From an uncultured Methanospirillum sp. (lineage in GTDB: Archaea; Halobacteriota; Methanomicrobia; Methanomicrobiales; Methanospirillaceae): a stretch of DNA of 64,000 bases. The translations under genes were made by a program, and so were the position numbers. Within the stretch, counting starts at the first letter, position 1; each line of letters starts with the position of its first letter. Of the stretch, positions 1-64,000 are shown piece after piece. Location of the stretch: the NCBI GenBank assembly GCA_963668475.1, contig OY764544.1, positions 3,407,986 through 3,471,985 of the forward strand. Reading direction: 5' to 3'. The notes below the pieces were generated by a model. It saw only the letters and a program-made list of their open reading frames with translations. It was not told the DNA's origin and made no database searches.

Positions 1-1
1 C

Positions 2-640
2 AAGCTCAACCTGCTCAACGGGATCATGAGGCACGACATCATGAACCAGCTGACCGGTCTGATCGGGTACCTTGATATCCTTGCTGAACTTGTGAAGGGA
101 GAGGAGGCAGAACTGCTGATATCCAAAGAGCAGAATATCGCTGCCAGAATCAAGTATCTGGTAGATCTCACCCGCGATTACCAGGGAATCGGGCTTCATC
201 CTCCTGATTTTATGGATGTAGATGCAGTGGTGTATAAGGTCCTCTCAAGACATGAGTTTGCAGGAAAGATCAGGTCAGATCGATCACTTTCCGGAGTCTT
301 CATCTATGTTGACCGGATGTTTGAGCAGGTTGTATTTGAGATCGTCTCAAACAGCCATATCTATGGGGGTGAGCAGGTGACTGTCAGTTTCTCCTATGAG
401 GTAACTGGCGAAGGGCTTACCCTGATCATAGAGGATAACGGACCCGGCATAGCAGAAACAGAGAAAGAGCGTATCTTCTCCAGGACCGGCCGGGATAGTT
501 ACGGGCACGGGTTATACATGGCAACTGAGATCCTGGATCTCACTGGGATCAGGTTCAGGGAGACCGGGACAGCCGGTCATGGAGCTCGGTTCGAGATCCT
601 TGTGCCCCGTGACGGGTATCGGGTTCAGTCACCCGGGTGA
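2..640 (+). CDS. Sensor histidine kinase, C-terminal part (gene starts upstream of the window)
   Basis: The frame is open from base 2 (KLNLLNGIMRHDIMNQL, H-box). N-box IVSNSHIYG, G1 EDNGPGI and G2 YGHGLY are present, and it ends GARFEILVP. Confidence 0.9.
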   Translation, partial: KLNLLNGIMRHDIMNQLTGLIGYLDILAELVKGEEAELLISKEQNIAARIKYLVDLTRDYQGIGLHPPDFMDVDAVVYKVLSRHEFAGKIRSDRSLSGVFIYVDRMFEQVVFEIVSNSHIYGGEQVTVSFSYEVTGEGLTLIIEDNGPGIAETEKERIFSRTGRDSYGHGLYMATEILDLTGIRFRETGTAGHGARFEILVPRDGYRVQSPG

Positions 641-671
641 ATCAGGCCGGGTTTGTACAAGGTTTACGTGT

Positions 672-1358
672 TCACAAATGGTCAAGCCCTGGAAGGCTCA
701 TAAGGTCCTCGAACTGGTTCAGGACATGATGTGGTTGTATCTCCGGCATCTCAATCTTTATCCAGTCTCCGTACTGCGCAAACACGGTGGTCAGCCCGAT
801 CTCAAGACCCGGTGCAATCTCCCGCCTGAGCGAGTCACCCACAACCCATGTTTCTGAAGGTGTTGTTTCCAGCCGCTCCATTGCCATGAGAAATGAGGCA
901 TGGTTCGGCTTTCTCTGCCCTGACCGGTCAGGGGTTATAAGTACCGGGAATTGCGAGTCTATCCCGAGTCTGTGCATCCTGAGTTCAGCCTGGGTGCTTG
1001 AAGCGTCGGTAACAACAGCAATCTCCACCCCGGCCTCTGTGAGGGTGTCAAGTGTCTCCGAAACTCCCGGGTACAGAGTGATGGTGTCGAGTTTTACTGT
1101 ATCGTAGATCCCGCCTGCTTCTTCTGCCAGTCTCTTTGAGTACACTCCGATGTCTGTTAAGTAATCCGTGATATGGGCGTGATCCTCGAAGTTGTATCTT
1201 GGCCGTAAGAAGTATGAGAAGAGTTCGTCTGCTGATCCCGTTCCTGTAAGATCTATTACTGCATTGCAGGCGGCCCGTTTTGCATCCACGAACGTACAGA
1301 GTGTATTGTCGAGATCGAAGAGGATTGCTTTAGGAGCCTGGGATCTATCTGCATCCAT
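672..1358 (-). CDS. HAD-superfamily hydrolase (subfamily IA)
   Basis: Motif I LFDLDNTL, motif II VTDA, motif III KP, motif IV VGDSLRRE. Confidence 0.9.
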   Translation of the reverse strand: MDADRSQAPKAILFDLDNTLCTFVDAKRAACNAVIDLTGTGSADELFSYFLRPRYNFEDHAHITDYLTDIGVYSKRLAEEAGGIYDTVKLDTITLYPGVSETLDTLTEAGVEIAVVTDASSTQAELRMHRLGIDSQFPVLITPDRSGQRKPNHASFLMAMERLETTPSETWVVGDSLRREIAPGLEIGLTTVFAQYGDWIKIEMPEIQPHHVLNQFEDLMSLPGLDHL

Positions 1359-1507
1359 GTGTAGGTATGAATCTGTTCTGCCTCACCATAGGGTTATTGA
1401 GCAGTCCGGTAGTCTGCCATAAGGTTAACGGCATAAATGCTGCTGAGCAGCGGTTCATTGATTAAGTCTGCAGGAGAGATTATTGGTATACGTTTCATGG
1501 TGTCAAT

Positions 1508-2197
1508 ATGCAGGATGGTCCGGTTGTAATACGCGAAGATGTCACCGTTTCTCTTGATAAGGATCTGATCAACGATCTGCTGGGGATTGCCGAGTCACGT
1601 GAGGCGACCCTGTCTGTCCTGGTACGGGATGTGCTTGGGTCATTTTGCAAGGCGTTTCATGCTGGTTCTGACTGGACGGCAGGAACTCCGGCTGGTATAC
1701 AGGCACCGGAGATGCAGCCTGGAGTGGCCAGGGAGGGTTCTGTCTCTCTTCTGGAGTCCAGGATCTCTGCTCACGATCTGCTTCTTGCTGATCTTCAGAA
1801 ACGGCTTTCAGTTCTCGAGTATACTGCCGGGGTATCACGCACTGTCACCCAGGTACCGCATGAGTCTGTTGCGGTTCAGACAACCTTCTCTCCTGTTTCC
1901 GGGTTGTCTGCAGTCATTGACAGTGAGGAACCGCTTGCAGGTTCGGTCTCTGATGAGGCTCTTGTCAGGATCAGAAAACCGATCGCTCCGGTGATGACCT
2001 CGGTTGATATGAATTCTATCGGGCGAATAAATCCGGAGCAGGTGTACTCACAGACCGAGGCTGCTGCTCTGCTTCACCTCTCGATCTCAACGATCAGGAA
2101 GTATGTCAAGGAACAGAGGATTGGATTCCAGAAGATTGGAAGATCCACGGTATTCAGGGGCCAGGATCTCCTGACCTATATCGCCCGGTCAGGATGA
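1508..2197 (+). CDS. DNA-binding protein: N-terminal ribbon-helix-helix-like region, coiled coil and C-terminal excisionase/MerR-like HTH
   Basis: C-terminal VYSQTEAAALLHLSISTIRKYVKEQRIGFQKIGRSTVFRGQDL matches the Xis/HTH_17 pattern. N-terminal VTVSLDKDLINDL...TLSVLVRDVL resembles CopG-type RHH. Confidence 0.7.
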   Translation: MQDGPVVIREDVTVSLDKDLINDLLGIAESREATLSVLVRDVLGSFCKAFHAGSDWTAGTPAGIQAPEMQPGVAREGSVSLLESRISAHDLLLADLQKRLSVLEYTAGVSRTVTQVPHESVAVQTTFSPVSGLSAVIDSEEPLAGSVSDEALVRIRKPIAPVMTSVDMNSIGRINPEQVYSQTEAAALLHLSISTIRKYVKEQRIGFQKIGRSTVFRGQDLLTYIARSG

Positions 2198-2300
2198 CAA
2201 ACCAGAGAGTATTTTTCTTAAGGAAGTAAGTATTGTATACCGTGGCAGGCCGGGGTGACGGGGGGTCACTCTGAGTTCTGCCTGAATACCGGGGGTCAGT

Positions 2301-2726
2301 ATGCGAATCTGTGGGTGGGTTATTCTTCTTGGTCTTCTGGTTTTTCTGTTTGCTTTACTGGTTGTGCCTGTGTATGCAACATCAGAGCAGCATTCGCCCA
2401 CGATGATCATTCCCACCAAATACCGCCTGATGATGATGGATATGATCGAGGAGGAGAAAGCGGCCTCTCCGGTTGCAACCCCGACTCCGGATATACCGAC
2501 GCTGTCAGAGAGATCAGAGGACTCTGTCTCAGTCAGCAGTTCTGATGAGAGCGCCCTGCTTTCTGCGGGTCTGAAGCGTGATGCCTCCCGGAGTTATATG
2601 GGTCGGGGTTTCGTTCAGACGAATTTTGACGTGAGTTTTGACGAACAGGGCCGGAGGATCGATAATCATGAGATGTTCTCGGCCCGGGGGCTCTTTGATG
2701 TTCACGTGACTCATGGGTTGAATTGA
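2301..2726 (+). CDS. Secreted or membrane-anchored hypothetical protein
   Basis: 141-aa ORF with a hydrophobic N-terminus ending VYA, followed by a Pro/Ser/Thr-rich linker. Confidence 0.6.
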   Translation: MRICGWVILLGLLVFLFALLVVPVYATSEQHSPTMIIPTKYRLMMMDMIEEEKAASPVATPTPDIPTLSERSEDSVSVSSSDESALLSAGLKRDASRSYMGRGFVQTNFDVSFDEQGRRIDNHEMFSARGLFDVHVTHGLN

Positions 2727-2745
2727 TGTCTTCGGAACCTACGGG

Positions 2746-2752
2746 TATAAAT
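2746..2752 (+). promoter_or_regulatory. Probable TATA box of tRNA-Val
   Basis: TATAAAT about 27-33 bp upstream of the mature tRNA 5' end. Confidence 0.55.
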
Positions 2753-2778
2753 CTGTAAACCGGTAACCTAATAGGGCA

Positions 2779-2852
2779 GGGCCTGTGGTCTAGTTGGTTA
2801 TGACACCGCCTTTACACGGCGGAGGTCCGGAGTTCGAATCTCCGCGGGCCCA
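2779..2852 (+). tRNA. tRNA-Val (anticodon TAC), intronless, CCA not encoded
   Basis: Acceptor stem GGGCCTG/CGGGCCC plus discriminator A; D-arm TAGTTGGTTA; anticodon arm CCGCC-TTTACAC-GGCGG; T-loop GTTCGAATC. Confidence 0.97.
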
Positions 2853-3286
2853 TATATTCTAAACAGCTTGTTACGTGATTGTAAAAGCAATCGCTGCTTT
2901 TCTTTTTATTGACACATTAAGGGAATTCTACCCTTTAATCAGAATATATGTCTTTTTTATTTTTTACAGACAGAATACTGGCGTTACCATGTATAATTCA
3001 TGACTTTAGTTTAAATCAGGGCCTAATTCTTCACTAGATCTGTATTTTATCTCTGGGAAATGAGCATGAAAGGTAAAAAGGGAATGATTTATTATAGGAA
3101 GGGATATATCAACTATCAAATGACAGGATTTGGTCATCAATAGTATCAATTCAACATATTTTTTGAATCGTTTGAACTATATATGAGCATAATTCAATAT
3201 CTTAAAAAGCCAATAAATATCAATTGGTATCTGTCTTAGCGATGACTCCTGTCATTGAAAATTATTAATTTGTTATATCTTAAATT

Positions 3287-4093
3287 ATGCTAATTCCAAT
3301 AGAATCTCTAGATGATGGAGAATTTAAAGATGCTCTGGTTTTACCTAATGATGAGCAAAAAATTTGGAAGTTTATGGACTTTACAAAATTTTGTAGTCTT
3401 TTATTAGATCAATCGCTATATTTTTCAAGATTGGATCAATTCGAAGATACATATGAAGGGTTTTCATCAGATTCATATATCGAAATAAAATGCAGAGATA
3501 ATATTGCAAATAACAAATTCCCTCTAACAAATGAAAATGTAGAGTATGTAAAGAATTTATACGGGATTTACACCCGATTTTTAAGAAAAACATCCTTTGC
3601 TTGTTGTTTCCATATCAATAACATTGAGTCAGCTGCTCTGTGGAAATTATATTCTAAAACAAATGAATCCGTTGCAATCCAGACAACAGTGGGAAGATTG
3701 AAGTTATGTCTCGAAAAAAATCCTAAATGTAAAATCCATCTTGGAAAAGTTATCTATGATGAATCACAGGTAAAAAAAGAATTAATTGACGACAAGATAT
3801 ATCGGTTTTTTATTAAGAGAAAAAGTTTCGAATGTGATAGAGAATTAAGAGCCATTATTCAAAATTCATTCACAATTGACGAATATTTAAAAAATAATAA
3901 TCCTAAATCCATTGGTTTTAATGAGAATAATAATTTTTTACAAAATCCTTCAATTGAAGATTTACTCAAGATAGACACACTTTATCAGGATGGTATACAA
4001 GTCAAAGTAAATCTAAATGAATTGATTGAAATAGTTTATATCGCACCCAATGCTCCCAAGTACCCTAGATTCCCGGAAATCTGTAACGAGTGA
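3287..4093 (+). CDS. DUF2971-family protein, C-terminus possibly truncated
   Basis: Family-type motifs IWKFMDFTKF..LL...LYFSRLDQFED.YEG, CCFH.N..ESAALWKLY and KRKSFE.D.ELR. The sequence is very AT-rich. Confidence 0.75.
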   Translation: MLIPIESLDDGEFKDALVLPNDEQKIWKFMDFTKFCSLLLDQSLYFSRLDQFEDTYEGFSSDSYIEIKCRDNIANNKFPLTNENVEYVKNLYGIYTRFLRKTSFACCFHINNIESAALWKLYSKTNESVAIQTTVGRLKLCLEKNPKCKIHLGKVIYDESQVKKELIDDKIYRFFIKRKSFECDRELRAIIQNSFTIDEYLKNNNPKSIGFNENNNFLQNPSIEDLLKIDTLYQDGIQVKVNLNELIEIVYIAPNAPKYPRFPEICNE

Positions 4094-4543
4094 GGAAGTA
4101 AAATCTTAAAATTGATTGCAAAATTAAAAAATGATTGATTATAGGGGATTAAAATTTTTATCCTCGTTATGTATTTTTAGCACACATAACGATTAGGTGC
4201 AATTTTCTAATCTCTATAATATTATCTTCATTTAGATAAATTTCTTCGTATACCTCTCGGACCTTTTTCCATCGTTATGTGTTCCCGGGAATCAAGGAAG
4301 TACATTCTTTCCCTCGTAGGAAAAATAATTAAACTCGCAAACACTGAAGATAAATTTAGATTTTCTGTAAAACCATCTGGCCTATTTAATAAGCCGAATT
4401 ACTGATTTTTGATTATTTTATAATTAAAAAGCCAAATAAAAAAATTCTAAAATAACTAGCGTTCAAAACTACTTCATATAGAAGTTTGCCATTCTATCGC
4501 CTTTAGAGCGAACATTACACATCTGTCGCATCAAACATATCTG

Positions 4544-4639
4544 TCAATTGAATCTTACAGATACGCGACCCGCTCTGGTACGATAGAGGTTACTCTCAGC
4601 CCGGGCCATCCAGTCTTTAACAATTTCCCGGTTTTTCAT
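4544..4639 (-). pseudogene. HEPN-domain toxin, N-terminal 31-aa fragment only
   Basis: MKNREIVKDWMARAESNL..RAGR is the typical first helix of the HEPN partners of MNT. It overlaps the MNT 3' end and stops after 31 codons. Confidence 0.65.
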
Positions 4640-4942
4640 ACAGGAGACCTTCCCTGTCTGTGCGATCTCGCGATAGATAAGATGAGGATTTGTCTTGTAC
4701 CTATTGAAGGAGTCTGGCGTCTCAACCAGAATATCGACAGGAGCCTCAACTTCCCATAATTGCTGGTATAATTGCATTGTCAGTTTTCTTCTCTCACTGA
4801 CCCCTGTTTTTAAGATACAAAGGTCATAATCACTGTCATCCTGTTGGGTCCCTGTTGCTCTGGAACCAAAGAGTATAATTGAATCAGGATCTGCAGTATC
4901 AACGATTATTCTGATGATCCCGGAGAGAACAGAATCGTTCAT
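4617..4942 (-). pseudogene. Minimal nucleotidyltransferase (MNT antitoxin-like), frameshifted at its 3' end into the HEPN fragment
   Basis: IILFGSRATG..QDDSDYDLCIL motif. The usual MNT end (LYEKPGNC*) lies in a different frame at 4643-4617. Confidence 0.8.
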
Positions 4943-5179
4943 AATTGTGTTCCTTGAATTATACCTCTGTATCAGCTTAACGGTTGCTATATCCTCTTCA
5001 CTTTCTATCATTCTTTTGTTGATCTGTTTCCAGGAAAAACTGGGTTCATTAAGGTACAACACATTCCGGTGTTTGAGCAGAGTATGTCCTACAAAACAGA
5101 CTAATTACATGACCAGTAAAAAACCTGTTCTTCAGGGTATAATTGCCCTGAATGAGGTCTTTTCGTCGGCTAAAAAAAT

Positions 5180-6142
5180 TTAACGGTATGTTTGATTCTT
5201 ATGGATATTATCAATGCCCCATTTTGCATTCTTATTATCTGGATTTAATTTAAGGGTTTCATTGAAAGCATTCAATGCCTCTTCTGTTTTACCCAATCCA
5301 CTCAAAATATATCCTTTCGTTAGCCAGCCACTTGAAAACTGCGGATTAACTTCAAGTGCCTGATTTATGACTTCAAGTGCTTCGTCATATTTATCCGTAT
5401 TCTCCAGAATGTAGGCCTTATTATTTAATGCGACAACATCCTTCGGATTTGCTTGAATTGCTAAATTTATTATCTCCATTGCTCCTGAAAAATTATTGGA
5501 TTTTATGAGGGCATTTCCTTTATCATCCAAATGCTTAACTAAATTTTCTATTGTTTCTTTTGCAAATGAATTATCTGGATCCAACTCAAGTGCCTTGTTT
5601 AAGGCATCTATAGCTTCACTATCCTTGTCCAATGTAGAAAGGACATATCCTTTTCCTGTCCATGCATCAGCACTTTCTGGATTTTCTTGAGTATCCTGGG
5701 TAAATATTTTTAAAGCTCCAGAATAATCCTTCTTTGTAAGTAAATCACTCCCCTGGTTAAACAGAGAATCGCTCCCGTTTTTGAAGAAGGTCTCTTTTCC
5801 CAAATGATCTGATATTGACTTTTTCGTGTTTAATGCCTGAGGATTTTTAGGATTAAGCTCAAGAGCTTTATTCACTGCATCAAGTGCTTCGGTATAGCGA
5901 TTTAATTTTTGAAGAACGTAGGCTTTACCATTCCATAGTGCTGTATTAGTTGAATTTAATTGGATACCTTGTTCATACGCATCCAATGCACCGGAATAGT
6001 CATTATTTTTATAAAGTAGTGTATTTCCTGTGTTGAGGAAATCATCTGCCGAATCAGCATGAACTCCTGCTAAAACCAGTGTTACCAGGAGGCAGTACAT
6101 AACGAGGGAAAAGATCGGTTTCATGAATAGTTCTCCATTCAT
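5180..6142 (-). CDS. Secreted tetratricopeptide-repeat protein (start may be 6124)
   Basis: Signal peptide ending VHA, then repeated W..K...L..L.(R/K)..EA(L/I).A.N.AL.LNP TPR units. Confidence 0.9.
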   Translation of the reverse strand: MNGELFMKPIFSLVMYCLLVTLVLAGVHADSADDFLNTGNTLLYKNNDYSGALDAYEQGIQLNSTNTALWNGKAYVLQKLNRYTEALDAVNKALELNPKNPQALNTKKSISDHLGKETFFKNGSDSLFNQGSDLLTKKDYSGALKIFTQDTQENPESADAWTGKGYVLSTLDKDSEAIDALNKALELDPDNSFAKETIENLVKHLDDKGNALIKSNNFSGAMEIINLAIQANPKDVVALNNKAYILENTDKYDEALEVINQALEVNPQFSSGWLTKGYILSGLGKTEEALNAFNETLKLNPDNKNAKWGIDNIHKNQTYR

Positions 6143-6215
6143 GTGTCTTTATTTGTGTTCCTTTAAGTCCCTATTGCAAAGCAATTATGCCGGTCAGAAA
6201 CGGGCTACTCACGAA

Positions 6216-6665
6216 TTATTTACTATTTAACATCTCATCAAGGATCTGAGCAGCTCCCCGGACCAGTTCAGGACACACCTTCTTCGCCGCTCCAACCCTC
6301 TTTGATTCTGCAAACTCCTCCGGGATTGCCATATTGTATCCCAGGAGATCAGGACACTGGATTGACCCGAATTTTGCGACAAACCTCTCGATAAACTCCT
6401 TGTCAAGGGCATAACTTTTGTCACGCCATTCAGGCTCATCAAGAGAGTTCATCCCCCTGATAAGACCGAGAACCAGTATGGCACCGCTCACTGCCCCACA
6501 CAAATTCCCGGTCCTGCCAACCCCTCCTCCAAATCCTGTTGCGATCTTCCGTGCCAGAACCGGGTCAAGTCCGTGTTCTTTTGCATACACAGAAAAGACA
6601 GACTGTGAACAGGTATACCCTTCAGCTAGCAGGTCAACTGCCTCTTGTGCATGATCCATATTCAT
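6216..6665 (-). CDS. C_GCAxxG_C_C family putative redox-active protein
   Basis: GYTCSQSVF, GFGGG.GRTGNLCGAVSGA, GSIQC..LLG and KVC motifs. Confidence 0.9.
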   Translation of the reverse strand: MNMDHAQEAVDLLAEGYTCSQSVFSVYAKEHGLDPVLARKIATGFGGGVGRTGNLCGAVSGAILVLGLIRGMNSLDEPEWRDKSYALDKEFIERFVAKFGSIQCPDLLGYNMAIPEEFAESKRVGAAKKVCPELVRGAAQILDEMLNSK

Positions 6666-6926
6666 ACATCTTCATTTGCCGGGATATCAATATCGAATAG
6701 ATCAGAAATGATCGTATCGGAAGGTTCTGGATATCATGTAAAACGAAGCCTGTTCGATATCCTGTATCCCTTCCAGATCCATAACCTTAACTCTTTTTCT
6801 GCTACATACTCACGAGTGCTATAGGGTAGAATTTCCACGTCACCCACGGTGCCAAGTTTTCCAGGATACTATCATTCTTTGAGAATCAGGCTCTTCTATC
6901 TGATAGTGCGGGAGAGTGTGATATAG

Positions 6927-8489
6927 ATGAATAATAATCTGGTAATTCTTTCAGTTTTGATGATCTGCCTGGTAATCGTTGGTATCTCTGCCGGTTCTTC
7001 TCAGAATGAATCACCATCAACAATAGTAAAGACAGATACTGGTTTAATATCGGGTTTTCATCAGGATAATATCCGTGTCTTTCATGGCATCCCATTCGCT
7101 GCACCACCAACCGGAGAACTACGATGGAAGCCCCCGGCACCTGTAACACCCTGGGAAGGTGTCAAAGAGACGAAGGAGTATTCTGCAACCTGCCCTCAAC
7201 GGGTTTCCACCGGTAAGACTCCTTCGTCAGGATCGGAGCCGCTCAACATGAGTGAGGACTGCTTATATCTCAATGTCTGGACCCCGGCAAAGAGTGATGA
7301 CGAAAAACTTCCGGTAATGGTCTTTTTCTATGGGGGAGGATTTGCTGATGTGGCTGGATCCATGCCTGTCTATAATGGGACCACCCTGGCTGAAAGAGGG
7401 GTTATCTTGGTCACCCCTAACTACCGGCTTGGAGCACTGGGTTTCCTTGCCCACCCGGAACTGGATGCCGAATCTATGCATAATAGTTCAGGAAATTATG
7501 GAATTCTCGATCAGATTGCTGCTCTTGAGTGGGTCCAGCGAAACATCGGATCGTTTGGGGGTGATCCGTCCAGGGTGACAATATTCGGGCAGTCAGCCGG
7601 CGGTGAAAGTGTTCTGATCCACCTGATAAGCCCGGAGAGTAAGGGCCTTTACCAGCAGGCAATTGTCCAGAGTGGTCCTTTCTGGGCAAACGGGGCCATC
7701 ATTAATGCCACCCATTCCAAGGAGAATGCTGAACAATTTGGTGAATGGTTTGCACAAAACCTTGGCTACTCCCGACCTGATGCCATTGAGCAGATGCGAA
7801 ATATCAGTCCCGAAGACCTGATCAATGCAACACCGTGGTCACCGTCCTCATTCCGGACTACCCACACGGTCATGTTTGAGCCAACAATTGATGGATGGGT
7901 TATCCCGGACACCCTGGACACCATGTTCCGTCTCCACCAGGAAAATGCGGTCCCTCTTATGATCGGGAACAACGCCAATGACGGAGCAACTCTTGCGGCT
8001 GATGCCAATATGACGGTTCCTGAGTACATATCTTTCCTTACAAACCGGTTCGGCGATGAGGCCGGTGTAGTTCTTGAAAAATATCCTGCGAATTCAACTT
8101 CAGAAGTGCAACTCCGACTGGCAGAGATCATGACCGATTATGATTTCAGTGATTCGGTGAAGTTTGCAGCTGGATCCATGGGGGACATCACCCCTGATAC
8201 GTATCTGTACCGGTATTCATATGTCATTCCCGGTCAGCCATCAGGTGCCTTTCATGGAAGTGAGACCTTACTGTTGTTCGGAGTTCCAGGAGTACCTTCA
8301 GATCCGGTAGTGGCCGGGAATGTGGTAGATCTCTGGACACGGTTTGCAAAGACCGGAGATCCAAACGGTGGAATGAATATCACCTGGCCGAATTACACCA
8401 AGAAGAAGGGTCAGTACCTTGATATCGATACAGTCCCGAGTGTGAAGAGCGATAATTCAACGAGTGCCCTGTTTCAAGACCTCGAATAA
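6927..8489 (+). CDS. Secreted type-B carboxylesterase/lipase (paralog 1)
   Basis: Signal peptide; GIPFAAPPTGELRW, SEDCLYLNVWTP, YGGG oxyanion region, nucleophile FGQSAGG, catalytic His in GAFHGSE. Confidence 0.95.
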   Translation: MNNNLVILSVLMICLVIVGISAGSSQNESPSTIVKTDTGLISGFHQDNIRVFHGIPFAAPPTGELRWKPPAPVTPWEGVKETKEYSATCPQRVSTGKTPSSGSEPLNMSEDCLYLNVWTPAKSDDEKLPVMVFFYGGGFADVAGSMPVYNGTTLAERGVILVTPNYRLGALGFLAHPELDAESMHNSSGNYGILDQIAALEWVQRNIGSFGGDPSRVTIFGQSAGGESVLIHLISPESKGLYQQAIVQSGPFWANGAIINATHSKENAEQFGEWFAQNLGYSRPDAIEQMRNISPEDLINATPWSPSSFRTTHTVMFEPTIDGWVIPDTLDTMFRLHQENAVPLMIGNNANDGATLAADANMTVPEYISFLTNRFGDEAGVVLEKYPANSTSEVQLRLAEIMTDYDFSDSVKFAAGSMGDITPDTYLYRYSYVIPGQPSGAFHGSETLLLFGVPGVPSDPVVAGNVVDLWTRFAKTGDPNGGMNITWPNYTKKKGQYLDIDTVPSVKSDNSTSALFQDLE

Positions 8490-8643
8490 TATAATCTCCA
8501 TTTTTTGACCATCCCATAGCACCATCCCGGGATTTTCAGGAGATCTTGAGATGACCGCTGATAACCGGGGTGGTAATCGAATCAAAATGAATAGAATAGG
8601 ATTCTTACATCATTTTTAAATAGAGAATGACCCCAGTAGAATC

Positions 8644-10332
8644 ATGAAACCAAGGTTGGCAATAGGAATTTTGCTTGGAATAATCCTTTTAGGATGCATC
8701 GCTGGAGCCTATCCTATAGATTCAACAGTCGTAACAACCCTGAATCGTACTGTAATTCCTGTTGCCGTGCCTCTGGCATCACCTCAGATCCTTCCTGATG
8801 ATGTATCTAACTACTCGGTATATGGATATGGAGTATGGGAGTTTGGCGATGGACTTGGATATGAAAAGAGAACAGACCTGATGCCATCCGGGTACTCGGA
8901 TGTATCGGAGAACGGTTCTGCAAAACTGCTCCGTTTTTTTGACATTACTGATGTTCATATCACTGACAAAGAAACTCCCGCTCAAGGAATCTATTTCGGG
9001 TACAAAGGGGGTCAGTCATCAGGGTATTCACCGGTAATGCTCTCATCCACTCAGGTCCTTGATGCTGCTGTCCAGACCGTGAACGCCTTACATACCACAG
9101 ATCCTTTTGATTTTGGTATCGCTCTCGGTGACGTTGCCAACAACGAACAATACAATGAACTCAGATGGTTCATTGACGTCATGGACGGGAAAAGAATAAA
9201 TCCTGATTCAGGTGTCAAGGATGATCCAGTTCCCGGACCGCTGAATGATTATCAGGATGTGTACCAGGCAGCAGGACTGAACAAGTCGATACCCTGGTAT
9301 GAGGTTCTTGGCAATCACGATCACAACTGGATCGGAACAAACCCTCCTGATGATTACCTGAGATCGAACTATACCGGAGCGTATATCCTGAACATGGGTA
9401 ATATTTTCACCAATCCTCTGGGTATCAAGAGCCGTGGATTCTATATGGGTGCAATCGATGGCAGAACGGTGAATGGAGATATTATCGGAGTTGGAAATGT
9501 ATCTGATTTCAAAACACCTCCAAAAGTGCTGGCTGCCGATCCAAACCGCCGGGTCCTTACGGTTCCTGAATGGATGGGTGAATTTTTCAACACGACTTCT
9601 AATCCAAAAGGTCACGGATTCAACAAATCAGACGCTGAAAATGGTTTTGCATGTTATTCATTCGAACCGAAATCAGACGTTCCGATAAAGGTCATTGTGC
9701 TTGACGATACCCAGAACGCGAATGATACCAATGATGGCGGATATGGACATGGTTCCCTTGATAATGAGCGGTATACCTGGCTTGTACATGAACTGGATCA
9801 GGGTCAGGCTGAAGGTAAACTGATGATTATTGCTGCTCACATCCCGATAGCAACAGACGCGAGTGGTTCTTCCCTTGACGAATATACGGGGTGGAGTTCG
9901 GTTGCTCAGGTATCTGAGCAGCAACTCCTGGATACCCTGCATTCCTATCCAAATCTGATCCTGTGGATTGCAGGACATCGTCATGTCAATGCCATAACTC
10001 CGCAGATATCGCCGGATCCTGACCACCCGGAACTCGGATTCTGGGAGGTTGAAACCTCATCACTCCGTGATTTCCCGCAGCAGTTCAGAACCTTTGATAT
10101 TGTCCGGAACAGCGACAATACGATCTCTATCTTTGCAACCGATGTTGATCCGGCAGTAACAGATGGAACGATTGCTGCAAAGTCACGTTTCTACGCAGTG
10201 GCAGCAGATGAAATATTTAATAATACGCTTACGTATGAGCCAAGCGGGTCGTATAATGCAGAACTGGTCAAACAAGTAACTCCTGACATGCAGGAGAAGA
10301 TTCAGAATCTGGGAAATCCCCTGACCTCATAA
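8644..10332 (+). CDS. Secreted calcineurin-like metallophosphoesterase (resembles the RPA4764/TIGR03768 family)
   Basis: Signal peptide; metal-binding motifs DITDVH, GDVANN, GNHD, HIP and GHRH. Confidence 0.85.
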   Translation: MKPRLAIGILLGIILLGCIAGAYPIDSTVVTTLNRTVIPVAVPLASPQILPDDVSNYSVYGYGVWEFGDGLGYEKRTDLMPSGYSDVSENGSAKLLRFFDITDVHITDKETPAQGIYFGYKGGQSSGYSPVMLSSTQVLDAAVQTVNALHTTDPFDFGIALGDVANNEQYNELRWFIDVMDGKRINPDSGVKDDPVPGPLNDYQDVYQAAGLNKSIPWYEVLGNHDHNWIGTNPPDDYLRSNYTGAYILNMGNIFTNPLGIKSRGFYMGAIDGRTVNGDIIGVGNVSDFKTPPKVLAADPNRRVLTVPEWMGEFFNTTSNPKGHGFNKSDAENGFACYSFEPKSDVPIKVIVLDDTQNANDTNDGGYGHGSLDNERYTWLVHELDQGQAEGKLMIIAAHIPIATDASGSSLDEYTGWSSVAQVSEQQLLDTLHSYPNLILWIAGHRHVNAITPQISPDPDHPELGFWEVETSSLRDFPQQFRTFDIVRNSDNTISIFATDVDPAVTDGTIAAKSRFYAVAADEIFNNTLTYEPSGSYNAELVKQVTPDMQEKIQNLGNPLTS

Positions 10333-10398
10333 TTTTTCTGAAGACTCAACCCGGAAACTCTTTTTTCGAAACATGGACTGTTCTTTCCTGATTTATGG

Positions 10399-10436
10399 TG
10401 GGAGTGTCTGTTTCGTGATCTCCTGGCAGACTCCCA
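10399..10436. terminator. Imperfect GC-rich hairpin between convergent genes, possible terminator or stabiliser
   Basis: TGGGAGT(GT)CTG...CAGACTCCCA lies between the phosphoesterase and esterase-2 stop codons and is followed by a pyrimidine-rich run. Confidence 0.3.
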
Positions 10437-10537
10437 TTCTCTCCCTGTTTTACCGTAGAGTAGAATCATGAATCTCATGTCCAGTTATACGTGAATCAGG
10501 CATGGGGATACAATGAGCATCAAAAAAGGAGTGAGGT

Positions 10538-12064
10538 TTACGACTCACTCTTCACTGCTGGAACTGATCCAATATCCAGATAGGCTTCATCCTGGGTGTA
10601 CTTCGGCCAGGTGATATTCATTCCGCCGTTTGGATCACCGGTCTTTGCAAACCGAGTCCAGAGATCGATCATGTTCTCTCTGACTGAATCGGTTACCGGG
10701 TTTTGAGGTAGCGGGACGTTGAAGATGAGCATGGTCTCACTACCATGGAATGCACCAAAAGGTTGCCCGGGTAGGACATACGAGTACTGGTACCGGTAGG
10801 TGTCAGGGCTGATATTTGCCATGGATTTGGCGACAAACTTTACCGGGTCTGTAAAGTCGTAATCGGTCATGATCTGTTCCAGTCTGAGTTGGACTTCATC
10901 TGTGGAATTCGCAGGATATTTTTCGAGAATCGCACTGGACTCATTCCCAAACCTGCTCTGGATAAAGGTGCTGTACTCCGGAACTGTCATATTGGCACCA
11001 GCTGCAAGGGTGGTTCCGTCATCAGCATTGTTTCCGATGATTAGCGGGATTGGATTCTGACGGTTTTCACGAAACACCGTTTCAGGTGCTTCTGGTAGCA
11101 CCGAGCCGTCGATTGTCGGCTCAAAATGCGGGGTATTTACCATCTTAAACGAAGAAGCCGGCCAGGGTGTTGCATTGGTGATGTCCTGGTAACTCAGGTT
11201 ACGCATCTGCTCTATTGCGTCAGGGCCTGAAAACCCAAGGCTCTTCGCGTATGCGAGTCCAAGTTGCTCAGCATCAGATTTTGTATAGAGGGCATCAATC
11301 TCGGCACCTTTTGTCCAGAAGGTACCGCTCTCCACAATTGCCTGCTGATAAAGCCCTTTGGTCTGTGGATTTGCCAGATGAATAAGAATACTCTCTCCTC
11401 CGGCTGACTGCCCGAATATTGTCACCCTGGATGGATCACCCCCAAACGATCCGATGTTTCTCTGGACCCACTCCAGAGCAGCAATCTGGTCAAGGAGTCC
11501 GTAGTTACCAGAACTGTTCTGTATAGACTCTGCATCCAGTCCTGGGTGAGCAAGGAATCCCAGAGCACCTACCCGGTAATTGGGAGTGACCACAATGACT
11601 CCCTTCTGTGCAAGGGCAGTTCCGTTATACAGTGACATCGAACCTGCTATCTTTCCGAATGCTCCTCCATAGAAAAAGACCATAACCGGAAGTTTTTCGT
11701 CATCAGTCTTCGCCGGGGTCCAGACATTGAGATACAGACAGTCCTCACTCATGGACAGATTCGGATCTGCTGCAATCGGCTGGGGACAGGCAGGTGAAAA
11801 TGCCGTCGTTTCCCTGACACCTTCCCAGGGTGTTACCGGTTCGGGTGGCCTCCAGCGCAGTTCACCAGTCGGGGGAGTCGCGAATGGAATCCCAAGGTAT
11901 ACCCTGAGTCCGTCCTGATCTAATCCGGAGATTAGGCCGGCATCTGTTTTTACTACAATAGATGGCGATTCATTCTGTGATGATCCTGCAGAAATCCCGA
12001 CGATAACCAGGCAGACTATCAGGAAAAAACCAGTTTTCATTTGAGTGTTCATGTTATCCTCCAC
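10538..12064 (-). CDS. Secreted type-B carboxylesterase/lipase (paralog 2)
   Basis: Same motifs as paralog 1 (SEDCLYLNVWTP, FGQSAGG, GAFHGSE) and a shared N-terminus CLVIVGISAGSSQNESPS. Confidence 0.95.
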   Translation of the reverse strand: MEDNMNTQMKTGFFLIVCLVIVGISAGSSQNESPSIVVKTDAGLISGLDQDGLRVYLGIPFATPPTGELRWRPPEPVTPWEGVRETTAFSPACPQPIAADPNLSMSEDCLYLNVWTPAKTDDEKLPVMVFFYGGAFGKIAGSMSLYNGTALAQKGVIVVTPNYRVGALGFLAHPGLDAESIQNSSGNYGLLDQIAALEWVQRNIGSFGGDPSRVTIFGQSAGGESILIHLANPQTKGLYQQAIVESGTFWTKGAEIDALYTKSDAEQLGLAYAKSLGFSGPDAIEQMRNLSYQDITNATPWPASSFKMVNTPHFEPTIDGSVLPEAPETVFRENRQNPIPLIIGNNADDGTTLAAGANMTVPEYSTFIQSRFGNESSAILEKYPANSTDEVQLRLEQIMTDYDFTDPVKFVAKSMANISPDTYRYQYSYVLPGQPFGAFHGSETMLIFNVPLPQNPVTDSVRENMIDLWTRFAKTGDPNGGMNITWPKYTQDEAYLDIGSVPAVKSES

Positions 12065-12289
12065 TTTTTCCCGTCTGTAATAGGTCTATCCTTCTCTGAA
12101 ATGGATAGATTCATGAGAAACATCGGGACCTCAATACATTTTTGCCAGAAACCAGAGCACTTTTGATATCTATCCGGGTATGAACGATTAAGGCTTTGTA
12201 ATGAAACTATTGGGAAATTTTTCAATTATCGGAGAAATCAGGAATATATATTATAACTCTCTGTACATTATCGGCGATTATGAGTGAAA

Positions 12290-12311
12290 GTTTTGCCTAA
12301 TCTGGCAAAAC
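12290..12311. promoter_or_regulatory. Perfect 8-bp inverted repeat, candidate operator
   Basis: GTTTTGCC-TAATCT-GGCAAAAC in the divergent region between esterase 2 and the META gene. Confidence 0.4.
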
Positions 12312-12441
12312 CCATGTTTCGATGTATGGGAGAAGTCAACAATTCAATTTCAAATGGAACAACTGAACGATTATAAAGTCAGATAAATACTATGTGGGAT
12401 TTAAAAAACTATATCTAATAATCCGATACCAAGTACCATCT

Positions 12442-13014
12442 ATGAGAAAACTTCTCATTTCAATGGGCATCTTTATGGTTCTTCTTCTCCTGGTGGCTGG
12501 GTGTACCAGTCAGACAGAAACAAAACCTGTTGCAACCCAGCCCACAGCAACTCCGGTCACTATAACCACGCCAAACCAGACCGGAATAACTCCGGCACCG
12601 GTCAAGGCTGCTAGTTCAGATCCTTCTCTCATTGGAACATGGTACCTTAAACTCATGTCTGATCAAAATGGGACTGCTCTGGTTCAGACGATAAATCCGG
12701 AGACAACAGTCATTTTTGAGGATAATGTAAATCTTTCAGGGTATTCAGGCTGTAATAATTATGTTGGAAGTTATGTTCTGACTGGAAAATCAGATCTCAA
12801 TGGAAATGGCATAACCATTGGCCCTCTTGCTTCAACAAAGAAGTACTGTCAGGATGGTGCTTCAACCGAAACAACCTATCTGCAGATCCTTGAAGGTGCG
12901 ACCTCGTACCTGGTAAATGAAAATAAGGAGTTATCCATCACTGACAATGCTCAAAATACCCTTGTATACCAGAGGACCCCATATAGTCCGACATCGGTGC
13001 CAATCGGCTCCTAA
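12442..13014 (+). CDS. META/HslJ-domain lipoprotein
   Basis: Lipobox-like LVAGC, Thr/Pro-rich linker, then the META pattern GTW.L...SGYSGCNNY.GSY...IGPLASTKKYC...ETTYLQIL. Confidence 0.85.
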   Translation: MRKLLISMGIFMVLLLLVAGCTSQTETKPVATQPTATPVTITTPNQTGITPAPVKAASSDPSLIGTWYLKLMSDQNGTALVQTINPETTVIFEDNVNLSGYSGCNNYVGSYVLTGKSDLNGNGITIGPLASTKKYCQDGASTETTYLQILEGATSYLVNENKELSITDNAQNTLVYQRTPYSPTSVPIGS

Positions 13015-13426
13015 TCTTTTTTGAGATTTGACTGTTTCTTCCTGATTGGACTCCTGATAATTATAAATACAGGGGACCTTTTGGGACAAGAAGTGTGTGT
13101 CGCGATATCCTTGTAAAATCGCGATAGAAGTGTGTATTTCATCCCGGGATGCCTGATCAGCGATTCTGATGAGTACAGTAAAACATGACAAACCCCGGCA
13201 TACGTGTGACGAACCCGGATTTTTTCTTGTATGGGAGTCCCCCTTCTATCAAAAAATGTATTACCCATCTACATTTTTATCCTGGATGTGGTCCATATAA
13301 TCGGGTAAATACCTTATAATCTCAATAACCCTGACAAATAACCAAAAATCATTCTATGAGCCGGGTTATTTCGGTATTCCTGATCATTTCCAAACGTTTA
13401 TCGTTACATCGGGACAATTCACCATC

Positions 13427-13846
13427 ATGCGCTTTTGTGCAATCATTACATGCCTCCTTCTGTGTGGCTGCTTTGGAATATCCCTTGCCTGTGCCGAATC
13501 TACCGGGTACCCGGATCTGGTCGGGACCTGGACCGGTGTATCGTCCGGTTATTATGCGAAGATGGATCTGCTCTTCAATGAAAGCCAGGGGTTGCCATAC
13601 ACCATGACAATTTCTGAACAACAGGGCCCGGTGTTCAAGGGATTCCTGAATGCAACCGGTGAAAAATTCCAGGCCAATTACACGTTTTCAGGCATCATCG
13701 ATCATGATATGACCACCCTCTATCTGGCAGAGAAGGGAACCGGGATGGACATCGTTCATATCATCTCACCAAATGAGATTGAGTTCGTCGGCCTGGGACT
13801 GGAAGATAGTTCAACCGCATTAATCAATTTCATCAAAAAAGAATAA
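13427..13846 (+). CDS. Secreted hypothetical protein, paralog of 40702..41115
   Basis: Signal peptide; PDLVG.WTG, FSG.I.HDM.TL..AE.GTG.D and SP shared with the second copy. Confidence 0.75.
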   Translation: MRFCAIITCLLLCGCFGISLACAESTGYPDLVGTWTGVSSGYYAKMDLLFNESQGLPYTMTISEQQGPVFKGFLNATGEKFQANYTFSGIIDHDMTTLYLAEKGTGMDIVHIISPNEIEFVGLGLEDSSTALINFIKKE

Positions 13847-14034
13847 CGCATTAATTTTTTGAAGTTAACAGGGTCGAAAACCCTGAAACCCATTTTTTCT
13901 GTGTTCTGGACGATTCACACATAGTTAAGATCAGGTGAATGGTGTTCCCAAACCGGAAATGTACCCGGATATCTGAGGAACCCCGCCACATGATCCCGGC
14001 TCATTCAGGAATCTCAGGATTTTGGGGTCTCTCG

Positions 14035-14466
14035 TCACTTTACAACGAGAGTCTTGCAGGATGTAGTCCTGATGACCTGTTCTGCAACACTTCCGAGGAG
14101 AAGCCGCTCGAATCCTCGTTTTGCATTCGTACCGATAACAATAAGGTCAACACCCTTCTCCTCTGCAAATCTGACGATCTCAACCTCCGGTTTACCCTCA
14201 AGAACAACGTTCTCAACAGATACCCCTTCAGAGAGTGTATGAACAATTGCAAGTGCATCTTCAGCCAGTTTCTGGATAGCAACCTGAAGATCCACCATGA
14301 TGACATCCGTCGGTGTGGAATTATACCGGTGGATATCCTTCACATACACCGCAAAAATCGTAGCTCCACATACCCGTGCGATCCTTATGCCCTCTTCGAT
14401 TGCGGTTTTATTCCTGTCTGAACCGTCTATTGCTATCAGAATCTTCTCATATAACTGGCTGGTCAT
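14035..14466 (-). CDS. Universal stress protein (UspA family)
   Basis: KILIAIDGS at the N-terminus, G.PE.EIV.FAEE..VDLIVIGT and LLGSVAEQVIR...C..LVVK. Confidence 0.95.
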   Translation of the reverse strand: MTSQLYEKILIAIDGSDRNKTAIEEGIRIARVCGATIFAVYVKDIHRYNSTPTDVIMVDLQVAIQKLAEDALAIVHTLSEGVSVENVVLEGKPEVEIVRFAEEKGVDLIVIGTNAKRGFERLLLGSVAEQVIRTTSCKTLVVK

Positions 14467-14700
14467 GGATACTACTTCTCCTCTGTCTTTGTTGATGCTT
14501 TTAACCTGCTCTCCATATAGATGTTGTGGATTGGTGTTTAGAACCGTGGTGGTTTCTCTTCCATGTGATGTGAAAGCCTGACTTTGACAATTTGTGGTCG
14601 GTACTATTGGTGACAGTGTTGGTTACCAATACCCGTTAATTCACGTTCAATAACTGGATATTGACGAAATGTAATCGACTTTTAAAATGTACGGCCGATA

Positions 14701-17700
14701 TTATCCCTTCGTAAACGATCCTGACGGGACCCTTATCTCAAACCGTGCTCCACTTCCCGGAATCCCGGTCTCCTGAATCTCAATTCCGGTAAGCGACAGT
14801 ATCTCCCTGACCAGAAACAATCCATGTCCGGTATTCTTCCCGTATCCTCTCTCGAAAATCTGTCCTTTCTCTTCAATTGGTATGCCGACCCCGTTATCCT
14901 CCCATACAACCGTGAGGTCATGGTCATCCTGCCTGGTATAAACCCGGATCTCTGATACATGCTCCCCGTGTCTCACAGAATTCTCCAGGAGGTTATAGAA
15001 AACCCGTTCAAACATAGGATCTACGAAGATGGAATATTCCAGTCCATTCTCCTGGAATTTGACAGATTGAGGGATCGATGTTCTCGGAAGGATCGTCACT
15101 AATTGCAACCACTGGGGCTTTTGAGATCCGAGGTTTTCATACACTCGTGAAAATTCGATCTGTGATTGGATCTCCCTGATCCCGTCGATCATCTTCTGTA
15201 TATAATTCTGTATCTCCGGATTTGTGGACTCCATCTCCACGAGTCTCAGATATCCGTAGAATGATGAGATCTTATTGAGGATATCATGTCTGGTGATACT
15301 TGTCAACAGACTAAGCTGGCGGTTCGCTTTCAGAATTGCATCCTCAATATTCTTCTGATCAGTGATATCCTGATTTGCGCCGAGTGTTTTTATGATTTTT
15401 CCCTCTTCATTGTAGATCAGACGAACACGAACCGAGATATGGCGTACCTCTCCATCTCTCCGGATTATCCGGTGTTCATGGTGAGCGACACAATTTGGAT
15501 CCGGCGTGCTAAAGGTCTTCTTTACCTCTTCGAGAATCCTTGGAATATCAGCAGGATGAACAAATTCTCTGACATATCTCTCAGGGTTCATACGATATCC
15601 ACCTTCACGCTCCGCTGTGGTTCCATATAATGCATAAAACCGATCGTTAAACACAAAAATCTGTGAAGAAATGTCAAAGTGCCAACTCACAAGGTTTGCC
15701 ATATCCATGGTATCAGCAAGGAGCCTTTCATTATTGATGAGGTTCTGTTCGATACGTGATCGCTCAATATCTGCTCCTGCTTTTACCGCGATGATGTCAA
15801 TTATCTCCTTTATGGGAATATTCTGACTCATTGCGATCCGGGAGAGGATACCGAGAGTCCCAACAGTCTTCCCTTCTGAATCTTTGATCAATGCACCGAT
15901 AAAGCTCTGAAAATGATGGTCTACAATAAAATTACATTCTGGAAAATGGGAAGAGAGATTATCGTGATATATCGTAAATCCGTTATTTATCACATACTCA
16001 CACGGAGATCCTTTCAGGGGATGTGTACAACTGCGACCTCTCTCTCCATCAAGAATCATGGATAGAACATGAATGTGCTCTTTATCCGGCGTTACCTCAC
16101 CGATAAGAACACAATCTGCAGAAAGCCAGGAACTGATACTCTCGGTAATATGGTACAGGGAGTCTTTCCCTGTTGAGCCGACAATTCCTCTGACCATCGC
16201 TTTCATTGCAGACTCTGTTGCCTTCTGGTCAGTAACATCCTCAATTGAGGCGAGGACTTGAGGCCTGTTGTGGATGTAAAAAAGGCTTAAATTAATCTGG
16301 CAATCCCTTTCCTCTCCACTTTTTGTCCGGAAATGAACATCCATCCCTTTGACAACTTTATTTTTTCTTATGTCTGATGTGAGGCGTTCAAATTCTGTCT
16401 CGTTAGCAAAGATCCCAAGATCCCCGGGTGTCTTTCCAATCACCTCATCCCTGGTATATCCGCTACTTTGAAGAAACGCACCATTCACATCTGTAAACTC
16501 ACCTGTTGCTGCTGATAGAAGTGTCAGAGGAACCGGATTATTCTGAAAAATTGTGACGAATTTCTCCTCAGACTCTTTTAGATCCAGTTGTGCTCTCTTT
16601 GTGTGGGTTATATCACGCATTGAGACCTGAACACCTGTCATCTCCCCGTTTTGAATTACCGGTACTGCGTGGAGATTAACAAATATCAGGCTTCCATCCT
16701 TTTTCTGTACCTGGATCTCCATGTTTTCGACGACATTGCGGTTCATCGTCTTTTTGACTGAGTCTGATATGTCAGGAACACTATGAGAAAAAATATTACT
16801 CAAAGCAAAATCCGGTGTCTTTCCGATCAGTTCTTCAGGATCATACCCGGTAATCGATCGGGATGAGGGGGAGACATAGATAGGACTCAACTCATTGTTA
16901 AGAACAATAATCAGATCTGAAGACCGTTCTGCCATCCCACGGAAGCGATTCTCACTCTCCTGAAGTGCATCTGCCATTCGTCTTTCTTCTGTAATATCCC
17001 GTGCAAGTGACCCAAACCGGTATCCTTTTTCGGTTTTAATCGGAAATATCGTTCTTCTGGTTAAAATTTTTGTCCCGTCTGCACGCTTAAATTCAAAAAT
17101 ATCTGAATCCTTGAAGATAGGTTCGCCGGTTTTCAGGGAGTTTTGGATGGCCTGTTTAATATCTGAAGGTGATGATGCAGTTATGAAACCTGAAATCCCA
17201 TAAATGAAGGGGAAGTCCCAGATCTTCCTCCCGAGAGCCTCTCCTTTAGGAATTCCTGTGATCTTTTCTGAACTTACATTCCACTCTACTATCGTCCCTT
17301 CTTCGTCGATAATGGAGACTGCTTCACTCGTTGCTTCAATAAAAGAACGAATCCTTGTCTCACTTTCATGGAGGGCTCTCACGTACTGATTTTTTTCAGT
17401 ATCATCGATAGTAATGCCACGAAACCCAATGACTGAACCGTTAGGACTTATCAGGGGATAGGATCTGCAATTAAGGATTCGAATATTTCCATCTTTATGG
17501 ATAGCAGGAACATCAAACGTTACCAGGCCAGGCTTTCTATTGCTAGCATTTTCTAACATGCCCTGGATAAAACTATGACTTTTAGGAGGCAACAATCTGG
17601 AAAACTGCTCTCCGATCAACTCCTCGGGGGTATATCCAATAACATCAGTGCTTCTTGGGCTGACGTAAGAAAAAACTCCATTCAGATCTATCTCCCAGAT

Positions 17701-18243
17701 TACATCTGGTGAGGTCTCAATAATCCCCCTGAATTTGGCTTCACTCTCCTCTAATGCTTCTTTTGTTCTGACCAACTCGTTTAACTGTGCTCTTTGCTCA
17801 TCCTCAGCCTTTTTTCTCCGTACCGCCTGCTTTATCTTGTGTGATAACTCCGCAAACTGTGGTGCGGGATCTCCTCCTTTCTGAAGATAAAAGTCAGCCC
17901 CGTTATTTATCGCCTCAATGACAACCTCTTCACGCCCCCTCCCGGTGAAAAGGATGAACGGGATATCTCCATACTGTTCTCTGACTGCTTTGAGAAACGT
18001 GATCCCATCCATTCCCGGCATCTGGTAATCAGAGACGATAGCATCGTACAATGATCCCAGAGATGAGTTCAGAGCTTTCTCAGGAGAGTTCTGAGTCTCA
18101 ACCTTAAATCCTCCGGACCGCTCCAAAAAAATTTTACCAAGCGTAAGGAGATCAGGTTCGTCATCAACATAGAGAAGTGAGATCAGATTATCGGTATTAT
18201 CACCCGATTCAGATTTATTCGCATTGGAATTTAGTAATACCAT
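14701..18243 (-). CDS. Cytoplasmic hybrid sensor kinase: REC, four PAS, GAF, PAS, HisKA and HATPase
   Basis: REC motifs YVDDE, SDYQMPGMDG, FTGRG and QKG; five PAS/PAC repeats; GAF with LKGSPCEYV; H-box ITRHDILN; N-box LLENSVRHG; DNGVGIP; GHGLFL. Confidence 0.92.
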   Translation of the reverse strand: MVLLNSNANKSESGDNTDNLISLLYVDDEPDLLTLGKIFLERSGGFKVETQNSPEKALNSSLGSLYDAIVSDYQMPGMDGITFLKAVREQYGDIPFILFTGRGREEVVIEAINNGADFYLQKGGDPAPQFAELSHKIKQAVRRKKAEDEQRAQLNELVRTKEALEESEAKFRGIIETSPDVIWEIDLNGVFSYVSPRSTDVIGYTPEELIGEQFSRLLPPKSHSFIQGMLENASNRKPGLVTFDVPAIHKDGNIRILNCRSYPLISPNGSVIGFRGITIDDTEKNQYVRALHESETRIRSFIEATSEAVSIIDEEGTIVEWNVSSEKITGIPKGEALGRKIWDFPFIYGISGFITASSPSDIKQAIQNSLKTGEPIFKDSDIFEFKRADGTKILTRRTIFPIKTEKGYRFGSLARDITEERRMADALQESENRFRGMAERSSDLIIVLNNELSPIYVSPSSRSITGYDPEELIGKTPDFALSNIFSHSVPDISDSVKKTMNRNVVENMEIQVQKKDGSLIFVNLHAVPVIQNGEMTGVQVSMRDITHTKRAQLDLKESEEKFVTIFQNNPVPLTLLSAATGEFTDVNGAFLQSSGYTRDEVIGKTPGDLGIFANETEFERLTSDIRKNKVVKGMDVHFRTKSGEERDCQINLSLFYIHNRPQVLASIEDVTDQKATESAMKAMVRGIVGSTGKDSLYHITESISSWLSADCVLIGEVTPDKEHIHVLSMILDGERGRSCTHPLKGSPCEYVINNGFTIYHDNLSSHFPECNFIVDHHFQSFIGALIKDSEGKTVGTLGILSRIAMSQNIPIKEIIDIIAVKAGADIERSRIEQNLINNERLLADTMDMANLVSWHFDISSQIFVFNDRFYALYGTTAEREGGYRMNPERYVREFVHPADIPRILEEVKKTFSTPDPNCVAHHEHRIIRRDGEVRHISVRVRLIYNEEGKIIKTLGANQDITDQKNIEDAILKANRQLSLLTSITRHDILNKISSFYGYLRLVEMESTNPEIQNYIQKMIDGIREIQSQIEFSRVYENLGSQKPQWLQLVTILPRTSIPQSVKFQENGLEYSIFVDPMFERVFYNLLENSVRHGEHVSEIRVYTRQDDHDLTVVWEDNGVGIPIEEKGQIFERGYGKNTGHGLFLVREILSLTGIEIQETGIPGSGARFEIRVPSGSFTKG

Positions 18244-18450
18244 CCCTTCTCTACTCCATTGTATCGAGGTACAAATCTATAATAAATATTCTCGAATGAT
18301 AAGAGATAGGAATAATACTGCTTAAAGGTTATGGCACACCGATTTAGGCGGTCAATGTATGATACTGATTATTTCGCATCTTCTCTGATGAAAGCATATA
18401 TTTTGTCTCAATAAGGATGGATGGGCTATCGTTCATGAAGGATACTTATC

Positions 18451-18521
18451 TTTTGCATGAAAAAGTCCTTTTCACCGGTCCTACCTGGGGCCCCCAACGG
18501 GGCACCGTTGGGGTTTTCTTG
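18451..18521 (+). repeat. 71-bp dispersed hairpin repeat, copy 1
   Basis: Matches the reverse complement of 31054..31124 with 2 mismatches. Contains CCCCAACGG-GGCA-CCGTTGGGG followed by a T-rich tail. Confidence 0.95.
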
Positions 18522-19124
18522 GCTCTTCGTCAGTTTCAGTGAGTAAGAATTAGGATGTTGCTCAATATGAGTCGAGGTTATTGAAGGGGATTTATCGACT
18601 GAAAGGTTTCGTCGAAGTTCCATATCATACAATTCATCTTACTTCTGCGATATATCTGAAGTATCTATGATTATTGCACAAATTGGAATAAATGAGCATC
18701 CGACAAAAACTCATCCATTATTAAACCGAAAATCCCGGAATTTGTATTTGTCAGAGTAGTGAAAAAGAGTGGGATTATGCAGAAATTTTTGAATTCCTGA
18801 TTTTTTAAGGATATGGATTCTGATTCCTCTAGGTAATAGATTTTTCAGAATGAAACTCGTTATCTCTGCACAATTCTGTTCGATTTTAAAAAATTCTGTT
18901 ATCCTTCTTACATCTCTAAAAAAAGCCGTCCGGTTTCAATTCTGAATATCGCACCAGGTTCTGCAGGTCTGAAGGAGTGTTTATCCAATTGTGCATTAGC
19001 AGAGTAATTGTGGGGTGATGTGCCGGATGAACCGGTTGACTGCCTTCCCCGGCCTCCCCCGTGTCTTCATCGCTATGCCTTCACTGGATTCTTCGCATTG
19101 TACGCATATGGACTGTAAGAGGGG

Positions 19125-20678
19125 TTGTTTCATTCTATGAAAACCGGGTGGGGTCCCGATATCATGAAGAGATCTCCTCTACAGGCTATTGAGGCACTGA
19201 TAAAGCGGGACGAGAACATGAACATACGATTTCAGAGACTATTGGTGAAACGACCACTTCCTCTCTCTTTCCATTCCGATGATCTGGGGGGTCATCTGAA
19301 GAAAGTGTTGAACCCTCTTGACCTGATTATGATCGGTCTTGGGGCTTCCATAGGAACCGGGATATTTGTAATAACAGGGCTTGCATCAAGTATTGCAGGT
19401 CCCGGGATTGTTCTCTCGTTCATCATTGCCTCGATATGCTCGCTGTTTGTGGCACTATGTTATGCAGAACTGAGTTCCATGATACCACTTACCGGCAGTG
19501 CATATTCATACACCTATACCATCTTTGGAGAACTTTTTGCCTGGATCATCGGATGGACAATGATGCTTGAACTCACGGTATCGATCTCATTAATTGCCTC
19601 AGGATGGTCACAGTATCTTCTTGGCATATTCGATGCTCTTCACATCCCACTGAACTCTGCCTTAACCCGTGACCCGATGAATGGGGGTCTTGTAAACCTC
19701 CCGGCAGTCATAATTATTTTATGTATGGCCTTCATGCTTTTACAGGGTGTCAGGGAGAGTTCACGGCTCAACGCTGTTCTTGTATCAATAAAACTACTGA
19801 TTCTCATTACGTTTTTCTGGATTGGGTCACAGATTATCAATGTTGAAAATTATTTTCCAGTCCTTCCTAATGGGTTTCAGGGTGTACTTACCGGGGCAGG
19901 ACTTGTTATCGTCTCGTTTACAGGATTTGAACTGATCGCCTCAAGTGCAGAAGAAGTAAAAAATCCCCAGCGAAATCTCCCGATCGGACTGATAGGAACC
20001 ATCGTTATCTGTTCTTTTTTTTATATTATCGCAGGTCTGGTTCTTACCGGTATTCTTACCTTTTCTCAATATGCGAACGTGGGTTCTCCGTTTGAATTTG
20101 CTCTCAGTCAGTCAGGATTTTCTCATCTCGGGGGTTTACTGGCAGTCGGTATCATTATTGGTATAACCTCCGGACTTCAGGTATGTCTGTATGGGTCTTC
20201 ACGGCTCGTTTATGCCCTCTCGCGTGACGGGCTCATTCCTTCAGGACTTGCAGCCGTCAGTGCAAAAGGAATCCCGTTCAAGGCAACAATTCTGGTGGGG
20301 TTGATGAGTGCTGTCTTTGCCGGGTTTGCTCCGTTGTCACTGATTGTAGAACTCCTCAATATGGGTACTCTGATAGCGTTCATAGCCGTTGCTGCCGGTG
20401 TTCTTTTCATGCGACATAAGAACCCGGATCTTGAGCGCCATTTTCGATGTCCCATGGTGCCCCTTGTGCCCATACTGGCTATCATCTCTGACCTGTTTCT
20501 CATCGTCTCTTTAAAGACGACGACCTTATTCTACTTCTGCATCTGGCTGGTCATCGGTCTCATGGTGTATGGATTATATGGGATCAGGCAGTCAGAACTT
20601 GCAAAAAAGTTCAAAATCGATCTTCCCTATCCAAGTATCGTTGAGATACCAACGCCCCAAATTCATGAAGCAGTATAA
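19125..20678 (+). CDS. APC-family amino acid permease (cationic amino acid transporter-like); true start probably 19164 or later
   Basis: LKKVL..LDL..IG.GA.IGTGIFV, AGPG...SF, ALCYAE.SS..P..GSAY.Y and GFE...S.AEEVKNPQRN.P; about 12 TM segments. Confidence 0.92.
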   Translation: MFHSMKTGWGPDIMKRSPLQAIEALIKRDENMNIRFQRLLVKRPLPLSFHSDDLGGHLKKVLNPLDLIMIGLGASIGTGIFVITGLASSIAGPGIVLSFIIASICSLFVALCYAELSSMIPLTGSAYSYTYTIFGELFAWIIGWTMMLELTVSISLIASGWSQYLLGIFDALHIPLNSALTRDPMNGGLVNLPAVIIILCMAFMLLQGVRESSRLNAVLVSIKLLILITFFWIGSQIINVENYFPVLPNGFQGVLTGAGLVIVSFTGFELIASSAEEVKNPQRNLPIGLIGTIVICSFFYIIAGLVLTGILTFSQYANVGSPFEFALSQSGFSHLGGLLAVGIIIGITSGLQVCLYGSSRLVYALSRDGLIPSGLAAVSAKGIPFKATILVGLMSAVFAGFAPLSLIVELLNMGTLIAFIAVAAGVLFMRHKNPDLERHFRCPMVPLVPILAIISDLFLIVSLKTTTLFYFCIWLVIGLMVYGLYGIRQSELAKKFKIDLPYPSIVEIPTPQIHEAV

Positions 20679-20911
20679 CTTCGATACTTCTCCTCCTTTT
20701 CTATTTCATGATTCTATCGCACAGAATTTAAACTCATAATGGAGCCTTTAAACCTCATTTTCTATGAGAGGATTTCCCCGACTCAAATCCCATCAGGATT
20801 CTATCCTTATGAACCGGTATATAGAAACCTGAAGAGTATGATATAACTCGTATATTATCTTCCAAACACAGGAGTATCCGGACTGATGATACAGATTGAT
20901 GAATCGTTTCA

Positions 20912-22567
20912 GTGCCTGTCTCTTCCGAGAAGGATCTCACTCACTCGATTGATCTTCATGAATACCAGTTTCATCAGTCTGAAATGTCTGGAGCGGGCAC
21001 CATCGGGTTATACATGAATACCTCTTCATCTGAAATAGAAGATATTCTGCACATTTTGCAGGATGGCGATACCGAGTTGTCAATATCGGAGTTATCCCGT
21101 AAAACTGGAGTAAACCGAAATAAAGTCTCATTAATCGCTGAAACACTCTTTAAGAAAGGGATAGTACACTGTAATCAAAGCAGCAATGCAAAAAAATATT
21201 CATATCTTCCCTGTACTACCGCATTAACCCTTATTGAATCGATACCTGATCCGGCCCTTATCCTTGATAGCACCCTTCATATCGTCCGGATAAACCAGGC
21301 CTTTCTTGATCAGACCAGAGAAGGAGAACTTGCCTTTATCGGTGAGCGTTTGAGTGCCATCAATCATCTGTACCATGGAATCAATGAAGAGGCTATCTCC
21401 TCTGTTCTCACAGACAGATATGAGGGGTACAGGACAAGTATTCATCCTGATCAGTCGCAGATCAGGTATATCTGTATACGGGTCACCCTTCCTGATAATC
21501 AGCCTGGTGTTTTACTGTATATGCACCCCGATGCTGATGCCTACAACCCGGGAACCCTATTCCGCAAATTTGTAGAAAAACTCTTCAGTAAAATTCCGGG
21601 TATGGTAGAGGAGCAGCAAGCAGAAAAGATCTATGATACCATCACCCGGATACTCCGGGACATCTTTGCAGATGACATTATCGTGTCATTTCTGATCGAT
21701 GAAAAGTCCCGGATATCACACCTCAACACCATATCAGTGCCTGAGAGTATTCGAAAGCCAACACGCTCAGAGATCGATCTGGCCCTCTCCCAAAAAACTC
21801 CTGTTTCATTTGAAGGGCCTGAAATTCTTCCATATAAACTCTATGACACGGTGAGAATCAAAGGGATCTCACCATTGATGCTCCGGTCACCAGATGATAT
21901 TGCCAGGGTGTTCAATCCGCTTCAGGGTTATGAGTTCATATATACCGGCATTGCCATAAACGACACCCTTACCGGAATAATCGGGATTGGAAAGATGAAC
22001 GTCGGAATTCCTCCTGATGTCTATGAGAAAATTCTTCTGGCACTATCAAGGTTCTTCTATCTGTATGAGTCCAACCGGACAAAATCAGTGATACATGAAG
22101 AGGTCATTGCGAAATATAAGGAAGAGTATCGGAATATGTATCACCTGCTCACCGAAAAAACAGAGCAGGATGAGAATCGCAGAGCAGAGTCTGAAGCACT
22201 CCTGGCACTGATTGGGATCATGTCAGATCAGATGAGTATAGCGTGCTGCACCCTGACCCCTGAAAGAACCATTTCATCGGCTAATACCTCCATGCTCGAC
22301 CTTTGCAGTGCAGAAGAGACTGATGTCCTCAAAAAACCCAGGTTTGAAGATGTCGTTCCCTCCCCAGTGCGGGAGGTTATTGCTGATCTGATCAATTCAT
22401 CCGAACATCAGACTGAGATCGGTTCGTATCAGGTTGCCGTTAAAACATCAGACCAGACACAGTCATCCTGGTGTCTTATCAGATCCCAGAAAGAGGGCGG
22501 TCCTGCCGTGCATCTGTATCGGGGAGAAGGCACCTTCTCCACTTATTCAGTTTATTCTCATGTATGA
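20912..22567 (+). CDS. Winged HTH plus PAS (and GAF-like/PAS) one-component regulator; start uncertain
   Basis: HTH LSISELSRKTGVNRNKVSLIAETL..KG.V...Q...AKKY, then the PAS start LIESIPDPALILDS..HI..INQAF. Confidence 0.7.
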   Translation: MPVSSEKDLTHSIDLHEYQFHQSEMSGAGTIGLYMNTSSSEIEDILHILQDGDTELSISELSRKTGVNRNKVSLIAETLFKKGIVHCNQSSNAKKYSYLPCTTALTLIESIPDPALILDSTLHIVRINQAFLDQTREGELAFIGERLSAINHLYHGINEEAISSVLTDRYEGYRTSIHPDQSQIRYICIRVTLPDNQPGVLLYMHPDADAYNPGTLFRKFVEKLFSKIPGMVEEQQAEKIYDTITRILRDIFADDIIVSFLIDEKSRISHLNTISVPESIRKPTRSEIDLALSQKTPVSFEGPEILPYKLYDTVRIKGISPLMLRSPDDIARVFNPLQGYEFIYTGIAINDTLTGIIGIGKMNVGIPPDVYEKILLALSRFFYLYESNRTKSVIHEEVIAKYKEEYRNMYHLLTEKTEQDENRRAESEALLALIGIMSDQMSIACCTLTPERTISSANTSMLDLCSAEETDVLKKPRFEDVVPSPVREVIADLINSSEHQTEIGSYQVAVKTSDQTQSSWCLIRSQKEGGPAVHLYRGEGTFSTYSVYSHV

Positions 22568-22696
22568 GTACCGGAATTGTCAGAATGCATCTTCCCGACG
22601 AGCAAAGGGATAATGGTGTAATTGCAGTAGAAAATGGATGTGAGTTGACTCACGCATGACTTTTCTGAAGAACCGGAGATAAAAGAAAAATCTGTA

Positions 22697-24334
22697 TTAT
22701 AATGTGGGATAATCAGACAACCTCTTCAGATTTTTTTGGGCTGCGTCAAAAATTCGTTTAAATGCCCGCTCTTTCTCCTCCTGGGATGGGGCCGGATCCT
22801 GGATCAGTGAAGAGACCTGCTGCCATAGTGATGTCTCAAGACCAAGATTTTTCTCCTGTTCGGCAAAGAACTGTACGATGGGCTGCTGTCTTGCATGCAG
22901 TGTTGACATATCCAGTATGATCATCTCAACAAGACTGGTATCATCATGATCGAGTCTTGAGAGTCTGACTTCTGCTTCGATCTTCGTATCACCTGCAAGA
23001 AAAATCCATGAAAAGGTTACGAGGGATCCTGTATTCGCTTTCGAGATATAATATACAAGTTTCTCAGGAATATCATCAGGATTAAACTGTCTGGGTGAAG
23101 AGAGGCTGGAAAGAGCTGTTGCTAGAAGGTCCTGTTTTGGTACCTGAAACATATCCAGAGCTGCCGGGTTGCAGTCAATGATCTGCCCTTTGGAACATAT
23201 CAGGATAGCATCTGGGTAAGAGACAAAATACTGGTGATATCGTTGTTCCTGTTTTATCTTCTCTTTCTCCTGAAGAAGTTCTACTCTTGTCTTCTGAATC
23301 TCCTGCTCAAGAGAGATCGTCTGGGTTATGTCGGCTATCGTGATCAGATGTGTCTCATCTGCTCCTGCGGTTGTATCAGTGATACGGGAGGTCATCTGAT
23401 ACCAGTGTGTGCCCTGATGATACACAGGAAAATGAGATGCCTGATCAATCGTGTCCGGGTCCGTGAGATACCGGATGAATGGTTCTGGGATTGATGGGAT
23501 ATCAGAAGCCGCCTTTCCAAACGCATCTCTCATGCTGGTATTTAGAATGCGTTCAGCGGCAGGGTTCATATCAATGATCTCGCTTTTCTGATTCAAGGCC
23601 AGAAGGCCGTGGTCATTGAGGGCAAAGAACCGATCCCGAAAGACAGGTGAGAACTCCAGCAGATTGTAGTGGAGAACACCGAATGCGAGGAATAGTCCTG
23701 AAACTCCTACATCAAACCCGTATGTATGATATCCTTTCAGTACTGTCTCAAGAGCGAGCCTTGTAAGGAGTAGAATACTGATGCCAATGACGAGAAAAGC
23801 AATCTGACTCTTAAACCGGTGTGATACCGTCTCGTATCGCTGTAGTAAAAAATATATGCCGATAATTATCAGGATAAAAAAGTAGTATGCAGCAGCGTAA
23901 TGACCACAGAAGATCAGTTCAGAAAGAATCTTCTGTCCAGATGATTCTACCGGCAGATTGAGCATATCCAAAAACCGGAAGATGCATCCTATTGCCATCA
24001 GTCCTCCGAAAAGTGCGATATACTTCGGTGTTACATATAGTGGTCTCCCTGAATATAATGTACAATAGAAGAACCACAATACTGCGGTAAAATAAATAAG
24101 GCTGTATACGAGTCCGAATGTGATAAAACTCATCAAGGTTGAGTCTACCTGGGTTATCTCCCCGATGAGATAATATATGCCAAGGGTAAAGGAGAAGAGC
24201 GAGTCAAAGAGCAGTAATAACCAGAAGAACGATTGCCCCAGGATCTGTTTCTTATTGTATATCTGAATCGAGAGAGAGAGCAGGATAAATCCAAAGAGAA
24301 GACTGATGAATGCAACATACCAGGGAGCAAACAT
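22697..24334 (-). CDS. N-terminal 7TM (HisKA_7TM-like) sensor with two PAS domains and no kinase domain
   Basis: About 7 hydrophobic segments in the first 225 aa; PAS motifs DHGLLALN...IIDMNPAAERIL and YPDAILIC..GQIIDCNPAA; no H-, N- or G-boxes. Confidence 0.8.
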   Translation of the reverse strand: MFAPWYVAFISLLFGFILLSLSIQIYNKKQILGQSFFWLLLLFDSLFSFTLGIYYLIGEITQVDSTLMSFITFGLVYSLIYFTAVLWFFYCTLYSGRPLYVTPKYIALFGGLMAIGCIFRFLDMLNLPVESSGQKILSELIFCGHYAAAYYFFILIIIGIYFLLQRYETVSHRFKSQIAFLVIGISILLLTRLALETVLKGYHTYGFDVGVSGLFLAFGVLHYNLLEFSPVFRDRFFALNDHGLLALNQKSEIIDMNPAAERILNTSMRDAFGKAASDIPSIPEPFIRYLTDPDTIDQASHFPVYHQGTHWYQMTSRITDTTAGADETHLITIADITQTISLEQEIQKTRVELLQEKEKIKQEQRYHQYFVSYPDAILICSKGQIIDCNPAALDMFQVPKQDLLATALSSLSSPRQFNPDDIPEKLVYYISKANTGSLVTFSWIFLAGDTKIEAEVRLSRLDHDDTSLVEMIILDMSTLHARQQPIVQFFAEQEKNLGLETSLWQQVSSLIQDPAPSQEEKERAFKRIFDAAQKNLKRLSDYPTL

Positions 24335-24497
24335 AAACCACTGGTATGTCTGGTAATTGAATCAATCTTCTGTATTGTTCCGGACCTCTTGCTTTACTCC
24401 AAGGGGGTGCATCCGACCTTTGTCACTGTGATACTCACAGAATCCCACTGTTAGTTTGAATGAGAGGAGTGAGTGTGAGAGTGATTCTCATGATCCT

Positions 24498-25171
24498 TGT
24501 TGCGGAATCGCGGAACGTTGCGGCATTGTCGCGGAAGTTTCCGCGACGAATCGGGATGAGAAACATAGGTAATTAGTAAAAATAATAATAATTATTGTAC
24601 TTTATGTACTCTTCGCGGAAAATCTGAAAGTACAGTACAGGTAGAATCTGATACGACAGTATCATGTTCGTGTGCTTGTGCCCCTGAGATTTCCGCGACG
24701 ACTGATCATGAGCAGGTAACTGGGGTCGATGTATCTTCCGATTGCGATTCCGGGCACTCTGGTACTCGCCCCATTTTACGCGACGATTCCGCGAACGCCC
24801 GGAATGGGCTGGAAACTGTAACAACTTCCGCGAGCACCGAGAATCCGGGAAATACCTTCAGAATAAGACCATCTGACTTCTGTGAGATCGACCGGGGGTT
24901 TGGTGTTGGGCCGTGTGACTGCTGCAGGTCAGAATGGGTTCACTTCCAGGAACGTATCGGGAGCGGATGTCTGCTCCTCCCCGGACGAACTGGAAGATCT
25001 GCAGGTCGTGTTATGAGCAGCAAGGCTTGAGGAGGCAGCATCGGGCAGGTGTCTTCCCGATGTGATTGATACCGGGTCTGTGATACGTTCAAGGCCACAT
25101 GGCATGATCCAGAATCAAAGACTGTTATCTGTTATTCATGTCGGTCCAGGATTCTCCGGGAGGGGTCATGA
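24498..25171 (+). pseudogene. Frameshifted 3' relic of a large Cys-rich protein of a probable integrated plasmid/virus-like element
   Basis: Joining frames gives CGIAERCGIVAEVSAT / SKNNNNYCTLCTLRGKSE...FRIRPSDF...GPCDCC..EWV.FQER / KICRSCYEQ / ARLEEAASGRCLPDVID / KATWHDPESKTVICYSCRSRILREGS*. This has several CxxC pairs and no start. GC is higher than in the flanks. Confidence 0.7.
24500..24833. repeat. Array of 8-bp TCGCGGAA/TTCCGCGA repeats around an AT-rich patch
   Basis: Exact copies at 24508, 24529 and 24613 (TCGCGGAA) and at 24539, 24691, 24787 and 24826 (reverse complement). One-mismatch copies at 24500 and 24776. Confidence 0.9.
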
Positions 25172-25572
25172 TACAGCCGGTGTTAGGGTTCAATCTGCCT
25201 CATCTGCTCTGGTTTCTGTTCGGGTGTTCTGTGCTCTGGATGGTTGGCAGGCTGAAGGCTGATCCGGTGGCAGAACAGGTGAGGACGATCATCGACGGGC
25301 CGGGTGAGATTAGGAGGATATCCCGGACCTATACTCGGGATGTGGTACTCACGGAGGAAGGCATGGAGGTTGACCCCGGGGGGACAGTCGGAATATCTCC
25401 GTCTGGTCGAGGGGTTGTGTTCGAGATTCCGGGAGAGGATGGCGGACGGTTTGTAGCGGTTGCCTCCTTCATGAAACGTCTGAATAGTCATGATCAATCA
25501 ACGAAAATATCCTTACGCTTTTCTAACCGGGATGGTAGAGCAAAAATATACCGCAATAACAGAAACTATTGA
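25168..25572 (+). CDS. Hypothetical protein coupled to the relic gene; the 3' end probably runs off the element into AT-rich host DNA
   Basis: The ATG overlaps the relic's TGA (ATGA at 25168-25171). GC is high to about 25487 and then drops abruptly. Confidence 0.5.
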   Translation: MIQPVLGFNLPHLLWFLFGCSVLWMVGRLKADPVAEQVRTIIDGPGEIRRISRTYTRDVVLTEEGMEVDPGGTVGISPSGRGVVFEIPGEDGGRFVAVASFMKRLNSHDQSTKISLRFSNRDGRAKIYRNNRNY

Positions 25573-25711
25573 TTTATCGATAAAAATTATCTCTCCAGAA
25601 AGTATATCGCATAATATGTACTCATTCAATAATATTCCCGAAGGAGAACTCATGTCTAGCGAATCAGGACTTTCCTGATTAAAAATGCCATTTTTTTAAA
25701 TTTCAGATTGT

Positions 25712-26989
25712 ATGCAGATAAAACTCCCTACCTCAAGTATCCTTTCAATCAAATCACTGACACTGATAATATCCGGGGGTACGCTTCTCGGGATGAGTTT
25801 GTATGAGATTATTAAGGAGTATTTCTTCCCTGATCTCAATAAGTGGCAGTCCCATATCATTACCATTATTATCACCGTACTACTGGTCGCTATAATATCC
25901 TGGATCAGCCTTCAGAAACAGAATGAGATGGTAAACCGGGCAGCACGAGCGACCAGGAAGGCAGATATAGCAGCAAAACATCTCGTATCAATTGTAGAGT
26001 CGAGTGACGATGCTATAATCAGCATCAATCGTGATGGGAATATTACCTCATGGAACCCAGGAGCGGAGCGTATCTTTGGCGTTTCAGCAGAAGAAGTAAT
26101 GAATCAATCTCTTAACCGTTTTATTCCGTTGGAAATTCACGACCGTATTCCCCATCTGATCCAGCAGACAGGTATAAAAAAGCGGGTGACTCATGATGAA
26201 GCCGTTTTCCAAAAAAAAGACGGCACCAGGATACATCTTTCAATAACTGCTTCTCCGATTCCTCAGAATTCAGAGCATGGGGGATGTATCTCAATTATCG
26301 CTCGTGATATCTCAACGCAAATAGCCAGGGAAGAGATGCTGAAGATGCTTAATCTGAAGCAGCACCTCCTGTCATCTATCTCAAGGCACGATGTGAACAA
26401 CAGTCTTCAGGTACTGATGCTCTGCAATTCACTTCTGGTTGAACAGATAACAGATCCCGAACTGCTAAAGATAGTTCAGACAATCCAGAAGCAGTCCCTG
26501 ATTATAAATTCTCATATAGAATTCATGAAAGACTACGAATCACTGGGTATTCAGGCACCATCATGGCAAAATGCATATGATCTTTTTGAAAAGGCCTCTG
26601 CTCCTTTTTTTACCGGCTCTGTCAGATTTGAAAATAATCTTGAGAATCTTGAGATCTACGCAGATCCCCTGATTGAGAAGGTGATGTACAATCTCTGTGA
26701 TAATGCCATGAAATACGGAGTAAATCTGACCTACATTCACTCGTATTATCAACCGGATGGAGAGACCTGTCTGATTATTGTTGAAGATGATGGGATTGGT
26801 ATCCAGAAAGAACTGAAGGCAAAGATTTTTGAAAAAGGATTTGGAAAAACATCAGGATTAGGTCTGTTTTTTATCAAAGAGATCCTTTCCATAACAAATA
26901 TCGCAATCAGGGAGACCGGGATTCAGGATAACGGTGCCCGGTTTGAATTGATCGTTCCGGCAGGAAACTGGAGGGTGAGATATTCATAA
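25712..26989 (+). CDS. Membrane-bound PAS sensor histidine kinase
   Basis: Two N-terminal TM helices; PAS SIVESSDDAIISI..DG.ITSWNPGAE.IFG; H-box ISRHDVNN; N-box LCDNAMKYG; DDGIGI; SGLGLF. Confidence 0.92.
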   Translation: MQIKLPTSSILSIKSLTLIISGGTLLGMSLYEIIKEYFFPDLNKWQSHIITIIITVLLVAIISWISLQKQNEMVNRAARATRKADIAAKHLVSIVESSDDAIISINRDGNITSWNPGAERIFGVSAEEVMNQSLNRFIPLEIHDRIPHLIQQTGIKKRVTHDEAVFQKKDGTRIHLSITASPIPQNSEHGGCISIIARDISTQIAREEMLKMLNLKQHLLSSISRHDVNNSLQVLMLCNSLLVEQITDPELLKIVQTIQKQSLIINSHIEFMKDYESLGIQAPSWQNAYDLFEKASAPFFTGSVRFENNLENLEIYADPLIEKVMYNLCDNAMKYGVNLTYIHSYYQPDGETCLIIVEDDGIGIQKELKAKIFEKGFGKTSGLGLFFIKEILSITNIAIRETGIQDNGARFELIVPAGNWRVRYS

Positions 26990-27044
26990 TTTGCATGCTC
27001 TCTTGGACCATTAGCATCCTGAATATCTGCATTGTTCTGGAAAA

Positions 27045-28310
27045 TCAGGACTGACTATCCTGGTTTCCATTCCATATTCCATACTTTTCAAGCCCGATGA
27101 ACAGCAGATTAAGTCCAATCCCTGCGATGGTGGCAAGGGACATCCCTTCTATATTTGACGGTCCCAGATCGATAAGGGCTCCTGAACATCCAATTACGAG
27201 GATGACAGAGACAAGGACCAGGTTTTTTGTTTGTGAGAGATCCACCCCTGCTTCAATCATCATCCGTATACCCTGAGAGGCGATTACACCAAAGAGCAGA
27301 AGCGATATACCGCCGATGATCGGGTCCGGGATGCTCAAAATCGCAGAAGAAAACTTTCCGCAGAAGGAGATAAGAATAGCAAAGACAGCAGCACCAGCAA
27401 AGACAGCAGTACTGTACACCCTGGTGATTGCCATCACCCCGATATTCTCCGAGTACGTGGTATTTGGAGTAGAACCAAAAAAGCCTGACAGGGTGCAGGA
27501 TATCCCTTTTCCAATCACCACCCTGAAGAGACCGGGATCCTTGATCATGTCAGTTCCAACGATACTGCCTGTCACCTGCAGGTGCCCGATCAGCTCCACC
27601 AAAGTGACAAAAAAAGCCGGGATGAGTATTATTATGGCATGAATCGACCATACCGGAGTATAGAACGGGGGCACAGCCAGCCAGGGAGCCTCAATGATCT
27701 TCTCCATCGAGAATTGGCCGAGGAGAATCGCCAGTGTGCTTCCCCCGATGATTCCGATAAGCACCGGAATTACCCGGAGAAACCCCTTAAAGACGGTCAT
27801 GCTGATGATCGTAACCAGAAGAGTAAAAAGTGATATTGCAGCGACATGGAGATCCGGATTGTCCATGCTGAGTCCTGATAATTTTGCTGCGGTAGGCGCA
27901 AGTGCAAGACCAATAACAGCAACGACGCTGCCCATAACAACATCTGGGAATAGTATTTTGACCCAGCCGGTTCCAAACCGGTAGATGATCAGGGCTGACA
28001 GCAGAAAGAGTAATCCGGTAACTATGTACCCGGAGAGGGCTGCTCCGTACCCGTAGGATCCGATGATGATGAGAGATGGAGCAATATATGCAAAACTCGA
28101 TCCCAGATATGCAGGTACTTTCCACTTGCAGATGGCAAGAAAAATCAGAGTTCCTATTCCATTGAACAGTAATACCGTCGCCGGATTGATGCCCAGAAGT
28201 ACAGGAACCAGAACGGTAGCCCCGAACATTGCAAACAGGTGCTGGAGACTGAGAGGAATCAGCAGGGCGAGAGGAGGGACTGCGTCAACCGGGATCTGAT
28301 CACTGGTCAT
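27045..28310 (-). CDS. Uracil/xanthine permease (NCS2 family, UraA/PyrP-like)
   Basis: SLQHLFAMFGATVLVP, PAYLGSSFAYI, the NCS2 signature PNTTYSENIGV.AITRVYS and GG.SLLLFGVIA. Confidence 0.93.
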   Translation of the reverse strand: MTSDQIPVDAVPPLALLIPLSLQHLFAMFGATVLVPVLLGINPATVLLFNGIGTLIFLAICKWKVPAYLGSSFAYIAPSLIIIGSYGYGAALSGYIVTGLLFLLSALIIYRFGTGWVKILFPDVVMGSVVAVIGLALAPTAAKLSGLSMDNPDLHVAAISLFTLLVTIISMTVFKGFLRVIPVLIGIIGGSTLAILLGQFSMEKIIEAPWLAVPPFYTPVWSIHAIIILIPAFFVTLVELIGHLQVTGSIVGTDMIKDPGLFRVVIGKGISCTLSGFFGSTPNTTYSENIGVMAITRVYSTAVFAGAAVFAILISFCGKFSSAILSIPDPIIGGISLLLFGVIASQGIRMMIEAGVDLSQTKNLVLVSVILVIGCSGALIDLGPSNIEGMSLATIAGIGLNLLFIGLEKYGIWNGNQDSQS

Positions 28311-28495
28311 TGAATACCTGTAGGTACCATGAGGCATAGGTTCTTTCGAAATATTCCGGATGATCACCGATGGTAGTTCAGCAACTGTGACAATAGTACA
28401 GAAGAGTTCTTTACGTAAATCAGGACCTTTCCGGCATTATAATCCCGATACTCTCCGGTCTGGTATCCCTGGGCGATGGAAAAAAGTGAGTAGTC

Positions 28496-28807
28496 CTACA
28501 CACCTGACTGGTACTTAAAACTCTTCATGAAGTTCTTTATTCCACCCTGTGATACAGCATTATCGGTATTATTTGTTTTTGTTCCATCTGCTATGCGTTG
28601 AGCAGTGCCGTTCGTGAGGTTCTGATACGACTGGTTCGTCTCATTTATTGAGATATCTCCTGATTGGGATATATTAGTCACATTCACGTTCTCTTTCTCT
28701 GCAAATGAGATGCCAAGGAGACTCACAAGGAGAACACTGACAATAATGGATATTACAACTTTGTTGGCGATCATATCATCAATACCGGTACTATTCGTCA
28801 GTATCAT
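28496..28807 (-). CDS. Small secreted hypothetical protein
   Basis: Signal peptide ending SFA and an Asn-x-Ser/Thr-rich mature region. Confidence 0.6.
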   Translation of the reverse strand: MILTNSTGIDDMIANKVVISIIVSVLLVSLLGISFAEKENVNVTNISQSGDISINETNQSYQNLTNGTAQRIADGTKTNNTDNAVSQGGIKNFMKSFKYQSGV

Positions 28808-29014
28808 ACAAGGCTTTTCTTATTTGGAATCTATTTCAGAATCTTTTTGAGAGGCTATGCAATAATAATCCTGTCTGCATTTTTACAAAGATACGACCTT
28901 CAGATATATCCTGAGATATGGTATCAACTCATCATTTTTTATGGCGGCTCAATTCAGTTCTTGCAATTGCCCTCTATTCGTGTCACCATCGTTACCCATC
29001 TTTTTCGCAAATCA

Positions 29015-29053
29015 TTGACCAGTCAACATTAAATATCTTGTTGACTCATCAAC
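29015..29053 (+). promoter_or_regulatory. Two palindromic operator boxes flanking a TATA-like element upstream of marR
   Basis: TTGAC-CA-GTCAA at 29015-29026, TTAAATA at 29029-29035, GTTGAC-TC-ATCAAC at 29040-29053, ATG at 29061. Confidence 0.75.
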
Positions 29054-29060
29054 TAATTAC

Positions 29061-29495
29061 ATGCGAGATACGGACGGGCCATTTGGAAAGTATGTTTCAC
29101 TGGCATACTGGCTCATTCAAAAACGATTAAACAATGAACTCTCTGGATTTGGGATCAAAATCACACAGTACTCAATACTTCGGTATCTCTACAAGTATGA
29201 TGGATCCAACCAGGAGCAGATTGCCGGAGATCTCGAGATTGACAAAGGCCTCTGTTCCAGAGAGATCAGAAAACTCGAGGATGCCGGTCTCATAGTCAGG
29301 ACAAAACACCAGTCAGATAACAGGCAATGGATATGTTCTCTTACCAAGTCCGGACTAGCCCTCAAAAAAGACCTTGTCAGGATTGGAGATCAGATCAATG
29401 ATAATGTTCTGCAAGGATTATCAGCAACAGAAGAAGAGGCTCTCTATACTCTCATCAAACGTGTCATCTCAAATCTGAATCCGGAGGAAGATTGA
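29061..29495 (+). CDS. MarR-family transcriptional regulator
   Basis: GIKITQYSILRYL...DG.NQEQIA..L.IDKG..SR.I.KLED.GLI.R...SDNR......LT..G. Confidence 0.95.
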   Translation: MRDTDGPFGKYVSLAYWLIQKRLNNELSGFGIKITQYSILRYLYKYDGSNQEQIAGDLEIDKGLCSREIRKLEDAGLIVRTKHQSDNRQWICSLTKSGLALKKDLVRIGDQINDNVLQGLSATEEEALYTLIKRVISNLNPEED

Positions 29496-29497
29496 TT

Positions 29498-30331
29498 ATG
29501 GTTATATCAAGTGAGATCGCAAAAAAGGCCGGAATACAAACAGAACCGGTCGCAATCGTGTGGAGTAATACAAAACCCGAACATGCACTTGAGATTCGGC
29601 CCGGAACCTGGGCATGTCTCATGTGGTACTATGCCAAGGCTGTCCTTGATGGAAAGATTACAGCATTATCCAGAGATTCGTTTGGATGTTGTGGAGGAGC
29701 CATCGGAATAGGATTTGGGCGGCCATTTGAAACACATTCTTCAGGAAATGAAGATAACTTCTGTTGTTTCCTCTCGAATGGACGAGACGGCTGCACAGAT
29801 ATTGAGGCCTTTGACGCACGTCTTGATACGATATCAAATCCTCACCAAAAAGAGATGCTCAAGGAAGGAGAGAGGATCAAGAAAAACCCGGGAGTTGCCA
29901 AGGAATTTCTCAATGCATTGCCGCACTATGATGTCCCAACAAAGTATGTTCTCTTCAAACCCTTCTCTCTCACGCAGCCTGATGAAATGATAAAAAGTGT
30001 AATCTTTCTTGCAAATCCTGACCAGATATCTGTGCTGTCGATTCTTGCTAACTATCCCCGTGGTCAGATTATTGATCGGGTGGTTGTTGCAGCTGGTGCT
30101 TCGGGGTGTCAGGCATTTGGGGTCTGTACGTACAACGAAGAGTTGTCAGAAAACCCGAGGGCAATTGTTGGGCTTACTGATCTGATGGCAAGAAAGGCAG
30201 TGAGAAGAACACTTGGGTCTGACAAATTCACGTTCTCTGTACCATACTCGTTATTCCTTGAGATGGAAGCAAATGTTCCGGGTAGTATCCTTGACTCTGA
30301 ACTCTGGATAGAGATCAGGGATGGATCATAA
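29498..30331 (+). CDS. DUF169-family protein, co-transcribed with marR
   Basis: Starts 3 bp after the marR stop with a GGAGG RBS; motifs PVAI.W, CLM, FGC.GG..G.GFG, VIFLANPDQ.S.L..LANY, ASGC and RA.VG..D..AR. Confidence 0.8.
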   Translation: MVISSEIAKKAGIQTEPVAIVWSNTKPEHALEIRPGTWACLMWYYAKAVLDGKITALSRDSFGCCGGAIGIGFGRPFETHSSGNEDNFCCFLSNGRDGCTDIEAFDARLDTISNPHQKEMLKEGERIKKNPGVAKEFLNALPHYDVPTKYVLFKPFSLTQPDEMIKSVIFLANPDQISVLSILANYPRGQIIDRVVVAAGASGCQAFGVCTYNEELSENPRAIVGLTDLMARKAVRRTLGSDKFTFSVPYSLFLEMEANVPGSILDSELWIEIRDGS

Positions 30332-30429
30332 CCTCTTCTTTGAGAGTGAGTTGCTTAAACCTGTCTGGTTGAGGGAATGAGATAAACAGTCTGTTCTTAC
30401 GAAGTGTTGGTATAATTTCCCTTCTCTGT

Positions 30430-30921
30430 TCACATATCATCCCGTAATCCGAAACCTCTTCCTTTCATCTGGATGGTGTGGATTACGAGTTCTCTGATAA
30501 CATCAGGAAGATCAGAAGGTATTTTACCTATCTGCCATGCTTTCTCTTCTGATGCCTTATTTCCTGCAAGGAAGGCTGCTTTTTGAGCATACAAGGCCGC
30601 TCCGATACAATGGTCTGCCATGTGGGCTGTTGCGACGCCCTGCCCAATTGACCGGGCAACTGCACTGGCAAGAGGATCGGGTATCTCTCTTGCATGAGCA
30701 TGAACTTTTCGTGAGGCCTTCATGAGATCTCCTGTTGAACTGGTACCTTGTGACCATGAAATGGCGAGAGCCATGGCTTCCTGTAAAACCTGATCCTCTT
30801 TGCTACCATAATATGGCAATACGTGCTCATAGCAACTAATGGCCCATTTCATTAGTTTCCGGTGATCTTCGAGCGAAAGACTGCCGCCACGATGCATGGC
30901 AATAAATTGTATGTCTCTCAA
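30430..30921 (-). CDS. Imm5-like putative immunity protein
   Basis: MRD..FIA.HRGG.L..E.H..L..WA..C.EHVL and A.AVARS.GQ.VATAHMADH..GAA.YA.KA motifs. Confidence 0.7.
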   Translation of the reverse strand: MRDIQFIAMHRGGSLSLEDHRKLMKWAISCYEHVLPYYGSKEDQVLQEAMALAISWSQGTSSTGDLMKASRKVHAHAREIPDPLASAVARSIGQGVATAHMADHCIGAALYAQKAAFLAGNKASEEKAWQIGKIPSDLPDVIRELVIHTIQMKGRGFGLRDDM

Positions 30922-31053
30922 TGACGTTCCTTCATTTTGGTTGTGATCATACTCTGGATGTTTTGAGAACTGTTTACCGTACTCCTATGAAACAATATTG
31001 CTGTGAGATATTCATTACAGGTATAATAAAGAGGTTATGGATGCGGAACTCTT

Positions 31054-31124
31054 CAAAAAAACCCCAACGGTGCCCCGTTGGGGGCCCCAGGTAGGGCCGG
31101 TGAAAAGGACTTTTTCATGCAAAA
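31054..31124 (-). repeat. 71-bp dispersed hairpin repeat, copy 2 (inverted relative to copy 1)
   Basis: 69/71 identical to 18451..18521. On the minus strand the hairpin and T7 tail lie about 110-180 bp downstream of the MCP stop. Confidence 0.95.
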
Positions 31125-31230
31125 TCTTTATTGTATATTTAGAATAGTAATAGTTCAGAGAATACCCTTCTGAACCGGTTTCCTCTTCTATCTCAAAAAA
31201 AGAATCTGATTTAGGCTCTCTGTGAACCTT

Positions 31231-33315
31231 TCATACCTTGAAGAAATTAACCTGATTCTGCACATTCTCAACGATGCCATTCAGGTTCCCAATAACCTGA
31301 GAGATCTGATTAACCGCCATAGATACTTCATTCGTTGAATTTGCAGACAAATCTGCATCTTTGGAAGTATTCGATACCAGACTGCCAATCTCAGTAATAC
31401 TTGCGGTAATCTCTTCAACTGAAGCCGCCTGTTCTTCGGTTGCTGCCGCAACATCGGTAACATTCAGATTGATATCACCTATCAACTCAGCAATCCGGGA
31501 GAATGACTGAAGGGTATCCTGGAGTGCTTTTCCTCCGGTCTCAACATCTTTTACCGTTCTTTCCATAGCATCTGATGCCTGGACTGACCGGCTCTGAAGA
31601 TTCTCAATTTTGTATGCGATATTTTCAGCAGATGTCTGAGTCTCGTGAGCAAGTGCTTTCACTTCATCAGCGACGACAGCAAACCCGAGTCCTGCCTCTC
31701 CTGCCCGTGCCGCTTCAATCGCTGCATTGAGGGCGAGAAGGCTGGTTTGATCTGATATATCCCTGATAAGGCCCACAATCTTTCCAATCTCTTCCATCTG
31801 GTGGCTGATATCCTCCATATTCTTCCTGCTCTCGATGGTTGACTGGGTAATACCATCCATTCCTTTCTCAGCAACACCGGCGAGTGTGACACCTTCCCTG
31901 GAATACTTATCAGCTTCGGTTGTGAGTCTGCTCACCTGTTCACTCTTGACAGCAACCTGGTTTACCGTAGTATTGAGTTCTTCCATCGCCTTTAGAATCT
32001 GAGAAACTCCATCTTTGCATTTCTCTGCATTTTCACTGACACTTATGGATGAATCTGCAACCGCCTTTACACTAGCTGCGACCTCTTCAGTACTTGCATT
32101 AGCCTCCTCGGCATTTGCAGTCAGATCACTCATCTGCTGCTGAATAGAAATAATTGCACCAGATACTGATCTTCCACTCTCGTTTAATGCATCCTTGAAC
32201 CGCTTGAAATCCCCTCTTACATCTGCCTGCTCATCATACCTGACTGAAAAGTTTCCTGTGGCAAATTCATTGGCAATTCTCATGGCCTCCATATTTGGTT
32301 TGAGAAAAGCTTCAACCAAGTCATGAATCGCCTCAACCAGTACCTTGAATTCGCCTGAATATTTGGAAGAATCAATGCGAATATCCAGATCTCCATTTCT
32401 TATTTTTTCAGCAATATTCATGATTGAAGTATTGGCAAATTTAGATCTTTCCAGGTTTTCTTTGATCTCCCGGTTTTGTTTCTCTAAATTTACTGCCATT
32501 GCATCAAAGGAAGAACCAATCGAACTGATCTCATCACTACCTTTCATATCAATATGATACGACAGGTTACCTGACCCTAATTCGTCCATTCCCTTCATAA
32601 GAAGGTTAAATCTCCGATTGATGTTCCGTGTAATTACCCATGCAATTGACAAAAGAACTAACGTACAGATGAAAATAACAAGAATGATAACCAGAAGTGC
32701 AAGAGAATACATCTTATTTGATTCAGTGTAACACTGACTTGCGGTCTGATTGTTTTCATCCATCAGTTTCTGAATGTCATTCAGGATGATATTGCGTTTA
32801 GGAATGGCCTCCTGGGACCGTATTTGAGTGGCTTCTGCTTCTCTTCCTTCAAGTGTTAATGAATTAACCCGTTTTGTTATCTCAAAGTAATCTGAAGATG
32901 CCGCCTTTATCTCCTTAATCATATCCTTTTCGGTTTCAGTCATCTCTATTGATGAATAGTCATCAACACGATTGAGAAGTGAGACCCCGAATGGCTCCAT
33001 CTTCGTCTTAAAAATCTGATCTTTTTCAGAAACGTTAGATGAAAGGGTAAATGTGTATCCACCGATTGCATAATTCAGCATATCAGAGTATGCTCCATTT
33101 GCGAGCATGGAATGGGCATATTTATTCTTGTATATTTTATCAATCTCTGAATTTATCGATCCTGCAGTGTATAACCCACATATCCCGATTATAATAATTG
33201 AAATAACACCAACTGCTATCAGGATGAGCAGTTTTCTGCTCATCGATATATCATCTAATTGTATCATGGTAGATCCCCTGTACCCAAATAACGAAAAGAA
33301 TGTGGCAAAAACCAC
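31231..33315 (-). CDS. Methyl-accepting chemotaxis protein (4HB sensor, HAMP, signalling domain); start possibly 33267
   Basis: Two TM helices, hairpin tip [33 protein letters not shown], and methylation motifs [14 protein letters not shown] and [14 protein letters not shown]. Confidence 0.96.
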
Positions 33316-33436
33316 TGTCCCCGATTCATCAATACGGATAGTAGGCTGATTTATTTCATTTTCAGTAACTTAACGCCGGCCTTATTGCGAATCAATGCAC
33401 GAACTTTTATAGCCTATAATTATTATTTTTATAAGA

Positions 33437-34708
33437 ATGGATGGGGATGCGTCTGATTCTATATGGGAAGTCTTGAAAAAAACCAATAAACCGATATCAA
33501 TAACCCGGATTGCAAGGGAAGCCTCTATTTCCCGGACAACCGCTGCACGGTACCTCGATCATCTGCATTTTTCGGGTCAGGTTAAATTATACGAGATAGG
33601 AAAAGCAAAAAAATATCTGCTCTCTTCAGAGCAACCGACTCATTCTATCTGTGATTTATCATCAGATCTTATCATCTTTTTAGATATTTCATTCAAAATT
33701 ATGTATGTAAATAAGGCATATCTGAAGTATTTTCATCTCTCCCTCGAAGAGATCATCGGGAGACGAATTGATGCCCTGAGCCTGGATATTTTTTCAGCCG
33801 TAGATATCCTGAAAATACTGAAAGAGTATAACCGGGATGAGTTTTCGTCGCATATCATTGAGATATTTAGGGAAAACGATATGTATACCTATGAATTGTT
33901 TTTTGTAAAAGGACAGATCGGCCCATATCGTGCTGCTATCTCTATTATTATAAAGGATATAACCGAAAAAAAACGAATAGAAGATGAGAACCGGTTTCTT
34001 GCATCAATTGTAGCATGTTCGGAGGATGCGATAATTGCAGTGAATAGGTCAATAACTGTTACTGCATGGAACACCAGTGCTGAACGGTTATTTGGATATA
34101 GTGCCGGTGAAGTAATTGGCAGATCGATATCTGTTATTCACCCTCCCTGGTATAATGATGTGTTTCCTATTCATGACCGGTTACTGAACGGAGAAGTAAT
34201 TAAGCAGTACGAGTGTACCCGTCAAAGGAAAGATGGTTCACTCGTTGATGTTTCAATTACTGCCTCATTAGTTTTTGATCAAGATGGAGGGATTCTCGGC
34301 TCATCAGCTATTTTTCGTGATATTACGGCATATAACCAGATAAAGAGAACCAGATCTCATTTAAATCTGCAATTACATGCATTGCTAGATAATATCCATG
34401 AAGTGTTGGCAATTATTGATCCGACCACTCATAAAATCCTGTTAGTTAATGCTATTGGGAGAGAAGTGTTTGAAAACCAGACCGCGATATGCTGGTTTCA
34501 CACGGGACAGTATCATTTTCCGATGGTATGTGATATCTGTTCTCAATTAAACCTGAAAGAAAGACAAGGTCCATTCTCATTCATATTTAATAAAGGTAAC
34601 GTGAATCTGCATTCAAAAATTCAGATGATTCCATATGGGGCTCAAAAGAGTGCTCTGATGGTATCCATGTTTGATCCTGAAAACTTTGTAGCCGAAGGAC
34701 CACTGTGA
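33437..34708 (+). CDS. Winged HTH plus multi-PAS one-component regulator
   Basis: HTH ISITRIAREASISRTTAARYLDHL..SGQV....IGKAKKY; PAS SIVACSEDAIIAV.....TAWNTSAERLFGY and RKDGSLVDVSITAS. Confidence 0.85.
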   Translation: MDGDASDSIWEVLKKTNKPISITRIAREASISRTTAARYLDHLHFSGQVKLYEIGKAKKYLLSSEQPTHSICDLSSDLIIFLDISFKIMYVNKAYLKYFHLSLEEIIGRRIDALSLDIFSAVDILKILKEYNRDEFSSHIIEIFRENDMYTYELFFVKGQIGPYRAAISIIIKDITEKKRIEDENRFLASIVACSEDAIIAVNRSITVTAWNTSAERLFGYSAGEVIGRSISVIHPPWYNDVFPIHDRLLNGEVIKQYECTRQRKDGSLVDVSITASLVFDQDGGILGSSAIFRDITAYNQIKRTRSHLNLQLHALLDNIHEVLAIIDPTTHKILLVNAIGREVFENQTAICWFHTGQYHFPMVCDICSQLNLKERQGPFSFIFNKGNVNLHSKIQMIPYGAQKSALMVSMFDPENFVAEGPL

Positions 34709-35298
34709 GAATAATGGATAGAGTAAATTTAGGATTATTGAGGTTTTTGACCAGTTATCTGTGATTACCTGACATCTATGTTCTCCCCATGATGTATTGG
34801 TAGATCTGCAGGATAAGTGAGGCGGTATGCCTGTCCTGATAGTTCGTTCGGAGTACTCCTTCTCTCTTCTGATTTCTGTCCGGGTACTCCGTGCTCTGAA
34901 TGATTGGCAGAAAGAATTCTGATCCGGAGATAAAGCAGGACAAGGTTATCGTCGACGGTCCGTGACGATCATGAGGTTTTTCAGGTTGATGCCCGGAAAG
35001 TGATCAACCGGAAAGATAGTGGTTGTGGTAGATCCCGGGTGAACAACTGATTATCACCGTCAGGGTACCGGTGGTGATAAAAATCCCGTTGAAGAAGCCC
35101 GGGCATTTATTGTTACCGTACAGATATGAAATATGCTGACGCTCAGGCTGAGGAAGAAGGCCGGTTTTGAGGAGTGGAAGGGAGATGAATGGAGAGATTG
35201 GGGGCACATTCAGGCTCCATGAAGAAATTGCGTAAAAAAATCACATATTGGGATTTGAGATCTGATATTTTACTACGGCTATTGTATCATACAATCCT

Positions 35299-36000
35299 TC
35301 ACTGTGATCCCTGGAGTAAGGTAGCATCATTGAGGTGATACCTGAGTGTTCTACCGGTTCGCTCAACCGTGATGACGCCTCCCCTGAGAAGACGAGAGAG
35401 GTGCCAGCCTGCTGCCTGGGCTGAAATCTCAAGTCTGCACCCGATCTCAAGACGGGTAAGACTCTTGTTTTTACAGAGCATTGCAACAATCTCTTTGCAG
35501 GCAGGAGATGCAGCAGCGTTCATCATCTGTTTCTCTTCTGGGGAATAACCCATTGGATAGTACCTGCTAAATCCATCATCCTGTTCTTTTGATATCGTAC
35601 CAAATCTGGTAAGTTGATCCAGGTGATGCCTGACCGTACCAAGCTCCATACCAATACCTGATGAAATGCCCCGAAGATGAATTCCCGGATGATTTCTGAT
35701 AAAGTCAAATATCTCTTTGCGGGGTTGAGAGTCAAAGAGGGTGCTCCGGTCAATCCGGCGATACCCCAGGGCAACGATTGCCTTAAGGAAAAGGAGGAAT
35801 GGATTGAGAAGGACTATCTGCGATAAAATCAACCATAGTGGAAGTTCAATCAGATCCACCCGGGATGGACAACCAGGATGACCATCAGGGAGATCATCAT
35901 ACGCACTACTGACCTGATATCTGGTTGCCATCACCTGGGCTGGGATACAGATCAGGAGAAGAAGTAGTATCAGTAAAATCCTCATGGTTACTCCTGCCAT
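35299..36000 (-). CDS. Membrane-tethered tandem winged-HTH regulator
   Basis: Signal-like N-terminus, a second hydrophobic segment, then two wHTH units (RKEIFDFIRNHPGIHLR.I...GTVRHHL..L and LTRLEI..RLEISAQAAGWHLSRL..GGVI). Confidence 0.85.
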   Translation of the reverse strand: MAGVTMRILLILLLLLICIPAQVMATRYQVSSAYDDLPDGHPGCPSRVDLIELPLWLILSQIVLLNPFLLFLKAIVALGYRRIDRSTLFDSQPRKEIFDFIRNHPGIHLRGISSGIGMELGTVRHHLDQLTRFGTISKEQDDGFSRYYPMGYSPEEKQMMNAAASPACKEIVAMLCKNKSLTRLEIGCRLEISAQAAGWHLSRLLRGGVITVERTGRTLRYHLNDATLLQGSQ

Positions 36001-36671
36001 GTTTCAATCTGAAATGGAACCGGACTTTGAAGATGCTCGCCGTGAACACGATAATACCATCTTCCGGGATCCAAGCCTTCTGTAGAGTTAATCTTCATGA
36101 AGATCGCCTGATCCATCTTCCCGTCTGCATCATCATGGTACGGGCCATACTCTCCGTCAGGGGTGTAAATCGTCAGGTTCAGGGCAGAGGGCTGACTCCA
36201 TGATACCCGGACATACTGCTGTGTCTGTCCTGGGGCAATCGCATCAGAAAAATACTTATCTTCCTCTGGATTTAGTATCTGCAAAACACCCGGGTTATTT
36301 GGATCTGACATCTCTGATACATTGTATATCTTTACGATCACGATATTTTCAGTGCCTGTTCCTATCGATTCTGCAATGCCGTATGTAACAGCACTGCCTG
36401 ATTTGACGGTATCAGATGAACCTGATGTGGAGATTGTAACATAGGAGTTTGATAAACCATCCTGAGTGGAATGGTTCTCCTGTCCATCATTGGTCATGAT
36501 TGTTACACATACCGGTTCTGCCGGAGAAAGGATAGGAATGAAGAGCAGGATGAAGATAATTGCGGATAAAGCCTTTATCACACCGCTGCGTGTCATACAA
36601 TACCGGTTGTCCGGGATACTATTGAAGGGTTGTGGCACAATTCTTTTCTCATCCTTTTCGGGGGTATGCAA
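35988..36671 (-). CDS. Secreted protein with a pre-peptidase C-terminal (PPC)-like beta-sandwich; true start probably downstream
   Basis: Signal peptide; SWSQPSALNLTIYTPDG.YGPYHD..DG..D..I...I....GLDPG.WYY.V.G; overlaps the wHTH start. Confidence 0.7.
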   Translation of the reverse strand: MHTPEKDEKRIVPQPFNSIPDNRYCMTRSGVIKALSAIIFILLFIPILSPAEPVCVTIMTNDGQENHSTQDGLSNSYVTISTSGSSDTVKSGSAVTYGIAESIGTGTENIVIVKIYNVSEMSDPNNPGVLQILNPEEDKYFSDAIAPGQTQQYVRVSWSQPSALNLTIYTPDGEYGPYHDDADGKMDQAIFMKINSTEGLDPGRWYYRVHGEHLQSPVPFQIETWQE

Positions 36672-36685
36672 TAGGAGAGGTTCTT

Positions 36686-37042
36686 TCAGGGGGTTTTATT
36701 CCTGAATCCGGTTCCAACAACAGCACCTGTGGTTCGATCATAGATCGTCATCATTCCTGTTGCATCCGGTCCTTCAATGCGGAACTCTGTATTATGTTCT
36801 GTTCTCTTCTTCTCAAACTCTTCCGGAGTGAGGCTTTGTAGGAGTTCACCGGTATCAACATTTTTTACAATGTAATGAGTTCCATCAAACTCTGTCGAGG
36901 TAGTGACGGTAAAAACCTTGGCAGTCCCGTTGTCTGTGGTTTGTTCAGGCACCAGAATCCCGGCAACCGGGATGATAATGAGGGATATACAGACCAGAAG
37001 GGCGCCAAGGACTGCACATCCAATACGTATGTGTGTGTTCAT
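36686..37042 (-). CDS. Small secreted hypothetical protein (paralog A)
   Basis: The ATG at 37042 gives the signal peptide MNTHIRIGCAVLGALLVCISLIIIPVAG. The domain TTST.FDG..Y..KN..TG..L......EF.K.RT.....RI.GPD..G..T.YD is shared with paralog B. Confidence 0.7.
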   Translation of the reverse strand: MNTHIRIGCAVLGALLVCISLIIIPVAGILVPEQTTDNGTAKVFTVTTSTEFDGTHYIVKNVDTGELLQSLTPEEFEKKRTEHNTEFRIEGPDATGMMTIYDRTTGAVVGTGFRNKTP

Positions 37043-37133
37043 GATAATCAGGGGTATGCCGGATCTTACCGGATTCATCCCCGTAATCAATGTCTGCATC
37101 GGATAGTATCCAGATTCCGGCACATCCCTTTTC
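37039..37133 (-). repeat. 95-bp conserved leader, copy A, ending at the paralog A start codon
   Basis: 83/95 identical to 37871..37965 with no gaps. Confidence 0.92.
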
Positions 37134-37407
37134 ATCTGAGTCGACTTGGTGATGGAAATGAAGGTGATGATGCTTTCTTTGTTTTTGGAATGATACATGA
37201 GCATTTAAAAAAATCAGGAGCACTCGACGGACACTCCTCAAAGCAGAAAATCTCGAGACATAATCTCAGGTGGCCAGTTATCTGTGGTACTACATTCAGA
37301 GAGAGGATAGGGGCAGTTAGCAGGATGACTTGATGCCTTGAATTGGCATTACTATCATCCTGCAGATTTTTTCTGATCCTTCGTGGGGTTTGGGGTAGAA
37401 GAACAGA

Positions 37408-38010
37408 TCAGTGGGTTGTTATGAATTCGGTTGCGACATGTCCCTCATTTACCGAATCAGAAATAGTGATCGTATCACCTGATCCTGACCAGTACCCTGC
37501 ATTCAGGGGCTGTTCATAAAATGAAATCATTTCAGATACATCAGGCCTGACAATTCTACTGGTGATCGGATCATAATATGTGATCCTGCCGTATGAATCA
37601 GGCCCGGTAATCCGGTATTTATCCTCAAGAGCCGTCCTTCTCTTCTGAAATTCAGGTTCAGAGATGGTTACTAGTACTTTTCCGGTAACATCGTTTTTTA
37701 TGTGGTAAAACGAGCCATCAAACATCGTTGATGTAGTTATCGGGTCATAATCGGTTGTCCCGGTGACCGTTGTCACTCCCTGTATCGGATTTGCGACAAC
37801 TGGCAGGATACAGAGGGAGAAACTGATCATAACGAGACAGATGGTTATTATTTCATACGTTTGTGAGTTCTCATGATAATCAGGGGTATGCCGGATTATC
37901 CCGGGTCCATCCCCGTTACCATAGTCTGCATGGAATAGTATCCTGATTCCGGCACATCCCTTTTCGAGAGAACTGGTATGATCAAAATGGAATGAGTGTG
38001 GCTGCTTCAC
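37408..38010 (-). CDS. Small secreted hypothetical protein (paralog B); start uncertain and possibly frameshifted near its 5' end
   Basis: Shares its domain with paralog A. The homologous ATG at 37874 is out of frame (MRTHKRMK*); an in-frame ATG lies at 37830. Confidence 0.6.
   Translation of the reverse strand: MKQPHSFHFDHTSSLEKGCAGIRILFHADYGNGDGPGIIRHTPDYHENSQTYEIITICLVMISFSLCILPVVANPIQGVTTVTGTTDYDPITTSTMFDGSFYHIKNDVTGKVLVTISEPEFQKRRTALEDKYRITGPDSYGRITYYDPITSRIVRPDVSEMISFYEQPLNAGYWSGSGDTITISDSVNEGHVATEFITTH
37871..37965 (-). repeat. 95-bp conserved leader, copy B
   Basis: Direct repeat of 37039..37133 with 12 mismatches. Confidence 0.92.
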
Positions 38011-38159
38011 GGATAGTACACCTGAATAATTGCTAAAACACGTGATGATCTTATTTTACGCTGATTGCATACAGAATTGTCAAAGAAAAGAAATAAGGTC
38101 CCGGATGTGATTATTAAGGATTCATCTCTGTTAAATTATTCTTCAGGAATCATTCCGAT

Positions 38160-38693
38160 TCATGTCTGTACACAGGGGACATAATAATCAAGGATAATAT
38201 TTCCGTTTTCATCAGGTTGCGTAAACCTGGGACAATTATATACTTCCATGCACCATACAGGGTTTTTACATGAGTATCCTATATCAGTTAATGCCTTTTC
38301 CATTAGGCTGTGAGCAGCAAAGCATACCTCCGGGGTTGATGTTCCCTGTATCCAGCCGATCCCAACTGTTGCAGGTTCAATCGTTCTTGAGACAAACCCA
38401 TCAACCTGGATGGTCAGGTCAGATTTCACAAGCATACCGCAGATGTAGGTAAATATCCCATTCTCTTCTGAGTAATCTGACATCCACCCGACATAGGCAT
38501 CATTGAAAAGGTACTCCTTGTGCTCCATCAGATGTTCAAATATGTCATCAGAAAAACATTCTTCCCAGAATTTAGGTATTGGATTCGTTTCAGGTGTATT
38601 GGGTACTGGTACAGTAATCTGTTTACCAAGTACATAGACTTCCGGAAACTCACACACTTCACATTTTATGATTTTTGCCATTTTTAATCCCAA
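38160..38693 (-). CDS. GyrI-like small-molecule (effector)-binding domain protein
   Basis: V.V.G......NPIPKFWEECF, FTYICGMLV, F.S.TI.PA.V..GWI.G and WCME.YNCPRFT.PD..G.IILDYY.PC; no HTH. Confidence 0.7.
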   Translation of the reverse strand: MGLKMAKIIKCEVCEFPEVYVLGKQITVPVPNTPETNPIPKFWEECFSDDIFEHLMEHKEYLFNDAYVGWMSDYSEENGIFTYICGMLVKSDLTIQVDGFVSRTIEPATVGIGWIQGTSTPEVCFAAHSLMEKALTDIGYSCKNPVWCMEVYNCPRFTQPDENGNIILDYYVPCVQT

Positions 38694-39087
38694 TATTAGA
38701 GAATTTTCAGAGTATCGTTACATGGCCTGACATATCAATATAATGGCAACTTCTACCCCGGTTTTTTTACCAGATACAATGTGAGATCAGTATTCATGGG
38801 CGTAATGTAAGAGTATTTCCCGGTACAGTCTCTCTCTGTTTGAAAATAATGCTGGAAGATCTTTGATGGGGAGAATCATGATACAATCAGGTTTTACCCG
38901 ATTATAACGGTAAAAAAACCTGTATGGCCGGTATGTGAAATAACTCTCATCATGACTCTGACAGGTGCATACACCTGATCTGATGGTGAGGCCTCTCGGT
39001 AACAGGAGGCCCTATCTCATGATTCAAATAGTCTCAACAAGATAACAAATGGATATCATTATTACCACAAAAAAGTGATGGATTAAT

Positions 39088-40578
39088 ATGGGTATATTGA
39101 CCATATCCCGCAAATTATCAGTGATAGCGCTTATTTTGGTGCTATCATGTATTTGTATCACAAATGCGGACAGTCAGATCTGGAACATTTCATATGTCAA
39201 GGAACACATCCCGGGTGACATGATAGTCTCTGAAAAGAGTATCGAGGAGATGTTTAATCCACAGGTTGTTCCATATGAAGATGATTCCTCCTTTATTCAT
39301 GCGCTATCCGGTGATGGATTCACTGTGCAGCAGGGCGCAATGGCCAAAGTGGATCTTGTAAAATATGCAGAGTTCGGATTGATTCCTGATGCAGAAGGGA
39401 ATAATGCTGATAATCCGTATTACAGTATTGCACTCCCGAGATCTCCCGGTCAGACTGTCATAAATGATAATGAGTGTCCGAATGGTCTGAGTAGAAATGT
39501 CCGGTTAAATCCGGATGAGGCAGTCGTCTTAATCGGGAAAACGCCATCAAATGTAACCTTCTATAACTTCCCGTTGTTTATGATCTACCGTACAATACAG
39601 TCGGAGAGGGCGTTTTTATTCGGTGGCCTTGGTGATACTATCAACATCGGATCAGTCAAGGAGCAGACTGGATCATCAGATGGATTGGGTGTCCCGATTA
39701 TGATCATCTATTCTGCAGACAAAACCGTTGCAGAAAAGGTGAAGTCTGTAGCCGAAGCATCAGGGTATCCTGAAAGTATGATCACCATCATGGAGATCCC
39801 GTCACCCATGGTTCACATGGGACTTGCTGAAGATGACGACTCTTTTGCCTGTGGTATCAGAACTGCTGTATTCAGCAGCCCTCAAGCAAAACAGGACTAC
39901 ATGGACAATATTAACACCATGGTGAGAGGGTACCGGATCACACCGAATACGTCAGGATCTCTCGACCCATTCCCGGTTAAGGACCTGAGAGTGAGAGGAA
40001 CCGGAACTACCGAATTCGATCTCCTCCCGGCGGTTTCAAGACTTCGTGATGCCATCATCGAGGCATACCCAAATTGTTCATACAAGGAACCTGAAACCGG
40101 TATCGCCTTCCCTGAAAGTTCACAGGTGCTGCAGAACAATGAGAAGGCTTATGGAGAGAGCAGGGATGCTGCATACCTTGGAAGCCAGAACTTTACACTT
40201 CAGCCCGGAGAGTTTGCCATATCGTACGGAGTGAATCATATGGCGAGTGGAAAGGCGATATACAGTAATGTCGTAGCCTATGGGGCCGAAAAACTTAACG
40301 GAGTCGCTTCTGCTGACAGTACGGCATATACCGGGTCTGCTTCACGATATCTCAAGGATGACCCTGATGCAGATAAATTGTATACATACACCATCACAAG
40401 AGCCAACTCGACCGAACCGTACACCCTGGTTATTCCACAGGGACCATACTTACAGGGGATTCCAGTAAACCAGAAGATGTGGATCGGATGGAGGGCATAC
40501 ATGGAAGAGGAGACAAATGTCGGCCCCACGTATCCAGAACTCGTATATGACAAGGTCATTGTATTTACCCCGAAATAA
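39088..40578 (+). CDS. Secreted hypothetical protein (496 aa)
   Basis: Long ORF with a signal peptide ending TNA and normal codon usage; no family recognised. Confidence 0.8.
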   Translation: MGILTISRKLSVIALILVLSCICITNADSQIWNISYVKEHIPGDMIVSEKSIEEMFNPQVVPYEDDSSFIHALSGDGFTVQQGAMAKVDLVKYAEFGLIPDAEGNNADNPYYSIALPRSPGQTVINDNECPNGLSRNVRLNPDEAVVLIGKTPSNVTFYNFPLFMIYRTIQSERAFLFGGLGDTINIGSVKEQTGSSDGLGVPIMIIYSADKTVAEKVKSVAEASGYPESMITIMEIPSPMVHMGLAEDDDSFACGIRTAVFSSPQAKQDYMDNINTMVRGYRITPNTSGSLDPFPVKDLRVRGTGTTEFDLLPAVSRLRDAIIEAYPNCSYKEPETGIAFPESSQVLQNNEKAYGESRDAAYLGSQNFTLQPGEFAISYGVNHMASGKAIYSNVVAYGAEKLNGVASADSTAYTGSASRYLKDDPDADKLYTYTITRANSTEPYTLVIPQGPYLQGIPVNQKMWIGWRAYMEEETNVGPTYPELVYDKVIVFTPK

Positions 40579-40613
40579 CTCTCCTTTCTCTCCTTCTTTT
40601 AGTTGCATAACCA

Positions 40614-40631
40614 GGGGTAATCGCTATCCTC
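40614..40631 (+). mobile_element. Solo right terminal inverted repeat of the IS5-family element
   Basis: GGGGTAATCGCTATCCTC versus GGGGTTAATCGCTATCCTC at 53641-53659 (one-base gap). Confidence 0.7.
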
Positions 40632-40701
40632 ATAAGAGGTTTCGTAGTTGTAATAATGTAATCAGATCTCAAAAAATGGCTTATTTTCTTGATTCTCTGG
40701 A

Positions 40702-41115
40702 TCACTCTTTTTTCAGATTGCATAATACAGAGAAGTTATCTGTTTCATCAACAAGAAGGACAAGTTCCATACGGTCAGGTGAGAGAAGATACCCTGTATC
40801 CTGTCCGGTCCCGTATTCGGCAATATGAAGCGTCTTCATATCATGGGCAATGACACCTGAAAACCGGTATTCCCTGGTCGGGTCTACCCCTGATACGATG
40901 AGTGTTCCGTTAAAAATTCTGCCTTCCTGCTGCCCGATGCTGAGGATATACTGATAATCACCTGCGTGAAAATATCCTGGTTCTGAATGAAATCCTTCAG
41001 ACGTTCCGGTCCAGTTCCCAACCAGGTCTGGAATCGAAGACTCATCAGCCATTCCTCCTGTAGTTCCAACTCCCATTATAAGCAGAAGGACCATCATAAC
41101 CCTGATTTTGATCAT
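40702..41115 (-). CDS. Secreted hypothetical protein, paralog of 13427..13846
   Basis: Signal peptide; IPDLVGNWTG...FSGVIAHDMKTLHIAEYGTGQD. Confidence 0.75.
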   Translation of the reverse strand: MIKIRVMMVLLLIMGVGTTGGMADESSIPDLVGNWTGTSEGFHSEPGYFHAGDYQYILSIGQQEGRIFNGTLIVSGVDPTREYRFSGVIAHDMKTLHIAEYGTGQDTGYLLSPDRMELVLLVDETDNFSVLCNLKKE

Positions 41116-41283
41116 AGAAGATAATAGGTGATATCTGACATAATAATGTCGAAATCCGCTCGATCATCCAAATGTCCTGTATTATACATTGCTTGCGTCT
41201 GGCACCAGAATGGACCGGGTGGCTGATTAATCCTGAGTACTCCTGGTTTCGCAATAAGACCCTTATTTTTCTTTGAATCTGAT

Positions 41284-41387
41284 CTCCATACGCTTGTTGA
41301 TAAGGAAACTAAAATAATTAGAGAGTTTGCAATAACTATGAGCAAGTTACCAAATCTGATCTTTAGGTGGGTTTAATCGCCATCCTC
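41284..41387 (+). mobile_element. Internally deleted IS5-family remnant (transposase fragment joined to a right end)
   Basis: LHTLVDKETKIIREFAIT is 13/18 identical to LHTIVDKETQLIRRFATT of the intact transposase (from 53136). It ends TTAATCGCCATCCTC and is followed by TTAA. Confidence 0.8.
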
Positions 41388-41527
41388 TTAAGAATATACA
41401 ATTTTTGTTCAAATAGGAAGAGATGTATACTTGAGCCACTAATGCAAGGTACTCTGATCTGCTTTTACAAAATTTATTTGATCATAATATTTTTTAAACC
41501 CAGATATCAGGGCGAATAGGTGAAACT

Positions 41528-41662
41528 ATGAGTCATGATAAAAAGAAAGCCAAAAAAGTAATTGGTCAGGCACAAGTGGTTGCAGAGTCAGTAAATCCTG
41601 AAAAAATTTCAGTCCCTGACATTAAAAGTAGTTCTAAAGGGCAATCAAGATCAAAAAAATGA
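41528..41662 (+). CDS. 44-aa Lys/Ser-rich small protein (below the ORF-track cutoff)
   Basis: MSHDKKKAKKVIGQAQVVAESVNPEKISVPDIKSSSKGQSRSKK*, with an AGGTGA RBS just upstream. Confidence 0.55.
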   Translation: MSHDKKKAKKVIGQAQVVAESVNPEKISVPDIKSSSKGQSRSKK

Positions 41663-41877
41663 TAATTCAAACCACAGTAACATTAACCATTTAATTATTT
41701 TTATTTTCTTATTTTTCCGTTTTTTTCGTATGTAAGCGCAGATCGGAAAGTATGAATGTAGTTTCAAAACCTCCGCAGTATTCCCTTGTTTGATCAGTAT
41801 ATTACCCTTACTGAGTAGAGGATCAACGGTACTGGTTGGAATAATTGGATTTATTTTCTAGATTCTAACCACACATA

Positions 41878-41920
41878 TTTATAGAACTATAAGTCAATGC
41901 TAACTCACTATCGGGGAGGT
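41878..41920 (+). promoter_or_regulatory. Probable thermosome promoter (TTTATA) and RBS (GGAGGT)
   Basis: TTTATA at 41878-41883, GGAGGT at 41915-41920, ATG at 41927. Confidence 0.45.
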
Positions 41921-41926
41921 TCAATA

Positions 41927-43558
41927 ATGTCAACACAACTTGGTGGGCAGCCGATTTATATTCTTAAACAAGGCAGTTCCCGGAACCGGGGCCGTGATGC
42001 TCAAAGTATGAATATCACCGCTGCAAAGGCGGTTGCTAATGCGGTCCGTACTACACTTGGCCCGAAAGGGATGGATAAAATGCTTGTCGATTCGATAGGC
42101 GATGTGGTCATCACCAACGATGGATTTACTATCCTCAGTGAGATGGACATTGAACAACCGGCAGCGAAGATGATGGTGGAGATCGCGAAAACTCAGGACA
42201 CTGAAGTTGGCGATGGTACCACCACTGCGGTTGTTATTGCTGGAGAACTTCTCAAGCGTTCCGAAGACCTCATAGAACTTGGAATCCACCCGACTGTTAT
42301 CGTGCAGGGCTACCGGATGGCATCCGAGAAAGCCCAGGATATCCTCAAGGGTTTGGCGATATCAATGAAACCATCTGATACCGGCATACTTAAAAAGATA
42401 GCAGAGACAGCTATGGCTGGGAAAGGTTCAGAATCTGCAAATCTTTTACTCTGTGATCTTGTTTCAACGGCTGTTACCCGTGTCTCCGATTCAGATGGCT
42501 CGGTGGATATTGATAATATCAAGATTGAGAAAAAAGTTGGCGGGTCGATTGAAGACTCAGAAATTATCATGGGTATCGTTCTTGAAAAAGAGAGAGTCCA
42601 CCCGGGTATGCCTACAAAAATTACCAAAGCAAAAATTCTGCTTTTAAACGTTGGAGTTGAGTATAAAAAAACAGAAGTTGACGCTGAGATAACGATCACC
42701 CGGCCTGATCAGATGCAGGCCTTCATAAACGAAGAAGAACGGATGATCAAGAAGATTGCTGATGCGATTATCAAAACCGGAGCTAATGTGGTTATTAGTC
42801 AGAAGGCAATTGAAGACACAGCTCAGCATCAACTTGCAAAGGCTGGAATATTAGCTATCAGGCGGGTCAAAGGCAGTGACATGGACAAACTGGCTCTGGC
42901 TACCGGTGCTACCATTGTTTCAAGTATTGATGAAATATCTGTTAAAGAACTTGGATTTGCCGGGATAGTCGAGGAGCGAAAGATTCTGGGAGATGATATG
43001 ATTTTTATTGAGGAATGTAAAAACCCCAAAGCAGTCTCTATCATCATTCGCGGAGGAACAGAACATGTCATTGCAGAATATGGCCGTGCCATAGAAGATG
43101 CCGTTCGGGTAGTTTCCACTGTTCTTGAGGATAAGAAATTTGTTGCCGGTGGTGGTGCTCCTGAAATTGAGTTGTCTCTCCGTCTCAGGGAATACGGGTC
43201 TTCAGTAGGGGGTCGTGCCCAACTTGCTATCGAAGCCTTTGCTGCGTCGCTTGAGATTATTCCCCGGACTCTTGCAGAAAATGCAGGTCTTGACCCGATT
43301 GATATGATTGTTGCATTACGTGCTGCTCATGAGAAGGGTGAGACAACTTCCGGTCTGAATGTTTTCGAAGGAAAACCCGTGGATATGCTCAAAGAAGGAG
43401 TCATTGAGCCACTCCGGGTTAAAATCCAGGCCATTGTGAGTGCAACAGAAGCAGCAGGTATGATACTGAGAATTGATGATATTATCAAATCTGCAAAATC
43501 AGCAGCTCCGGCAATGCCACCGGGTGGTATGGGGGAGATGGGCGGAATGGGGATGTAA
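41927..43558 (+). CDS. ths: Thermosome subunit (group II chaperonin)
   Basis: [54 protein letters not shown] and a C-terminal GGM-repeat tail. Confidence 0.97.
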
Positions 43559-43750
43559 CTAGTCTCTCTATCAAAATTTACCTTTGTTTTGGTTCAAATT
43601 TGATCAATCCTATTTTCAATTTTTATTTTTGATCACAAGGTATAAGGAGAAGTAAACCTTCTCTCTATCCTAATAATAGAATAATTTTTTTATTTTTTGA
43701 TTTTTGGTTGTTTTTTCGAAAAATTGGAAAAATCGGGGAATTAAGAGGCG

Positions 43751-46700
43751 TTGAAAAAAATTTTTGTTTCTAGAAAAGAACATACGGATAAACTTTCGAA
43801 TCGCGAACAGATTGATAGGGGCCCCCTTCGTGACGAGCTCTTTAGCAGGGATCAACTGGAGAAGCATGCAAAGGAAATTGCAGGGTGCTATCGGGTTGAT
43901 ACCAGAAAAGGGGAGGATCGCCTTCTTCCACGACTTACCGATAATGAGCAGGTCCTGCTAAAAACTCACAAACTCCTCAATACTGTTATAGAAGAAAATT
44001 CTCCGGTTGCTCCTGCAGGTGAATGGCTCCTCGATAATTTTTACCTTGTTGAGGAGCAGATCAGAACCGCTCGTCTGCACCTTCCTGAAGAATACAGCAA
44101 AGAGCTTCCCCACCTCGCGAACGGACCGCTGGAAGGATATCCAAGGGTCTATCATATTGCACGAGAACTCATAGCCCACAGTGACGGCAGGATAGATACC
44201 GAAAACCTCTTTGCTTTTATCGATGCGTATCAACAGGTCACTCCTCTCAAACTTGGTGAACTCTGGGCAATTCCGATCATGTTCAGACTCGCGTTGATCG
44301 AGAATCTACGCAGAGTAGCCGACATTATATCTGAAAACCGGTCTGATCGCGATTCTGCCAATTACTGGGTGGATCGCATGACCCGAATGGCACAGCATGA
44401 TCCAAAAAGTCTCATTCTTGTAATAGCTGATATGGCCCGGTCGGATCCACCCCTGACCAGTGCATTTGTTGCTGAGATGTCACGCCAGTTACAGGGAAGT
44501 TCTGGTCCTCTATTATTTGCTCTTTCATGGATAGAGCAGCGGTTATCTGAAAAAAATCAGACCCCTGAACAGATGATCAGTGCAGAGATCCAGGCTCAGG
44601 CCGCTGATCAGGTCTCTTTTGGGAACAGCATAAGCAGCCTCCGCCTTCTTGATACAAGTGACTGGCGAACTTTTGTAGAACGGCTGAGTATTGTTGAGCA
44701 TACCCTTCGCAGTGATCCGGCAGATGAATATGCAGATATGGATTTTGAGACCCGGGACCGGTATCGCCATGTGGTTGAGGAGATTGCGAGGAATGGCGGG
44801 ATATCGGAAGATCTGGTTGCAGAAAAAGCGGTAGAACTTGCATCACTGGCCCGAAGCAGAGACAAGCAGAACGGAAGGGAGTCCCATCTTGGCTATTATC
44901 TGATAGATGACGGGAGGGAAGCACTGGAGAACGCACTTCTGTATCATGCTTCTGGTATCAGCCAGATCAAGAGATCTGGACTGGCTCATTTCTTTCCCCT
45001 CTATATCGGTGGTATCGTATCCATCACCCTCCTTGTTCTTTATGTTGTATTATCCAGATTCATCTTCTTAGACTGGTTCATTACTCTTCCGATTCTGATA
45101 CTGCTTCTATTTCCTGTCAGTCAGGCAGCAATGAACGTGATGAACTGGGCATGTACCCTGTTTTTCACGCCGGTCTCTCTTCCTAAGATGGACTATTCAA
45201 AAGGGATCCCGGGCAACAGAAGAACTGTCGTGGTTATTCCGACGGTTCTTTCAGGATTTTCAGATATTTCAAAGCTTCTTGATTCACTTGAGGTCAGATT
45301 TCTCGCAAATAAGGAGAAAAATCTCTACTTTACTCTACTTACTGATCTCAAAAATGCCCCTGCAGCACAGATGCCTGAAGATGAAAAACTGGTATCCCTG
45401 CTTTCGAGTGGGATTGAAAACCTGAATGAGAAATACCGGGAAGAAAACCCTGATACCTTTTTTCTCATGCACCGGAACCGTACCTACAGCCCGGGTGAAC
45501 GGATATTCATGGGATACGAACGGAAGAGAGGAATTCTCGAAGCGTTCAGTACCTTCCTGTCAGATCCCAAAGAAAATCAGTTCTCTCATGTCGCCGGCAA
45601 TCCTGATGTTCTTACTGATATCACATACGTGATAACGTTAGATACTGATACAGATCTCCCGAGAAATAGTGCACGAACTCTTATCGGAACGATTGCACAT
45701 CCCCTGAACAGGCCACAGATTGATCCAGAAATCCGGGTGATCAAAAAGGGATACGGAATTCTTCAGCCGCGTGTTGCAATCTCACTCTCTGAGTCAGGAA
45801 TTTCCCGGTTTGTATCACTCTTCGGTGGAGAACAAGGGATAGATCCGTATACCCGTGTCGTATCAGATCTGTACCAGGATGTATTCCATGAAGGATCGTT
45901 TATTGGAAAAGGGATCTATGATCTCGAAACATTTTCCCTGGCAGTGAAAGGCAGGTTTCCGGAAAACCTCATCTTAAGCCATGATCTTCTGGAAGGCTGC
46001 TATGCCAGGACAGGTCTTGTCAGTGATGTACAGGTCTTTGAAGAATATCCTATCAGTTATCTGACTGATATCATCCGGAGACACCGGTGGATTAGAGGCG
46101 ACTGGCAGATTCTCCCCTGGATTTTTTCATCTGTTCCTGACAGTTCATTTAAGAAACAGCAAAATCCCCTCTCTCTTCTCTCGCGGTGGAAGATCTTTGA
46201 TAATCTGAGAAGAAGCCTGATAGCCCCTGTTACCTTTCTCCTGTTTCTTCTTTCATGGACTATTCTAGAGGATTCACTCTTCTGGACTGGGTTTATCATA
46301 TCACTCTTCCTGATTCCCCCAGTAATCATTGTAACTCAAAAAATCATCCGAAAGCCTGGAGAGCATACCTGGAGGATGCATATCCATGATATGGGCCATG
46401 ATCTCCGGGTTCAGATTGCTGTCCCGCTGCTCACCCTTGCTTTCCTCCCCTTTGAAGCATACATCTCTCTTGATGCCATTGTTCGCTCCTGCTGGCGGAT
46501 GACGATCTCTCATCAGAACCTGCTTGAATGGACTACCCACCAGGAAGCAGGACAAATGGGCGTCTCTGATGTTTCAAGTTCATATCGTATTATGTGGCCT
46601 GCACCGGTTATCGGTGCAACATTATTCTTACTCGCAGGCATACTGCCTGTATCTTTCACTTTGTGCTGCATTCCTTTTGCCTGTGCATGGATCCTCTCCC

Positions 46701-49700
46701 CTATAGCAGCCTGGTGGATAAGCCAGCCGATAATATCCCGTACACTACCCCTTTCTCCTGAACAGAACCGATATTTGAGAAGAATTGCACGCAAAACATG
46801 GCGGTTTTTTGAGACTTTTGTCACCGCTGAAGATCATCATCTCCCCCCTGACAACTACCAGGAACAACCGGTTGAGGTTGTTGCTCACCGAACCTCTCCA
46901 ACAGACATCGGCCTTTCTCTCCTTGCAAATCTTACCGCCTATGACTTTGGTTACATTTCTGCTGGTGAGTTTTTGGATCGTACTCACAGTACCCTGACAA
47001 CCATGGGGAAACTGAAGAGATTCCGTGGTCATTTCTACAACTGGTATGACACGATAACATTAGAGCCCCTGCTTCCCAGGTACATCTCCACGGTTGATAG
47101 CGGTAATCTGGTCGGTGATCTGCTGGTGTTACGGCAGGGACTCTATGAACTTCCTGATCTGTCGGTTATTTCACAAAAATATTCCGAAGGGCTCTCTGAT
47201 GTGCTTCATCTCCTCATCGATGCACTGAAAGCGTCTGAAGAGAGCATGGGAGAAGTTCCGGTTCTTGTTCTATCAAAAATTGCGGATCTGAAGGAATCTT
47301 TGTTCCATATACCGGAAACGGCTCCCGAAATCAACCATTCTCTTTCTGATTTAAATGAGATGTCATCAGATCTTCTGGCTGAACTCTGTTCACATCCTGA
47401 TGAAGAAGTCAGGTGGTGGGCAGATGCAACCCGGCGACAGATAAAGAGTCATGAGGCTGAAGTAACCTCCTTTATTTCATGGGTATCCACCGGTTCTCAT
47501 CCTGACACGGTCTTCGATGAGATTCCTGCAGAACTTTCGCCCTCTCTCGCCCTTTTTCTGAAAAAATATGAGTCTCTGAGCAACCACATTCCAACATTTA
47601 GAGAAGAAGCTGATATCATAGAGGTTTTCCAACGTGATCTTGCTCCATTATTGGAGTGGGTTGCTACAGATAAAACTCCAGCCAATACGTCAGGTACCGG
47701 GTACCAATGGCTTGTTCGGACTATGGAAGAGATGCAAATCTCAAGTAAACGTGCCAAAGATCTCCTTTTGATGGTATCAAATCTTGCTGATGAATGTGAA
47801 ACATACTCCGATATTGAGTATGAGTTTCTGTATGATCAAACCAGCAAACTTCTTGCCATCGGGTATAATGCAACAGATCTCAAACGTGATGCCAGTTTTT
47901 ATGATCTCCTGGCATCTGAAGCACGACTTGCCAGTTTTATCGGAATTGCCAGGGGAGACCTTCCCCAGGAGCACTGGTTTGCGTTAGGACGGCTGCTCAC
48001 GACCGTTGGAAAGGGAAGATCAACGCTCATCTCCTGGAGTGGTTCGATGTTTGAATACCTTATGCCACTCCTTCTGATGCCAAATTATGAGAATACTCTT
48101 CTGGATCGCACCTACCGTGCTGTGGTTACCAGGCAGATCGAATATGGAAGACAGAGGAATGTTCCATGGGGGATATCAGAATCAGGCTATAATATCATTG
48201 ATGCAAGCCAGAACTACCAGTACCGTGCATTCGGAGTTCCGGGGCTTGGATTTAAGCGTGGTCTTTCTGAAGATCTGGTCATTGCTCCCTATGCTAGTGT
48301 GATGGGTCTGATGGTTCATCCATCGTTAACCTATATGAATCTGAAGGAGATGGAATCGCTTGGATATTCAGGGACATACGGGTTTTATGAAGCTGTTGAC
48401 TTTACCCCTTCACGAATTCCTCCAGGCCAGAATCATACAATCGTGAAATCCTTCATGGTACATCACCAGGGGATGGCTCTGCTCTCGCTTGCGTATATCC
48501 TTCTTAATCGCCCGATGCAAAGGCGATTTGAATCTGATCCATCCCTTAAGGCAACCCTGATGCTTCTTCAGGAGAAGATGCCCCGAATTACTCCCTTCTA
48601 TCCACATACCGGTGATGTGCAGGGTGTTCATAAGAAGAATGGGGATGCGGAGTCACTCATGCGAATCTTTCAGACTGCACATACACCACGACCTGAAGTA
48701 CACCTTCTCTCGAACGGGCATTACCATGTGATGGTAAATAATAGCGGATCGGGATATAGCAGATGGAACGATCTTGCGGTAACCAGGTGGCGGGAAGATC
48801 CGACCGCAGACAACTTGGGAACCTTCTGTTACATCAGGGATCTTGCAAGTGGAGAGTTCTGGTCAAATGGGTATCAGCCCACAAAAAAGAATCCCGAAAC
48901 CTTTCAAACGACATTTAAACAGGCACGTGCTGAATTCAGAAGACGTGACCGGGAGTTTGATACCCGTACAGAGATCATCGTTTCTCCTGAAGATGATGTG
49001 GAACTTCGACGAATACGGGTAACAAACCGGTCATGGAAACGAAGGACTCTGGAATTTACCAGTTATGCTGAAGTGGTCCTGGCTCCTCAGACATCTGATG
49101 AATCACATCCGGCATTCAGTAACCTGTTTGTTCAGACTGAACTTCTTCAGGAGAAGAATGCAATCATAGCCACAAGAAGGCCACGATCAGAGGATGAAAA
49201 GCCGCCATGGATGCTTCATCTCATGACTGTTCATGGCACCGTGGTTCGAAAGATCTCATTCGAGACAGTCAGGGCTAATTTTATCGGGAGGACAAATTCT
49301 CTCTCAAATCCTGCTGCCATGACTGATTCATCTGTCCTTTCAAACTCATCAGGTTCTGTGCTTGATCCCGTGGTTGCGATCAGATGTACTATCATACTGG
49401 ATCCACAGGAGACTGCAGGGGTGAATATTTTCACCGGAGTTAGTGAGAGCCGGGATAAATCGGTCGCCCTTGTTGACAAGTATTATGACAGTTACATCGC
49501 TGATCGTGTCTCCGAGCTTGCCTGGACACATGCTCAGGTTGTACTCAAACAATTGAATGCAACAGAGAGGGATGCCCGACTGTTTGGGAGTCTTGCTTCA
49601 TCGATTATCTATGCTCATCCTTCGCGTAGGGCGAGCCAGAAGGTACTGGAAAAGAACTCCCGTGGGCAGTCAGGTCTGTGGGGGTATGGAATATCAGGAG

Positions 49701-52537
49701 ACGTACCCATAGTTCTGGTGCGAATTCAACATCAGAGCGGGATTGGTCTGATAAAAGAGATGGTTCAGGCCCATGAGTACTGGCGAATAAAAGGCCTGAT
49801 GGTTGATCTGGTGATCTGGAATGAGGAACAGTCAGGTTACAGGCAGGAACTGCATGATGAGATCATGCGTCAGATTCCCCAGGGTTCTGATCATCCCCAA
49901 TTAAATCAGAAAGGGGGCATCTTCATACGACATATGGAACAGATGTCAGATGAGGATCGTATCCTGATTCAGACCGTGGCACGGGCAATAATTTCTGATC
50001 GGAGGGGCAGTCTTGCGATACAACTCGACCGGCCTGGCTGGATTGTAACTCCTGTACCTGAACTTATCCCAACCAGGGAATCAATTCATGAGAATGATCC
50101 AGGGATCAGCATTTCTGGTGAAGACCTTCTCTATTTCAACGATATTGGGGGATTTTCGCCTGATGGAAAGGAGTACATCATCTTCACCGGGAAAGGAAAG
50201 GTAACTCCGGCACCCTGGGTAAATGTCCTGGCAAATGAGAATTTTGGGACCGTGATATCAGAGAGTGGGAGTGCTTACACCTGGAGTGAGAATGCCCATG
50301 AGTTCAGACTTACTCCCTGGACAAACGATCCGGTCTCTGATCCCTCTGGTGAGGCCCTGTATATCAGGGATGAAGAAACCGGTAGGTTCTGGTCTCCAAC
50401 TCCCTTACCCGTCAGAGGGCATAACAATTATAAAACCAGGCATGGATTTGGCTATTCAATCTTTGAATACTCAGGATATGGGATTTATACCACACTAACA
50501 GTCTCTGTATCGCTTGATAATCAGGTAAAATTCCTCTCTCTCCGTGTGAAGAATCAGTCAGGACAGTCCCGTATCCTCTCGGTAACCTGCTATGTTGAAT
50601 GGGTTTTAGGAGAACTCAGGTCTCGATCACTGCCCTATGTAATATCAGAGATAGATCCGGTTACCGGAGCAATCTTTGCTAAAAATCCATATAATTCTGA
50701 ATTTCCTGGACGGGTTGCCTTTCTTGACTCAAATGTCCTAAGCAGAACTATTACCGGCGACCGGTATGAATTCATCGGGCGGAACCGTTCGATGGAAAAA
50801 CCTGCAGCAATGGAGCAGGAACGGCTCTCCAACAAAGTCGGAGCAGGTCTTGACCCGTGTGCGGCTCTCCAGGTCTTATGTGACCTAGTCGATGGTGAGG
50901 AACGTGAGATCATCTTTACCCTCGGACTCGGTCGTGATGAGGAAGATGCACGAAGTCTTGTTCTCCGCAGTCGCGGGATTACAACTGCACGTGCATCACT
51001 GAAAGCGGTACAGGAGTTCTGGGCATCAACGCTTGGTGCTGTGAATATTGCGACACCTGATCCCTCTGTGGATCTTCTTGTCAACGGGTGGCTTCTCTAT
51101 CAGACTATTGTCTCCCGCCTCTGGGCACGTTCTGGTTTTTATCAGTCAGGAGGAGCGTTTGGATTTCGGGATCAACTACAGGATGTGATGGCTCTTATCC
51201 ATGCTAAACCAGATCTTGCAAGAAGACAGATCCTCCTCTGTGCCGGGCATCAGTTTTCAGAAGGTGATGTGCAGCACTGGTGGCATCCGCCTATTGGTCG
51301 TGGAGTGAGGACTCACTGTTCTGATGATTATTTATGGCTCCCGTATGTAACCTCTAGGTATGTAACCGGGACCCGTGATTTTGGGATTCTTGACGAAATG
51401 GCTCCTTTTCTTGAAGGGAGAGAACTACTCCCTGACGAGGACTCATATTATGATCTCCCTGGAATCTCCGGATCAGCAGATACGCTCTATGAACATTGTG
51501 TCCGGGCCATCAGGTCAGGACTGATGGTTGGTGTTCATGGCCTTCCGTTGATGGGAACCGGAGACTGGAACGATGGAATGAATCTTGTCGGGGCAGGAGG
51601 GCAGGGAGAGAGTGTATGGCTCGGATTTTTCCTCTATGATCTGCTTACACGGTTTGCCAGGATCTCTACGCTTCACAACGATCCAAAATTTGCAGAATAT
51701 TGCCAGGTATATGCTGATCAGTTGAGGGAAAGCCTTGAGAAAAATGGGTGGGACGGGGAATGGTACCGCCGTGCCTATTTCGATTCAGGACAGCCACTCG
51801 GATCTTCAATCAATCAGGAATGCAGGATAGATTCAATCGCCCAGAGTTGGTCTGTCCTCTCGGGTGCTGGATCAACAGAGAGGACTGTCTCTGCAATGAA
51901 AGCAGTAGGCACTCATCTTATCAGATCCGATGATGGGCTGGTATCTCTCTTTACCCCTCCGTTTGATTCATCGCTCATGAATCCCGGGTACATTAAAGGA
52001 TATGTGCCCGGCGTCAGAGAAAACGGAGGGCATTACTCCCATGCAGCCATCTGGGTTGCAATGGCATTTGCTATGCTAAAGGATCACGAACAGGCCTGGA
52101 AACTGCTGTCGTTTATCAGCCCGATTAATCATTGTAAAACTCATCATGATGTTCTAAAATACCGGGTTGAGCCGTATGTTGTTGCATCTGATATCTATAC
52201 TGCTCCTCCCTACTCAGGACGTGGAGGCTGGACCTGGTATTCTGGATCTGCCGGCTGGATGTATACACTGATTATTGAATCTCTACTCGGACTTGAGATA
52301 CATGGCGATCAAATGGCATTCAATCCCTGTATCCCTGAGGTCTGGAAATCATACCGGATTTATTTAAGATACAAGTCTTCCAGATATCATATCTCTGTCA
52401 TAAAGGCCGGTCCGGGATCAGCAGTAAAATCGGTGAGTGTTGAGGGAAAAACTCAGTCTGATAAAATGGTACATCTTGTTGATGATGGGGGGGATCGTCA
52501 GGTTGTGGTAGAGCTTGGTGATACATCCCTATTATAG
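43751..52537 (+). CDS. ndvB: Cyclic beta-1,2-glucan synthase homolog (GT84, cyclisation/glycoamylase-like domain, GH94 phosphorylase)
   Basis: 2928 aa. Motifs EWLLDNFYL, GYERKRG.L, YVITLDTDT, LSHDLLEG, RRHRWIRGDWQ, membrane segments, YDLLASEARL, SWSGSMFEYLMP, PWG.SES, QSGGAFGFRDQLQD, GTGDWNDGMN, ENGG.YSHAA.W and GGWTWYSGSAGW. Confidence 0.95.
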   Translation: MKKIFVSRKEHTDKLSNREQIDRGPLRDELFSRDQLEKHAKEIAGCYRVDTRKGEDRLLPRLTDNEQVLLKTHKLLNTVIEENSPVAPAGEWLLDNFYLVEEQIRTARLHLPEEYSKELPHLANGPLEGYPRVYHIARELIAHSDGRIDTENLFAFIDAYQQVTPLKLGELWAIPIMFRLALIENLRRVADIISENRSDRDSANYWVDRMTRMAQHDPKSLILVIADMARSDPPLTSAFVAEMSRQLQGSSGPLLFALSWIEQRLSEKNQTPEQMISAEIQAQAADQVSFGNSISSLRLLDTSDWRTFVERLSIVEHTLRSDPADEYADMDFETRDRYRHVVEEIARNGGISEDLVAEKAVELASLARSRDKQNGRESHLGYYLIDDGREALENALLYHASGISQIKRSGLAHFFPLYIGGIVSITLLVLYVVLSRFIFLDWFITLPILILLLFPVSQAAMNVMNWACTLFFTPVSLPKMDYSKGIPGNRRTVVVIPTVLSGFSDISKLLDSLEVRFLANKEKNLYFTLLTDLKNAPAAQMPEDEKLVSLLSSGIENLNEKYREENPDTFFLMHRNRTYSPGERIFMGYERKRGILEAFSTFLSDPKENQFSHVAGNPDVLTDITYVITLDTDTDLPRNSARTLIGTIAHPLNRPQIDPEIRVIKKGYGILQPRVAISLSESGISRFVSLFGGEQGIDPYTRVVSDLYQDVFHEGSFIGKGIYDLETFSLAVKGRFPENLILSHDLLEGCYARTGLVSDVQVFEEYPISYLTDIIRRHRWIRGDWQILPWIFSSVPDSSFKKQQNPLSLLSRWKIFDNLRRSLIAPVTFLLFLLSWTILEDSLFWTGFIISLFLIPPVIIVTQKIIRKPGEHTWRMHIHDMGHDLRVQIAVPLLTLAFLPFEAYISLDAIVRSCWRMTISHQNLLEWTTHQEAGQMGVSDVSSSYRIMWPAPVIGATLFLLAGILPVSFTLCCIPFACAWILSPIAAWWISQPIISRTLPLSPEQNRYLRRIARKTWRFFETFVTAEDHHLPPDNYQEQPVEVVAHRTSPTDIGLSLLANLTAYDFGYISAGEFLDRTHSTLTTMGKLKRFRGHFYNWYDTITLEPLLPRYISTVDSGNLVGDLLVLRQGLYELPDLSVISQKYSEGLSDVLHLLIDALKASEESMGEVPVLVLSKIADLKESLFHIPETAPEINHSLSDLNEMSSDLLAELCSHPDEEVRWWADATRRQIKSHEAEVTSFISWVSTGSHPDTVFDEIPAELSPSLALFLKKYESLSNHIPTFREEADIIEVFQRDLAPLLEWVATDKTPANTSGTGYQWLVRTMEEMQISSKRAKDLLLMVSNLADECETYSDIEYEFLYDQTSKLLAIGYNATDLKRDASFYDLLASEARLASFIGIARGDLPQEHWFALGRLLTTVGKGRSTLISWSGSMFEYLMPLLLMPNYENTLLDRTYRAVVTRQIEYGRQRNVPWGISESGYNIIDASQNYQYRAFGVPGLGFKRGLSEDLVIAPYASVMGLMVHPSLTYMNLKEMESLGYSGTYGFYEAVDFTPSRIPPGQNHTIVKSFMVHHQGMALLSLAYILLNRPMQRRFESDPSLKATLMLLQEKMPRITPFYPHTGDVQGVHKKNGDAESLMRIFQTAHTPRPEVHLLSNGHYHVMVNNSGSGYSRWNDLAVTRWREDPTADNLGTFCYIRDLASGEFWSNGYQPTKKNPETFQTTFKQARAEFRRRDREFDTRTEIIVSPEDDVELRRIRVTNRSWKRRTLEFTSYAEVVLAPQTSDESHPAFSNLFVQTELLQEKNAIIATRRPRSEDEKPPWMLHLMTVHGTVVRKISFETVRANFIGRTNSLSNPAAMTDSSVLSNSSGSVLDPVVAIRCTIILDPQETAGVNIFTGVSESRDKSVALVDKYYDSYIADRVSELAWTHAQVVLKQLNATERDARLFGSLASSIIYAHPSRRASQKVLEKNSRGQSGLWGYGISGDVPIVLVRIQHQSGIGLIKEMVQAHEYWRIKGLMVDLVIWNEEQSGYRQELHDEIMRQIPQGSDHPQLNQKGGIFIRHMEQMSDEDRILIQTVARAIISDRRGSLAIQLDRPGWIVTPVPELIPTRESIHENDPGISISGEDLLYFNDIGGFSPDGKEYIIFTGKGKVTPAPWVNVLANENFGTVISESGSAYTWSENAHEFRLTPWTNDPVSDPSGEALYIRDEETGRFWSPTPLPVRGHNNYKTRHGFGYSIFEYSGYGIYTTLTVSVSLDNQVKFLSLRVKNQSGQSRILSVTCYVEWVLGELRSRSLPYVISEIDPVTGAIFAKNPYNSEFPGRVAFLDSNVLSRTITGDRYEFIGRNRSMEKPAAMEQERLSNKVGAGLDPCAALQVLCDLVDGEEREIIFTLGLGRDEEDARSLVLRSRGITTARASLKAVQEFWASTLGAVNIATPDPSVDLLVNGWLLYQTIVSRLWARSGFYQSGGAFGFRDQLQDVMALIHAKPDLARRQILLCAGHQFSEGDVQHWWHPPIGRGVRTHCSDDYLWLPYVTSRYVTGTRDFGILDEMAPFLEGRELLPDEDSYYDLPGISGSADTLYEHCVRAIRSGLMVGVHGLPLMGTGDWNDGMNLVGAGGQGESVWLGFFLYDLLTRFARISTLHNDPKFAEYCQVYADQLRESLEKNGWDGEWYRRAYFDSGQPLGSSINQECRIDSIAQSWSVLSGAGSTERTVSAMKAVGTHLIRSDDGLVSLFTPPFDSSLMNPGYIKGYVPGVRENGGHYSHAAIWVAMAFAMLKDHEQAWKLLSFISPINHCKTHHDVLKYRVEPYVVASDIYTAPPYSGRGGWTWYSGSAGWMYTLIIESLLGLEIHGDQMAFNPCIPEVWKSYRIYLRYKSSRYHISVIKAGPGSAVKSVSVEGKTQSDKMVHLVDDGGDRQVVVELGDTSLL

Positions 52538-53659
52538 AGAATAGTGCAAAACCCTCTTTTTTATCTAAGTGCGTAGAATAATAAGTATGAATTTTACATC
52601 ATTTTTCCTTTCTCAAAACTATCAAAAAGTAGCTGCACTCGGAAATCGTTTAGGGCTAATTGAAGAAATAATCGATTGGGAGCAATTCAGGCCAATTATC
52701 GGAGATATTTTCAATGATGACCTTATTGATGGTGGTAGACCCCATACAGATGAGATAATTTTGATCAAACTTTTAGTTCTTCAACAGTGGCATGGACTCA
52801 CTGATTACGAATTAGAAATCCAAGCCCTCGATAGGGCATCTTTCCAACATTTTTTGGGTTATCCTGAATCAATTCCGGATCGATCTACTATTTGGAGATT
52901 CCGAGAGAGATTGATCAAAAACAACAAGGAAGAGGCAATATGGATGGAACTTCAGAGACAGATAGATGAAAGGGGTTTAACCATTAAACGAGGTATGATT
53001 CAAGATGCTACATTTATCCTTTCTGATCCGGGCCATGCTAAATCGGATAAACCACGAGGTGATGAAGCGAAAACGAGAAGATCGAAAGATGGAACTTGGG
53101 TAAAGAAAGGTCAAAAATCACACTTTGGGTATAAACTCCATACAATAGTTGATAAAGAAACTCAACTTATACGACGGTTTGCTACGACTACAGCAAGTCT
53201 ACATGATAGCCAGATCGACCTTTCTGAACCTGGTGAAACTGTATATCGAGATCGAGGTTACTTTGGTACAACTGTGAGGGGCTCAATGGATAAAACAATG
53301 AAGAAAGCAACTCGTAATCACCCAATCTCTACCAAAGACAAACGAAGAAATAAAGCAATATCAAGGGTTCGTTCTCTTGTTGAAAGGCCATATGCAGTGA
53401 TTAAAAGAGTCTTCCATGCTGGTCATATGATGGTAACAACAGTTGAGAGAGTCAACCTAAAAAATATGTTTACGTGCTTTTCTTATGACCTATATCGGAT
53501 GAGTGGAATTCAACAAAGTTGATTGGATAGCGATAGCTATCTTCTTCCAGCCGGACAAATTTTAAATAAAAGCACATTTAGTCATTTTTTCTTAAAAAAT
53601 CAAACGTCTGAATAAGATCTCAAAAAAGTTATGGTAATCTGGGGTTAATCGCTATCCTC
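52537..53659 (+). mobile_element. Complete IS5-family insertion sequence, 1123 bp, with a 4-bp TATA target-site duplication
   Basis: Imperfect TIRs GAGAATAGTGCAAAACCC / GGGTTAATCGCTATCCTC (13/18). TATA at 52533-52536 and 53660-53663. Confidence 0.9.
52587..53522 (+). CDS. IS5-family DDE transposase
   Basis: GGRP......KLL.LQQW.GL.D.ELE....DR.SF..FLG....IPD.STIWRFRERL; catalytic IQDATF, YRDRGY and RSLVERP. Confidence 0.95.
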   Translation: MNFTSFFLSQNYQKVAALGNRLGLIEEIIDWEQFRPIIGDIFNDDLIDGGRPHTDEIILIKLLVLQQWHGLTDYELEIQALDRASFQHFLGYPESIPDRSTIWRFRERLIKNNKEEAIWMELQRQIDERGLTIKRGMIQDATFILSDPGHAKSDKPRGDEAKTRRSKDGTWVKKGQKSHFGYKLHTIVDKETQLIRRFATTTASLHDSQIDLSEPGETVYRDRGYFGTTVRGSMDKTMKKATRNHPISTKDKRRNKAISRVRSLVERPYAVIKRVFHAGHMMVTTVERVNLKNMFTCFSYDLYRMSGIQQS

Positions 53660-53753
53660 TATAATTGAGATCCCTGGCTTATGTTCTGATATTCTGGATG
53701 TGGTGCCAAAAATGATGAAAAAAGAACATTCATGCAATGATGATCTGTATTGA

Positions 53754-54035
53754 TCAGTACCCAATCATCGATTCTGAGTACTCTCTTTTATTGAGATGAT
53801 AGATACAAGGTTGTTTTTTGGATTGTTCTTCTGATAAGTTGTATCTGTGCGTTTTGATCTCCCAAAAATTGGGCATCTTCTCATCACCGAGAATACTTGC
53901 ATACCCCGACTCTCCAACCATATTAAAGTTACAATGAAGGTTGCCATCTTCTTCTTTCAGGCAATGGATACATCTTCGTGAAATATCTTCACTTACACAT
54001 GGCCTGATTGATCTTTCTTCTATTGGAGGTATCAT
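53754..54035 (-). CDS. Small Cys/His-rich hypothetical protein
   Basis: 93 aa with a GGAG RBS; C..RCIHC......HC...C.YH spacing. Confidence 0.55.
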   Translation of the reverse strand: MIPPIEERSIRPCVSEDISRRCIHCLKEEDGNLHCNFNMVGESGYASILGDEKMPNFWEIKTHRYNLSEEQSKKQPCIYHLNKREYSESMIGY

Positions 54036-54307
54036 ACTCCCAATCAGTCTTACTTCCCTTTAATTGTTATTGCAGTACGGTACACTATGTACATTTCAGA
54101 TCTCATCAGTCACTTTCGAGATGTAAAATACACATAGTTGTGAACTCACACATTAGGGAGCAGGCTATCAGGTTTAGTGCACTATTATCCCAGATCGAAA
54201 AAATAGGGCAGAATTCATGAATATTTTATATCACATTTCTGATTCTAAAATCTGTTTTTCAATGCCCATACTATATGCCCTCATTGCAATACAGTAAATG
54301 ATAAAAT

Positions 54308-54787
54308 ATGAAAACGCTTGATCAGATAAAATCGTATAAACCTGAAGAAATTAGTTGGGTTGACTTCGTAATGGTATTACTAATCTTCTTCTCCATGACC
54401 TCTTTTATCTTTATTGGAATATTAAACCTGGTTTCTGTGTACATGTCTATCTTTGTATTTTTTAGTGGGCTTGACGGACCAATAACTGATACCCGAATAT
54501 TAGGAATTATTAGTACAACTCTTTTGACGATCATAATTGTAGAACTCTATATAACTGTAAAAGAACTTAAAAATGGTAATATTGATATTAAACTGATTTT
54601 AATTATTGGGTTGACTGCAATAATCAGACATTTTATACTGTTGATATCGCAGGATTTTAGTGAAAAGGATGTATTTGCCATGATTGGACTTGCAGTTGTT
54701 ATGATGTTGTTTATATTCGGGTTATGGATTGTCAAAAGTAGAAATATTGATAGTATCTCCAATATCTGGGCCCCTGTCAAAAAATAA
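54308..54787 (+). CDS. PsiE (phosphate-starvation-inducible E)-family membrane protein
   Basis: Four TM helices and the motif LL.II..EL..TV......I....IL.I.L.AIIR..I; strongly AT-rich. Confidence 0.75.
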   Translation: MKTLDQIKSYKPEEISWVDFVMVLLIFFSMTSFIFIGILNLVSVYMSIFVFFSGLDGPITDTRILGIISTTLLTIIIVELYITVKELKNGNIDIKLILIIGLTAIIRHFILLISQDFSEKDVFAMIGLAVVMMLFIFGLWIVKSRNIDSISNIWAPVKK

Positions 54788-54800
54788 AATAGTTACAGGT

Positions 54801-57800
54801 TCACTCTTTGCCTGTTCTGAATTTACCTGGGGGTATCATAATCTCAAATTTTGCACCTGTTCCTTCCACTCCACATTCATGAATTGAAAGCCCGGTAATT
54901 GAAAGGATCTCCTGGGCTAGAAAAAGACCTATTCCGGTATGTTTCCCATATCCATGGTTAAAGATCAGACTTTTCTGATCTTCAGGGATTCCTCCCCCAT
55001 TATCCTCACAGATAATGATGTACCTCCCATCCTGTTCCCGGGTAAAAAAATGTATCCTGCTCAAATTCTTCCCATGACGGATTGCATTCTCCATGAGGGT
55101 GGCAAATACTTTACGTAGAATAGGTTCAGCGTAAATCTCCAGATTCTTTGGGATATGGTTCTCAATGATGACACCTTCAGGGTTAATCTCTGTTACTGCA
55201 GAGTCAATTATTTGGGAAACCAACTGCCATCCACTTGATATGGTACCAAAACTCTCGTAATCCTTGGTAAAACCAATAGTTGCTTCCATTCGTTTACAAG
55301 CATCGTTAGAGGTTTTTAACAGTTTTTGGAAGGTATCAGGATCTGACTCTTCACCAAGTAAATACAAAGTTCCCTGAATTACAGAGATCTGGTTGATGAT
55401 ATCATGTCGTGTAAGGCTGGATAAAAGTTTAAGTTTATTGTTGGCCTCATGAAAGGCCTCCTTTGTTCTGTATAACTCAGAAGCATCTTCCATGGCAAGG
55501 AGGATAAGATTCTGACCTCCTTTTTTATTCCATATGCATCTGGCGTTCAGAATAAGGGTTTTCTCTCCAATGCCCGGAATATTTACATTTACAGTAACGT
55601 CTTCAAATGAGGTTTTTTCGGGGACAATTGTGTGCAAAAGGGTTATGAGGTGAGGAATACTCCACTGACTGCTCCCTATCTCGATGAGATTTTTCCCCTC
55701 TGTTTCGGCTGGCGATGTCAGAAACATTTGGTAATATGAATGACTTACTGAGATCACTGTTAAATCATTATCTAATATCAGAAGAGGTTCCCGTATGGTA
55801 TCTATTATATTCTCAGCATATTCCTGGGATCGGACTGACTCTTCTTCTGCTCTCTTTCTGATATTTATGTCTATAAAGGAGAGAACGACTCCATCGATAA
55901 CATTTTTTAGTGTCCGGTATGGGAGTATCCTGACAAGGAACCATCGATTATCGATTGTCTGTATCTCTTTTTCCTTTGGTATTAATGAATCAAGAACCAT
56001 ACCTGCCTCTTCAAGCAGAGTATCGTTGAGAATGAGAGATTTGATGTCTGAAAGCGGTCTTCCAACATCAGAGCTGACAAGTTTGTAGAGAGTAACTATC
56101 TCCGGGGTAAACCATCTGACTTTAAGGTCGATATTCAGAAAGATGGTGCCGACTCCTGTGCTGCTCAGGAGGTTTTTCATGTCGCTTTGAATGTCCGCCA
56201 GTTGTATGATCTTCTCCTGCAACTCCGCATTCACGGACATGATCTCTTCATTAACTGACTGTATCTCTTCTTTTGATGTTTCCAGTTCTTCGTTTGTAGA
56301 TTGCAATTCTTCGTTCGTCGATTGCAGTTCTTCGTTTGTTGACTTGAGTTCTTCGTTCGCAGCCTGCATCTCTTCTATTGTTGCCTGCAGATTCTCTTTT
56401 GTATACAATAACTCCTGCTCAAGTTCAGTTACCCGTTCAGGGTTAATATGACTGGTATCCAATTTTTCTTTCTGAATGGATCCTTCCTGAGACCCTTCTG
56501 CCAGATGGAAACTGATGATAAGATTACCATGCAGAGTCCCTGAATGAGTGATTGGTCGGACCTCCAGATTGACTGTTTCATAACCGCCATTGGTCCTGAC
56601 CTGCAAATTTTTACACGTAACTACTGTCTGCTGCGTTTTTGAAGTGAATATTGCTGTCCTGAGATCCAGTTGTAATCCCTCACGTGCCATCTCGACAACA
56701 GATAGTGTTGCCTGACCCTGGGCAGGACGAAGAAATTTACCGGTATCTCCATGTACATACAGAATAGTGCCTGTGTCATCGGTAACCACCGAAGGTGGAG
56801 CATATGCCTGGAGTAATTCCCGCCGTGTCTGTTCGACTATTGATGCATCCATGCGTCCGGAATGGATATCTGAATTTGGGATGGGAGGATGTACGTCTCT
56901 TAAGGCAAGAGGAGTTTCCACTAATATCTGGCCCGCGTTTTTTATACCTGAAGCCTCATAAATTCTCCATTTCCTGTTAATTTGTTTGAAAAGGTCTTGA
57001 AAGCCTCCGATACTTTCAGATGATGAAAGGAAAAGAATTCCACCGGGTTTTAGTGCATAATGAAATGCAGGGATGAGTCTTGACTGGAGTTCTGATTCAA
57101 GGTAAATGAGAAGGTTACGGCAACTGAGAAGATCAAGTCTGGTAAACGGGGGATCTTTAATGAGATCCTGGGTTGCATAAATCACCATCTCCCTGATGTC
57201 CTTGTTTATCTGAAATCCGGCATCCTGCCTGATAAAATATTTTTTGAGGCGTTCAGGGGAGATATCTGCAGCAATATTTGGCGGATAGAATCCTTTTCGT
57301 GCGACGGCTATTACATCTTCAGCTATATCTGTGCTATAAATCTGAACTTTACAATCTTTCTCCAGATCCTCGAGTACTTCTCTGATTATGATGGCAAGTG
57401 AGTAGGCTTCTTCACCGGTTGCACAACCGGGAACCCAGACCCTGAATGATTCATATTCATTCTTATTTCGGATCAGATCAGGAAGAACATTTGTCTTTAA
57501 AAATCCGAACGCTTCCGGATCCCGAAAGAAACTGGTGACATTAATGAGTATTTCACGAAAGAGTATCTTTACCTCATCCGGATGTTCTTCCACATACCTA
57601 GCATAACCTGAAATATCCTCAATAGCAAGAATTGACATGCGTCTTGCGATCCTGCGGTTTATTGTACTCTTTTTGTATTTTGAAAAATCGTGTCCTGTCC
57701 GTGTCCTGATAATTCTCAATATCCTGATAATGGCACCCTTAATATCAGGTTCTTTAGTTTCATCAATGGCTGGATGAGACAGTGGTATTGGACCAAACAG

Positions 57801-58436
57801 GTCCGAAATACTAGAGATTAGCTGGGTCGGAATCTGTGCCACCGGGAGGATATAGGTTGCATACCCACTCTCTATGGCACTGGTGGGCATGCCATTGTAT
57901 TTGGCCTCATTTGGATCCTGAACAAAAGTTAGACCCCCACCTCCCTGAATTGCCCGCAGGCCAAGGGTACCATCTGTTCCGGTACCAGAGAGCACGACAC
58001 CAATGGCTTTATGACCAAGTTCATCAGCCAGGGATCTGAAAAACAGATCAACCTTCATACGCTGACCCTGGACGGTATCAGGCATACTGAGGTGAATCAT
58101 GGTGTGGTGGATTGTCATCATCCGGTTCGGTGGGATGATATAGACATGATCCGGCTTTATTTGCATCTGGTTTTCTGCTTCAAGAACCGGCATTTTTGTG
58201 ACCCTTCCGAGAATATCAGCAAGCATACTCTCGTGATCAGGATCAAGATGGGGAATCAGAATAAAAGCGGCACTACTGTCAATCGGAACGAGGCGAAGAA
58301 ATTGCTCGAAGGCTTCCAGACCTCCGGCTGATGCACCGATTCCAACAATTGGAAATGTGTTTATCCCGGTGGGGGATGCTGAAATAACACCTGATGCATC
58401 AACAGCAGACCGATCTGGGTTGGCTTTTTTTGGCAT
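54801..58436 (-). CDS. CheB methylesterase-CheR methyltransferase fusion with coiled coil, PAS domains and histidine kinase
   Basis: CheB triad GASAGG / PHL / SGTGTDG; CheR INVTSFFRD, WVPGCATGEEAYS, STDI, LSCRNLLIY; repeats of EELQSTNEEL; H-box LTRHDIINQ; ENAIRHG; DNGGGIP; TGIGLFL. Confidence 0.95.
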   Translation of the reverse strand: MPKKANPDRSAVDASGVISASPTGINTFPIVGIGASAGGLEAFEQFLRLVPIDSSAAFILIPHLDPDHESMLADILGRVTKMPVLEAENQMQIKPDHVYIIPPNRMMTIHHTMIHLSMPDTVQGQRMKVDLFFRSLADELGHKAIGVVLSGTGTDGTLGLRAIQGGGGLTFVQDPNEAKYNGMPTSAIESGYATYILPVAQIPTQLISSISDLFGPIPLSHPAIDETKEPDIKGAIIRILRIIRTRTGHDFSKYKKSTINRRIARRMSILAIEDISGYARYVEEHPDEVKILFREILINVTSFFRDPEAFGFLKTNVLPDLIRNKNEYESFRVWVPGCATGEEAYSLAIIIREVLEDLEKDCKVQIYSTDIAEDVIAVARKGFYPPNIAADISPERLKKYFIRQDAGFQINKDIREMVIYATQDLIKDPPFTRLDLLSCRNLLIYLESELQSRLIPAFHYALKPGGILFLSSSESIGGFQDLFKQINRKWRIYEASGIKNAGQILVETPLALRDVHPPIPNSDIHSGRMDASIVEQTRRELLQAYAPPSVVTDDTGTILYVHGDTGKFLRPAQGQATLSVVEMAREGLQLDLRTAIFTSKTQQTVVTCKNLQVRTNGGYETVNLEVRPITHSGTLHGNLIISFHLAEGSQEGSIQKEKLDTSHINPERVTELEQELLYTKENLQATIEEMQAANEELKSTNEELQSTNEELQSTNEELETSKEEIQSVNEEIMSVNAELQEKIIQLADIQSDMKNLLSSTGVGTIFLNIDLKVRWFTPEIVTLYKLVSSDVGRPLSDIKSLILNDTLLEEAGMVLDSLIPKEKEIQTIDNRWFLVRILPYRTLKNVIDGVVLSFIDINIRKRAEEESVRSQEYAENIIDTIREPLLILDNDLTVISVSHSYYQMFLTSPAETEGKNLIEIGSSQWSIPHLITLLHTIVPEKTSFEDVTVNVNIPGIGEKTLILNARCIWNKKGGQNLILLAMEDASELYRTKEAFHEANNKLKLLSSLTRHDIINQISVIQGTLYLLGEESDPDTFQKLLKTSNDACKRMEATIGFTKDYESFGTISSGWQLVSQIIDSAVTEINPEGVIIENHIPKNLEIYAEPILRKVFATLMENAIRHGKNLSRIHFFTREQDGRYIIICEDNGGGIPEDQKSLIFNHGYGKHTGIGLFLAQEILSITGLSIHECGVEGTGAKFEIMIPPGKFRTGKE

Positions 58437-58938
58437 TTTTTTCCCGGATCAGATCTCAAGTGATTGGAATGAAATAAGAACTGAAATGTGACATGAAATT
58501 ATTGTGCTTATATGGTAGTATGTTATATATCTGTTGTGTCTGTTCTGATGGTGAACAATGTATCATACGAATCGGGGTATGATTTAATTGGCGATTCAAT
58601 CAGATTTATGTTCGCTATAAACAGAATAGAACTATGAATATTTACCAATTCAGCCGGTTTTAGTGCTCTCCTATATCATTATTAACGCCCATTAAAAAAA
58701 GAAGCCTTCTTTCGAGCCAGTTTAAGGTAAAAGAACAAAAAATCAATGTTGGAAAGGCTCATTTCAAAATTTGTAAACTGGAACTATTTTTATATGGAGT
58801 AGGAATAAGAACAGGAATAGGTTCCTATCTGGACATTTCCCTTGTACCACTTGGATAAGATAAACACTCAACAGGTAGTGGGCTGATTTTAAATTGCTTC
58901 GATAAAACCCAGATAAGATACTGCTATGTGTCTGATCT

Positions 58939-61914
58939 GTGTTGAGTACTACACGAGGCAATAGAACCAAATCAGGATTCAACAATTCGACAGTTCCATA
59001 TCAATCAATTAGTACGGAATCAATCAGTATCGTACCATTCAAACTACAAATCTCCTCTCATGACTCAAGAAGAATGCAAACCAGGAAAGATACGATGAAA
59101 ACAGGGAATCCCGACGAGGGACATGGGGGTGGTTCACTTCAGGATATTGCTATCGAAAAGATCAACAACTCTTCAAAAATTCTGAATTCTCTACCTGAAA
59201 AGACATCGGAAGAACTGATGTATGATCTGCAGGTACATCACGTTGAATTAGAGATACAGGCTGAGGACCTCAGGCAGGCACATCTAACAATAGAGGAGTC
59301 CCGCGATAAGTACCTTGATCTTTATGATTTCGCTCCGGTTGGATATATTACACTCACACATATGGCAATAATCTCAGAGGCTAACCTTACTGCTGCAACT
59401 CTTCTCCGTGTCGACAGGAAAAAACTGATTCATTCCCGGTTCAGATCCTGGATAGATCCACAGGAGAGAGATATCTGGGATACGTATATGGTGAATCTGC
59501 TCCGATCAGATGCGAAACAAACCGTTACCTGCCTGTTCAGGCGTAGTGATGGAACTGTCTTTCCTGCGAGGCTGGAGGGCATTAACCTCACACAAAATTT
59601 TCATAATCAATCGATAAGGATAGCAATCAGTGATATTTCTGATCTTAAAAAGACAGAAGACGAGTTAAAGGAAAGTCAGGATCGTTTCAGGCTTGCGATA
59701 CAAAATGCTCATGTATCGGTAGCTATTCAGGATACGGACCTTGTTTTTCAGTGGGGATATAATCAGCAGATCATACAGAATGAAGAGATCAAAGGAAAGA
59801 AAGATACTGATCTTTTCACTCAGGAAGATGCACACCATCTGATAGACCTCAAACGCAGGGTTCTTGAAACCGGGGAAGAAGTCCATGAAAAAATGTGGAT
59901 GACCATTCAGGGGAAACGAATATTTCTTGAACTCAACCTACAACCCATCCATGACGAAAAAGGGTGTATCACCGGTATCGGCACCGCAACCCTTGACCTT
60001 ACTGAGCAAAAACTGATTGAAGATGCATTAAGGCACAGCGAAGAAAATCTTCAGCAGACTCAGGAGATACTGGAAGCGGTCACGAAAGGAACTGAGGTAC
60101 TCATCGCTGCACAAGACATACATTTTCGCTATATTTTTTTCAATCAAGCATATAAAGAGGAGATGAAGCGACGGACCGGGAAAGATCTGACATTAGGCTC
60201 CAGCATGATAGACTTGTTTGTAGAAGATCCGCATGGAAAAAATGTGACCGTGCAGGAATGGAGACAGGTGCTTCAGGGTGAAAATGTAAACAAGGAGGTG
60301 GAATTTGGAGAACCAGGTACGGAAAGAAGAGTCTATCATACCCTGTACACTCCCATTCGGGATGCCCTGGGATCTATCATCGGAGCCGGAGAAGTCGCGT
60401 ATGATGTCACCAACCAGGTGTTGATGGATGAAAAATTGCGGGAGACAAAGGATTATCTGGATAATCTCATTACCTCTGCCAGCGCTCCTATTATTGTCTG
60501 GGACCCGGATTTCAGAATAAGGCTATTCAACCGTGCATTCGAACAGTTAACCGGGAAACCGGCTCAGGAAGTTATCGGAAAACGACTTGAGATTCTGTTT
60601 CATGAGCGGTATCTTGCTTCGGTAATGAATCTCATCAAAAGAACGAAGGAAGGAGAACGGTGGGAAAGTGTTGAGATTCCAATTCTACATAAAAATGGTG
60701 AGAACAGAACCGTACTCTGGAATTCGGCATCTATTTTTGGTTCTGATGGAAAAACCCTCGTTTCAACAATCGCCCAGGGGCAGGATATCACCGATCGGAA
60801 AAAAATTGAATCTGAATTCAGACTCCGGGCTACCGAATATGAGAAACTGAATGAGACATTAAACGAGGAGATCAGGCAACGTATACGAACAGATACCACA
60901 CTAAAAAAAACTCTTTCTCTCCTGAATGCATCGCTTGAATCAACCGCAGATGGGATTTTTGTAATCGATCAAGAAGGAAAAATCTCGAGTTATAATCAGA
61001 ATTTTGCATCCATGTGGAATATTCCCCGGAGTATCCTGGAGTCCGGAGAAGCTCATAAAGTACTGGATGTAATACTACCACAAATTAAAACACCTGAAAA
61101 ATTTGCTGACACCATAACCAATTTTCATTCACATCCAACTCGTGAAAGTTTTGATATGATTGAATTTATCGACGGGAAGATCTTTGAACGTTATTCAAAA
61201 CCCCAAATTATCGGCGATGTTGTAGTTGGGAGGGTCTGGAGTTTTCGTGATATTACTGATCGAAAACGTGCAGAAAGAAAACTGGTAGCCTCATTACAGG
61301 AGAAAGAGGTTCTTCTTCGGGAGATCCATCACCGTGTCAAGAACAATCTCCAGTTGATATCTGGCCTTCTTGATATGACCCGGATGAGGACAGATGATGA
61401 TTCTATCTACAGTATTCTGACTGATATGATGCTCAAGATTCAGACCATGGCTCAGATCCATACCAGACTCTATGAAAGCAAGCAGTTTGGCAAGATCAAT
61501 ATCACAGATCAGATCCGGGATCAGTCAAAAGCATTATCTAATATATATTCCAATGAAGGGCATGAGATAACCTGCGAAATTCAGCCGAATGAAATTTTTC
61601 TTCCGGTAGATCTGGCACTTCCCTGTGCCCTGGTTGTAAACGAGATTCTCTCGAATGCGTATAAACACGCATTTATCGGAAGAGAGACGGGCACAATTGA
61701 CATAGCGGTGGAAGAGAAGGATGGAAGCATCAGGATTTCGATACGTGACAATGGAATCGGGATACCAGATCCAGAAGAGATCAGTCGTTCAAACAGTCTC
61801 GGGGTGAAGTTAATCAGGACTCTGGTTCAGCATCAGCTCAAGGGTTCCCTGATTATTACAAGTGTTCAGGGAACGCATGTACTGGTAGAATTCCCGTATC
61901 TCGCAAAGGAATAA
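58939..61914 (+). CDS. Cytoplasmic 5xPAS histidine kinase, HisKA_2 type; true start probably 59074 or 59095
   Basis: DLQVH.VELE.Q.E.LR coiled coil, YDFAPVGY.TL PAS; H-box LLREIHHRVKNNLQ; NEILSNAYKHAF; DNGIG; SLG..LI..LV. Confidence 0.93.
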   Translation: MLSTTRGNRTKSGFNNSTVPYQSISTESISIVPFKLQISSHDSRRMQTRKDTMKTGNPDEGHGGGSLQDIAIEKINNSSKILNSLPEKTSEELMYDLQVHHVELEIQAEDLRQAHLTIEESRDKYLDLYDFAPVGYITLTHMAIISEANLTAATLLRVDRKKLIHSRFRSWIDPQERDIWDTYMVNLLRSDAKQTVTCLFRRSDGTVFPARLEGINLTQNFHNQSIRIAISDISDLKKTEDELKESQDRFRLAIQNAHVSVAIQDTDLVFQWGYNQQIIQNEEIKGKKDTDLFTQEDAHHLIDLKRRVLETGEEVHEKMWMTIQGKRIFLELNLQPIHDEKGCITGIGTATLDLTEQKLIEDALRHSEENLQQTQEILEAVTKGTEVLIAAQDIHFRYIFFNQAYKEEMKRRTGKDLTLGSSMIDLFVEDPHGKNVTVQEWRQVLQGENVNKEVEFGEPGTERRVYHTLYTPIRDALGSIIGAGEVAYDVTNQVLMDEKLRETKDYLDNLITSASAPIIVWDPDFRIRLFNRAFEQLTGKPAQEVIGKRLEILFHERYLASVMNLIKRTKEGERWESVEIPILHKNGENRTVLWNSASIFGSDGKTLVSTIAQGQDITDRKKIESEFRLRATEYEKLNETLNEEIRQRIRTDTTLKKTLSLLNASLESTADGIFVIDQEGKISSYNQNFASMWNIPRSILESGEAHKVLDVILPQIKTPEKFADTITNFHSHPTRESFDMIEFIDGKIFERYSKPQIIGDVVVGRVWSFRDITDRKRAERKLVASLQEKEVLLREIHHRVKNNLQLISGLLDMTRMRTDDDSIYSILTDMMLKIQTMAQIHTRLYESKQFGKINITDQIRDQSKALSNIYSNEGHEITCEIQPNEIFLPVDLALPCALVVNEILSNAYKHAFIGRETGTIDIAVEEKDGSIRISIRDNGIGIPDPEEISRSNSLGVKLIRTLVQHQLKGSLIITSVQGTHVLVEFPYLAKE

Positions 61915-63273
61915 TTGCCCATGTCAAAAATTCTCATTGTTGATGATGAAGCGATCATCACCATGCAACTTGAAGAGCGCCTTAGTGCAATGGGATATGA
62001 TGTGGCGGGTATGGCTGCCTCTGGTGAAGAGAGCATCGAGAAAGCGAGACGGTTGGGACCCGATCTTATTTTGATGGATATCGTGATGCCTGGAAAGATG
62101 AATGGCATTGATGCAGCAAAAATCATTACCACTGAATTACATATCCCTGTTGTTTTTATCACTGCATATGCAGATGATGCCATCATCGCGAAAGCAAAGA
62201 GCGTACGACCCTATGGATATATTGTCAAGCCCTTCAACGAACTGGAGATAAAAGCTGCTATTGAAGTAGCATTATTTCGCAGATCAGCAGAGCAGGAAGA
62301 AGAGAGATCAATCAAATCGATTCACCGGACAATTCCTTCATCGTCTGATTCTGACCATATTGATGGAGATGATCTGACCTATCTGGATCAACCAGAGATA
62401 AAAACCGTGTTACTGGAAGATATTTTTACTGATATCATGCTCTTTCTGTATACGGATCAGGCTGAGAAAGATCCCATCTTTAAATTCGCATTAGAGGAAG
62501 GGATAAAGAAAGGTGGACGCAATCTGTTTGCATACTCACATTCAACACTTCAGAAATACTTTCCCAAAGAGATTCAAAGTCACAAACTTTACATTCACCG
62601 GATAAAAACCAACGAACTCTATACACTACCACCTGTTTTGGAAAAATGCACCGATTCGCTTCTCTATGAAGGCTCAAAAGAATCACTCCACATACTGATT
62701 GATTTTTCAGAAACCGAAGAATTTGATGATATTATTGCCATTAAAAATCTGCTTCTTGATAAAAAGAAGAGTGGAACCCTCATATCAGGGATGTTCGCCC
62801 TTAATATCGGGAAAATTGATCATACGCTGATAAAAATTCTCGCAGAAGGGATCTCCAGAATCATTGTATCTACTGGCAAAGAGACTACCCTTTCATTTGC
62901 CCACCATACCTATCCGGTTGATTCTCTATCAGTTGTCCCCCAATCTACTATTGATGATGTAGTAAAAAAATTACTTGAGCCTGTAGTCCTTTCTCTTCTG
63001 GATAAGCCTGTGTCAGGATTTGATATTGTTCATGAGATTCATAACAGGTATCAGGTTTTAATTCCTCAGGCACGGGTGTACACCCTCCTCCATGACCTGC
63101 TTGAGAATGGCCATCTTGAGATACGGATCTCAGGAAAATCAAAGTTATATTGTCCAACTCAGAAAGGAAAAATCCACATCAGTCAGAAACTTAATGATTT
63201 TAAAAAAGTATTTGAGCATATATTGGGTGAAGAAAGGGAATTACCCACAAATAACACAGATTCAAGGATGTAA
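61915..63273 (+). CDS. Response regulator: REC, MEDS/KaiC-like central domain and PadR-type winged HTH (ATG at 61921)
   Basis: REC IVDDE, DLILMDIVMPG, FITAY and KPF; C-terminal LEPVVLSLL..PVSGFDIV.EI..RY.VLI.Q.RVY.LL..L..NG.L......KSKLY..T.KG; starts directly after the kinase stop. Confidence 0.88.
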   Translation: MPMSKILIVDDEAIITMQLEERLSAMGYDVAGMAASGEESIEKARRLGPDLILMDIVMPGKMNGIDAAKIITTELHIPVVFITAYADDAIIAKAKSVRPYGYIVKPFNELEIKAAIEVALFRRSAEQEEERSIKSIHRTIPSSSDSDHIDGDDLTYLDQPEIKTVLLEDIFTDIMLFLYTDQAEKDPIFKFALEEGIKKGGRNLFAYSHSTLQKYFPKEIQSHKLYIHRIKTNELYTLPPVLEKCTDSLLYEGSKESLHILIDFSETEEFDDIIAIKNLLLDKKKSGTLISGMFALNIGKIDHTLIKILAEGISRIIVSTGKETTLSFAHHTYPVDSLSVVPQSTIDDVVKKLLEPVVLSLLDKPVSGFDIVHEIHNRYQVLIPQARVYTLLHDLLENGHLEIRISGKSKLYCPTQKGKIHISQKLNDFKKVFEHILGEERELPTNNTDSRM

Positions 63274-63822
63274 CGAACATCCTATTCTCACCAGATTCAT
63301 CGAAAAGACTCCACACTTATAGTATCAGGACCAGATCCTGCTTTTCATCGTTCATTGATGAATCAAAAAATGAAACAAGATTTGTATCATGTAGTCAGGT
63401 TTATCCCGTTTCATATAATGGATATAAATGGGTACAAGGATACCTGCAAGAGGAGAACCTTCCCCATTGAGGAAATACAAACCTTGTCTGACCATGCGAA
63501 ACTGACATATCAATCCTACATTATGTCATACTCAAAAAGCAGTAGAAAGATCTCAACTTACATATATGAGATTTTCTTTTACATTCACCCGGATATCCAT
63601 GATACGATATCAGGAAGTAACCAGCATGTTCAGATCAGCATGTGAGTACTTCATTGCCATTTCCCCGGGTAATGTGTTACATACCTGTTTCAATTGGGTA
63701 GTTCTCCTCCTGTTTGTTATATAATCGGCAATTAATCCTGGACTAAACTGACGTGAATTAAAATGTACAGCATGATACCGACTGTTTGATGTTGGTGCAG
63801 AATACCGGAAAATTTGGAACAT

Positions 63823-64000
63823 ATGAAGTCATTCAACATAACCGAGCCCTCTACGAGACTCATAGATGAAGAAACATCTGTTCGGATCCTTACGATTCTG
63901 CCTGATATCGACGAAGAAAAGATCAGGATTGATCTTGAAAATAATGCATCACTTGTTACCATAACGGCATCAGGTGCCAGAGTTCAGTATCAGAAAACAA
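63823..64000 (+). CDS. Hsp20/alpha-crystallin-like protein, 5' part (runs out of the window)
   Basis: EP....IDEE..VRI...LP.IDEEKI.I.LE.....VTITA.......Y.K matches the small heat-shock protein beta-sandwich start. Confidence 0.65.
   Translation, partial: MKSFNITEPSTRLIDEETSVRILTILPDIDEEKIRIDLENNASLVTITASGARVQYQKT

Follow-up and report, generated by a model that had tools for sequence, protein, structure and literature searches.

The 8-letter words clustered in this Methanospirillum DNA most likely remain from a conserved array of protein-binding DNA sites that lies inside a replication (rep) gene and is a candidate replication origin. By comparison with known systems, the best reading is an iteron-type origin that would be read by the element's own initiator, and the array rather probably derives from the origin that served in cis to replicate a small integrated element of Methanomicrobiales. 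Established here are the array and its conservation, the fact that it does not follow the reading frame, the switching of its word between elements, the low stability of its AT-rich patch and the domain make-up of the encoded protein.

Word array in the window

The window, that is, the whole 64-kb stretch of DNA analysed, contains seven exact copies of TCGCGGAA/TTCCGCGA at 24508-24833, all inside 326 bp. Those on the + strand start at 24508, 24529 and 24613, and those on the - strand at 24539, 24691, 24787 and 24826; no TCGCGGAA copy was found on either strand in the remaining 63.7 kb. When the window was shuffled by dinucleotides, the mean was 1.2 copies and the maximum 5, and none of 100 shuffles reached seven. 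One-mismatch copies, in turn, are at the expected level window-wide (34 found, 35.5 expected), and the unusual feature is the local cluster only, which comprises seven exact and three near copies in 334 bp. The preliminary description had reported the seven exact copies in about 330 bp, two one-mismatch copies, copies in both orientations and a 9-bp palindrome, and all of these were found again: the one-mismatch copies lie at 24500 (+) and 24776 (-), three exact copies are on the + strand and four on the - strand, and the palindrome is an exact 9+9 match. An exact search for this 20-nt palindrome in species-representative genomes, among which the source genome is not included, returned four chance matches in high-GC bacteria. 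The sites are as follows.

24500-24507, + strand: site A, TTGCGGAA, one mismatch to TCGCGGAA; exact TCGCGGAA at this place in L017 and L022
24508-24515, + strand: site B, TCGCGGAA; kept in L006 and L017
24518-24525, + strand: degenerate site B', TTGCGGCA; full word at this place (the -74 site) in L018 and L019
24528-24547: palindrome GTCGCGGAA-GT-TTCCGCGAC, composed of site C (24529-24536, + strand) and site D (24539-24546, - strand)
24570-24602: AT-rich patch, candidate DNA unwinding element; an Asn run is encoded there in intact genes
24613-24620, + strand: site E, TCGCGGAA; extended form TCGCGGAAAA
24691-24698, - strand: site F, TCGCGGAA; inverted partner of E, 78 nt apart
24776-24783, - strand: site G, TCGCGTAA, one mismatch; exact in L006, L017, L022 and L012
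24787-24794, - strand: site H, TCGCGGAA, 11 nt from G; exact in L012, degenerate in L006 and L017
24826-24833, - strand: site I, the final site of the array, TCGCGGAA; kept in L005, L006, L012, L017 and L022

Occupancy of sites G and H alternates between elements. The copies bracket an AT run, TAATTAGTAAAAATAATAATAATTATT, at about 24572-24598, as the preliminary description had noticed. Between 20000 and 30000, no 30-bp duplex is less stable than the AT patch (-26.5 kcal/mol, against -29.9 for the next), all duplex stabilities being from nearest-neighbour calculation only. In 64 of 70 loci, the equivalent patch has the lowest stability of any 30-mer in the entire rep ORF, and in 29 of 70 it has the lowest in the full locus of about 8 kb, counts that overstate independence, as the loci are kin. 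Asn codons are strongly biased there (AAT:AAC 163:17 in the patch vs 482:1043 elsewhere), but this is partly circular and is not counted as evidence because the patch was selected on its AT content. Clustered copies of one short sequence in a few hundred base pairs, with an easily melted AT-rich region alongside, make up the general picture of an iteron origin, and both are present here. An AT patch with flanking repeats is also the typical look of autoregulated promoters and plasmid centromeres.

The rep relic and its intact relatives

The gene in which the array lies is a 5'-truncated relic that has lost about 830 N-terminal codons and is 82% identical to L017, one of the homologous elements. 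The preliminary description had taken it for a relic, and its truncation and frameshifts could be mapped against L017; its homologue is P0001, and intact homologous ORFs are found in L006 (804 aa) and in L007, L008, L011 and L017 (1054-1084 aa). The remains of the element in the window are listed below, with lesions given relative to L017.

24459-25171, + strand: rep relic (pseudogene), C-terminal third with linker and double zinc module (tblastn of L017 residues 832-1083 onto 24459-25168)
After 24562: 1-nt deletion
24566: in-frame TAG
After 24957: 4-nt deletion
After 25019: 1-nt deletion
After 25066: 40-nt deletion
24880-25171, + strand: broken coding remnant of the C-terminal double zinc (4 x CxxC) domain, from alignment to P0001 and L006
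25138-25572, + strand: homologue of a small gene (about 120-135 aa, N-terminal hydrophobic segment), 71% identity by tblastn to the 131-aa protein of L007

The small gene is always directly 3' of rep and overlaps it, and follows rep in L005-L008 and L018-L022; in the window it starts with ATG at 25168 or 25138 and its homology stops near 25497. One cDNA-adapter end was located at 25552 in the sequencing-run contigs. The window copy is thus a dead, truncated and frameshifted gene fragment and no working replicon, reduced to the array, a zinc-module remnant with frameshifts and the small gene after it, and it is unable to make its own initiator. Data from the source organism include a 61-nt unitig (24502-24562) of 2-3x depth, together with two contigs (4728 and 832 nt) with 93-94% identity to L017, gapless over L017 4228-4636, the stretch inspected. 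By these sequences, an intact cognate element is also present in the source organism and has at least the left part of the array in common with the relic; therefore, the initiator of that element may bind the relic in trans.

The intact proteins of about 1050 aa consist of an AEP-type primase, a zinc module, an MCM-like AAA+ helicase, a winged helix, a linker and a C-terminal double zinc module. The AEP motifs LPIDIDP, SGNGAHLLY and NAARIWKLYGT and the Walker A motif GESGKGKSH are invariant in intact homologues, and the central domain of the predicted model matches MCM helicases (Foldseek E = 1e-8, probability 1.0), in agreement with the preliminary description, which had assumed a replication-protein gene. 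The linker of about 130 aa is predicted to be disordered (pLDDT <50 for residues 784-916). The intact C-terminal double zinc domain is modelled at a pLDDT of 91.5; a fold search with this domain against the PDB gave no match better than E = 0.8 and no DNA-binding structural relative. Searches of Pfam, PHROGs, NCBIfam and PDB sequences with the large protein and its neighbours yielded nothing useful beyond a weak P-loop match and a Hjc-like neighbour; PF27228 is a precomputed annotation carried by the family. The Hjc-like endonuclease gene (L007 1969-2310) has weak matches in both Pfam (E = 1.9e-4) and NCBIfam (E = 4.3e-4), and is absent from the window relic.

Elements of this family are roughly 5.5 kb in size, integrated and present in many copies per genome. 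More than 2700 proteins belong to the family, with 324 loci in species-representative genomes, and the hosts are Methanospirillum, Methanoregula, Methanolinea and relatives (Methanomicrobiales). A scan of viral contigs with the C-terminal alignment gave no match, and one with the full-length alignment gave relatives for the AEP domain only; a metagenome scan gave two loci only. Small integrated elements of arCOG07809, such as that of Mpal_2033 of Methanosphaerula palustris, were described in silico in 2014, and their protein unites primase, helicase, HTH and Zn finger (Makarova et al., PMC4158269). The window family apparently corresponds to these elements, matched on architecture and context: both are small, integrated and multi-copy in the same host order and share the four-part protein, found complete in the intact homologues and as its broken last part in the window, and a neighbouring gene of the Holliday-junction-resolvase family, represented in L007 by the weak Hjc matches. 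The two accounts differ in that the arCOG07809 helicase was assigned to superfamily I (PMC4158269), whereas the model here matches an MCM AAA+ domain. The terms origin and iterons are both absent from the text of that paper (PMC4158269), and among the papers examined, none that names this element family mentions either in it. The preliminary description had suggested an undescribed replicon type. Since the family and its prim-pol protein were described in silico in 2014 (PMC4158269), the replicon type is not wholly undescribed; novelty appears to be limited to the intragenic array, and the four-domain protein and the element family are already known.

Position, frame and conservation of the array

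Intact homologues carry the array in the linker-coding stretch of rep, where about 10-12 sites, in both orientations and more than two codon phases overall, lie at fixed positions about the AT patch. Four copies in tandem, spaced about 10 bp, are followed by an inverted copy that forms the palindrome; after the AT patch of about 30 bp come an inverted pair 78 bp apart, another inverted pair and two to three further copies, which gives the orientation string ++++-[AT]+-(+-)---. Adjacent sites are spaced 8-11 or 19-20 nt. The offsets are equal in L006, L017 and L022; relative to the final site, they are -319, -288, -213, -135, -50 and 0 in L006 and -318, -297, -287, -213, -135, -39 and 0 in the window.

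Within the one unbroken frame of L017, + copies are read in phases 0 and 1 (IAE / LRGK) and - copies in phases 1 and 2 (SAT / FRD), and words at equivalent places in L024 are read in still other frames (WRK, VPL). The earlier statement that the copies occupy more than one codon phase thus holds for the L017 frame; in the window, the broken gene offers no frame against which to judge it. L017 and L022 align over 425 nt without gaps, and there the sites differ at 3 of 72 positions, compared with 144 of 353 in the remainder of the linker (4% vs 41%; Fisher p = 3e-11). The conserved entity is the DNA and not the peptide, because all copies switch jointly, altering amino acids, while the sites stay fixed. 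The odd peptide had been regarded as the by-product of a DNA element, and this view is borne out, because intact homologues retain both the 8-mers and the AT patch while the amino acids around and within the words vary; this conservation was the check proposed at the time. Some members of the family have short linkers (165-290 nt) in which the array was not found, and therefore any origin in those members must lie elsewhere.

Concerted switching of the word

The element-specific words are internally uniform: all copies within one element share one word, which is switched jointly between elements. The words and the elements in which they occur are as follows.

TCGCGGAA: window, L006, L017, L022 and L012
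TGGCGGAA: L018
TAGCGGAA: L019 and L037
TTGCGGAA: L020 and L032
GGCGGAAG: L055
TGCGGAAGT: L099
TGCTGAAG: L088
TGCAGCAA: L093
TGCAGAAG: L068

Each homologous element has 5-11 exact copies of its own listed word in less than 520 nt, where shuffles give at most 3, and the flanking 4-12 kb contains mostly 0-1 copies (0-4 across all words). The variable base is homogeneous within elements (chi-square 73, p = 4e-12). One site architecture is common to all words; for instance, the distance from E to F is 78-80 nt in elements with different words, and L018 (GTGGCGGAATTTTCCGCCAC), L019 (GTAGCGGAATTTTCCGCTAC) and L020 build the palindrome from their own word. The switch in the palindrome is silent, falling on third codon positions, with Val GTC/GTG/GTA paired with Ala GCG/GCC/GCT. 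At site E, by comparison, the word is read as an NGC codon, and the residue becomes Arg (CGC), Gly (GGC), Ser (AGC) or Cys (TGC) by element. Different words are found in co-resident elements of one genome in M. lacunae, M. stamsii, M. purgamenti and the MAG SRP302447_co4_352. Mutual information between word positions and protein columns, calculated for both candidate reading domains and confounded by relatedness, gave no clear determinant residue.

Binding, melting and origin function are what we infer for this array. The linker-coding DNA, with about 10-12 copies of an element-specific 8-9-bp word, would double as the origin, and a DNA-binding part of the initiator (the winged helix and/or the zinc module) would read the words. 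The two oppositely oriented halves of the array would place helicase rings head to head, the AT patch would melt and the AEP domain would prime. Co-resident elements may differ in word so that each initiator fires its own origin only. A bolder proposal, made with low confidence, is that array and initiator form a diversifying specificity system, a 1-2-base 'address code' against cross-firing, in which truncated copies, consisting of array, zinc module and small gene or of the array alone as in this window, would be more than debris: they would be orphan origins or decoys that titrate the initiator of a resident or incoming element or are fired by it, serving as incompatibility/immunity determinants or parasitic mini-replicons.

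Alternative explanations

The words could simply be codons of a repeated VAE / SAT peptide in a low-complexity linker, or arise by chance. Although AE.SAT and E[IF]SATSDQ do recur in homologues down to 45% identity, the copies lie in different phases and on both strands within one frame, the word is kept while the residue varies (Arg/Gly/Ser/Cys), synonymous third positions co-vary across the palindrome, and the sites hold their positions and spacing although 41% of the bases around them differ; chance is excluded by the shuffle counts in the window and in other elements. This explanation, of next to no probability, is therefore ruled out. Equally negligible is a host chromosomal oriC with origin recognition boxes bound by Orc1/Cdc6. 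Inverted short repeats about an AT-rich stretch are the general form of archaeal origins, and the array resembles them in this respect, but the sequence is homologous to the interior of a mobile-element gene with many copies per genome, and the word varies between copies in one genome. No Orc1/Cdc6 was found among the long window ORFs scanned with Pfam (about 6.9-43.5 kb), and the combination of an orc1/cdc6 gene with ORB-type boxes that marks an archaeal oriC is not seen over this stretch.

Unlikely, though of more substance, is an internal promoter, in which the AT patch would be a TATA/BRE inside rep driving a shorter transcript covering the zinc module and the small gene, and the words would be operators of an autoregulator, possibly the zinc module itself. 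AT-rich boxes between repeats are typical of autoregulated promoters, which the array fits, and intact stand-alone zinc-module ORFs, some with part of the array, are each followed by the small gene (P0001/L005, 132 aa; L012, 170 aa; L020, 311 aa; L018, 385 aa). These short ORFs, however, derive from truncated DNA copies and not from internal transcripts, no in-frame start codon 3' of the AT patch is conserved in intact genes, and the 10-12 sites extend over about 350 bp on both sides with fixed spacing. Contigs from possible RNA runs provide no usable transcript start or strandedness around the array, and paralogues pile up on the conserved parts. Pairing of + and - copies in RNA or single-stranded DNA, as an AEP priming site or an mRNA structure tuning translation across the linker, is quite unlikely. 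The orientation string is balanced and nested, folds are far more stable than those of shuffles (z = -4.0 and -5.4; overall -3 to -8), and in L024 + copies carry G and - copies A at the variable base, which fits G:U or G:T pairing. Against this, sense and antisense fold equally well in 12 elements, so that nothing points to a sense-strand RNA; all helices share one sequence and switch together, which pairing alone does not need; the 8-11 or 19-20 nt spacing is near the helical repeat of duplex DNA; and the flanks of partner copies do not covary pair by pair. A priming site on a single strand would itself belong to an origin. Some other cis site bound by an element protein, such as a centromere, a packaging signal (the elements have been proposed as satellite viruses) or a recombination site, is very doubtful. 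Short-repeat arrays about an AT-rich core describe plasmid centromeres as well, packaging sites can sit inside the gene of their own binding protein, and three independent truncations break at or beside the array (the window left of A, L012 left of G and L005 left of I). However, neither a partition ATPase nor a terminase was seen in the elements of roughly 5.5 kb, the array is inside a replication gene with the two-fold layout expected for ring-helicase loading, and replication-associated breakage also predicts breakpoints near an origin.

Comparison with known systems

Several known systems have features in common with the proposed intragenic origin. The lambda origin lies inside gene O, in the stretch for a flexible linker between two domains, with initiator sites beside an AT-rich region; its four iterons of about 19 bp form one block, O is an initiator only, which recruits host DnaB, and in lambdoid phages the iteron sequences differ and are matched by the O proteins. 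The present array would be similar in lying inside the initiator's gene in linker-coding DNA, in combining repeats with an AT region and in varying by element. Unlike in lambda, 10-12 words of 8-9 bp flank the AT patch to its left and right, the protein bears its own primase and MCM-like helicase, and the host is an archaeon. In phage P4, the alpha protein joins primase (Toprim-type), helicase (SF3) and a C-terminal origin-binding domain in one polypeptide, and octamers TGTTCACC are repeated many times in both orientations at ori and crr, two separate site clusters. A small integrative element with a primase-helicase in one protein and octamer-size words running both ways seems comparable, but AEP and MCM-like AAA+ domains are used here with a single array in linker-coding DNA. 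SaPI origins have two sets of short island-specific repeats that flank an AT-rich region, and Rep fires the cognate ori only; the ori adjoins the rep gene and is not inside it. Repeat sets about an AT region, specific to each of many alleles of an integrative element, suggest a likeness, whereas the array here is inside rep, and SaPI hosts are bacterial and the proteins unrelated.

In SV40/polyomavirus and papillomavirus origins, short words (GAGGC; E1 sites) in inverted sets and an AT tract serve two head-to-head initiator-helicase hexamers. The inverted sets of short words about a centre with an AT tract would be alike, but those are non-coding origins of eukaryotic viruses with an SF3 helicase and far fewer sites. 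In archaeal ORB/mini-ORB origins, MCM loading is directed by inverted boxes on either side of an AT-rich unwinding region, with a separate Orc1/Cdc6 initiator; the boxes are longer and of another consensus, and such origins are intergenic and single-copy per origin. The likeness would lie in inverted sites flanking an AT-rich region and an MCM-type motor; the present array differs in being intragenic, on a multi-copy element and with no Orc1/Cdc6 gene nearby. The pRN1 plasmid of Sulfolobus is likewise an archaeal mobile element with a single large prim-pol, helicase and winged helix protein, ORF904 (PMC4234260, PMC4158269), but its minimal replicon depends on 166 bp downstream of orf904 and not on an intragenic array (PMC4234260). 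ORF904 also differs in its SF3 helicase, the lack of a C-terminal zinc module and its other arCOG.

Significance

The odd repeat cluster of the window is explained as the scar of a mobile element and not as a host feature. For a very large family of methanogen elements, the array provides a concrete origin candidate and a candidate initiator-origin specificity code. It would be an archaeal counterpart to the lambda ori in O and to the specificity of P4 and SaPI, with an MCM-like helicase as the loaded motor. It also represents a dual use, in which a disordered protein linker has been taken over by a DNA signal and the amino acids follow the DNA word; residues that track a DNA word call for caution in inferring selection from protein alignments. 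To our knowledge, few or no replicating vectors exist for these methanogens, and the cassette of rep plus origin is a natural starting point for a shuttle plasmid.

An array of repeated words in a gene scar

The word TCGCGGAA occurs seven times exactly in the whole 64-kb window, always within 24508-24833. The sites are lettered A-I from 24500 to 24826 (D, 24539; E, 24613; F, 24691; G, 24776; H, 24787).

Array features in the window
24508, 24529, 24613, + strand: exact TCGCGGAA (three copies)
24539, 24691, 24787, 24826, - strand: exact TCGCGGAA (four copies)
24500, 24776: one-mismatch copies inside the cluster
24528-24547: exact palindrome GTCGCGGAA-GT-TTCCGCGAC
~24572-24598: AT run between the left and right word sites

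Dinucleotide shuffles of the 64 kb contained 1.2 copies on average and never reached seven. Because one-mismatch copies are at chance level across the whole window, the signal is a local cluster. The seven copies, the one-mismatch pair, the palindrome and the bracketed AT-rich run are thus all as the preliminary description had reported them from the sequence.

The region 24335-25137, flanked by a divergent 7TM-PAS sensor gene and a small + strand gene, has no long ORF. Its read-through translation found one close relative, the protein P0001 (132 aa, four CxxC pairs), and searches seeded with P0001 led to intact genes of 804-1084 aa in Methanospirillum lacunae and metagenomes. The window matches the last third of these genes, and all that it retains corresponds to protein residues ~832-1083, at 24459-25168.

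Lesions of the relic and its downstream gene
after 24562: 1-nt deletion
24566: in-frame TAG
after 24957: 4-nt deletion
after 25019: 1-nt deletion
after 25066: 40-nt deletion
25138 or 25168 (start) to 25572: small gene, always 3′ of and overlapping the large gene, present in the window

The suspected relic gene is borne out by the missing ORF, the frameshifts, the TAG and the intact homologs: the window copy is a scar, in which a complete array (sites A-I) lies in a truncated and frameshifted gene. It is 82-86% identical to the intact locus L017, with zero substitutions at sites D, E, F and I. The truncation point lies ~10-25 nt upstream of the first array site, and two further truncated copies are also broken at a site edge (L012 left of G, L005 left of I), which may reflect origin-linked breakage or selection for the downstream module.

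Elsewhere in the window, a second stretch, 34858-34962, weakly resembles the small gene following the replication gene (35 aa, 54% identical) and may be a further scar of this element family. Low-GC islands lie at 3000-6000, 32000-35000 and 53000-56000 (32-39%, vs ~45% elsewhere in the window), and a very long ORF of 2928 aa at 43751-52537 is followed by further long ORFs. A contig end of sequencing run X6 at 25552 carries the loose sequence AGTGGTATCAACGCAGAGTACT, resembling a template-switch cDNA adapter; this points to X6 being a cDNA library and to an RNA 5′ end some 160 nt before the histidine kinase gene at 25712.

The replication protein and its elements

All family members share LPIDIDP, SGNGAHLLY and NAARIWKLYGT, which we take to be the three archaeo-eukaryotic primase (AEP) motifs (Iyer et al., 2005). 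Also common to all are a Cys/His module, the Walker A motif GESGKGKSH, a YSGLLEKCPA winged-helix region, a variable linker and a C-terminal module of four CxxC pairs. The structure model of one member, P0042, made with a 70-sequence alignment, has confident domains at residues 9-250, 261-341, 380-748 and 917-1036, and the linker (784-916) has pLDDT <50. The best 50 PDB matches listed for residues 380-748 were all MCM helicases (E ~1e-8, probability 1.0, ~357 aligned columns); this helicase has been named superfamily I in the literature (PMC4158269), whereas the predicted P0042 structure matches MCM AAA+ proteins. The zinc module modelled alone reached pLDDT 91.5, and a fold search with this model found no relative.

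The intact gene encodes the replication protein of a mobile element. More than 2764 family proteins, nearly all of ~1000-1050 aa, were found in Methanospirillum, Methanoregula, Methanolinea and other Methanomicrobiales, with several copies per genome. What are apparently the same elements were proposed to be integrated satellite viruses by Makarova et al. (PMC4158269), and an Hjc-like gene upstream in L007 is consistent with their description.

Several loci depart from the standard gene. In L018, a truncated tyrosine-integrase gene (4228-4947; 239 aa, Pfam Phage_integrase) directly precedes a 5′-truncated replication gene (4977-6134) keeping winged helix, array and zinc module. The same three parts are carried by many called proteins of ~410-426 aa that begin at one shared internal Met of the full-length protein, MLLDL/MLLVL (P0003, P0005, P0007, P0013 and P0023, and those of L021, L014 and L023); these could be a genuine short isoform, an artefact of gene calling or a truncation that recurs. 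In L026, a Cdc6-like AAA gene (6392-7522, - strand; Cdc6_lid, AAA_22) adjoins a replication gene whose linker has no clear array.

Conservation and switching of the word

In the intact loci L006, L017 and L022, TCGCGGAA occurs in six to eight exact copies, with the offsets seen in the window. In the L017 frame, + copies encode S-R-G, I-A-E, V-A-E and L-R-G, and - copies S-A-T, S-A-T, F-R-D and S-A-R, so that each orientation uses two codon phases, which bears out the earlier description of more than one phase. The four TCGCGGAA-class linkers align over ~425 nt without internal gaps; between L017 and L022, only 3 of 72 site positions differ, vs 144 of 353 in the remaining linker (Fisher p = 3e-11), the outcome of the check proposed earlier for 8-mers conserved under a varying peptide. 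Sites A, C, G and H are gained or lost individually while the total stays at 6-8. In blastn comparisons of paralogous elements, the whole element aligns except the linker. On this sequence evidence, the array is conserved independently of the reading frame.

Different words occupy the same places in different elements.

Words of other elements
L018: TGGCGGAA, 7 copies
L019, L037: TAGCGGAA, 8 copies
L020, L032: TTGCGGAA, 5-7 copies
L055/L056: GGCGGAAG, 10 copies (as 7-mer GGCGGAA)
L099: TGCGGAAGT, 10-11 copies
L088: TGCTGAAG, 9 copies
L093, L106: TGCAGCA(A/T), 10 copies
L068: TGCAGAAG, 7 copies
L066: TTGCAGGA, 7 copies

In the flanking 4-12 kb, a word mostly occurs 0-1 times (range across the listed words, 0-4), and shuffled linkers contain three copies at most. 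In the T-N-GCGGAA group, the variable base is uniform within an element and differs between elements (chi-square 73, p = 4e-12; 0 of 100,000 permutations). In the palindrome, the change falls on mutually pairing third codon positions (Val GTC/GTG/GTA with Ala GCG/GCC/GCT), and at site E it alters the residue (CGC Arg, GGC Gly, AGC Ser, TGC Cys). The distant L024 has words at equivalent places, read in other frames. Therefore, the DNA word is kept and the peptide follows, which upholds the earlier view of the peptide as a by-product. A peptide repeat or chance is ruled out by the frame-independent conservation together with this concerted switching. Elements within one genome carry different words; L055 and L056, 15 kb apart on one Methanospirillum stamsii chromosome, have equal linker lengths and identical GGCGGAAG counts.

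A single layout serves all words, in elements with 44-50% protein identity.

Array layout (nt from the least stable 30-mer)
near -84, -75, -65, -54: four tandem copies
near -44: inverted copy, then the AT patch
+35 to +45 and +115 to +125: copy and inverted partner
near +190/+200: inverted pair
out to ~+260: two or three more copies

Neighbouring sites are spaced by 8-11 or 19-20 nt. In 64 of 70 loci, no 30-bp duplex window of the replication ORF is less stable than the AT patch (the linker being ~15% of the ORF), and in 29 of 70 this extends to the entire ~8-kb locus (linker, 6.7%); these counts overstate independence because the loci are related. The short linkers (165-290 nt) of L095, L103, L104, L105, L086 and L101 have neither repeated word nor AT patch, so any origin there lies elsewhere or is of another kind.

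A candidate origin

From the array and AT patch we infer that the linker-coding DNA is most likely the element's origin. Of the earlier proposal of an origin inside its own initiator's gene, the array in a replication gene and the AT patch are established, and the origin itself is a candidate. The putative initiator would bind the words by means of its winged helix, its zinc module or both; the two array halves, facing opposite ways, would place MCM-like rings head to head; and the AT patch would open for priming by the AEP domain. Word diversification would prevent co-resident elements from firing each other's origins.

Other roles fit less well. The array region folds far better than shuffles, but a sense-strand RNA structure is not supported: the antisense folds equally well in 12 elements, and outside the word that they share, the presumed partners do not covary pair by pair. 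The data leave room for a folded single-strand DNA form: in L024 (4285-4625), + copies are TGGCGGAA and - copies TAGCGGAA, the variable base being 4 G and 2 A on + copies and 0 G and 5 A on - copies, an asymmetry that would fit G:T or G:U pairing. A host oriC is very unlikely, as the sequence is the interior of a multi-copy mobile-element gene and no Orc1/Cdc6 was found among the long ORFs scanned (~6.9-43.5 kb). An internal promoter with operators, a centromere or a packaging site is rated lower: the sites are many, they form a two-fold layout about a centre that melts easily, the array is within a replication gene, and neither partition nor packaging genes were seen in the elements of roughly 5.5 kb.

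Bacteria and their phages already provide examples of iteron-type origins, of origins within an initiator gene and of replicon-specific iterons. In lambda, the ori is in the part of gene O that encodes a linker, and the element array likewise lies in linker-coding DNA; a disordered linker is a natural place for a DNA signal, since almost any amino acid is tolerated there. The replicon type, which according to the earlier proposal could be undescribed, is not wholly so: the element family was apparently described in silico in 2014 (PMC4158269). The terms 'iteron' and 'origin of replication' are absent from that text, no other paper citing the family was found, and the literature searched gave no mention of an intragenic array. 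What appears new is the intragenic array itself, whose layout is fixed and whose word switches among hundreds of archaeal elements, together with its connection to an AEP-MCM fusion protein.

An intact relative in the source organism

The window is present in genome runs of the source organism. In runs X1, X2 and X6, short unitigs at 24502-24562 (61 nt) and 25142-25172 have 2-3 times the neighbouring depth, and an L017-like gene is represented by contigs of 4728 and 832 nt (93-94% identity), which show no gaps in the part inspected closely (L017 4228-4636). The source organism therefore has an intact element elsewhere, with the left part of the array, at minimum, in common, and in principle the relic array could still be bound by that element's putative initiator.

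Follow-up and report, generated by a model that had tools for sequence, protein, structure and literature searches.

The DNA stretch analysed in this work (64,000 nucleotides, the window) carries two copies of a leader of about 95 nt on its minus strand. The question raised by this locus is whether the leader is conserved as a folded RNA, as DNA or as part of a protein. The original prediction described it as a multi-stem, riboswitch-like RNA and gave the DNA target of the adjacent winged-helix protein as a fallback.

The repeated leader and the genes of the cluster

The duplication, which had been given as 83/95 identical, was confirmed by a repeat search of the 64-kb window. The direct repeat lies at 37023-37133 and 37855-37965, is 111 nt long with 86% identity, and has the minus strand as its sense strand. 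Over the leader proper (94 nt, from GAAAAG to the ATG), 82/94 positions are identical between the two copies. A 25-mer of the block has two occurrences in the window and none in 100 shuffles. Copy 1 (37023..37133) consists of the leader and the first six codons of g1, and copy 2 (37855..37965) consists of the leader and the first codons of g2. A third, diverged copy of the 5' half of the block precedes g3 at 36594-36648, where the geometry finishes exactly at the ATG. The leaders were compared in syntenic clusters that supplied 14 distinct leaders from about 8 Methanospirillum lineages.

All genes of the cluster are encoded on the minus strand. The gene g1 (36686..37042) encodes a membrane-anchored or secreted protein of 118 aa. 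Its true start is the ATG at 37042 and not that of the 149- or 172-aa extended ORF: the homologues, 112-118 aa long, match the final 79% of the 149-aa ORF only. No Pfam match was found for g1, and structure prediction with fold search gave no usable match. The gene g2 (37408..37874) is a paralogue of g1 that encodes 155 aa in its orthologues and is frameshifted here by a 1-nt deletion after codon 7 (MRTHKRMK*), near 37856; in a related strain the missing base is present at 37856. The proteins encoded downstream of the two copies had been said to share only scattered residues. They are clear paralogues (E 9e-20), at only 40% identity. The differing reading frames of the two copies and the stop codon in one frame arise because g2 of this strain has the deletion. 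Every orthologue of either gene begins at the equivalent ATG at the block's end.

The gene g3 (35988..36596) encodes a secreted protein of 202 aa and is predicted to be leaderless from cluster comparison. The C-terminus of its product resembles a PPC/collagen-binding-like beta-sandwich, which is a generic fold match only. The fold searches of g1 and g3 did not reveal the function of the putatively regulated proteins. The last gene of the cluster (35299..36000) encodes a predicted membrane-anchored regulator, identified by domain search and conserved gene order. It has two hydrophobic segments at its N-terminus and, after them, two winged-helix domains (PF24266, HTH_24/HTH_20), and a conserved short loop, ATRYQVSSAYDDLPD, is placed outside in the predicted topology. 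PF24266 (HTH_HVO_0163_N) is an uncharacterised archaeal regulator family. Wherever the fetched cluster extends far enough, the regulator gene comes directly after g3. The two recognition helices of the regulator, GTVRhHLDQL and ISAQAAGWHLS, do not vary between clades in which the protein is 53% identical overall.

Conserved motif and promoter-like spacing

Block positions 1-15 form a conserved motif, GAAAAnRRWTGTGCC, that is near-invariant in all orthologous leaders and is proposed as the site of the winged-helix regulator. It lies before g1 (GAAAAGGGATGTGCC, 37119..37133), before g2 (37951..37965) and, as a third copy found by pattern scan and cross-cluster comparison, before g3 (GAAAAGAATTGTGCC, 36634..36648), each time on the minus strand. 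The pattern GAAAANRRWTGTGCC has exactly three sites in 64 kb against 0.19 expected, and all three are within this cluster. All lineages fetched have 2-4 motif copies per cluster, always with the PF24266 regulator. One motif thus occupies equivalent positions at several promoters and co-occurs with a regulator gene, as expected of a regulon. The distance from the end of the motif to an A+T-rich box is 6-9 nt at the three promoters of each cluster.

The conservation extends beyond the motif. The 24-mer GATGTGCCGGAATCWGGATACTAT is found exactly upstream of both g2 and g1 in every close-clade cluster. Positions 1-31 are identical at 31/31 in 9 of the 11 close-clade leaders, whereas the spacer at 32-51 matches at only 6-16 of 20 positions between species. 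The proteins encoded by species sharing the invariant positions 1-31 are 50-75% identical. The core motif is also kept in clusters where g3 is only 40-46% identical, and before the non-paralogous g3. These patterns suggest that positions 1-31 and GGGGATGA are under deep purifying selection. An uninterrupted run of 31 invariant nucleotides is more than a typical operator needs, which speaks against the promoter-operator model. One cluster (L023) carries an orphan fourth copy in which block positions 1-48 of the g3 module are duplicated and divergence begins just before the ATG position; this arrangement matches what may be a portable promoter unit.

Searches of genome contigs with the exact g1/g2-type pattern of 19 specified bases returned only the two sites of M. 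lacunae and about 5 bacterial matches at chance level. No evidence of a genome-wide regulon or a mobile element was found among such exact g1/g2-type matches. A g3 profile search of metagenome contigs returned a single locus, from the same species as the cluster L006.

The A+T-rich boxes are candidate TATA boxes. The g1 box is TGGATACTAT (block positions 22-31, 37103..37112), and this position is A+T-rich in every g1/g2 leader. The g2 box is AGGATACTAT (37935..37944), located by alignment and A+T scan. The g3 box is CTTCAATAGT (36618..36627), where the 8-mer starting at position 22 agrees with TTTAWATA at 6/8 positions on average. Between -45 and +45, only the 8-mers that start at 22-27 (g3) and at 24-25 (g1/g2) contain at least six A+T in every sequence, so that an A+T-rich element fixed in position, as expected of an archaeal promoter, was found. 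The boxes of the close clade (ATACTAT and CAATAGTA) are poor TATA boxes. Positions 22-31 are the canonical ATATAAAT in distant relatives. In the distant clusters with 40-46% identical g3, the box is TTCAATATAAAT or TTCAATATACAT before g3 and CTTTTATC before g1, and the TATA element of the distant g3 leaders reads ATATAAAT or ATATACAT. For comparison, the tRNA promoter of the window has GTATAAAT 26 nt upstream of the tRNA 5' end. The candidate BRE of g1 is GGAATC at positions 16-21. The variants at these positions are GGAATC, ACAACC, AGAACA and AAAAAC, in which AA at 18-19 is invariant and C21 is present in all but one leader. They fit the BRE consensus loosely only.

The distances are fixed. 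In 13 of the 14 g1/g2 leaders, GGGG follows GAAAA at a distance of exactly 51 nt, and the GGGGATGA at this point is invariant. In the g3 leaders the ATG follows GAAAA at exactly 52 nt throughout, while the 18 nt preceding that ATG are unrelated between clades. Every sequence has a pyrimidine directly before G52 (g1/g2) or before A53 of the ATG (g3). Indels are restricted to the hairpin loop (columns 65-69), apart from one gap of 1 nt within positions 1-51. In archaea, the TATA box is found about 26-28 nt ahead of the start site (PMC8553660). No Shine-Dalgarno-like sequence was found upstream of the g3 ATG in the window and the related clusters. A crude scan found an SD-like 5-mer in 5/34 ORFs of the window, where start codons are too uncertain for this count to back a leaderless g3. 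In the close clade, a conserved TTGTATAA lies 16-23 nt upstream of the g3 block; it could be an alternative g3 TATA box, in which case the start site would be at about block position 8.

Folding of the leader and competing explanations

The riboswitch-like reading holds that GGGAUGUGCCGGA and UCCGGCAUACCCC close a multi-stem RNA with two small hairpins inside, which would sense a ligand or protein and control translation. The pairing is present in both window copies, dominates their MFE fold with z of -2.8 to -4.6, and finishes 8 nt before the AUG. The 13-bp closing stem had been described as 12/13 paired and invariant in the two window copies. Across the 14 leaders, 54.8% of its cells are paired, the central pairs 10-79, 11-78 and 12-77 are formed by 3-4 of 14 sequences, and uncompensated changes occur in the 3' arm opposite an invariant 5' arm. 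The three helices of the original prediction together have 61.8% of cells paired against 60.6% in shuffles, and their covariation over the 14 leaders is no better than that of shuffles. RNAalifold keeps only the GGGG/CCCC helix (four invariant G-C pairs, covariation term -0.19). Hairpin 1 is missing in the distant clade and hairpin 3 has one-sided changes only. The Rfam scan of the whole window at gathering scores returned tRNA only, and that of 36500-38150 at E<=5 returned three chance snoRNA-like matches on the other strand and nothing relevant. The block thus matches no known Rfam riboswitch or cis-regulatory RNA family, and, apart from some support for a local hairpin, it lacks the conserved fold and compensatory changes of a structured cis-regulatory RNA. 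The comparative data largely refute this reading, and we regard it as very unlikely.

The hairpin segment of the window g1 leader is g2-type: it matches g2 copies at 27/32 positions and its own orthologues at 16-18/32. The 3' arm of the stem is specific to the window lineage and arose by conversion between the two copies, and the concern that recent gene conversion explains the identity holds for the 3' half in this genome. The copies of another lineage, J3, share derived spacer substitutions (19/20). It might then be proposed that the block has no function and that its identity is only a trace of recent paralogue duplication or gene conversion. Conversion did happen, yet positions 1-31 and GGGGATGA are invariant between species, the core motif is retained in the distant clusters, and in M. 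lacunae and J6 the spacers are orthologous and unconverted while the 5' halves of both copies are nevertheless identical. A functionless block has minimal probability. The high identity of the whole 95 nt would instead result from purifying selection on 1-31 and GGGGATGA together with lineage-specific conversion of the hairpin segment.

Conservation as protein is equally hard to credit. It would take the form of an N-terminal extension (149- and 200-aa products) or of a conserved upstream ORF, either MCRNQDTI..., which begins at the ATG within GATGTGCC, or a short ORF that begins at the GGGGATGA ATG. Gene callers run both genes through the block, the differences between the window copies are mostly synonymous or conservative in the g1 frame, and 6/14 leaders have an ORF of 9-10 codons from GGGGATG to the TGA of CCCCTGATT. 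However, the g1 homologues start at the block-end ATG, a TAA interrupts the g1 frame in copy 2, and the loop carries indels of lengths not divisible by three. Leaders of the distant clade and of g3 have ATT in place of the ATG of GATGTGCC; over 11 sequences eight codons have no synonymous variation and the sole variable position alters the amino acid. The GGGGATG ORF differs in frame, length and end in the leaders W_g2, L17, J3_g1 and L23. The N-terminal extension and both upstream ORFs were rejected on these grounds, in line with the earlier view that the block is unlikely to be conserved as protein.

A stronger competitor, though still an unlikely one, is that the whole block is transcribed from a promoter upstream, with the start at or before block positions 1-8. 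The invariant 5' 21-31 nt would then be an operator overlapping the start, at which the winged-helix protein represses, or a site at the RNA level, namely a largely unstructured protein or small-RNA site common to three mRNAs. Contigs labelled as RNA-Seq span the blocks. Four contigs from three runs start within 21 nt of the g3 block start, two of them exactly at block position 8, and the TTGTATAA of the close clade is conserved 26-27 nt upstream of that position. A metatranscriptome contig (X16) extends 51 nt beyond the g1 stop codon into the g3 motif. In the cluster L016, contigs begin at positions 24 and 44 of the g1 block and at -7, 8 or 15 of the g3 block, and cover the entire g2 block plus 76 nt upstream, which is what a fully transcribed block would give. 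If these contigs represent RNA, the starts at -7 to +15 speak against a leaderless g3. The transcript data are assembled, unstranded contigs of 2-6x depth, and the runs must contain DNA because they also hold contigs of 90-140 kb; read-through from upstream genes is another possible source of the coverage. The G-U-tolerant changes of the hairpin indicate a role as RNA for the 3' half at least, but no conserved structure was found at positions 1-51. Upstream of the g1/g2 blocks there is no consistently A+T-rich element, and the sequence is unalignable between species. Transcription of the whole block leaves unexplained the A+T box at 22-31 in all three leader types, and also the fixed spacing between the motif and the g3 ATG or GGGG despite the turnover in between. 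We consider it doubtful, and less probable than transcription of the block as such, that the transcribed 5' 21-31 nt (GAAAAnRRWUGUGCCnnAAnC...) act as a fold-less RNA recognition element common to the three leaders. Its reader would be a trans-acting protein or small RNA, conceivably the membrane-tethered winged-helix protein. If true, this would be a new class of archaeal post-transcriptional leader, through which envelope sensing acts on the translation or stability of mRNAs for secreted proteins.

Proposed control region and its relation to known systems

The block is most likely a composite DNA and RNA control region and not one folded RNA. It is probably a conserved archaeal promoter combined with a regulator site and a short hairpin-bearing 5' UTR, which agrees with the fallback of the original prediction. 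Positions 1-15 would be the upstream site of a sequence-specific transcription factor, and positions 16-31 a BRE-like stretch with a weak TATA box. The predicted start of transcription is about 26 nt beyond the box, at the invariant GGGGATGA (position 52). The g1 and g2 mRNAs would then have a 5' UTR of only about 40 nt, with one 5'-terminal hairpin (GGGGAUGA...UCAyCCCC) followed by UGAUUAUyAUG. The same module would serve g3, whose ATG falls exactly on the predicted start site and would give a leaderless mRNA. For the invariance of GGGGATGA, this model offers only the start site or initially transcribed sequence and the hairpin strand.

The likeliest factor is the double winged-helix protein with a predicted membrane anchor whose gene closes the cluster; its binding to the motif is proposed by guilt by association, and we infer it from the constant company of motif and gene. 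The promoter-operator model predicts GAAAAGAGATGTGCC as the sequence that a cluster-encoded or cellular protein should bind. Since the motif lies directly next to the BRE and the TATA boxes are weak, the factor probably activates transcription by recruiting TFB/TBP.

The hairpin GGGGAUGA...CAUACCCC of the g1 leader (block 52-83, 37051..37082, minus strand) was identified by spacing, pairing and local folding. With the start site predicted at or near G52 (37082), it would be 5'-terminal in the g1 mRNA. The equivalent segment of the g2 leader lies at 37883..37914 (minus strand), with a predicted start near 37914. The local hairpin 52-60/75-83 has 81% of cells paired and modest covariation, a score reached by 9/500 shuffles, and its pairing is kept through G-U pairs and two double changes. 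The g1 hairpin has -15.1 kcal/mol and z of -1.7. Its 5' strand, GGGGAUGA, is strictly invariant, which points to a further constraint on the DNA. A separate stable hairpin (-22.8 kcal/mol, z -5.15) lies between g2 and g1 at 37320..37363 on the minus strand, as part of the g2 3' UTR or as a separate element. It is conserved across species, with AUGCC/GGCAU changed to CUGCC/GGCAG.

The proposed site resembles upstream activating sites of other archaea. The Ptr2 UAS of Methanocaldococcus is an upstream activating site that adjoins the BRE/TATA. The EarA activator binds motifs at a fixed distance upstream of the BRE of archaellin operons (PMC10665913). Both EarA sites and the present motif are short and lie at a small fixed distance upstream of other elements at several promoters, namely the BRE/TATA for EarA and the A+T box here. 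However, the present site is a single asymmetric 15-mer unrelated to TACATA, in contrast to the repeated hexamers of EarA, and its presumed factor is a membrane-anchored double winged-helix protein of PF24266 whose binding and activation are putative.

Membrane-bound one-component transcription factors exist in archaea, as in ArnR/ArnR1 of Sulfolobus acidocaldarius (PMC6396743). Both ArnR/ArnR1 and the bacterial ToxR/CadC, like the present regulator, combine an HTH and transmembrane segments in one polypeptide and are associated with genes of surface or secreted proteins, which are putative targets here. ArnR has an N-terminal HTH and C-terminal TM segments. The topology of the present regulator is inverted, with the winged helices after the N-terminal hydrophobic segments, and its putative targets are three small secreted proteins and not pili or archaella.

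The block is similar to Rfam riboswitches and leaders in that it abuts the start codon, is better conserved than the coding sequence and has a stable predicted fold in this genome. It differs from them in having no family match and a fold that is neither conserved nor covarying, and half of it is probably untranscribed. The hairpin is similar to stabilising 5' hairpins in its predicted position at or a few nucleotides from the mRNA 5' end, before the ribosome-binding region. Its stability is modest in comparison (z about -1.6), and such a role is putative.

The findings in this work open no new biological category, and they caution that promoter conservation together with local gene conversion can produce a strong RNA fold in one genome. 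Three gene models are corrected: the existing annotation calls two leaders as coding, and g2 is frameshifted in this strain. We know of very few archaeal activator sites and of almost no membrane-bound archaeal transcription factors with known targets. The PF24266 family gains a sharply defined candidate cis element, namely a 15-nt motif with fixed promoter geometry. The cluster is a self-contained unit in which one regulator is combined with three promoters and three secreted proteins. It is also present in the complete genome of the cultured Methanospirillum lacunae Ki8-1 (CP176093.1), and it may be a handy test system.

Gene cluster and its repeated leader

The cluster consists of four minus-strand genes in the order g2, g1, g3, and regulator. 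The small genes g1 and g2 are paralogues (40% identity). The g3 gene (35988-36596, minus strand) encodes a 202-aa secreted protein with a C-terminal PPC/collagen-binding-like beta-sandwich. The 55 residues after its signal peptide are predicted to be disordered, and its C-terminal ~100 residues form the predicted beta-sandwich (pLDDT about 80) that resembles clostridial collagenase collagen-binding/PPC, subtilase C-terminal, and GOLD domains (Foldseek E about 4e-4). The regulator (35299-36000, minus strand) has 233 aa, with two hydrophobic segments at the N-terminus ahead of two winged-helix domains (PF24266 and HTH_24/HTH_20; PDB relatives 5duk and HlyU/ArsR). The g2-g1-g3-regulator synteny is also found in Methanospirillum lacunae and several uncultured Methanospirillum lineages. 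In more distant clusters, a single small gene precedes g3 and the regulator. In every cluster examined with enough flank, the regulator gene is located directly after g3. A Cass2/GyrI-like gene adjoins the cluster on a side that varies among species.

The duplicated leader reported in the original prediction is borne out. The leaders of g1 and g2 lie in a direct repeat of 111 nt with 86% identity (37023-37133 and 37855-37965, minus-strand genes), and both copies are identical at 82/94 positions from GAAAAG to ATG. A 25-mer of this block has two occurrences in the window and none in 100 shuffles. A third copy precedes g3, where the 55 nt ahead of the ATG are near-invariant across close species. 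At the start of this g3 leader, the motif recurs as GAAAAGAAWTGTGCC and leads into CTTCAATAGTAT. At up to one mismatch, the pattern GAAAANRRWTGTGCC has exactly three matches in the 64-kb window (0.19 expected), all in the g2-g1-g3 cluster.

In public gene calls, the block is read as part of both downstream genes (36686-37204 and 37408-38010, minus strand), which gives 149-aa, 172-aa, and 200-aa products. The g1 homologues (112-118 aa) match only the portion from the ATG at the block end, and g1 (117-118 aa) and g2 (155 aa) both begin at this ATG in four syntenic clusters. Coding N-terminal extensions were rejected as annotation artefacts by orthologue comparison. The block had appeared to stand in different frames before the two genes because g2 of the window is frameshifted by one lost base (37850-37874, minus strand). 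This 1-nt deletion relative to the orthologues leaves MRTHKRMK* from the conserved ATG, and an extra A behind 37856 in a related strain (run X7) restores the 155-aa frame. The window reading recurs in the independent assemblies X1 and X3, so g2 is probably a true pseudogene or in a phase-variable state.

Conservation and spacing of the leader

Alignment A3 consists of 14 distinct g1/g2-type leaders. Positions 1-31 (GAAAAGRGATGTGCCGGAATCWGGATACTAT) are identical at 31/31 in nine of the 11 close-clade sequences, and a 24-mer within them is exact at g1 and g2 in every close-clade cluster. The spacer at positions 32-51 is identical at 6-16/20 between species and has a single 1-nt gap. GGGGATG (positions 52-58) is invariant (14/14). 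The hairpin loop and 3' strand (positions 60-79) are variable and hold all other indels, followed by conserved CCCC (positions 80-83) and TGATTATYATG (positions 84-94). The distant-clade leader reads GAAAA[TC]GATTGTGCCAAAAACAGCTTTTATC...GGGGATGAAACCAGTAAACCCCATCATCCCCGGATTGATATG, and the surviving core is GAAAA-N4-TGTGCC, an A+T-rich box, and GGGGATGA with a perfect 8-bp partner. The distant-cluster g3 leader consists of GAAAAGAGATGTGCCAGAACAATTCAATATAAATAGG, 15 unrelated nt, and ATG. The motif in this leader does not differ from that of the close-clade g1/g2 leaders, and the A+T box is a canonical archaeal TATA sequence.

The X7 strain has an 11-nt insertion at window 37907 (CATCCCGGGTT, plus strand), in the hairpin loop of the g2 leader. 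The insertion duplicates GGGATGrACCC in tandem within the hairpin segment, which shows that indels in the loop are tolerated.

All g3-type leaders keep a spacing of exactly 52 nt between G1 of the motif and the ATG, although their final 18 nt are wholly different between clades. The corresponding spacing to GGGG in the 14 g1/g2 leaders is exactly 51 nt, with one exception. A pyrimidine precedes G52 (g1/g2) or A53 (g3) in every case. From -45 to +45, a content of at least six A+T was reached in all sequences only by 8-mers that begin at 22-27 (g3) and 24-25 (g1/g2). The g3 8-mer at position 22 has a mean of 6/8 matches to TTTAWATA. A tRNA promoter in the window has GTATAAAT 26 nt ahead of the mature 5' end.

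Two further matches were observed elsewhere. A related locus (L023:4184-4232) has an orphan fourth copy just after g2 (motif and CAATAGTAT box), without an ORF behind it, that runs straight into the conserved post-g2 hairpin. Its duplication of the g3 module covers positions 1-48 and breaks off just ahead of the ATG position, which suits a promoter-sized unit. In that lineage, it might start transcription of a non-coding RNA or an additional transcript of g1. A bacterial scan match (L011:5050-5300, minus strand; uncultured Sangeribacter MAG, Bacteroidales) is a tandem array of two interleaved ~64-nt unit types with a ~128-nt period. It contains G(A/T)TGTGCCGGAATCAGGATATAAAAGAG, a 20-nt exact match to the archaeal motif and A+T box including the A+T-rich tail. 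This resemblance is probably coincidence, as the count of bacterial matches in the scan fits chance.

RNA structure of the leader

The long closing stem proposed for a riboswitch-like RNA forms in both window copies (z -2.8 to -4.6). The riboswitch-like interpretation is not supported across A3, where 54.8% of cells in this stem are paired, its central pairs form in 3-4 of the 14 leaders, and no measure is convincingly above shuffles or slid controls. The motif itself makes up the 5' arm, hence the invariance on that side, and the 3' arm is free to drift. RNAalifold retains only four G-C pairs (GGGG/CCCC), and Rfam gave no match for the block. A local hairpin (52-60/75-83) is better supported than this stem, with 81% of cells paired, G-U replacements, and two pairs with double changes, and its covariation score was reached by just 9/500 shuffles. 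In the window, this hairpin is predicted to be of ordinary stability (z -1.5 to -1.7). There is a resemblance between positions 6-18 (GGGATGTGCCGGA) and 53-65 (GGGATGAATCCGG), so a 3' strand under selection for local pairing also pairs with the upstream motif on paper. The g1 hairpin segment of the window is identical at 27/32 to g2 of the window and of the close relative J3 and at just 16-18/32 to the g1 leaders of J3 and L23, the closest relatives, which indicates that the g2 copy converted the 3' half of the g1 leader in the window lineage. This conversion and the internal resemblance account for the apparent strength of the long stem in the window.

Another, very stable hairpin (37320-37363, minus strand) lies between g2 and g1 (GCAGGAUGAUAGUAAUGCC...GGCAUCAAGUCAUCCUGC, -22.8 kcal/mol, z -5.15). 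It is kept in syntenic loci, with one compensatory inner-stem change from AUGCC/GGCAU to CUGCC/GGCAG (L003), and shares GGAUGA/UCAUCC with the leader hairpin. No T-tract was found behind it. It could serve g2 as a 3'-end or processing structure, or represent a small RNA.

In six of the 14 leaders, the ATG of GGGGATGA (window 37074-37079) opens an ORF of 9-10 codons including the stop (e.g. MNPGNPVYP* and MKLKLFTP*), which ends at the TGA of CCCCTGATT just ahead of the main start. Three distant-clade leaders have 13 codons with the stop overlapping the main ATG (ATATGA), and in the remaining leaders the ORF is in a different frame or runs on. With an mRNA start at GGGG, it would be a near-leaderless upstream ORF, but it varies too much among the leaders to be called conserved.

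Candidate promoter and regulator site

The simplest reading of the geometry is a putative factor site at positions 1-15, a BRE-like stretch at 16-21, and a TATA box at 22-31, followed by a spacer and a predicted transcription start at 52/53. A TATA centre near 26 with this start would fit the archaeal TATA-to-start spacing of roughly 26-28 nt (PMC8553660). The g3 mRNA would be leaderless, and no Shine-Dalgarno-like sequence was found ahead of the g3 ATG. The g1 and g2 mRNAs would have a ~40-nt 5' UTR. In a distant cluster (L018:4925-4945), a T8 tract occurs between the g1 stop and the g3 motif. Such tracts are typical signals for archaeal termination, which suggests that g3 needs its own promoter there.

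The main rival, in which the block is itself transcribed as a leader, is considered less likely. On a related locus (L016), contigs from RNA-Seq-labelled runs begin at g1 block positions 24 and 44 and at g3 block positions -7, 8, 8, and 15, and contigs cover the g2 block and 76 nt upstream. These contigs favour a transcribed block if they derive from RNA, and a conserved TTGTATAA located 16-23 nt upstream of the close-clade g3 block is a possible TATA box for such a start. However, the same runs hold contigs of 90-140 kb, which indicates that DNA is present, their depth is just 2-6x, and transcripts from g2 or g1 could plausibly read through. A metatranscriptome contig that matches the window exactly spans 36635-36894 only, which covers the 3' part of g1 and 51 nt and ends in the g3 motif.

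The regulator is 53% identical between clades overall. No changes occur in either presumed recognition helix (MELGTVRhHLDQL and ISAQAAGWHLS) or in the short loop (RYxVxSAYxDLPD) that separates the hydrophobic segments. This invariance parallels that of the motif, a correlation from which we infer that the regulator may bind the motif. The alternative in the original prediction, a DNA target of the adjacent winged-helix protein, is the best-supported reading from the sequence comparisons. In refined form, it would be a module of a candidate regulator site, a BRE/TATA promoter, and, for g1 and g2, a short hairpin 5' UTR, with three copies in the cluster. There is precedent for a motif at a fixed distance upstream of BRE in EarA (PMC10665913) and for membrane-bound transcription factors in ArnR and ArnR1 (PMC6396743). 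The block adds a new case to a known class of elements, and its general interest is modest. It is useful for annotation, and it is an entry point to an uncharacterised family of predicted membrane-anchored archaeal regulators.

Follow-up and report, generated by a model that had tools for sequence, protein, structure and literature searches.

Within a 64 kb window of Methanospirillum sp. DNA (the whole stretch that we analyzed), a ~22 kb region contains a solid core, in which a sensor kinase is encoded together with an unusual response regulator of the DNA-binding type, beside heat-shock genes with a common upstream motif. Based on comparison with ~100 related loci, we consider it somewhat probable that the whole region is a mosaic of three layers rather than one island. 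These layers are a two-component stress system conserved in relatives from Methanoregula, Methanospirillum, and Methanolinea; a divergently encoded CheB-CheR (CheBR) kinase from a family regularly encoded beside kinases with an N-terminal LQxHxxELE..LY[DE]FAPVGY coiled-coil/PAS module; and cgs, psiE, and thermosome (ths) genes, which would be motif-free neighbors within Methanospirillum-like lineages. The original prediction had instead joined these genes into one stress module, in which signaling genes control glucan synthesis and chaperones. All seven genes that it named (thermosome, Cgs, PsiE, CheBR kinase, PAS kinase, REC-X-PadR, and Hsp20-like) exist at or near their predicted positions (Table 1). 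The linkage of signaling and chaperone genes was upheld by synteny and a cis motif, and control of the chaperone genes by the kinase and regulator is plausible. However, neither the motif nor synteny outside the genus placed ths and cgs in the module, and their control by the signaling genes is unsupported.

Table 1. Features of the region, in window coordinates
Feature	Position	Strand	Evidence or remarks
Solo IS right-end repeat GGGTTTAATCGCCATCCTCT	41369..41388	+	~510 nt upstream of ths
Thermosome subunit (group II chaperonin)	41897..43558	+	Pfam Cpn60_TCP1, 605 bits, E 1e-181
Cgs, 2928 aa	43751..52537	+	Pfam GH94 domains, Glycoamylase; PDB 8rf0/8rf9
IS5-family insertion sequence	52525..53671	+	Transposase 52569-53522; Pfam DDE_Tnp_1, DUF772
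Small Cys-rich ORF, 93 aa	53754..54035	-	Conserved with M. lacunae
PsiE-family membrane protein	54308..54787	+	Pfam PsiE, 39.1 bits (cut-off 23.9)
CheB methylesterase, CheR methyltransferase, Glu-rich coiled coil, PAS_10, PAS, HATPase fusion, 1211 aa	54801..58436	-	Pfam
Weak palindromic single unit TTTCAAAATTTGTAAA	58762..58777		Between CheBR and kinase genes; pattern 1 hit vs. 0.53 expected
Cytoplasmic multi-PAS histidine kinase	59095 (on-record start; alternative 58939)..61914	+	Pfam HisKA_2 and HATPase_c; on-record product 939 aa
Response regulator: REC, inactivated KaiC/RecA-like alpha/beta domain, PadR-like winged helix	61921..63273	+	Pfam REC, 83 bits; weak PadR match
Site i: tandem GTTTCA repeats, 12-nt period; candidate operator	63361..63390	-	Matrix score 24.9; ~75 nt upstream of RNA start
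Structured RNA, ~255 nt (small RNA or long leader of mini-Hsp20)	63448..63708	+ (inferred from promoter/terminator signals)	Metatranscriptomes
Minimal alpha-crystallin-domain protein, 94 aa	63823..64000 (runs off window; ends 64107 in L001)	+	Profile match to 4rzk

A kinase-regulator pair is linked to chaperone genes

We surveyed 80 loci with relatives of the regulator (Methanoregula and relatives), using as denominators the loci with enough DNA. A kinase gene lay directly upstream of the regulator at 62 of 74 loci, and a mini alpha-crystallin gene lay downstream at 49 of 68, supporting the predicted linkage of signaling and chaperone genes. Downstream grpE (24/62) and dnaK (21/55) were also found. 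In Methanoregula, Methanospirillum, and Methanolinea, the core order runs from PAS kinase to REC/KaiC-like/PadR regulator, structured RNA or leader, mini alpha-crystallin gene, and grpE-dnaK-dnaJ-hsp20. The window's cluster extends past the window end, out of sight of the original prediction, where an 82-aa gene precedes grpE-dnaK-dnaJ-hsp20; L004 and M. lacunae show these chaperone genes directly beyond that point. Counting against this core model, grpE-dnaK follows regulator loci in only ~40% of cases. In several genomes the regulator locus is present two or three times, and targets may therefore differ by copy.

The regulator gene begins 6 nt 3' of the kinase gene. The kinase had been described as carrying five PAS domains, which is approximate, as Pfam and NCBIfam give four to five PAS stretches. 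The PadR match of the regulator (23-24 bits) falls under the Pfam cut-off of 27, while homologues pass at 29-36 bits. Foldseek with an AlphaFold model of the regulator returned FlaH (4yds), KaiC, and T7 gp4, as well as PadR proteins (4esf, 3hhh, and RosR). No Walker A motif was found in its sequence, its middle domain had no Pfam match to KaiC, DUF835, or MEDS, and a PDB sequence search with its C-terminal 329 aa gave no match. The KaiC-like and winged-helix unit also occurs without REC, in proteins of ~290-310 aa in Methanoplanus and Thermoplasmatota. A REC-xxx-HTH/PadR architecture has been listed for M. boonei Mboo_1488 and Mboo_1528, with function not given (PMC5847659 supplement).

The mini alpha-crystallin protein matched a 90-aa small heat-shock protein by profile (PDB 4rzk, E 6.7e-14) and scored 42 bits against NCBIfam Hsp20, which has a cut-off of 140; a Pfam search of the window copy gave no match. 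Its description as Hsp20-like holds only at the profile level, for a protein that consists of an alpha-crystallin domain alone.

A tandem-repeat motif precedes the core chaperone genes

The common motif consists of GTTTCA instances spaced with a 12-nt period. Words of the TTGTTTCAAA type occurred in 26 of 58 downstream intergenic regions and CAAAATTTG in 22 of 58, each compared to 1 of 58 coding controls. With a matrix trained on Methanoregula loci only, site i was the sole strong match in the 64 kb; shuffles gave 0.3 hits at a lower threshold of 12. Sites syntenic with site i were present in L003, L164, L253, L285, and L056, and in L001 the site in front of the 82-aa gene scored 27.9. A third cluster, which was not in the training set, lies 4.5-6.5 kb downstream, before hsp20 and ~100 nt upstream of a superoxide dismutase (SOD) gene (15 instances), with a density of 26-76 hits per 100 kb vs. 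a background of ~4. Fe/Mn SOD genes are preceded by motif sites in relatives, as in L286.

Together, word enrichment and matrix matches indicate that a common cis motif precedes the core chaperone genes. The search for a shared motif upstream of ths, cgs, and hsp20, proposed with the original prediction, was negative for ths and cgs: the window scan gave no site in front of either gene, nor in front of psiE or the genes for the CheBR protein and the kinase. Autoregulation is not indicated, given the lack of a motif upstream of the kinase gene, and the position of the motif upstream of TATA suggests activation. The TTTCAAAATTTGTAAA unit, whose M. lacunae counterpart has a matrix score of 14.7, is not significant alone and is a possible half-site. 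PadR proteins usually bind inverted, not direct, repeats.

An expressed RNA lies between the regulator and the mini-Hsp20 gene

An expressed ~255-nt RNA, absent from the original list of features, follows site i. It is flanked by a TATA-like ATATAAAT (63422-63429) and a T-rich end (63704-63711), and window contigs from four metatranscriptomes span 63448-63708 only, although such contigs are unstranded and may in part derive from DNA. The RNA is kept in five Methanospirillum-like genomes with frame-breaking indels, and its predicted fold is stable (MFE -74.3 kcal/mol, z -4.77, 0/200 shuffles). Covariation is weak, with a positive term across five sequences, and an Rfam search gave no family.

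It is quite possible, if rather short of probable, that this transcript is the 5' leader of the mini-Hsp20 mRNA after processing or attenuation, such as a temperature- or ligand-sensitive attenuator, and not an independent small RNA. Methanoregula L007 has transcript contigs whose start lies ~350 nt before the mini alpha-crystallin gene and ~100 nt past site i, and one (6041-6522) continues unbroken from leader into coding sequence. Moreover, the T-run at which the window RNA stops lies 115 nt short of the ATG, and GGAGG and CCUCC lie inside the long 5'/3' closing helix. However, the window contigs of the four runs end at 63665-63708, and none covers the gene, which could have a promoter of its own at a second TATA-like box, TTATATAA (63712-63719).

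The CheBR kinase accompanies segment-bearing kinases

The CheBR protein matched PDB CheR and CheB structures with E values of 1e-25 to 1e-28, and these domains are followed by a Glu-rich heptad coiled coil (NEELxSTNEEL repeats). Identity was 87% to M. lacunae and 67% to M. stamsii. The N-terminal coiled-coil and PAS segment quoted in the original prediction is indeed present in the window PAS kinase, spanning 59227-59346, with LQVHHVELEIQAEDL at 59227 and LYDFAPVGY at 59320. Its stated association with CheBR fusions was also confirmed, as the segment occurred in 16 of 23 archaeal CheBR loci. Per 100 kb, its density was 7.5 at archaeal CheBR loci, 1.2 at regulator loci, and 0.17 at bacterial cgs loci. 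Beside archaeal CheBR genes, the segment mostly sits in the adjacent, co-oriented gene, and in L056 the CheBR gene, a segment-bearing kinase gene, and the regulator form an operon, separated by 21 and 5 nt. By these sequence comparisons, the CheBR kinase is tied to the PAS kinase.

cgs, ths, and psiE are neighbors of the core within one genus

Cgs aligns colinearly with the Agrobacterium Cgs structures 8rf0/8rf9 (2014 bits), and its cyclization domain matches 8wy1. Its homologues form an archaeal clade at 61-89% identity, followed by bacteria at ~55%. The source of cgs therefore looks bacterial, in line with the prediction of a partly bacterial-derived island, with acquisition probably well before the Methanospirillum-like lineages split. 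Still, the region is not a recent island, because cgs is established in several genera and the IS element alone is strain-specific.

This IS5-family element, which was not on the original list, lies between cgs and psiE and provides the last codons and stop of cgs, clipping its 3' end. Its 30-nt terminal inverted repeats occupy 52525-52554 and 53642-53671, and M. lacunae does not have the element at the same site. The sequence GGGTTTAATCGCCATCCTCT has two matches in the window vs. 0.09 expected by chance, one being the solo repeat and the other the IS end (53641-53660). IS activity has probably reshuffled the region.

The cgs, psiE, ths, and CheBR genes occur near the locus in several Methanospirillum-like lineages, in differing orders; psiE is nearby in M. 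lacunae, M. stamsii, L003, and L252. At the position of the small Cys-rich ORF, which had no match in a Pfam search, L252 has a gene call of 93 aa in the same orientation (a match by position, strand, and length). In M. stamsii, the thermosome gene again lies near the dnaK operon but on the other strand. Outside the genus, none of the 80 regulator loci held ths or cgs, and cgs is unlinked to these genes in Methanosphaerula palustris, Methanoplanus endosymbiosus, and L250. We conclude that cgs, ths, and psiE are neighbors of the core in Methanospirillum only, with the thermosome outside the conserved core. Yet, for all the rearrangements, at least six Methanospirillum-like lineages keep cgs beside the locus, and this persistence sits awkwardly with the status of a mere neighbor.

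Alternative explanations

The same adjacency bears on the original reading, in which a single stress/osmoadaptation island has the CheBR kinase, PAS kinase, and REC-PadR regulator jointly controlling cyclic glucan, thermosome, and small heat-shock genes. We regard this as unlikely. M. stamsii also clusters ths, psiE, cgs, the CheBR gene, and the dnaK operon, though in quite different order, and in L253 and L287 cgs immediately precedes the kinase-regulator pair, at 139 and 360 nt respectively, as it also does in L286. The CheBR gene reappears 3' of dnaJ in L287, and a CheBR-type gene is within 10 kb of cgs at 3 of 80 bacterial loci (L087, L141, L157). Nevertheless, linkage in one genus can reflect inheritance rather than selection, and the Methanospirillum MAG L004 has no cgs or CheBR gene within 7-10 kb. 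The missing links outside the genus argue against this reading, as does the absence of GTTTCA-repeat sites upstream of ths, cgs, psiE, and the CheBR gene in the window and throughout the ~34 kb read around the M. stamsii dnaK locus.

At the other extreme, adjacency may have no regulatory meaning, with the repeats being sites of another factor or a stress-gene promoter element and the two-component system acting on unrelated targets. L251 lacks a regulator within 10 kb of its strong motif, direct repeats are atypical of PadR proteins, and DNA-binding response regulators of archaea are rare and mostly uncharacterized (PMC5847659). We nonetheless find this explanation quite improbable, because the order of kinase, regulator, site i, mini alpha-crystallin gene, and site ii is kept at regulator identities from 47% to 92%, and the M. 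stamsii dnaK locus that has no regulator also has no motif.

Comparison with known systems

In Euryarchaeota, Phr (Pyrococcus) and HSR1 (Archaeoglobus) are winged-helix regulators of small heat-shock and other chaperone genes. Unlike the present regulator, which has REC, a KaiC-like domain, and an adjacent kinase, they have no receiver domain, KaiC-like domain, or partner kinase. They are also heat-released repressors that overlap promoters, whereas the candidate motif here is a direct repeat upstream of TATA. Foldseek with the winged helix returned PadR proteins and RosR, and Phr was absent among the 50 matches listed. The C-terminal domain has the same winged-helix fold as the PadR family (4esf, 3hhh, 6abq), including RosR of Halobacterium (6qfd), an oxidative-stress regulator whose role is paralleled by the SOD link of our motif. 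However, the present protein combines this fold with REC and a KaiC-like domain, and its candidate operator consists of tandem direct repeats, not of a palindrome.

Bacterial dnaK operons are regulated by HspR/HAIR and HrcA/CIRCE, and the RNA thermometers ROSE and fourU lie upstream of small heat-shock genes. The present locus similarly has a regulator beside a dnaK operon, repeated candidate operators, and a structured RNA before a small heat-shock gene. The protein families and motif are nonetheless unrelated to those of HspR and HrcA, and the RNA has no Rfam match. The window Cgs is a full-length colinear homologue of bacterial Cgs with GH94 and cyclization domains, but its host is an archaeon without an outer membrane, and no ChvA/Cgt-type exporter gene was seen in the annotated part of the window. 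Likewise, CheBR has both catalytic domains of chemotaxis CheB and CheR, with strong scores, but joins them in one protein with PAS and kinase modules. Nothing CheA/CheW-like turned up among the annotated genes, and the nearest MCP gene is 21 kb away.

Among methanogens, LtrK/LtrR (temperature-responsive, Methanococcoides burtonii) and FilI/FilR1 (Methanothrix) are two-component systems that likewise pair a kinase with an HTH-bearing response regulator (PMC5847659). Their regulators differ in output domains and order (HTH-REC; wHTH-DUF1724-REC) and lack a KaiC-like domain, and these systems have no reported tie to dnaK or hsp20. The iKaiC domains of archaea (REC-DUF835, iKaiC-REC, MEDS) have a RecA/KaiC fold without the ATPase motif and are fused to REC (PMC5847659). 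This resembles the ATPase-motif-free KaiC-like domain joined to REC in our regulator (Foldseek: FlaH, KaiC), where a winged helix follows.

A proposed stress-response pathway

Under the mosaic reading, the multi-PAS kinase would phosphorylate the regulator in response to a signal that is probably redox, oxygen, or proteotoxic stress. The phosphorylated regulator, probably able to oligomerize through its KaiC-like domain, would then bind tandem GTTTCA repeats just upstream of promoters. These candidate sites precede the ~255-nt RNA or leader and mini alpha-crystallin gene, and then, past the window end, the 82-aa gene and grpE-dnaK-dnaJ-hsp20. The CheBR fusion, in turn, most likely tunes segment-bearing kinases, or itself, via reversible glutamate methylation.

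A kinase-regulator pair travels with chaperone genes

Using the window proteins as queries against 80 loci that carry a related regulator (47-92% identity; Methanoregula, Methanospirillum, and Methanolinea), we found that much of the predicted island's signaling and chaperone content recurs as a unit. A same-strand kinase gene lay directly upstream of the regulator gene in 62 of the 74 loci with enough DNA, and a gene for a mini alpha-crystallin protein (mini-Hsp20) lay downstream of it in 49 of 68. The regulator was followed by grpE in 24 of 62 loci and by dnaK in 21 of 55. That the dnaK operon follows only some regulator loci can be explained by the two or three copies of the locus that several metagenome-assembled genomes (MAGs) carry. 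By contrast, the thermosome gene (ths) and the cyclic glucan synthase gene (cgs) were found at none of the 80 loci, while psiE and the CheB-CheR gene were each found at one (the latter at L056, a related locus from another contig). All of the genes named for the window in the original prediction were confirmed by open reading frame (ORF) listing and Pfam, and its expectation of conserved synteny held for the kinase, regulator, and chaperone genes across the three genera but failed for ths and cgs outside the genus.

Positions of features in the window
Feature	Position	Strand	Basis
Methyl-accepting chemotaxis protein, MCP (4HB_MCP, HAMP, MCPsignal)	31231-33315	-	
Winged-helix-PAS protein	33437-34708	+	
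Solo copy of IS right-end repeat	41369-41388		
Thermosome	41897-43558	+	ORF listing and Pfam
Cyclic glucan synthase	43751-52537	+	ORF listing and Pfam
IS5-family element, inverted repeats (30 nt)	52525-52554 and 53642-53671		Repeat search
IS5-family element, transposase	52569-53522		Pfam
93-aa Cys-rich ORF	53754-54035	-	
PsiE	54308-54787	+	ORF listing and Pfam
CheB-CheR-PAS-kinase fusion, 1211 aa	54801-58436	-	ORF listing and Pfam
Multi-PAS HisKA_2 kinase	59095-61914	+	ORF listing and Pfam
REC-X-PadR regulator	61921-63273	+	ORF listing and Pfam
Small (mini-Hsp20) gene	63823 to beyond window end	+	ORF listing

Methanoregula neighborhoods often run on into genes for an Fe/Mn superoxide dismutase (SOD), encapsulin, and a ferritin-like protein. 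At a distance of a few kilobases downstream of the dnaK operon, the set of SOD, encapsulin (Linocin_M18), and ferritin/rubrerythrin-like protein is seen repeatedly, for example in the Methanoregula loci L036 (6686-7336), L057 (5831-6625), and L009 (20378-20737), and also in L286 (20907 onward). Altogether, a stress unit comprising kinase, regulator, RNA, mini-Hsp20 gene, and dnaK operon with hsp20 (and SOD in relatives), marked by GTTTCA repeats, is well supported.

The regulator combines a receiver, a KaiC-like domain, and a PadR-like domain

In Pfam, the kinase matched HisKA_2 (72 bits) and HATPase_c (46.9 bits), and the regulator matched Response_reg (83.4 bits). The DDE of the receiver's N-terminal region and the Asp of LMDIVMPG were invariant in an alignment of 30 homologues, and the two genes are 6 nt apart. 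With histidine dimerization and ATPase domains, an acidic receiver pocket, and adjacent genes, the pair can be expected to act as a two-component system. The regulator's start on record is the ATG at 61921, according to an exact-product look-up; a TTG start was rejected because no exact product is on record for it.

The window regulator scored 23.4-24.1 bits against PadR, compared with the Pfam cut-off of 27, but homologues in three related loci exceeded that value (L082, 32.2; L077, 28.7; L067, 36.0 bits), and nearly all relatives carry a precomputed PF03551 annotation. A sequence search of the C-terminal 329 aa against the PDB returned no match. Because Foldseek results for the full-length model were dominated by receiver matches, we re-predicted the structure without the receiver and compared the resulting AlphaFold model (residues 156-450, mean pLDDT 70) with the PDB by Foldseek. 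By 10-residue block, pLDDT was 62-90 in the middle domain (mostly 75-90) and ~65-85 in the winged-helix domain. The C-terminal domain matched 4esf, 3hhh, 5h20, 6abq, and Halobacterium RosR (target-normalized TM 0.56-0.77, E ~1e-5), and the model thus predicts a PadR-like fold consisting of a winged helix and a C-terminal helix.

The middle domain was modeled as a RecA/KaiC-like alpha/beta fold, with the archaeal KaiC-like protein FlaH as the best Foldseek match (4yds, E 1.3e-6) and T7 gp4, KaiC, RecA, and Rad51 paralogues as further matches. We searched this domain for a Walker A motif (GxxxxGK[ST]) and found no GK[ST]; past the first strand, the sequence reads LFLYTDQAEKDPIFKF. In the 30-sequence alignment, neither the window regulator nor its 29 homologues had a Walker A loop, and we therefore treat the domain as an inactivated KaiC-like domain rather than an ATPase. 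A library-wide search with the X-PadR part returned only 211 clusters, including forms that lack the receiver and span ~290-310 aa, from Methanoplanus endosymbiosus and from a MAG of Thermoplasmatota (proteins P0250, P0252, P0257, P0266, P0268, and P0277). The architecture is already catalogued, as a pair of Methanoregula boonei proteins appears under "REC-xxx-HTH/PadR," with no further comment, in a census of archaeal two-component systems (PMC5847659 supplement). KaiC-like domains have been proposed in general to act in archaeal signaling (PMC5847659), and the literature we searched yielded no description or function of the middle domain for REC-xxx-HTH/PadR proteins.

Tandem GTTTCA repeats mark the chaperone and SOD genes

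We compared k-mers between 58 intergenic regions downstream of the regulator and coding controls from the same loci. Among the enriched words, for example, TTGTTTCAAA was present in 26 of the 58 regions vs. 1 control, GTTTCAAAAT in 22 vs. 0, and CAAAATTTG in 22 vs. 1. The motif instances consist of GTTTCA units repeated in tandem every 12 nt, and they fall at two positions 3' of the regulator: site i, on the minus strand 100-470 nt past the regulator stop codon, and site ii, on the plus strand ~900-1100 nt past it, just before an 82-aa gene and grpE. PadR proteins usually bind a palindromic operator as a dimer, whereas the candidate site here is a direct repeat.

A weight matrix trained on Methanoregula loci only placed site i of the window at 63361-63390 (score 24.9), the only strong match in 64 kb; shuffles gave 0.3 matches at a threshold of 12. 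The matrix also found site ii just past the window end (score 27.9) and equivalent sites in other Methanospirillum-like loci. A third motif cluster, absent from the training data, lay 4.5-6.5 kb downstream, before hsp20 and SOD. In 15 instances the motif preceded SOD by ~100 nt, pointing to a part of the regulon that serves oxidative stress. The dnaK operon of M. stamsii, which has no adjoining regulator, had no motif site in the ~34 kb read. Within the window, the matrix scan left the upstream regions of ths, cgs, psiE, the CheB-CheR gene, and the kinase gene without a site. Hence, the search that the original prediction proposed, for a motif shared upstream of ths, cgs, and hsp20, finds one for heat-shock genes that does not extend to ths and cgs.

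Several lesser signals were also seen. Two weak matrix scores, probably chance, fell at 42903-42932 (+, 15.2), inside the ths coding sequence, and at 19113-19142 (+, 12.3), at the start of an ORF at 19125-20678. A palindromic single GTTTCA-like unit, TTTCAAAATTTGTAAA, lies mid-intergenic between the CheB-CheR and kinase genes (58762-58777; also at 9726-9755 of the related locus L164) and is kept in M. lacunae, but alone it is not significant. The pattern TCAAAWTTTGW was discarded as not significant (1 match vs. 0.53 expected), as were 9-mers shared among the window's own upstream regions, mostly AT-rich chance matches. No informative signal came from a MAFFT alignment of 59 upstream regions or from exact k-mer counts in the mini-Hsp20 upstream region alone.

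Chaperone genes and an expressed RNA follow the regulator

Past the window end, contigs with an identical regulator, M. lacunae, and the Methanospirillum MAG L004 share the order 94-aa gene, 82-aa gene, grpE, dnaK, dnaJ, and a gene for a 157-159-aa protein. Against Pfam HSP20, the last scores 28.9 bits in M. stamsii and 41.2 bits in a Methanoregula relative, while the L004 copy had no match. For the 94-aa protein, a family profile built from 13 homologues matched 4rzk, a small heat-shock protein of 90 aa (E 6.7e-14), as well as the M. jannaschii HSP16.5 alpha-crystallin domain. The protein also matched the NCBIfam archaeal Hsp20 model over positions 71-150 of 162 (E 7e-11; 42 bits vs. a cut-off of 140), and weak Pfam HSP20 matches were found in 10 of the 13 homologues but not in the window copy. 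We sought the IXI anchor in its C-terminal LEKTLPNLSQNQP and found no I-x-I. The N- and C-terminal arms used in oligomer assembly are missing, so the earlier label "Hsp20-like" is fair only in the sense of "alpha-crystallin domain only," and by its sequence the protein is a domain-only variant of the small heat-shock family. The 82-aa gene, between the mini-Hsp20 gene and grpE and directly after site ii, is present at 12274-12522 of the related locus L001 and across 19 related loci; its product had no Pfam or NCBIfam match.

Within the 550-nt spacer between the regulator and mini-Hsp20 genes, four Methanospirillum genomes share a conserved but unannotated block in which indels disrupt every reading frame. 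Four independent metatranscriptomes yielded contigs (95-99% identical) that are confined to 63448-63708 and leave the flanking genes uncovered. They end at 63448/63452 on one side and within 63665-63708 on the other (three of four within 63699-63708). A TATA-like ATATAAAT at 63422-63429, ~26 nt before 63450, and a T-run at 63704-63711 fit a plus-strand RNA of ~255 nt, the contigs themselves being strandless. The predicted fold is stable (-74.3 kcal/mol, z -4.77, 0 of 200 shuffles), and five genomes retain its 5'/3' closing helix; covariation support is weak. Searches of Rfam 15 returned only noise (best E 0.21, 20 bits vs. a gathering score of 45), and a covariance model matched convincingly in Methanospirillum-like loci only. 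One weak match (22.8 bits) fell between the mini-Hsp20 and CheB-CheR genes of a Methanoregula contig (L182, 4050-4352). A 20-nt pattern taken from the RNA and run against metagenomes gave 31 chance matches, none fitting the covariance model.

In Methanospirillum, these data fit a small RNA in its own right as well as they fit an attenuated leader of the mini-Hsp20 gene. In the Methanoregula locus L007, transcript contigs from four peat runs begin ~100 nt past site i, at a distance of ~350 nt from the downstream mini-Hsp20 ATG, and one continues into the gene, so a long leader is general.

A CheB-CheR fusion is associated with the kinase class

The CheB-CheR protein matched CheB_methylest (191 bits), CheR (171 bits), and CheR_N (55 bits) in Pfam, with PDB matches as well. 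Its CheB and CheR domains are followed by a Glu-rich coiled coil of NEEL repeats, and the sequence contains GASAGG, GTGTDG, and GCATGEE, which we take to be its catalytic and SAM motifs. The only MCP among the genes annotated from 29 to 64 kb lies ~21 kb upstream of the CheB-CheR gene, and no CheA or CheW was seen in that annotated stretch.

The original prediction quoted a peptide segment from the kinase, LQVH.VELE.Q.E.L...YDFAPVGY, and stated that it often accompanies CheB-CheR fusions in anaerobic bacteria. The segment is literally present in the window, and its association with CheB-CheR genes, whose partner genes carry it in the form LQxHxxELE..LY[DE]FAPVGY, was borne out. Counting LY[DE]FAPVGY with LYEFAP variants included, we found the segment in 16 of 23 archaeal CheB-CheR loci (7.5 matches per 100 kb) vs. 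2 of 80 bacterial cgs loci among the matches listed (0.17 per 100 kb), both of which also have a CheB-CheR gene. Intermediate values were obtained for regulator loci (14 of 80; 1.2 per 100 kb) and bacterial CheB-CheR loci (6 of 55; 0.7 per 100 kb). The segment sits in separate genes, usually directly 3' of the CheB-CheR gene on the same strand, and it is present in all Methanospirillum-like kinases paired with the regulator. At L056, the CheB-CheR gene, a gene with the segment, and the regulator gene follow closely on one another, spaced by 21 and 5 nt. A functional tie between the CheB-CheR protein and the segment-bearing kinase class can reasonably be inferred, and the enzyme is plausibly wired into the stress unit.

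The linkage of cgs and the thermosome ends at the genus border

Cgs is colinear with the Agrobacterium structures 8rf0/8rf9 (2014 bits in two stretches) and also matched the 8wy1 cyclization domain (445 bits) and GH94 phosphorylases (250-290 bits). At 2928 aa, colinear with the solved enzyme and bearing both cyclization and GH94 domains, it would be a single-polypeptide cyclic glucan synthase. A ranked search returned an archaeal clade at 61-89% identity, including Methanospirillum species, Methanospirillaceae, Methanoplanus endosymbiosus, and Methanosphaerula palustris, followed by a drop to ~55% in bacteria such as Syntrophales, NC10, and Desulfobaccales. This pattern indicates that cgs is bacterial in origin but old, and its presence in several Methanomicrobiales genera argues against a recent island.

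The IS5-family element interrupts cgs within its final codons and provides the stop codon of that gene. The closest cultured relative, M. lacunae Ki8-1, lacks the element at this site, indicating a strain-specific insertion; protein look-ups and genome scans otherwise showed identical gene order. The notion of a partly bacterial-derived island fits the origin of cgs but not a recent acquisition of that gene, which is old; only the insertion is strain-specific. A solo copy of the element's right-end repeat lies ~510 nt upstream of ths, so that ths and cgs lie between two IS ends of the same orientation, and this second copy hints that the region has been shuffled by IS activity. GC content is 0.46-0.49 in cgs, 0.41-0.44 in the flanks, and 0.36-0.39 around the element and psiE. 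Between cgs and psiE, the DNA of the 93-aa Cys-rich ORF is well conserved with M. lacunae, and a search for a family match to its product found none. The related locus L252 has a called 93-aa gene at the same position and strand, a likeness in placement. The entire ~550 nt upstream of psiE is unusually highly conserved.

Gene order around cgs varied among its archaeal loci. The window and M. lacunae share ths, cgs, psiE, the CheB-CheR gene (-), kinase, regulator, and chaperone genes. M. stamsii has ths (-), psiE (-), grpE, dnaK, dnaJ, hsp20, cgs, and the CheB-CheR gene but neither kinase nor regulator. In three related loci, cgs precedes the pair: directly, with the mini-Hsp20 gene following, in L253; before kinase, regulator, dnaJ, and later the CheB-CheR gene in L287; and with an intervening binding-protein gene, and SOD further on, in L286. 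L252 has cgs and psiE followed by unrelated genes, and L251 has a different kinase and a REC-glycosyltransferase upstream of cgs and a strong motif right after it. In L250, M. palustris, and M. endosymbiosus, cgs has none of these neighbors, and the Methanospirillum MAG L004 and L285 have the kinase-regulator-chaperone locus without cgs. In M. palustris (L248, 26638-28118), KwaA and KwaB of the Kiwa defense system and a UvrD/PD-(D/E)XK helicase-nuclease lie a few kilobases from cgs, unrelated to the stress locus. Among the matches listed, 3 of 80 bacterial cgs loci have a CheB-CheR-type gene within 10 kb, a proximity that is suggestive of a tie but weak.

The linkage of cgs is therefore real within the genus and outlives several rearrangements, but it ends at the genus border and comes without the motif. 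The original prediction that the signaling genes control both glucan synthesis and chaperones is thus upheld as far as a stress-related signaling and chaperone unit exists, while control of cgs and the thermosome finds no support beyond genus-level proximity.

Implications for methanogen stress responses

Our literature searches for the regulator, archaeal cgs, CheB-CheR-PAS fusions, and archaeal RNA thermometers found nothing specific. The nearest published entries to the stress system are the domain-architecture listing in the census and the general KaiC-signaling proposal (PMC5847659).

What binds the motif, whether binding activates or represses, which stimulus acts, and what methylation does here are all inferences. 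One joint reading, tentative and rather unlikely in its full form, is a dedicated two-component stress regulon in Methanoregula, Methanospirillum, and their relatives, of a kind undescribed in archaea. A PAS kinase adapted by CheB-CheR outside chemotaxis would drive the REC/inactivated-KaiC/PadR regulator, which would assemble on tandem GTTTCA repeats and turn on expression of SOD, a pair of small heat-shock proteins, the DnaK system of bacterial type, and the previously unannotated ~255-nt structured RNA, with the horizontally acquired cgs of Methanospirillum recruited as an envelope or osmotic arm.

To our knowledge, the regulation of bacterial-type DnaK/GrpE/DnaJ and small heat-shock genes in methanogens has yet to be settled, and hyperthermophiles are the source of the archaeal heat-shock regulators known so far. 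The locus described here is a testable candidate, offering a kinase-regulator pair, a defined motif before dnaK, two small heat-shock genes, and SOD, plus an expressed structured RNA. The cgs part carries less weight, as an old bacterial gene retained in some methanogens, with a role for which there is so far no evidence. If true, the proposed system would give a function to one rare archaeal DNA-binding response regulator and to an inactivated KaiC-like domain, and the locus points toward use of CheB/CheR methylation outside chemotaxis. Methanoregula and Methanospirillum were recovered here from peat, fen, and wastewater samples, and how well they withstand oxygen and temperature swings matters for methane emission.

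Follow-up and report, generated by a model that had tools for sequence, protein, structure and literature searches.

A probable full-length synthase of cyclic beta-1,2-glucan in Methanospirillum and related methanogens

The literature consulted regards cyclic beta-1,2-glucans as bacterial molecules, involved in hypo-osmotic adaptation and host interaction. The closest described synthase is Cgs/ChvB of Agrobacterium tumefaciens (PDB 8RF0, 8RF9, 8RFE and 8RFG), with orthologues in Brucella abortus (Cgs) and Sinorhizobium meliloti (NdvB). The roles of its GT84 residues have been described, including that of the primer tyrosine Y694 in the IF1h loop (PMC10901819). TiCGS of Thermoanaerobacter italicus (8WY1), the founding member of GH189, was characterized as an isolated domain; its acid/base E1356 and nucleophile E1442 are equivalent to E1300 and E1386 of the A. 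tumefaciens enzyme (PMC11842490). More distant relatives are the GH94 cellobiose, chitobiose and cellodextrin phosphorylases (2CQS, 3QDE and 1V7V), which are free-standing, soluble and catabolic. Our literature search retrieved no paper on an archaeal Cgs, and neither glucan, glycosyltransferase 36 nor cellobiose phosphorylase is mentioned in the papers and supplements examined on the genome, envelope, proteome and transcriptome of Methanospirillum.

We analysed a 64-kb stretch of DNA from an uncultured Methanospirillum (hereafter, the window), whose relevant features are collected in Table 1. The ORF listing gives cgs as a single ORF of 2928 aa with a TTG start and no internal stop. GAGG lies immediately 5' of this start, the alignments of homologues begin at residues 2–25 among the matches listed, and TTG is also the start codon of the Methanoculleus and Methanothrix orthologues. 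The AT-rich intergenic region upstream holds the presumed promoter and ribosome-binding site.

Table 1. Features of the cgs region, in positions of the window
Feature	Position	Strand	Basis
Thermosome (group II chaperonin), archaeal host marker	41897..43558	+	Pfam Cpn60_TCP1, 1e-181
Thermosome–cgs intergenic region, AT-rich	43559..43750	+	Sequence read
cgs coding region	43751..52537	+	ORF listing; A. tumefaciens Cgs (8rf0/8rf9) matched over its full length at 2014 bits
N-terminal cytoplasmic domain, equivalent of Cgs NTD/TPR-like (residues 1–409)	43751..44977	+	8rf0 alignment, residue 60 onward
TM-like hydrophobic pair 1–2 (residues 410–464)	44978..45142	+	Kyte-Doolittle scan
GT84 glycosyltransferase loop (residues ~480–815)	45188..46195	+	Alignments to 8rf0/8rf9
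TM-like hydrophobic segments 3–6 (residues 821–990)	46211..46720	+	Kyte-Doolittle scan
Cyclization (GH189 transglycosylase) domain (residues ~1000–1640)	46748..48670	+	8wy1 match, 4e-132
GH94 phosphorylase region (residues 1646–2928)	48686..52534	+	Pfam, PDB alignments, conservation
IS4/IS5-superfamily insertion sequence	52537..53659	+	Pfam DDE_Tnp_1 and DUF772
Transposase ORF of the insertion sequence	52569..53522	+	Pfam DDE_Tnp_1, DUF772
PsiE-family gene, conserved downstream neighbour of cgs in the genus	54308..54787	+	Pfam

All domains of the protein are covered by sequence identity to solved structures. In phmmer searches against the PDB, A. tumefaciens Cgs aligned with query residues 60–1164 and 1342–2899 (E = 0), and the T. 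italicus cyclization domain and cellobiose and chitobiose phosphorylases were also retrieved, all at scores far beyond chance. Pfam placed a Glycoamylase domain at residues 1383–1581, two GH94 supersandwich domains (best 1646–1896) and a GH94 catalytic (alpha/alpha)6 domain at 2423–2847, with E values of 5e-172 (PF06165) and 2.5e-116 (PF17167). A simple Kyte-Doolittle scan, rather than a topology predictor, gave six TM-like peaks flanking the GT domain (residues ~410–432, 440–464, 821–841, 845–867, 947–967 and 967–990). Pfam and the 8rf0 alignment are collinear and follow the order of known Cgs proteins towards the C-terminus, that is NTD, GT84 with TM segments, cyclase and GH94; the four-part, full-length architecture is the same as in the A. 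tumefaciens enzyme and its orthologues. An uninterrupted ORF of this length with glycosyltransferase motifs, membrane segments, a cyclization domain and GH94 motifs had been described in a sequence-only reading of the window, and each of these was seen again by ORF listing, Pfam, phmmer and the hydropathy scan; the glycosyltransferase motifs are TLDTDT (629–634), SHD (743–745) and RRHRW (776–780). The protein thus combines the features expected of the Cgs/NdvB family, namely a length of ~2800–2900 aa, six TM-like segments and a primer tyrosine.

In the alignment with 8rf0/8rf9, the GT84 residues D631/D633 and D745 correspond to D624/D626 and D739, alongside the RRHRW motif. GIDPY(700)T aligns with GIDPY(694)V, which places Tyr700 at the primer position, and this tyrosine is kept in all sequences covering the site (15/15 from Methanomicrobiales and 2/2 from Methanothrix). 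The GH189 pair consists of E1390 in LLASE (E1300 in A. tumefaciens, E1356 in TiCGS) and E1477 in WGISE (E1386 and E1442, respectively). Both motifs are held in common with TiCGS, although the archaeal counterpart, known from sequence, is embedded in a full-length protein. In the GH94 domain, R2473/D2474 (D2393) and the catalytic D2608 (D2528) were located. Over their whole length, the last 800 aa of the protein align with the GH94 phosphorylases (1e-75 to 1e-85), with the catalytic Asp of GDWND and the Arg/Asp of GFRD in common; unlike those enzymes, this GH94 domain is fused to a synthase, as a length-control/scaffold module. Diagnostic residues of CAZy families GT84, GH189 and GH94 are each present. 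The earlier reading had named missing catalytic residues as a possible refutation, and none of the eight mutationally defined in A. tumefaciens Cgs (three GT84 Asp, the primer Tyr, two GH189 Glu and two GH94 Asp) is missing. Wherever a Methanomicrobiales or Methanothrix sequence spans these positions, the same residues occur without variation.

Judged from its A. tumefaciens and Brucella homologues, the protein would be anchored in the cytoplasmic membrane by six helices, with every catalytic domain on the cytoplasmic side. The GT84 domain would use UDP-glucose to glucosylate Tyr700 and then extend a beta-1,2 chain, which the C-terminal GH94 domain may shorten by phosphorolysis, while the GH189 domain, with E1390 as acid/base and E1477 as nucleophile, would release a ring of ~17–25 glucoses by intramolecular transglycosylation. 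We infer the substrate, product and expression of the archaeal Cgs and the destination of its glucan, the identity of the product being drawn entirely from homology. As a whole, the evidence is best explained, in our judgement with good probability, by an intact, host-resident Cgs-type synthase, with cyclic beta-1,2-glucan as its likely product and an old bacterial transfer as its likely origin.

The best non-archaeal homologues among the matches listed are bacterial (41–57% identity), as they would be if the segment were bacterial contamination or a chimeric assembly. However, the nearest relatives are archaeal (63–92% identity), and the gene recurs in sister strains and complete Methanospirillum genomes with synteny kept. 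The thermosome gene, which ends ~190 bp upstream of cgs, has its best genome matches in Methanospirillum MAGs (77%), followed by Methanoregulaceae. In each of two independent runs, from two studies, a single archaeal-flanked contig (34 kb and 28.5 kb long, respectively) spans positions 40000–58000 with 0 differences. Codon usage is likewise host-like: the distance of cgs (0.036) is the lowest among the 21 window genes tested, a measure that tends to be lower in longer genes, and its GC3 is 0.438. Downstream, the PsiE-family gene has counterparts, likewise 3' of cgs, at 88.7% identity in M. lacunae (L288) and at 80% in a Methanospirillum MAG (L265). Contamination, which the sequence-only reading had left for checking, is refuted as the source of cgs by these flanks, codon usage, assemblies and synteny, and its remaining probability is negligible.

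The clade-specific peptide MLLQEKMP, back-translated to DNA, was used to scan for the distribution of the gene and retrieved cgs in 24 Methanomicrobiales loci with 63–92% identity in long uninterrupted HSPs. By comparison, the matches listed in protein-seeded genome scans on universal motifs were almost all bacterial, and those listed for a 650-aa query against a 5.8-billion-protein database were all fragments of ≤1133 aa, uninformative on distribution. Carriers include Methanospirillum, Methanoregula, Methanoculleus and Methanogenium, and complete genomes with cgs include M. lacunae (Ki8-1) and M. stamsii (Pt1). The earlier suggestion that homologues might already be annotated in other methanogens is borne out, for example by NCBI 'cyclic beta 1-2 glucan synthetase, partial [Methanoregulaceae archaeon]' (P0001). 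This entry and the Ki8-1 and Pt1 homologues fall in the same clade and keep the same residues; all are automatically annotated. As such the gene is an ordinary orthologue, one already named by annotation pipelines, so that what is new lies in its unexplored physiology rather than its sequence.

In a phylogeny built by neighbour-joining only, the Methanomicrobiales sequences form one clade within bacterial diversity (50/50 bootstrap replicates), and the window copy falls in its hungatei/lacunae sub-lineage (type A). A second archaeal clade is found in Methanothrix; the grouping of both with Elusimicrobiota was recovered in 30/50 neighbour-joining replicates. This topology is consistent with an old transfer from bacteria to an ancestor within Methanomicrobiales, followed by a split into two lineages, which would represent the passage of an 8.8-kb single-gene pathway from bacteria to archaea in anaerobic syntrophic habitats. 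None of the 80 thermosome-anchored archaeal loci screened for a syntenic cgs-free site was syntenic.

The insertion sequence abuts the 3' end of the gene: its point of insertion coincides exactly with the stop codon of cgs, and the native 3' flank has been displaced by it. Its ends carry imperfect terminal inverted repeats, GAG[A/G]ATAG[T/C]G, and a TATA target duplication (52533–52536 and 53660–53663). A contig of the related strain X6 joins position 52532 to 53660, skipping 1127 bp, and represents the site without the element; the reconstructed empty site encodes an identical 2928-aa protein. Among the archaeal homologues compared, only the window copy has an insertion at the stop codon. Such an insertion could be read as a sign of relaxed importance, with cgs a silent, decaying and unexpressed relic of horizontal transfer, a reading also favoured by the frameshift that breaks the Methanotrichaceae homologue (L170) and by the lack of a cgs transcript in the libraries examined. 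In the cDNA metatranscriptome libraries (X31–33), the thermosome was detected and cgs was not. The sludge and sediment 'RNA-Seq' libraries (X25–28) contain cgs-like pieces at approximately thermosome depth, yet X25, X26 and X28 look like DNA, since they include contigs of 137–144 kb.

We nevertheless give decay only a slim chance. The 8.8-kb ORF is free of any stop, its codon usage is fully host-like, long intact HSPs are found in the 24 Methanomicrobiales loci, and the insertion sequence neither alters the protein nor is present in sister strains. Moreover, a 2.1-kb comparison with strain X6 yielded 16 synonymous codons for 497 S sites and 14 nonsynonymous ones for 1600 N sites, giving a dN/dS of ~0.28 (binomial p = 4e-4). 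The gene is under purifying selection.

Besides having an S-layer and sheath instead of an outer membrane, the archaeal host differs from A. tumefaciens in that no chvA/ndvA-type exporter adjoins cgs. No NdvA/ChvA/Cgt-type ABC half-transporter (TMD-NBD) was detected in the window or in loci L057, L161 and L170, and neither the window nor four wide-flanked archaeal loci (L057, L161 and L170 among them) show linkage of cgs to an exporter, a beta-1,2-glucanase, a UDP-glucose pyrophosphorylase or a glucan-modifying gene. Re-examination thus agrees with the earlier remark that the window holds no ABC exporter, but the weight given to that absence does not survive comparison with bacteria: within 10 kb of cgs, an ABC half-transporter-like ORF is found in only one of the 38 bacterial loci. 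Because the other 37 are equally unlinked, linkage is not to be expected, and the absence of an exporter from the window carries almost no weight.

The protein itself departs from A. tumefaciens Cgs in the linker that joins the GT/TM part to the cyclase domain, which measures 178 aa (residues 1164–1342) as opposed to ~98 aa aligned in 8rf0. It is longer than in most bacteria, with 173–179 aa in the archaeal clades, as in their Elusimicrobiota sister, versus 121–148 aa. This linker, the unlinked exporter and modification genes of the archaeal loci examined and an envelope architecture unlike that of diderms (PMC11641113) would all suit an active but repurposed enzyme whose beta-1,2-glucan is linear, anchored to protein or of another ring size, such as an envelope or sheath glycan or a cytoplasmic carbon store, in place of the free cyclic glucan of the proteobacterial periplasm. 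We consider repurposing unlikely, given that exporters are unlinked in bacteria too and that both cyclase Glu and the GH94 length-control Asp are invariant across the archaeal clade, which suggests that cyclization and length control have been retained.

For a Cgs-type synthase making a cyclic glucan, the question of destination arises. The sequence-only reading had remarked that archaea lack a Gram-negative periplasm, but M. hungatei possesses two spaces that resemble a periplasm (PS-1 and PS-2), one separating the membrane from the S-layer and the other the S-layer from the sheath (PMC11641113). A destination compartment for the glucan therefore exists. The product would probably remain in the cytoplasm or else leave through an unlinked transporter to the periplasm-like space under the S-layer/sheath, for low-osmolarity adaptation. 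More tentatively, and less likely than not, Methanospirillum, Methanoregula, Methanoculleus, Methanogenium and Methanothrix might all make cyclic glucans and place them under the S-layer/sheath as an osmoregulated 'periplasmic' glucan or a mediator of syntrophic contact, exported by a system that is unlinked or unrelated to NdvA/Cgt; if true, cyclic glucan biology would for the first time extend beyond Bacteria. The synthase gene is intact, under selection and fully equipped in methanogens that can be cultivated (M. lacunae, M. stamsii and the organism behind the window), and the matter is therefore directly testable in cultured organisms.

Sheath and cgs occur together in both Methanospirillum and Methanothrix. 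To our knowledge, a sheath is lacking in Methanoregula, Methanoculleus and Methanogenium; as these genera carry cgs too, a correlation between the two was dropped.

The gene cgs, a candidate for cyclic β-1,2-glucan synthase (Cgs), is a single uninterrupted ORF (43751..52537, + strand, TTG start) of 2928 aa, and the ORF listing of the window recovered the same full-length extent as the sequence-only reading, whose observation and core interpretation were correct. Glycoamylase-type and GH94 domains were found with Pfam profiles (table below), while NCBIfam holds no specific model for the product. The product matches 8wy1, the isolated cyclization domain of the Thermoanaerobacter italicus enzyme (TiCGS), at 4e-132, as well as several GH94 cellobiose and chitobiose phosphorylases. 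In a hydropathy scan, hydrophobic segments came in pairs, at 410-464, 821-867 and 947-990, positioned as the six transmembrane helices of Cgs predict. For the Agrobacterium tumefaciens enzyme, the GT active site, the autoglucosylated primer tyrosine and the GH94 key residues are known from structure–function work (PMC10901819), and its cyclase residues are equivalent to E1356 (acid/base) and E1442 (nucleophile) of TiCGS (PMC11842490). These positions were mapped by sub-region alignments to PDB chains and by motif positions. Loss of catalytic residues on alignment, which would have spoken against the assignment, is not seen: every mapped key residue is kept in the window and is invariant across all the Methanomicrobiales and Methanothrix homologues that cover it. 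The product carries every feature of Cgs, GT84, GH189 and GH94 that can be tested by sequence.

Features of cgs and the adjoining IS element (residue numbers refer to the 2928-aa product; At, A. tumefaciens Cgs)
Feature	Position	At equivalent	Evidence or motif
GT84 active site	D631 / D633	D624 / D626	TLDTDT
Primer tyrosine	Y700	Y694	GIDPYT
GT84 active site	D745	D739	SHD
Glycoamylase-type domain	residues 1383-1581		Pfam
Cyclase acid/base	E1390	E1300	LLASE
Cyclase nucleophile	E1477	E1386	WGISE
GH94 supersandwich (best of two stretches)	residues 1646-1896		Pfam, 5e-172
GH94 catalytic domain	residues 2423-2847		Pfam, 2.5e-116
GH94	D2474	D2393	GFRD
GH94 catalytic	D2608	D2528	GDWND
IS element, IS4/IS5 superfamily, 1123 bp	nt 52537-53659		DDE_Tnp_1/DUF772 transposase (Pfam)

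Bacterial contamination, raised earlier as a possible refutation, and chimeric assembly were both ruled out. A thermosome gene lies 190 bp upstream of cgs; its top genome hits come from Methanospirillum MAGs (77%) and next from Methanoregulaceae. Other neighbours encode HVO_0163-type HTH proteins and many PAS/histidine-kinase and chemotaxis proteins. Of the genes compared, cgs lies closest in codon usage to the remainder of the window (distance 0.036), and its GC3 of 0.438 falls midway among host values; the adjoining IS transposase is an outlier (distance 0.135, GC3 0.283). Positions 40000-58000 are spanned by one contig in public runs from each of two studies (34 kb and 28.5 kb) with 0 differences, and a third organism at ~98% nucleotide identity has cgs at the same location. 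Archaeal flanks, host-like codon usage and independent single contigs therefore place the gene in the archaeon.

In genome scans seeded with the protein, bacterial matches at 41-57% identity dominated, and several archaeal loci were among the matches listed. A Methanothrix MAG (L057) encodes a full ORF of 2922 aa. In a Methanotrichaceae MAG (L170, 210-kb contig), one frameshift near 12924-12973 splits cgs (6581-15374), leaving two ORFs, 2130 and 763 aa long; the syntenic Methanothrix copy is intact, and the split reflects an assembly indel or else a pseudogene. A Methanoculleus MAG (L161) encodes a 2968-aa ORF with 68.7% identity to the window Cgs, followed at 15649-18111 by a phosphofructokinase (PFK)-family gene and phosphoglycerate kinase. 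An Elusimicrobiota genome (L003) also has a PFK-family gene, ~8 kb upstream of cgs; these genes may reflect a sugar-phosphate link or coincidence. As the sequence-only reading had guessed, annotation pipelines already name such homologues: NCBI calls a Methanoregulaceae fragment with 65% identity "cyclic beta 1-2 glucan synthetase".

The peptide MLLQEKMP, which the three Methanomicrobiales sequences then known share and 107 other sequences lack, was back-translated to DNA and run as a clade probe against all 185,579 species-representative genomes. Cgs was encoded at 24 of the 76 matches, all 24 in Methanomicrobiales; the remaining 52 were chance matches without Cgs. Two of these 24 loci lie in complete genomes, one of M. 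lacunae Ki8-1 (91.7%) and one of M. stamsii Pt1 (69.3%). Five Methanospirillum MAGs contribute six contigs, Methanoregula/Methanoregulaceae contribute ten loci, and Methanospirillaceae, Methanoculleus, Methanomicrobiaceae and Methanogenium are also represented. Far from being a single-genome oddity, cgs is genuinely archaeal and conserved, its product being assigned by homology. Our literature search found no publications on archaeal cyclic glucans, and the gene opens a clear, cheap experiment in cultured methanogens.

A neighbour-joining tree was built from 132 sequences with 50 bootstraps. The 25 Methanomicrobiales Cgs sequences in it were monophyletic (50/50) and comprised two lineages: type A, that of hungatei/lacunae (50/50), and type B, which is broader (31/50). 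Both occur in Methanospirillum, where identity to the window copy is 84-92% for type A (M. lacunae) and 63-69% for type B (M. stamsii). In the MAG OWC_0038 both types are found, each on its own contig, which points to paralogues or a mixed bin. The sister of the Methanomicrobiales clade (50/50), and the closest bacterial Cgs, is that of the Elusimicrobiota single-cell genome (L003 9998-18757), whose flanks are bacterial (DUF481, DUF748); Methanothrix Cgs joins this group weakly (30/50). A longer pre-cyclase linker (173-179 aa versus 121-148 aa) is common to the two archaeal clades and the Elusimicrobiota sequence, and the entire group sits inside bacterial diversity. From neighbour-joining only, the most economical reading would be that the gene passed from bacteria to archaea long ago and was then inherited vertically, with duplication or exchange within the order.

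By homology, the archaeal enzyme should act like bacterial Cgs. It would prime itself on Tyr700 with UDP-glucose as donor, the GT84 domain would elongate the β-1,2 chain, the GH94 domain would set chain length through phosphorolysis and the GH189 domain would cyclize the chain. It differs from characterised Cgs enzymes in its host envelope and its longer linker, and in being known here from sequence alone. As claimed earlier for the exporter, no ABC exporter, and likewise no glucanase or modification gene, was found in the 64-kb window, nor adjoining cgs at L057, L161 or L170. In a crude screen, a TMD-NBD half-transporter lay within 10 kb of cgs in only one of 38 bacterial loci; lack of a linked exporter is thus the rule and has no bearing on whether an exporter exists elsewhere. 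The accompanying premise that no periplasm exists is too strong for this organism, since cryo-ET of M. hungatei (PMC11641113) resolved two periplasm-like spaces: one separates the membrane from the S-layer, the other the S-layer from the sheath.

Across 45301-47400, the contig of a related strain from a public run (X6) differs from the window by 31 substitutions, giving 16 synonymous and 14 nonsynonymous codons over 497 synonymous and 1600 nonsynonymous sites; in this 2.1-kb sample of cgs, dN/dS is ~0.28 (synonymous excess, binomial p = 4e-4). In sludge and sediment libraries labelled RNA-Seq, cgs-like contigs occur at about thermosome depth; three of the four hold contigs of 137-144 kb, so these libraries behave like DNA. 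The cDNA metatranscriptomes yielded thermosome fragments only and no cgs, and supplements of omics and envelope papers do not mention the Cgs protein.

Because X6 joins 52532 straight to 53660, the intervening 1127 bp are inserted sequence. The IS element has imperfect inverted ends and is flanked by a 4-bp TATA target duplication (52533-53663 together). It inserted exactly at the cgs stop codon, changing TAA to TAG, and the product is the same 2928 aa with or without it. The PsiE gene found downstream in the window follows cgs directly, with no IS between, in M. lacunae and in a further MAG of Methanospirillum. Sludge libraries contain pieces 92-97% identical to the IS at far greater depth than its flanks, suggesting many copies or many hosts.

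Elsewhere in the window, 54801-58436 (-) encodes a 1211-aa fusion of CheB methylesterase, CheR methyltransferase, PAS domains and a histidine-kinase ATPase; in two bacterial loci (L005 and L059), a relative sharing 45% identity is encoded beside cgs, probably by coincidence. An indel polymorphism at 40587-40688 (~100 nt, versus ~1000 nt in X6) lies at the 3' end of a 496-aa ORF without Pfam match (39088..40578). Two carboxylesterase-family paralogues within 6927-12064 (6927..8489, +; 10538..12064, -) enclose a 562-aa ORF, also without Pfam match (8644..10332). Finally, 2001-6000 may be an integrated element: beyond tRNA-Val (2779..2852), GC drops to 0.36-0.39 (versus ~0.44), with an excisionase-like HTH_17 protein encoded just upstream.
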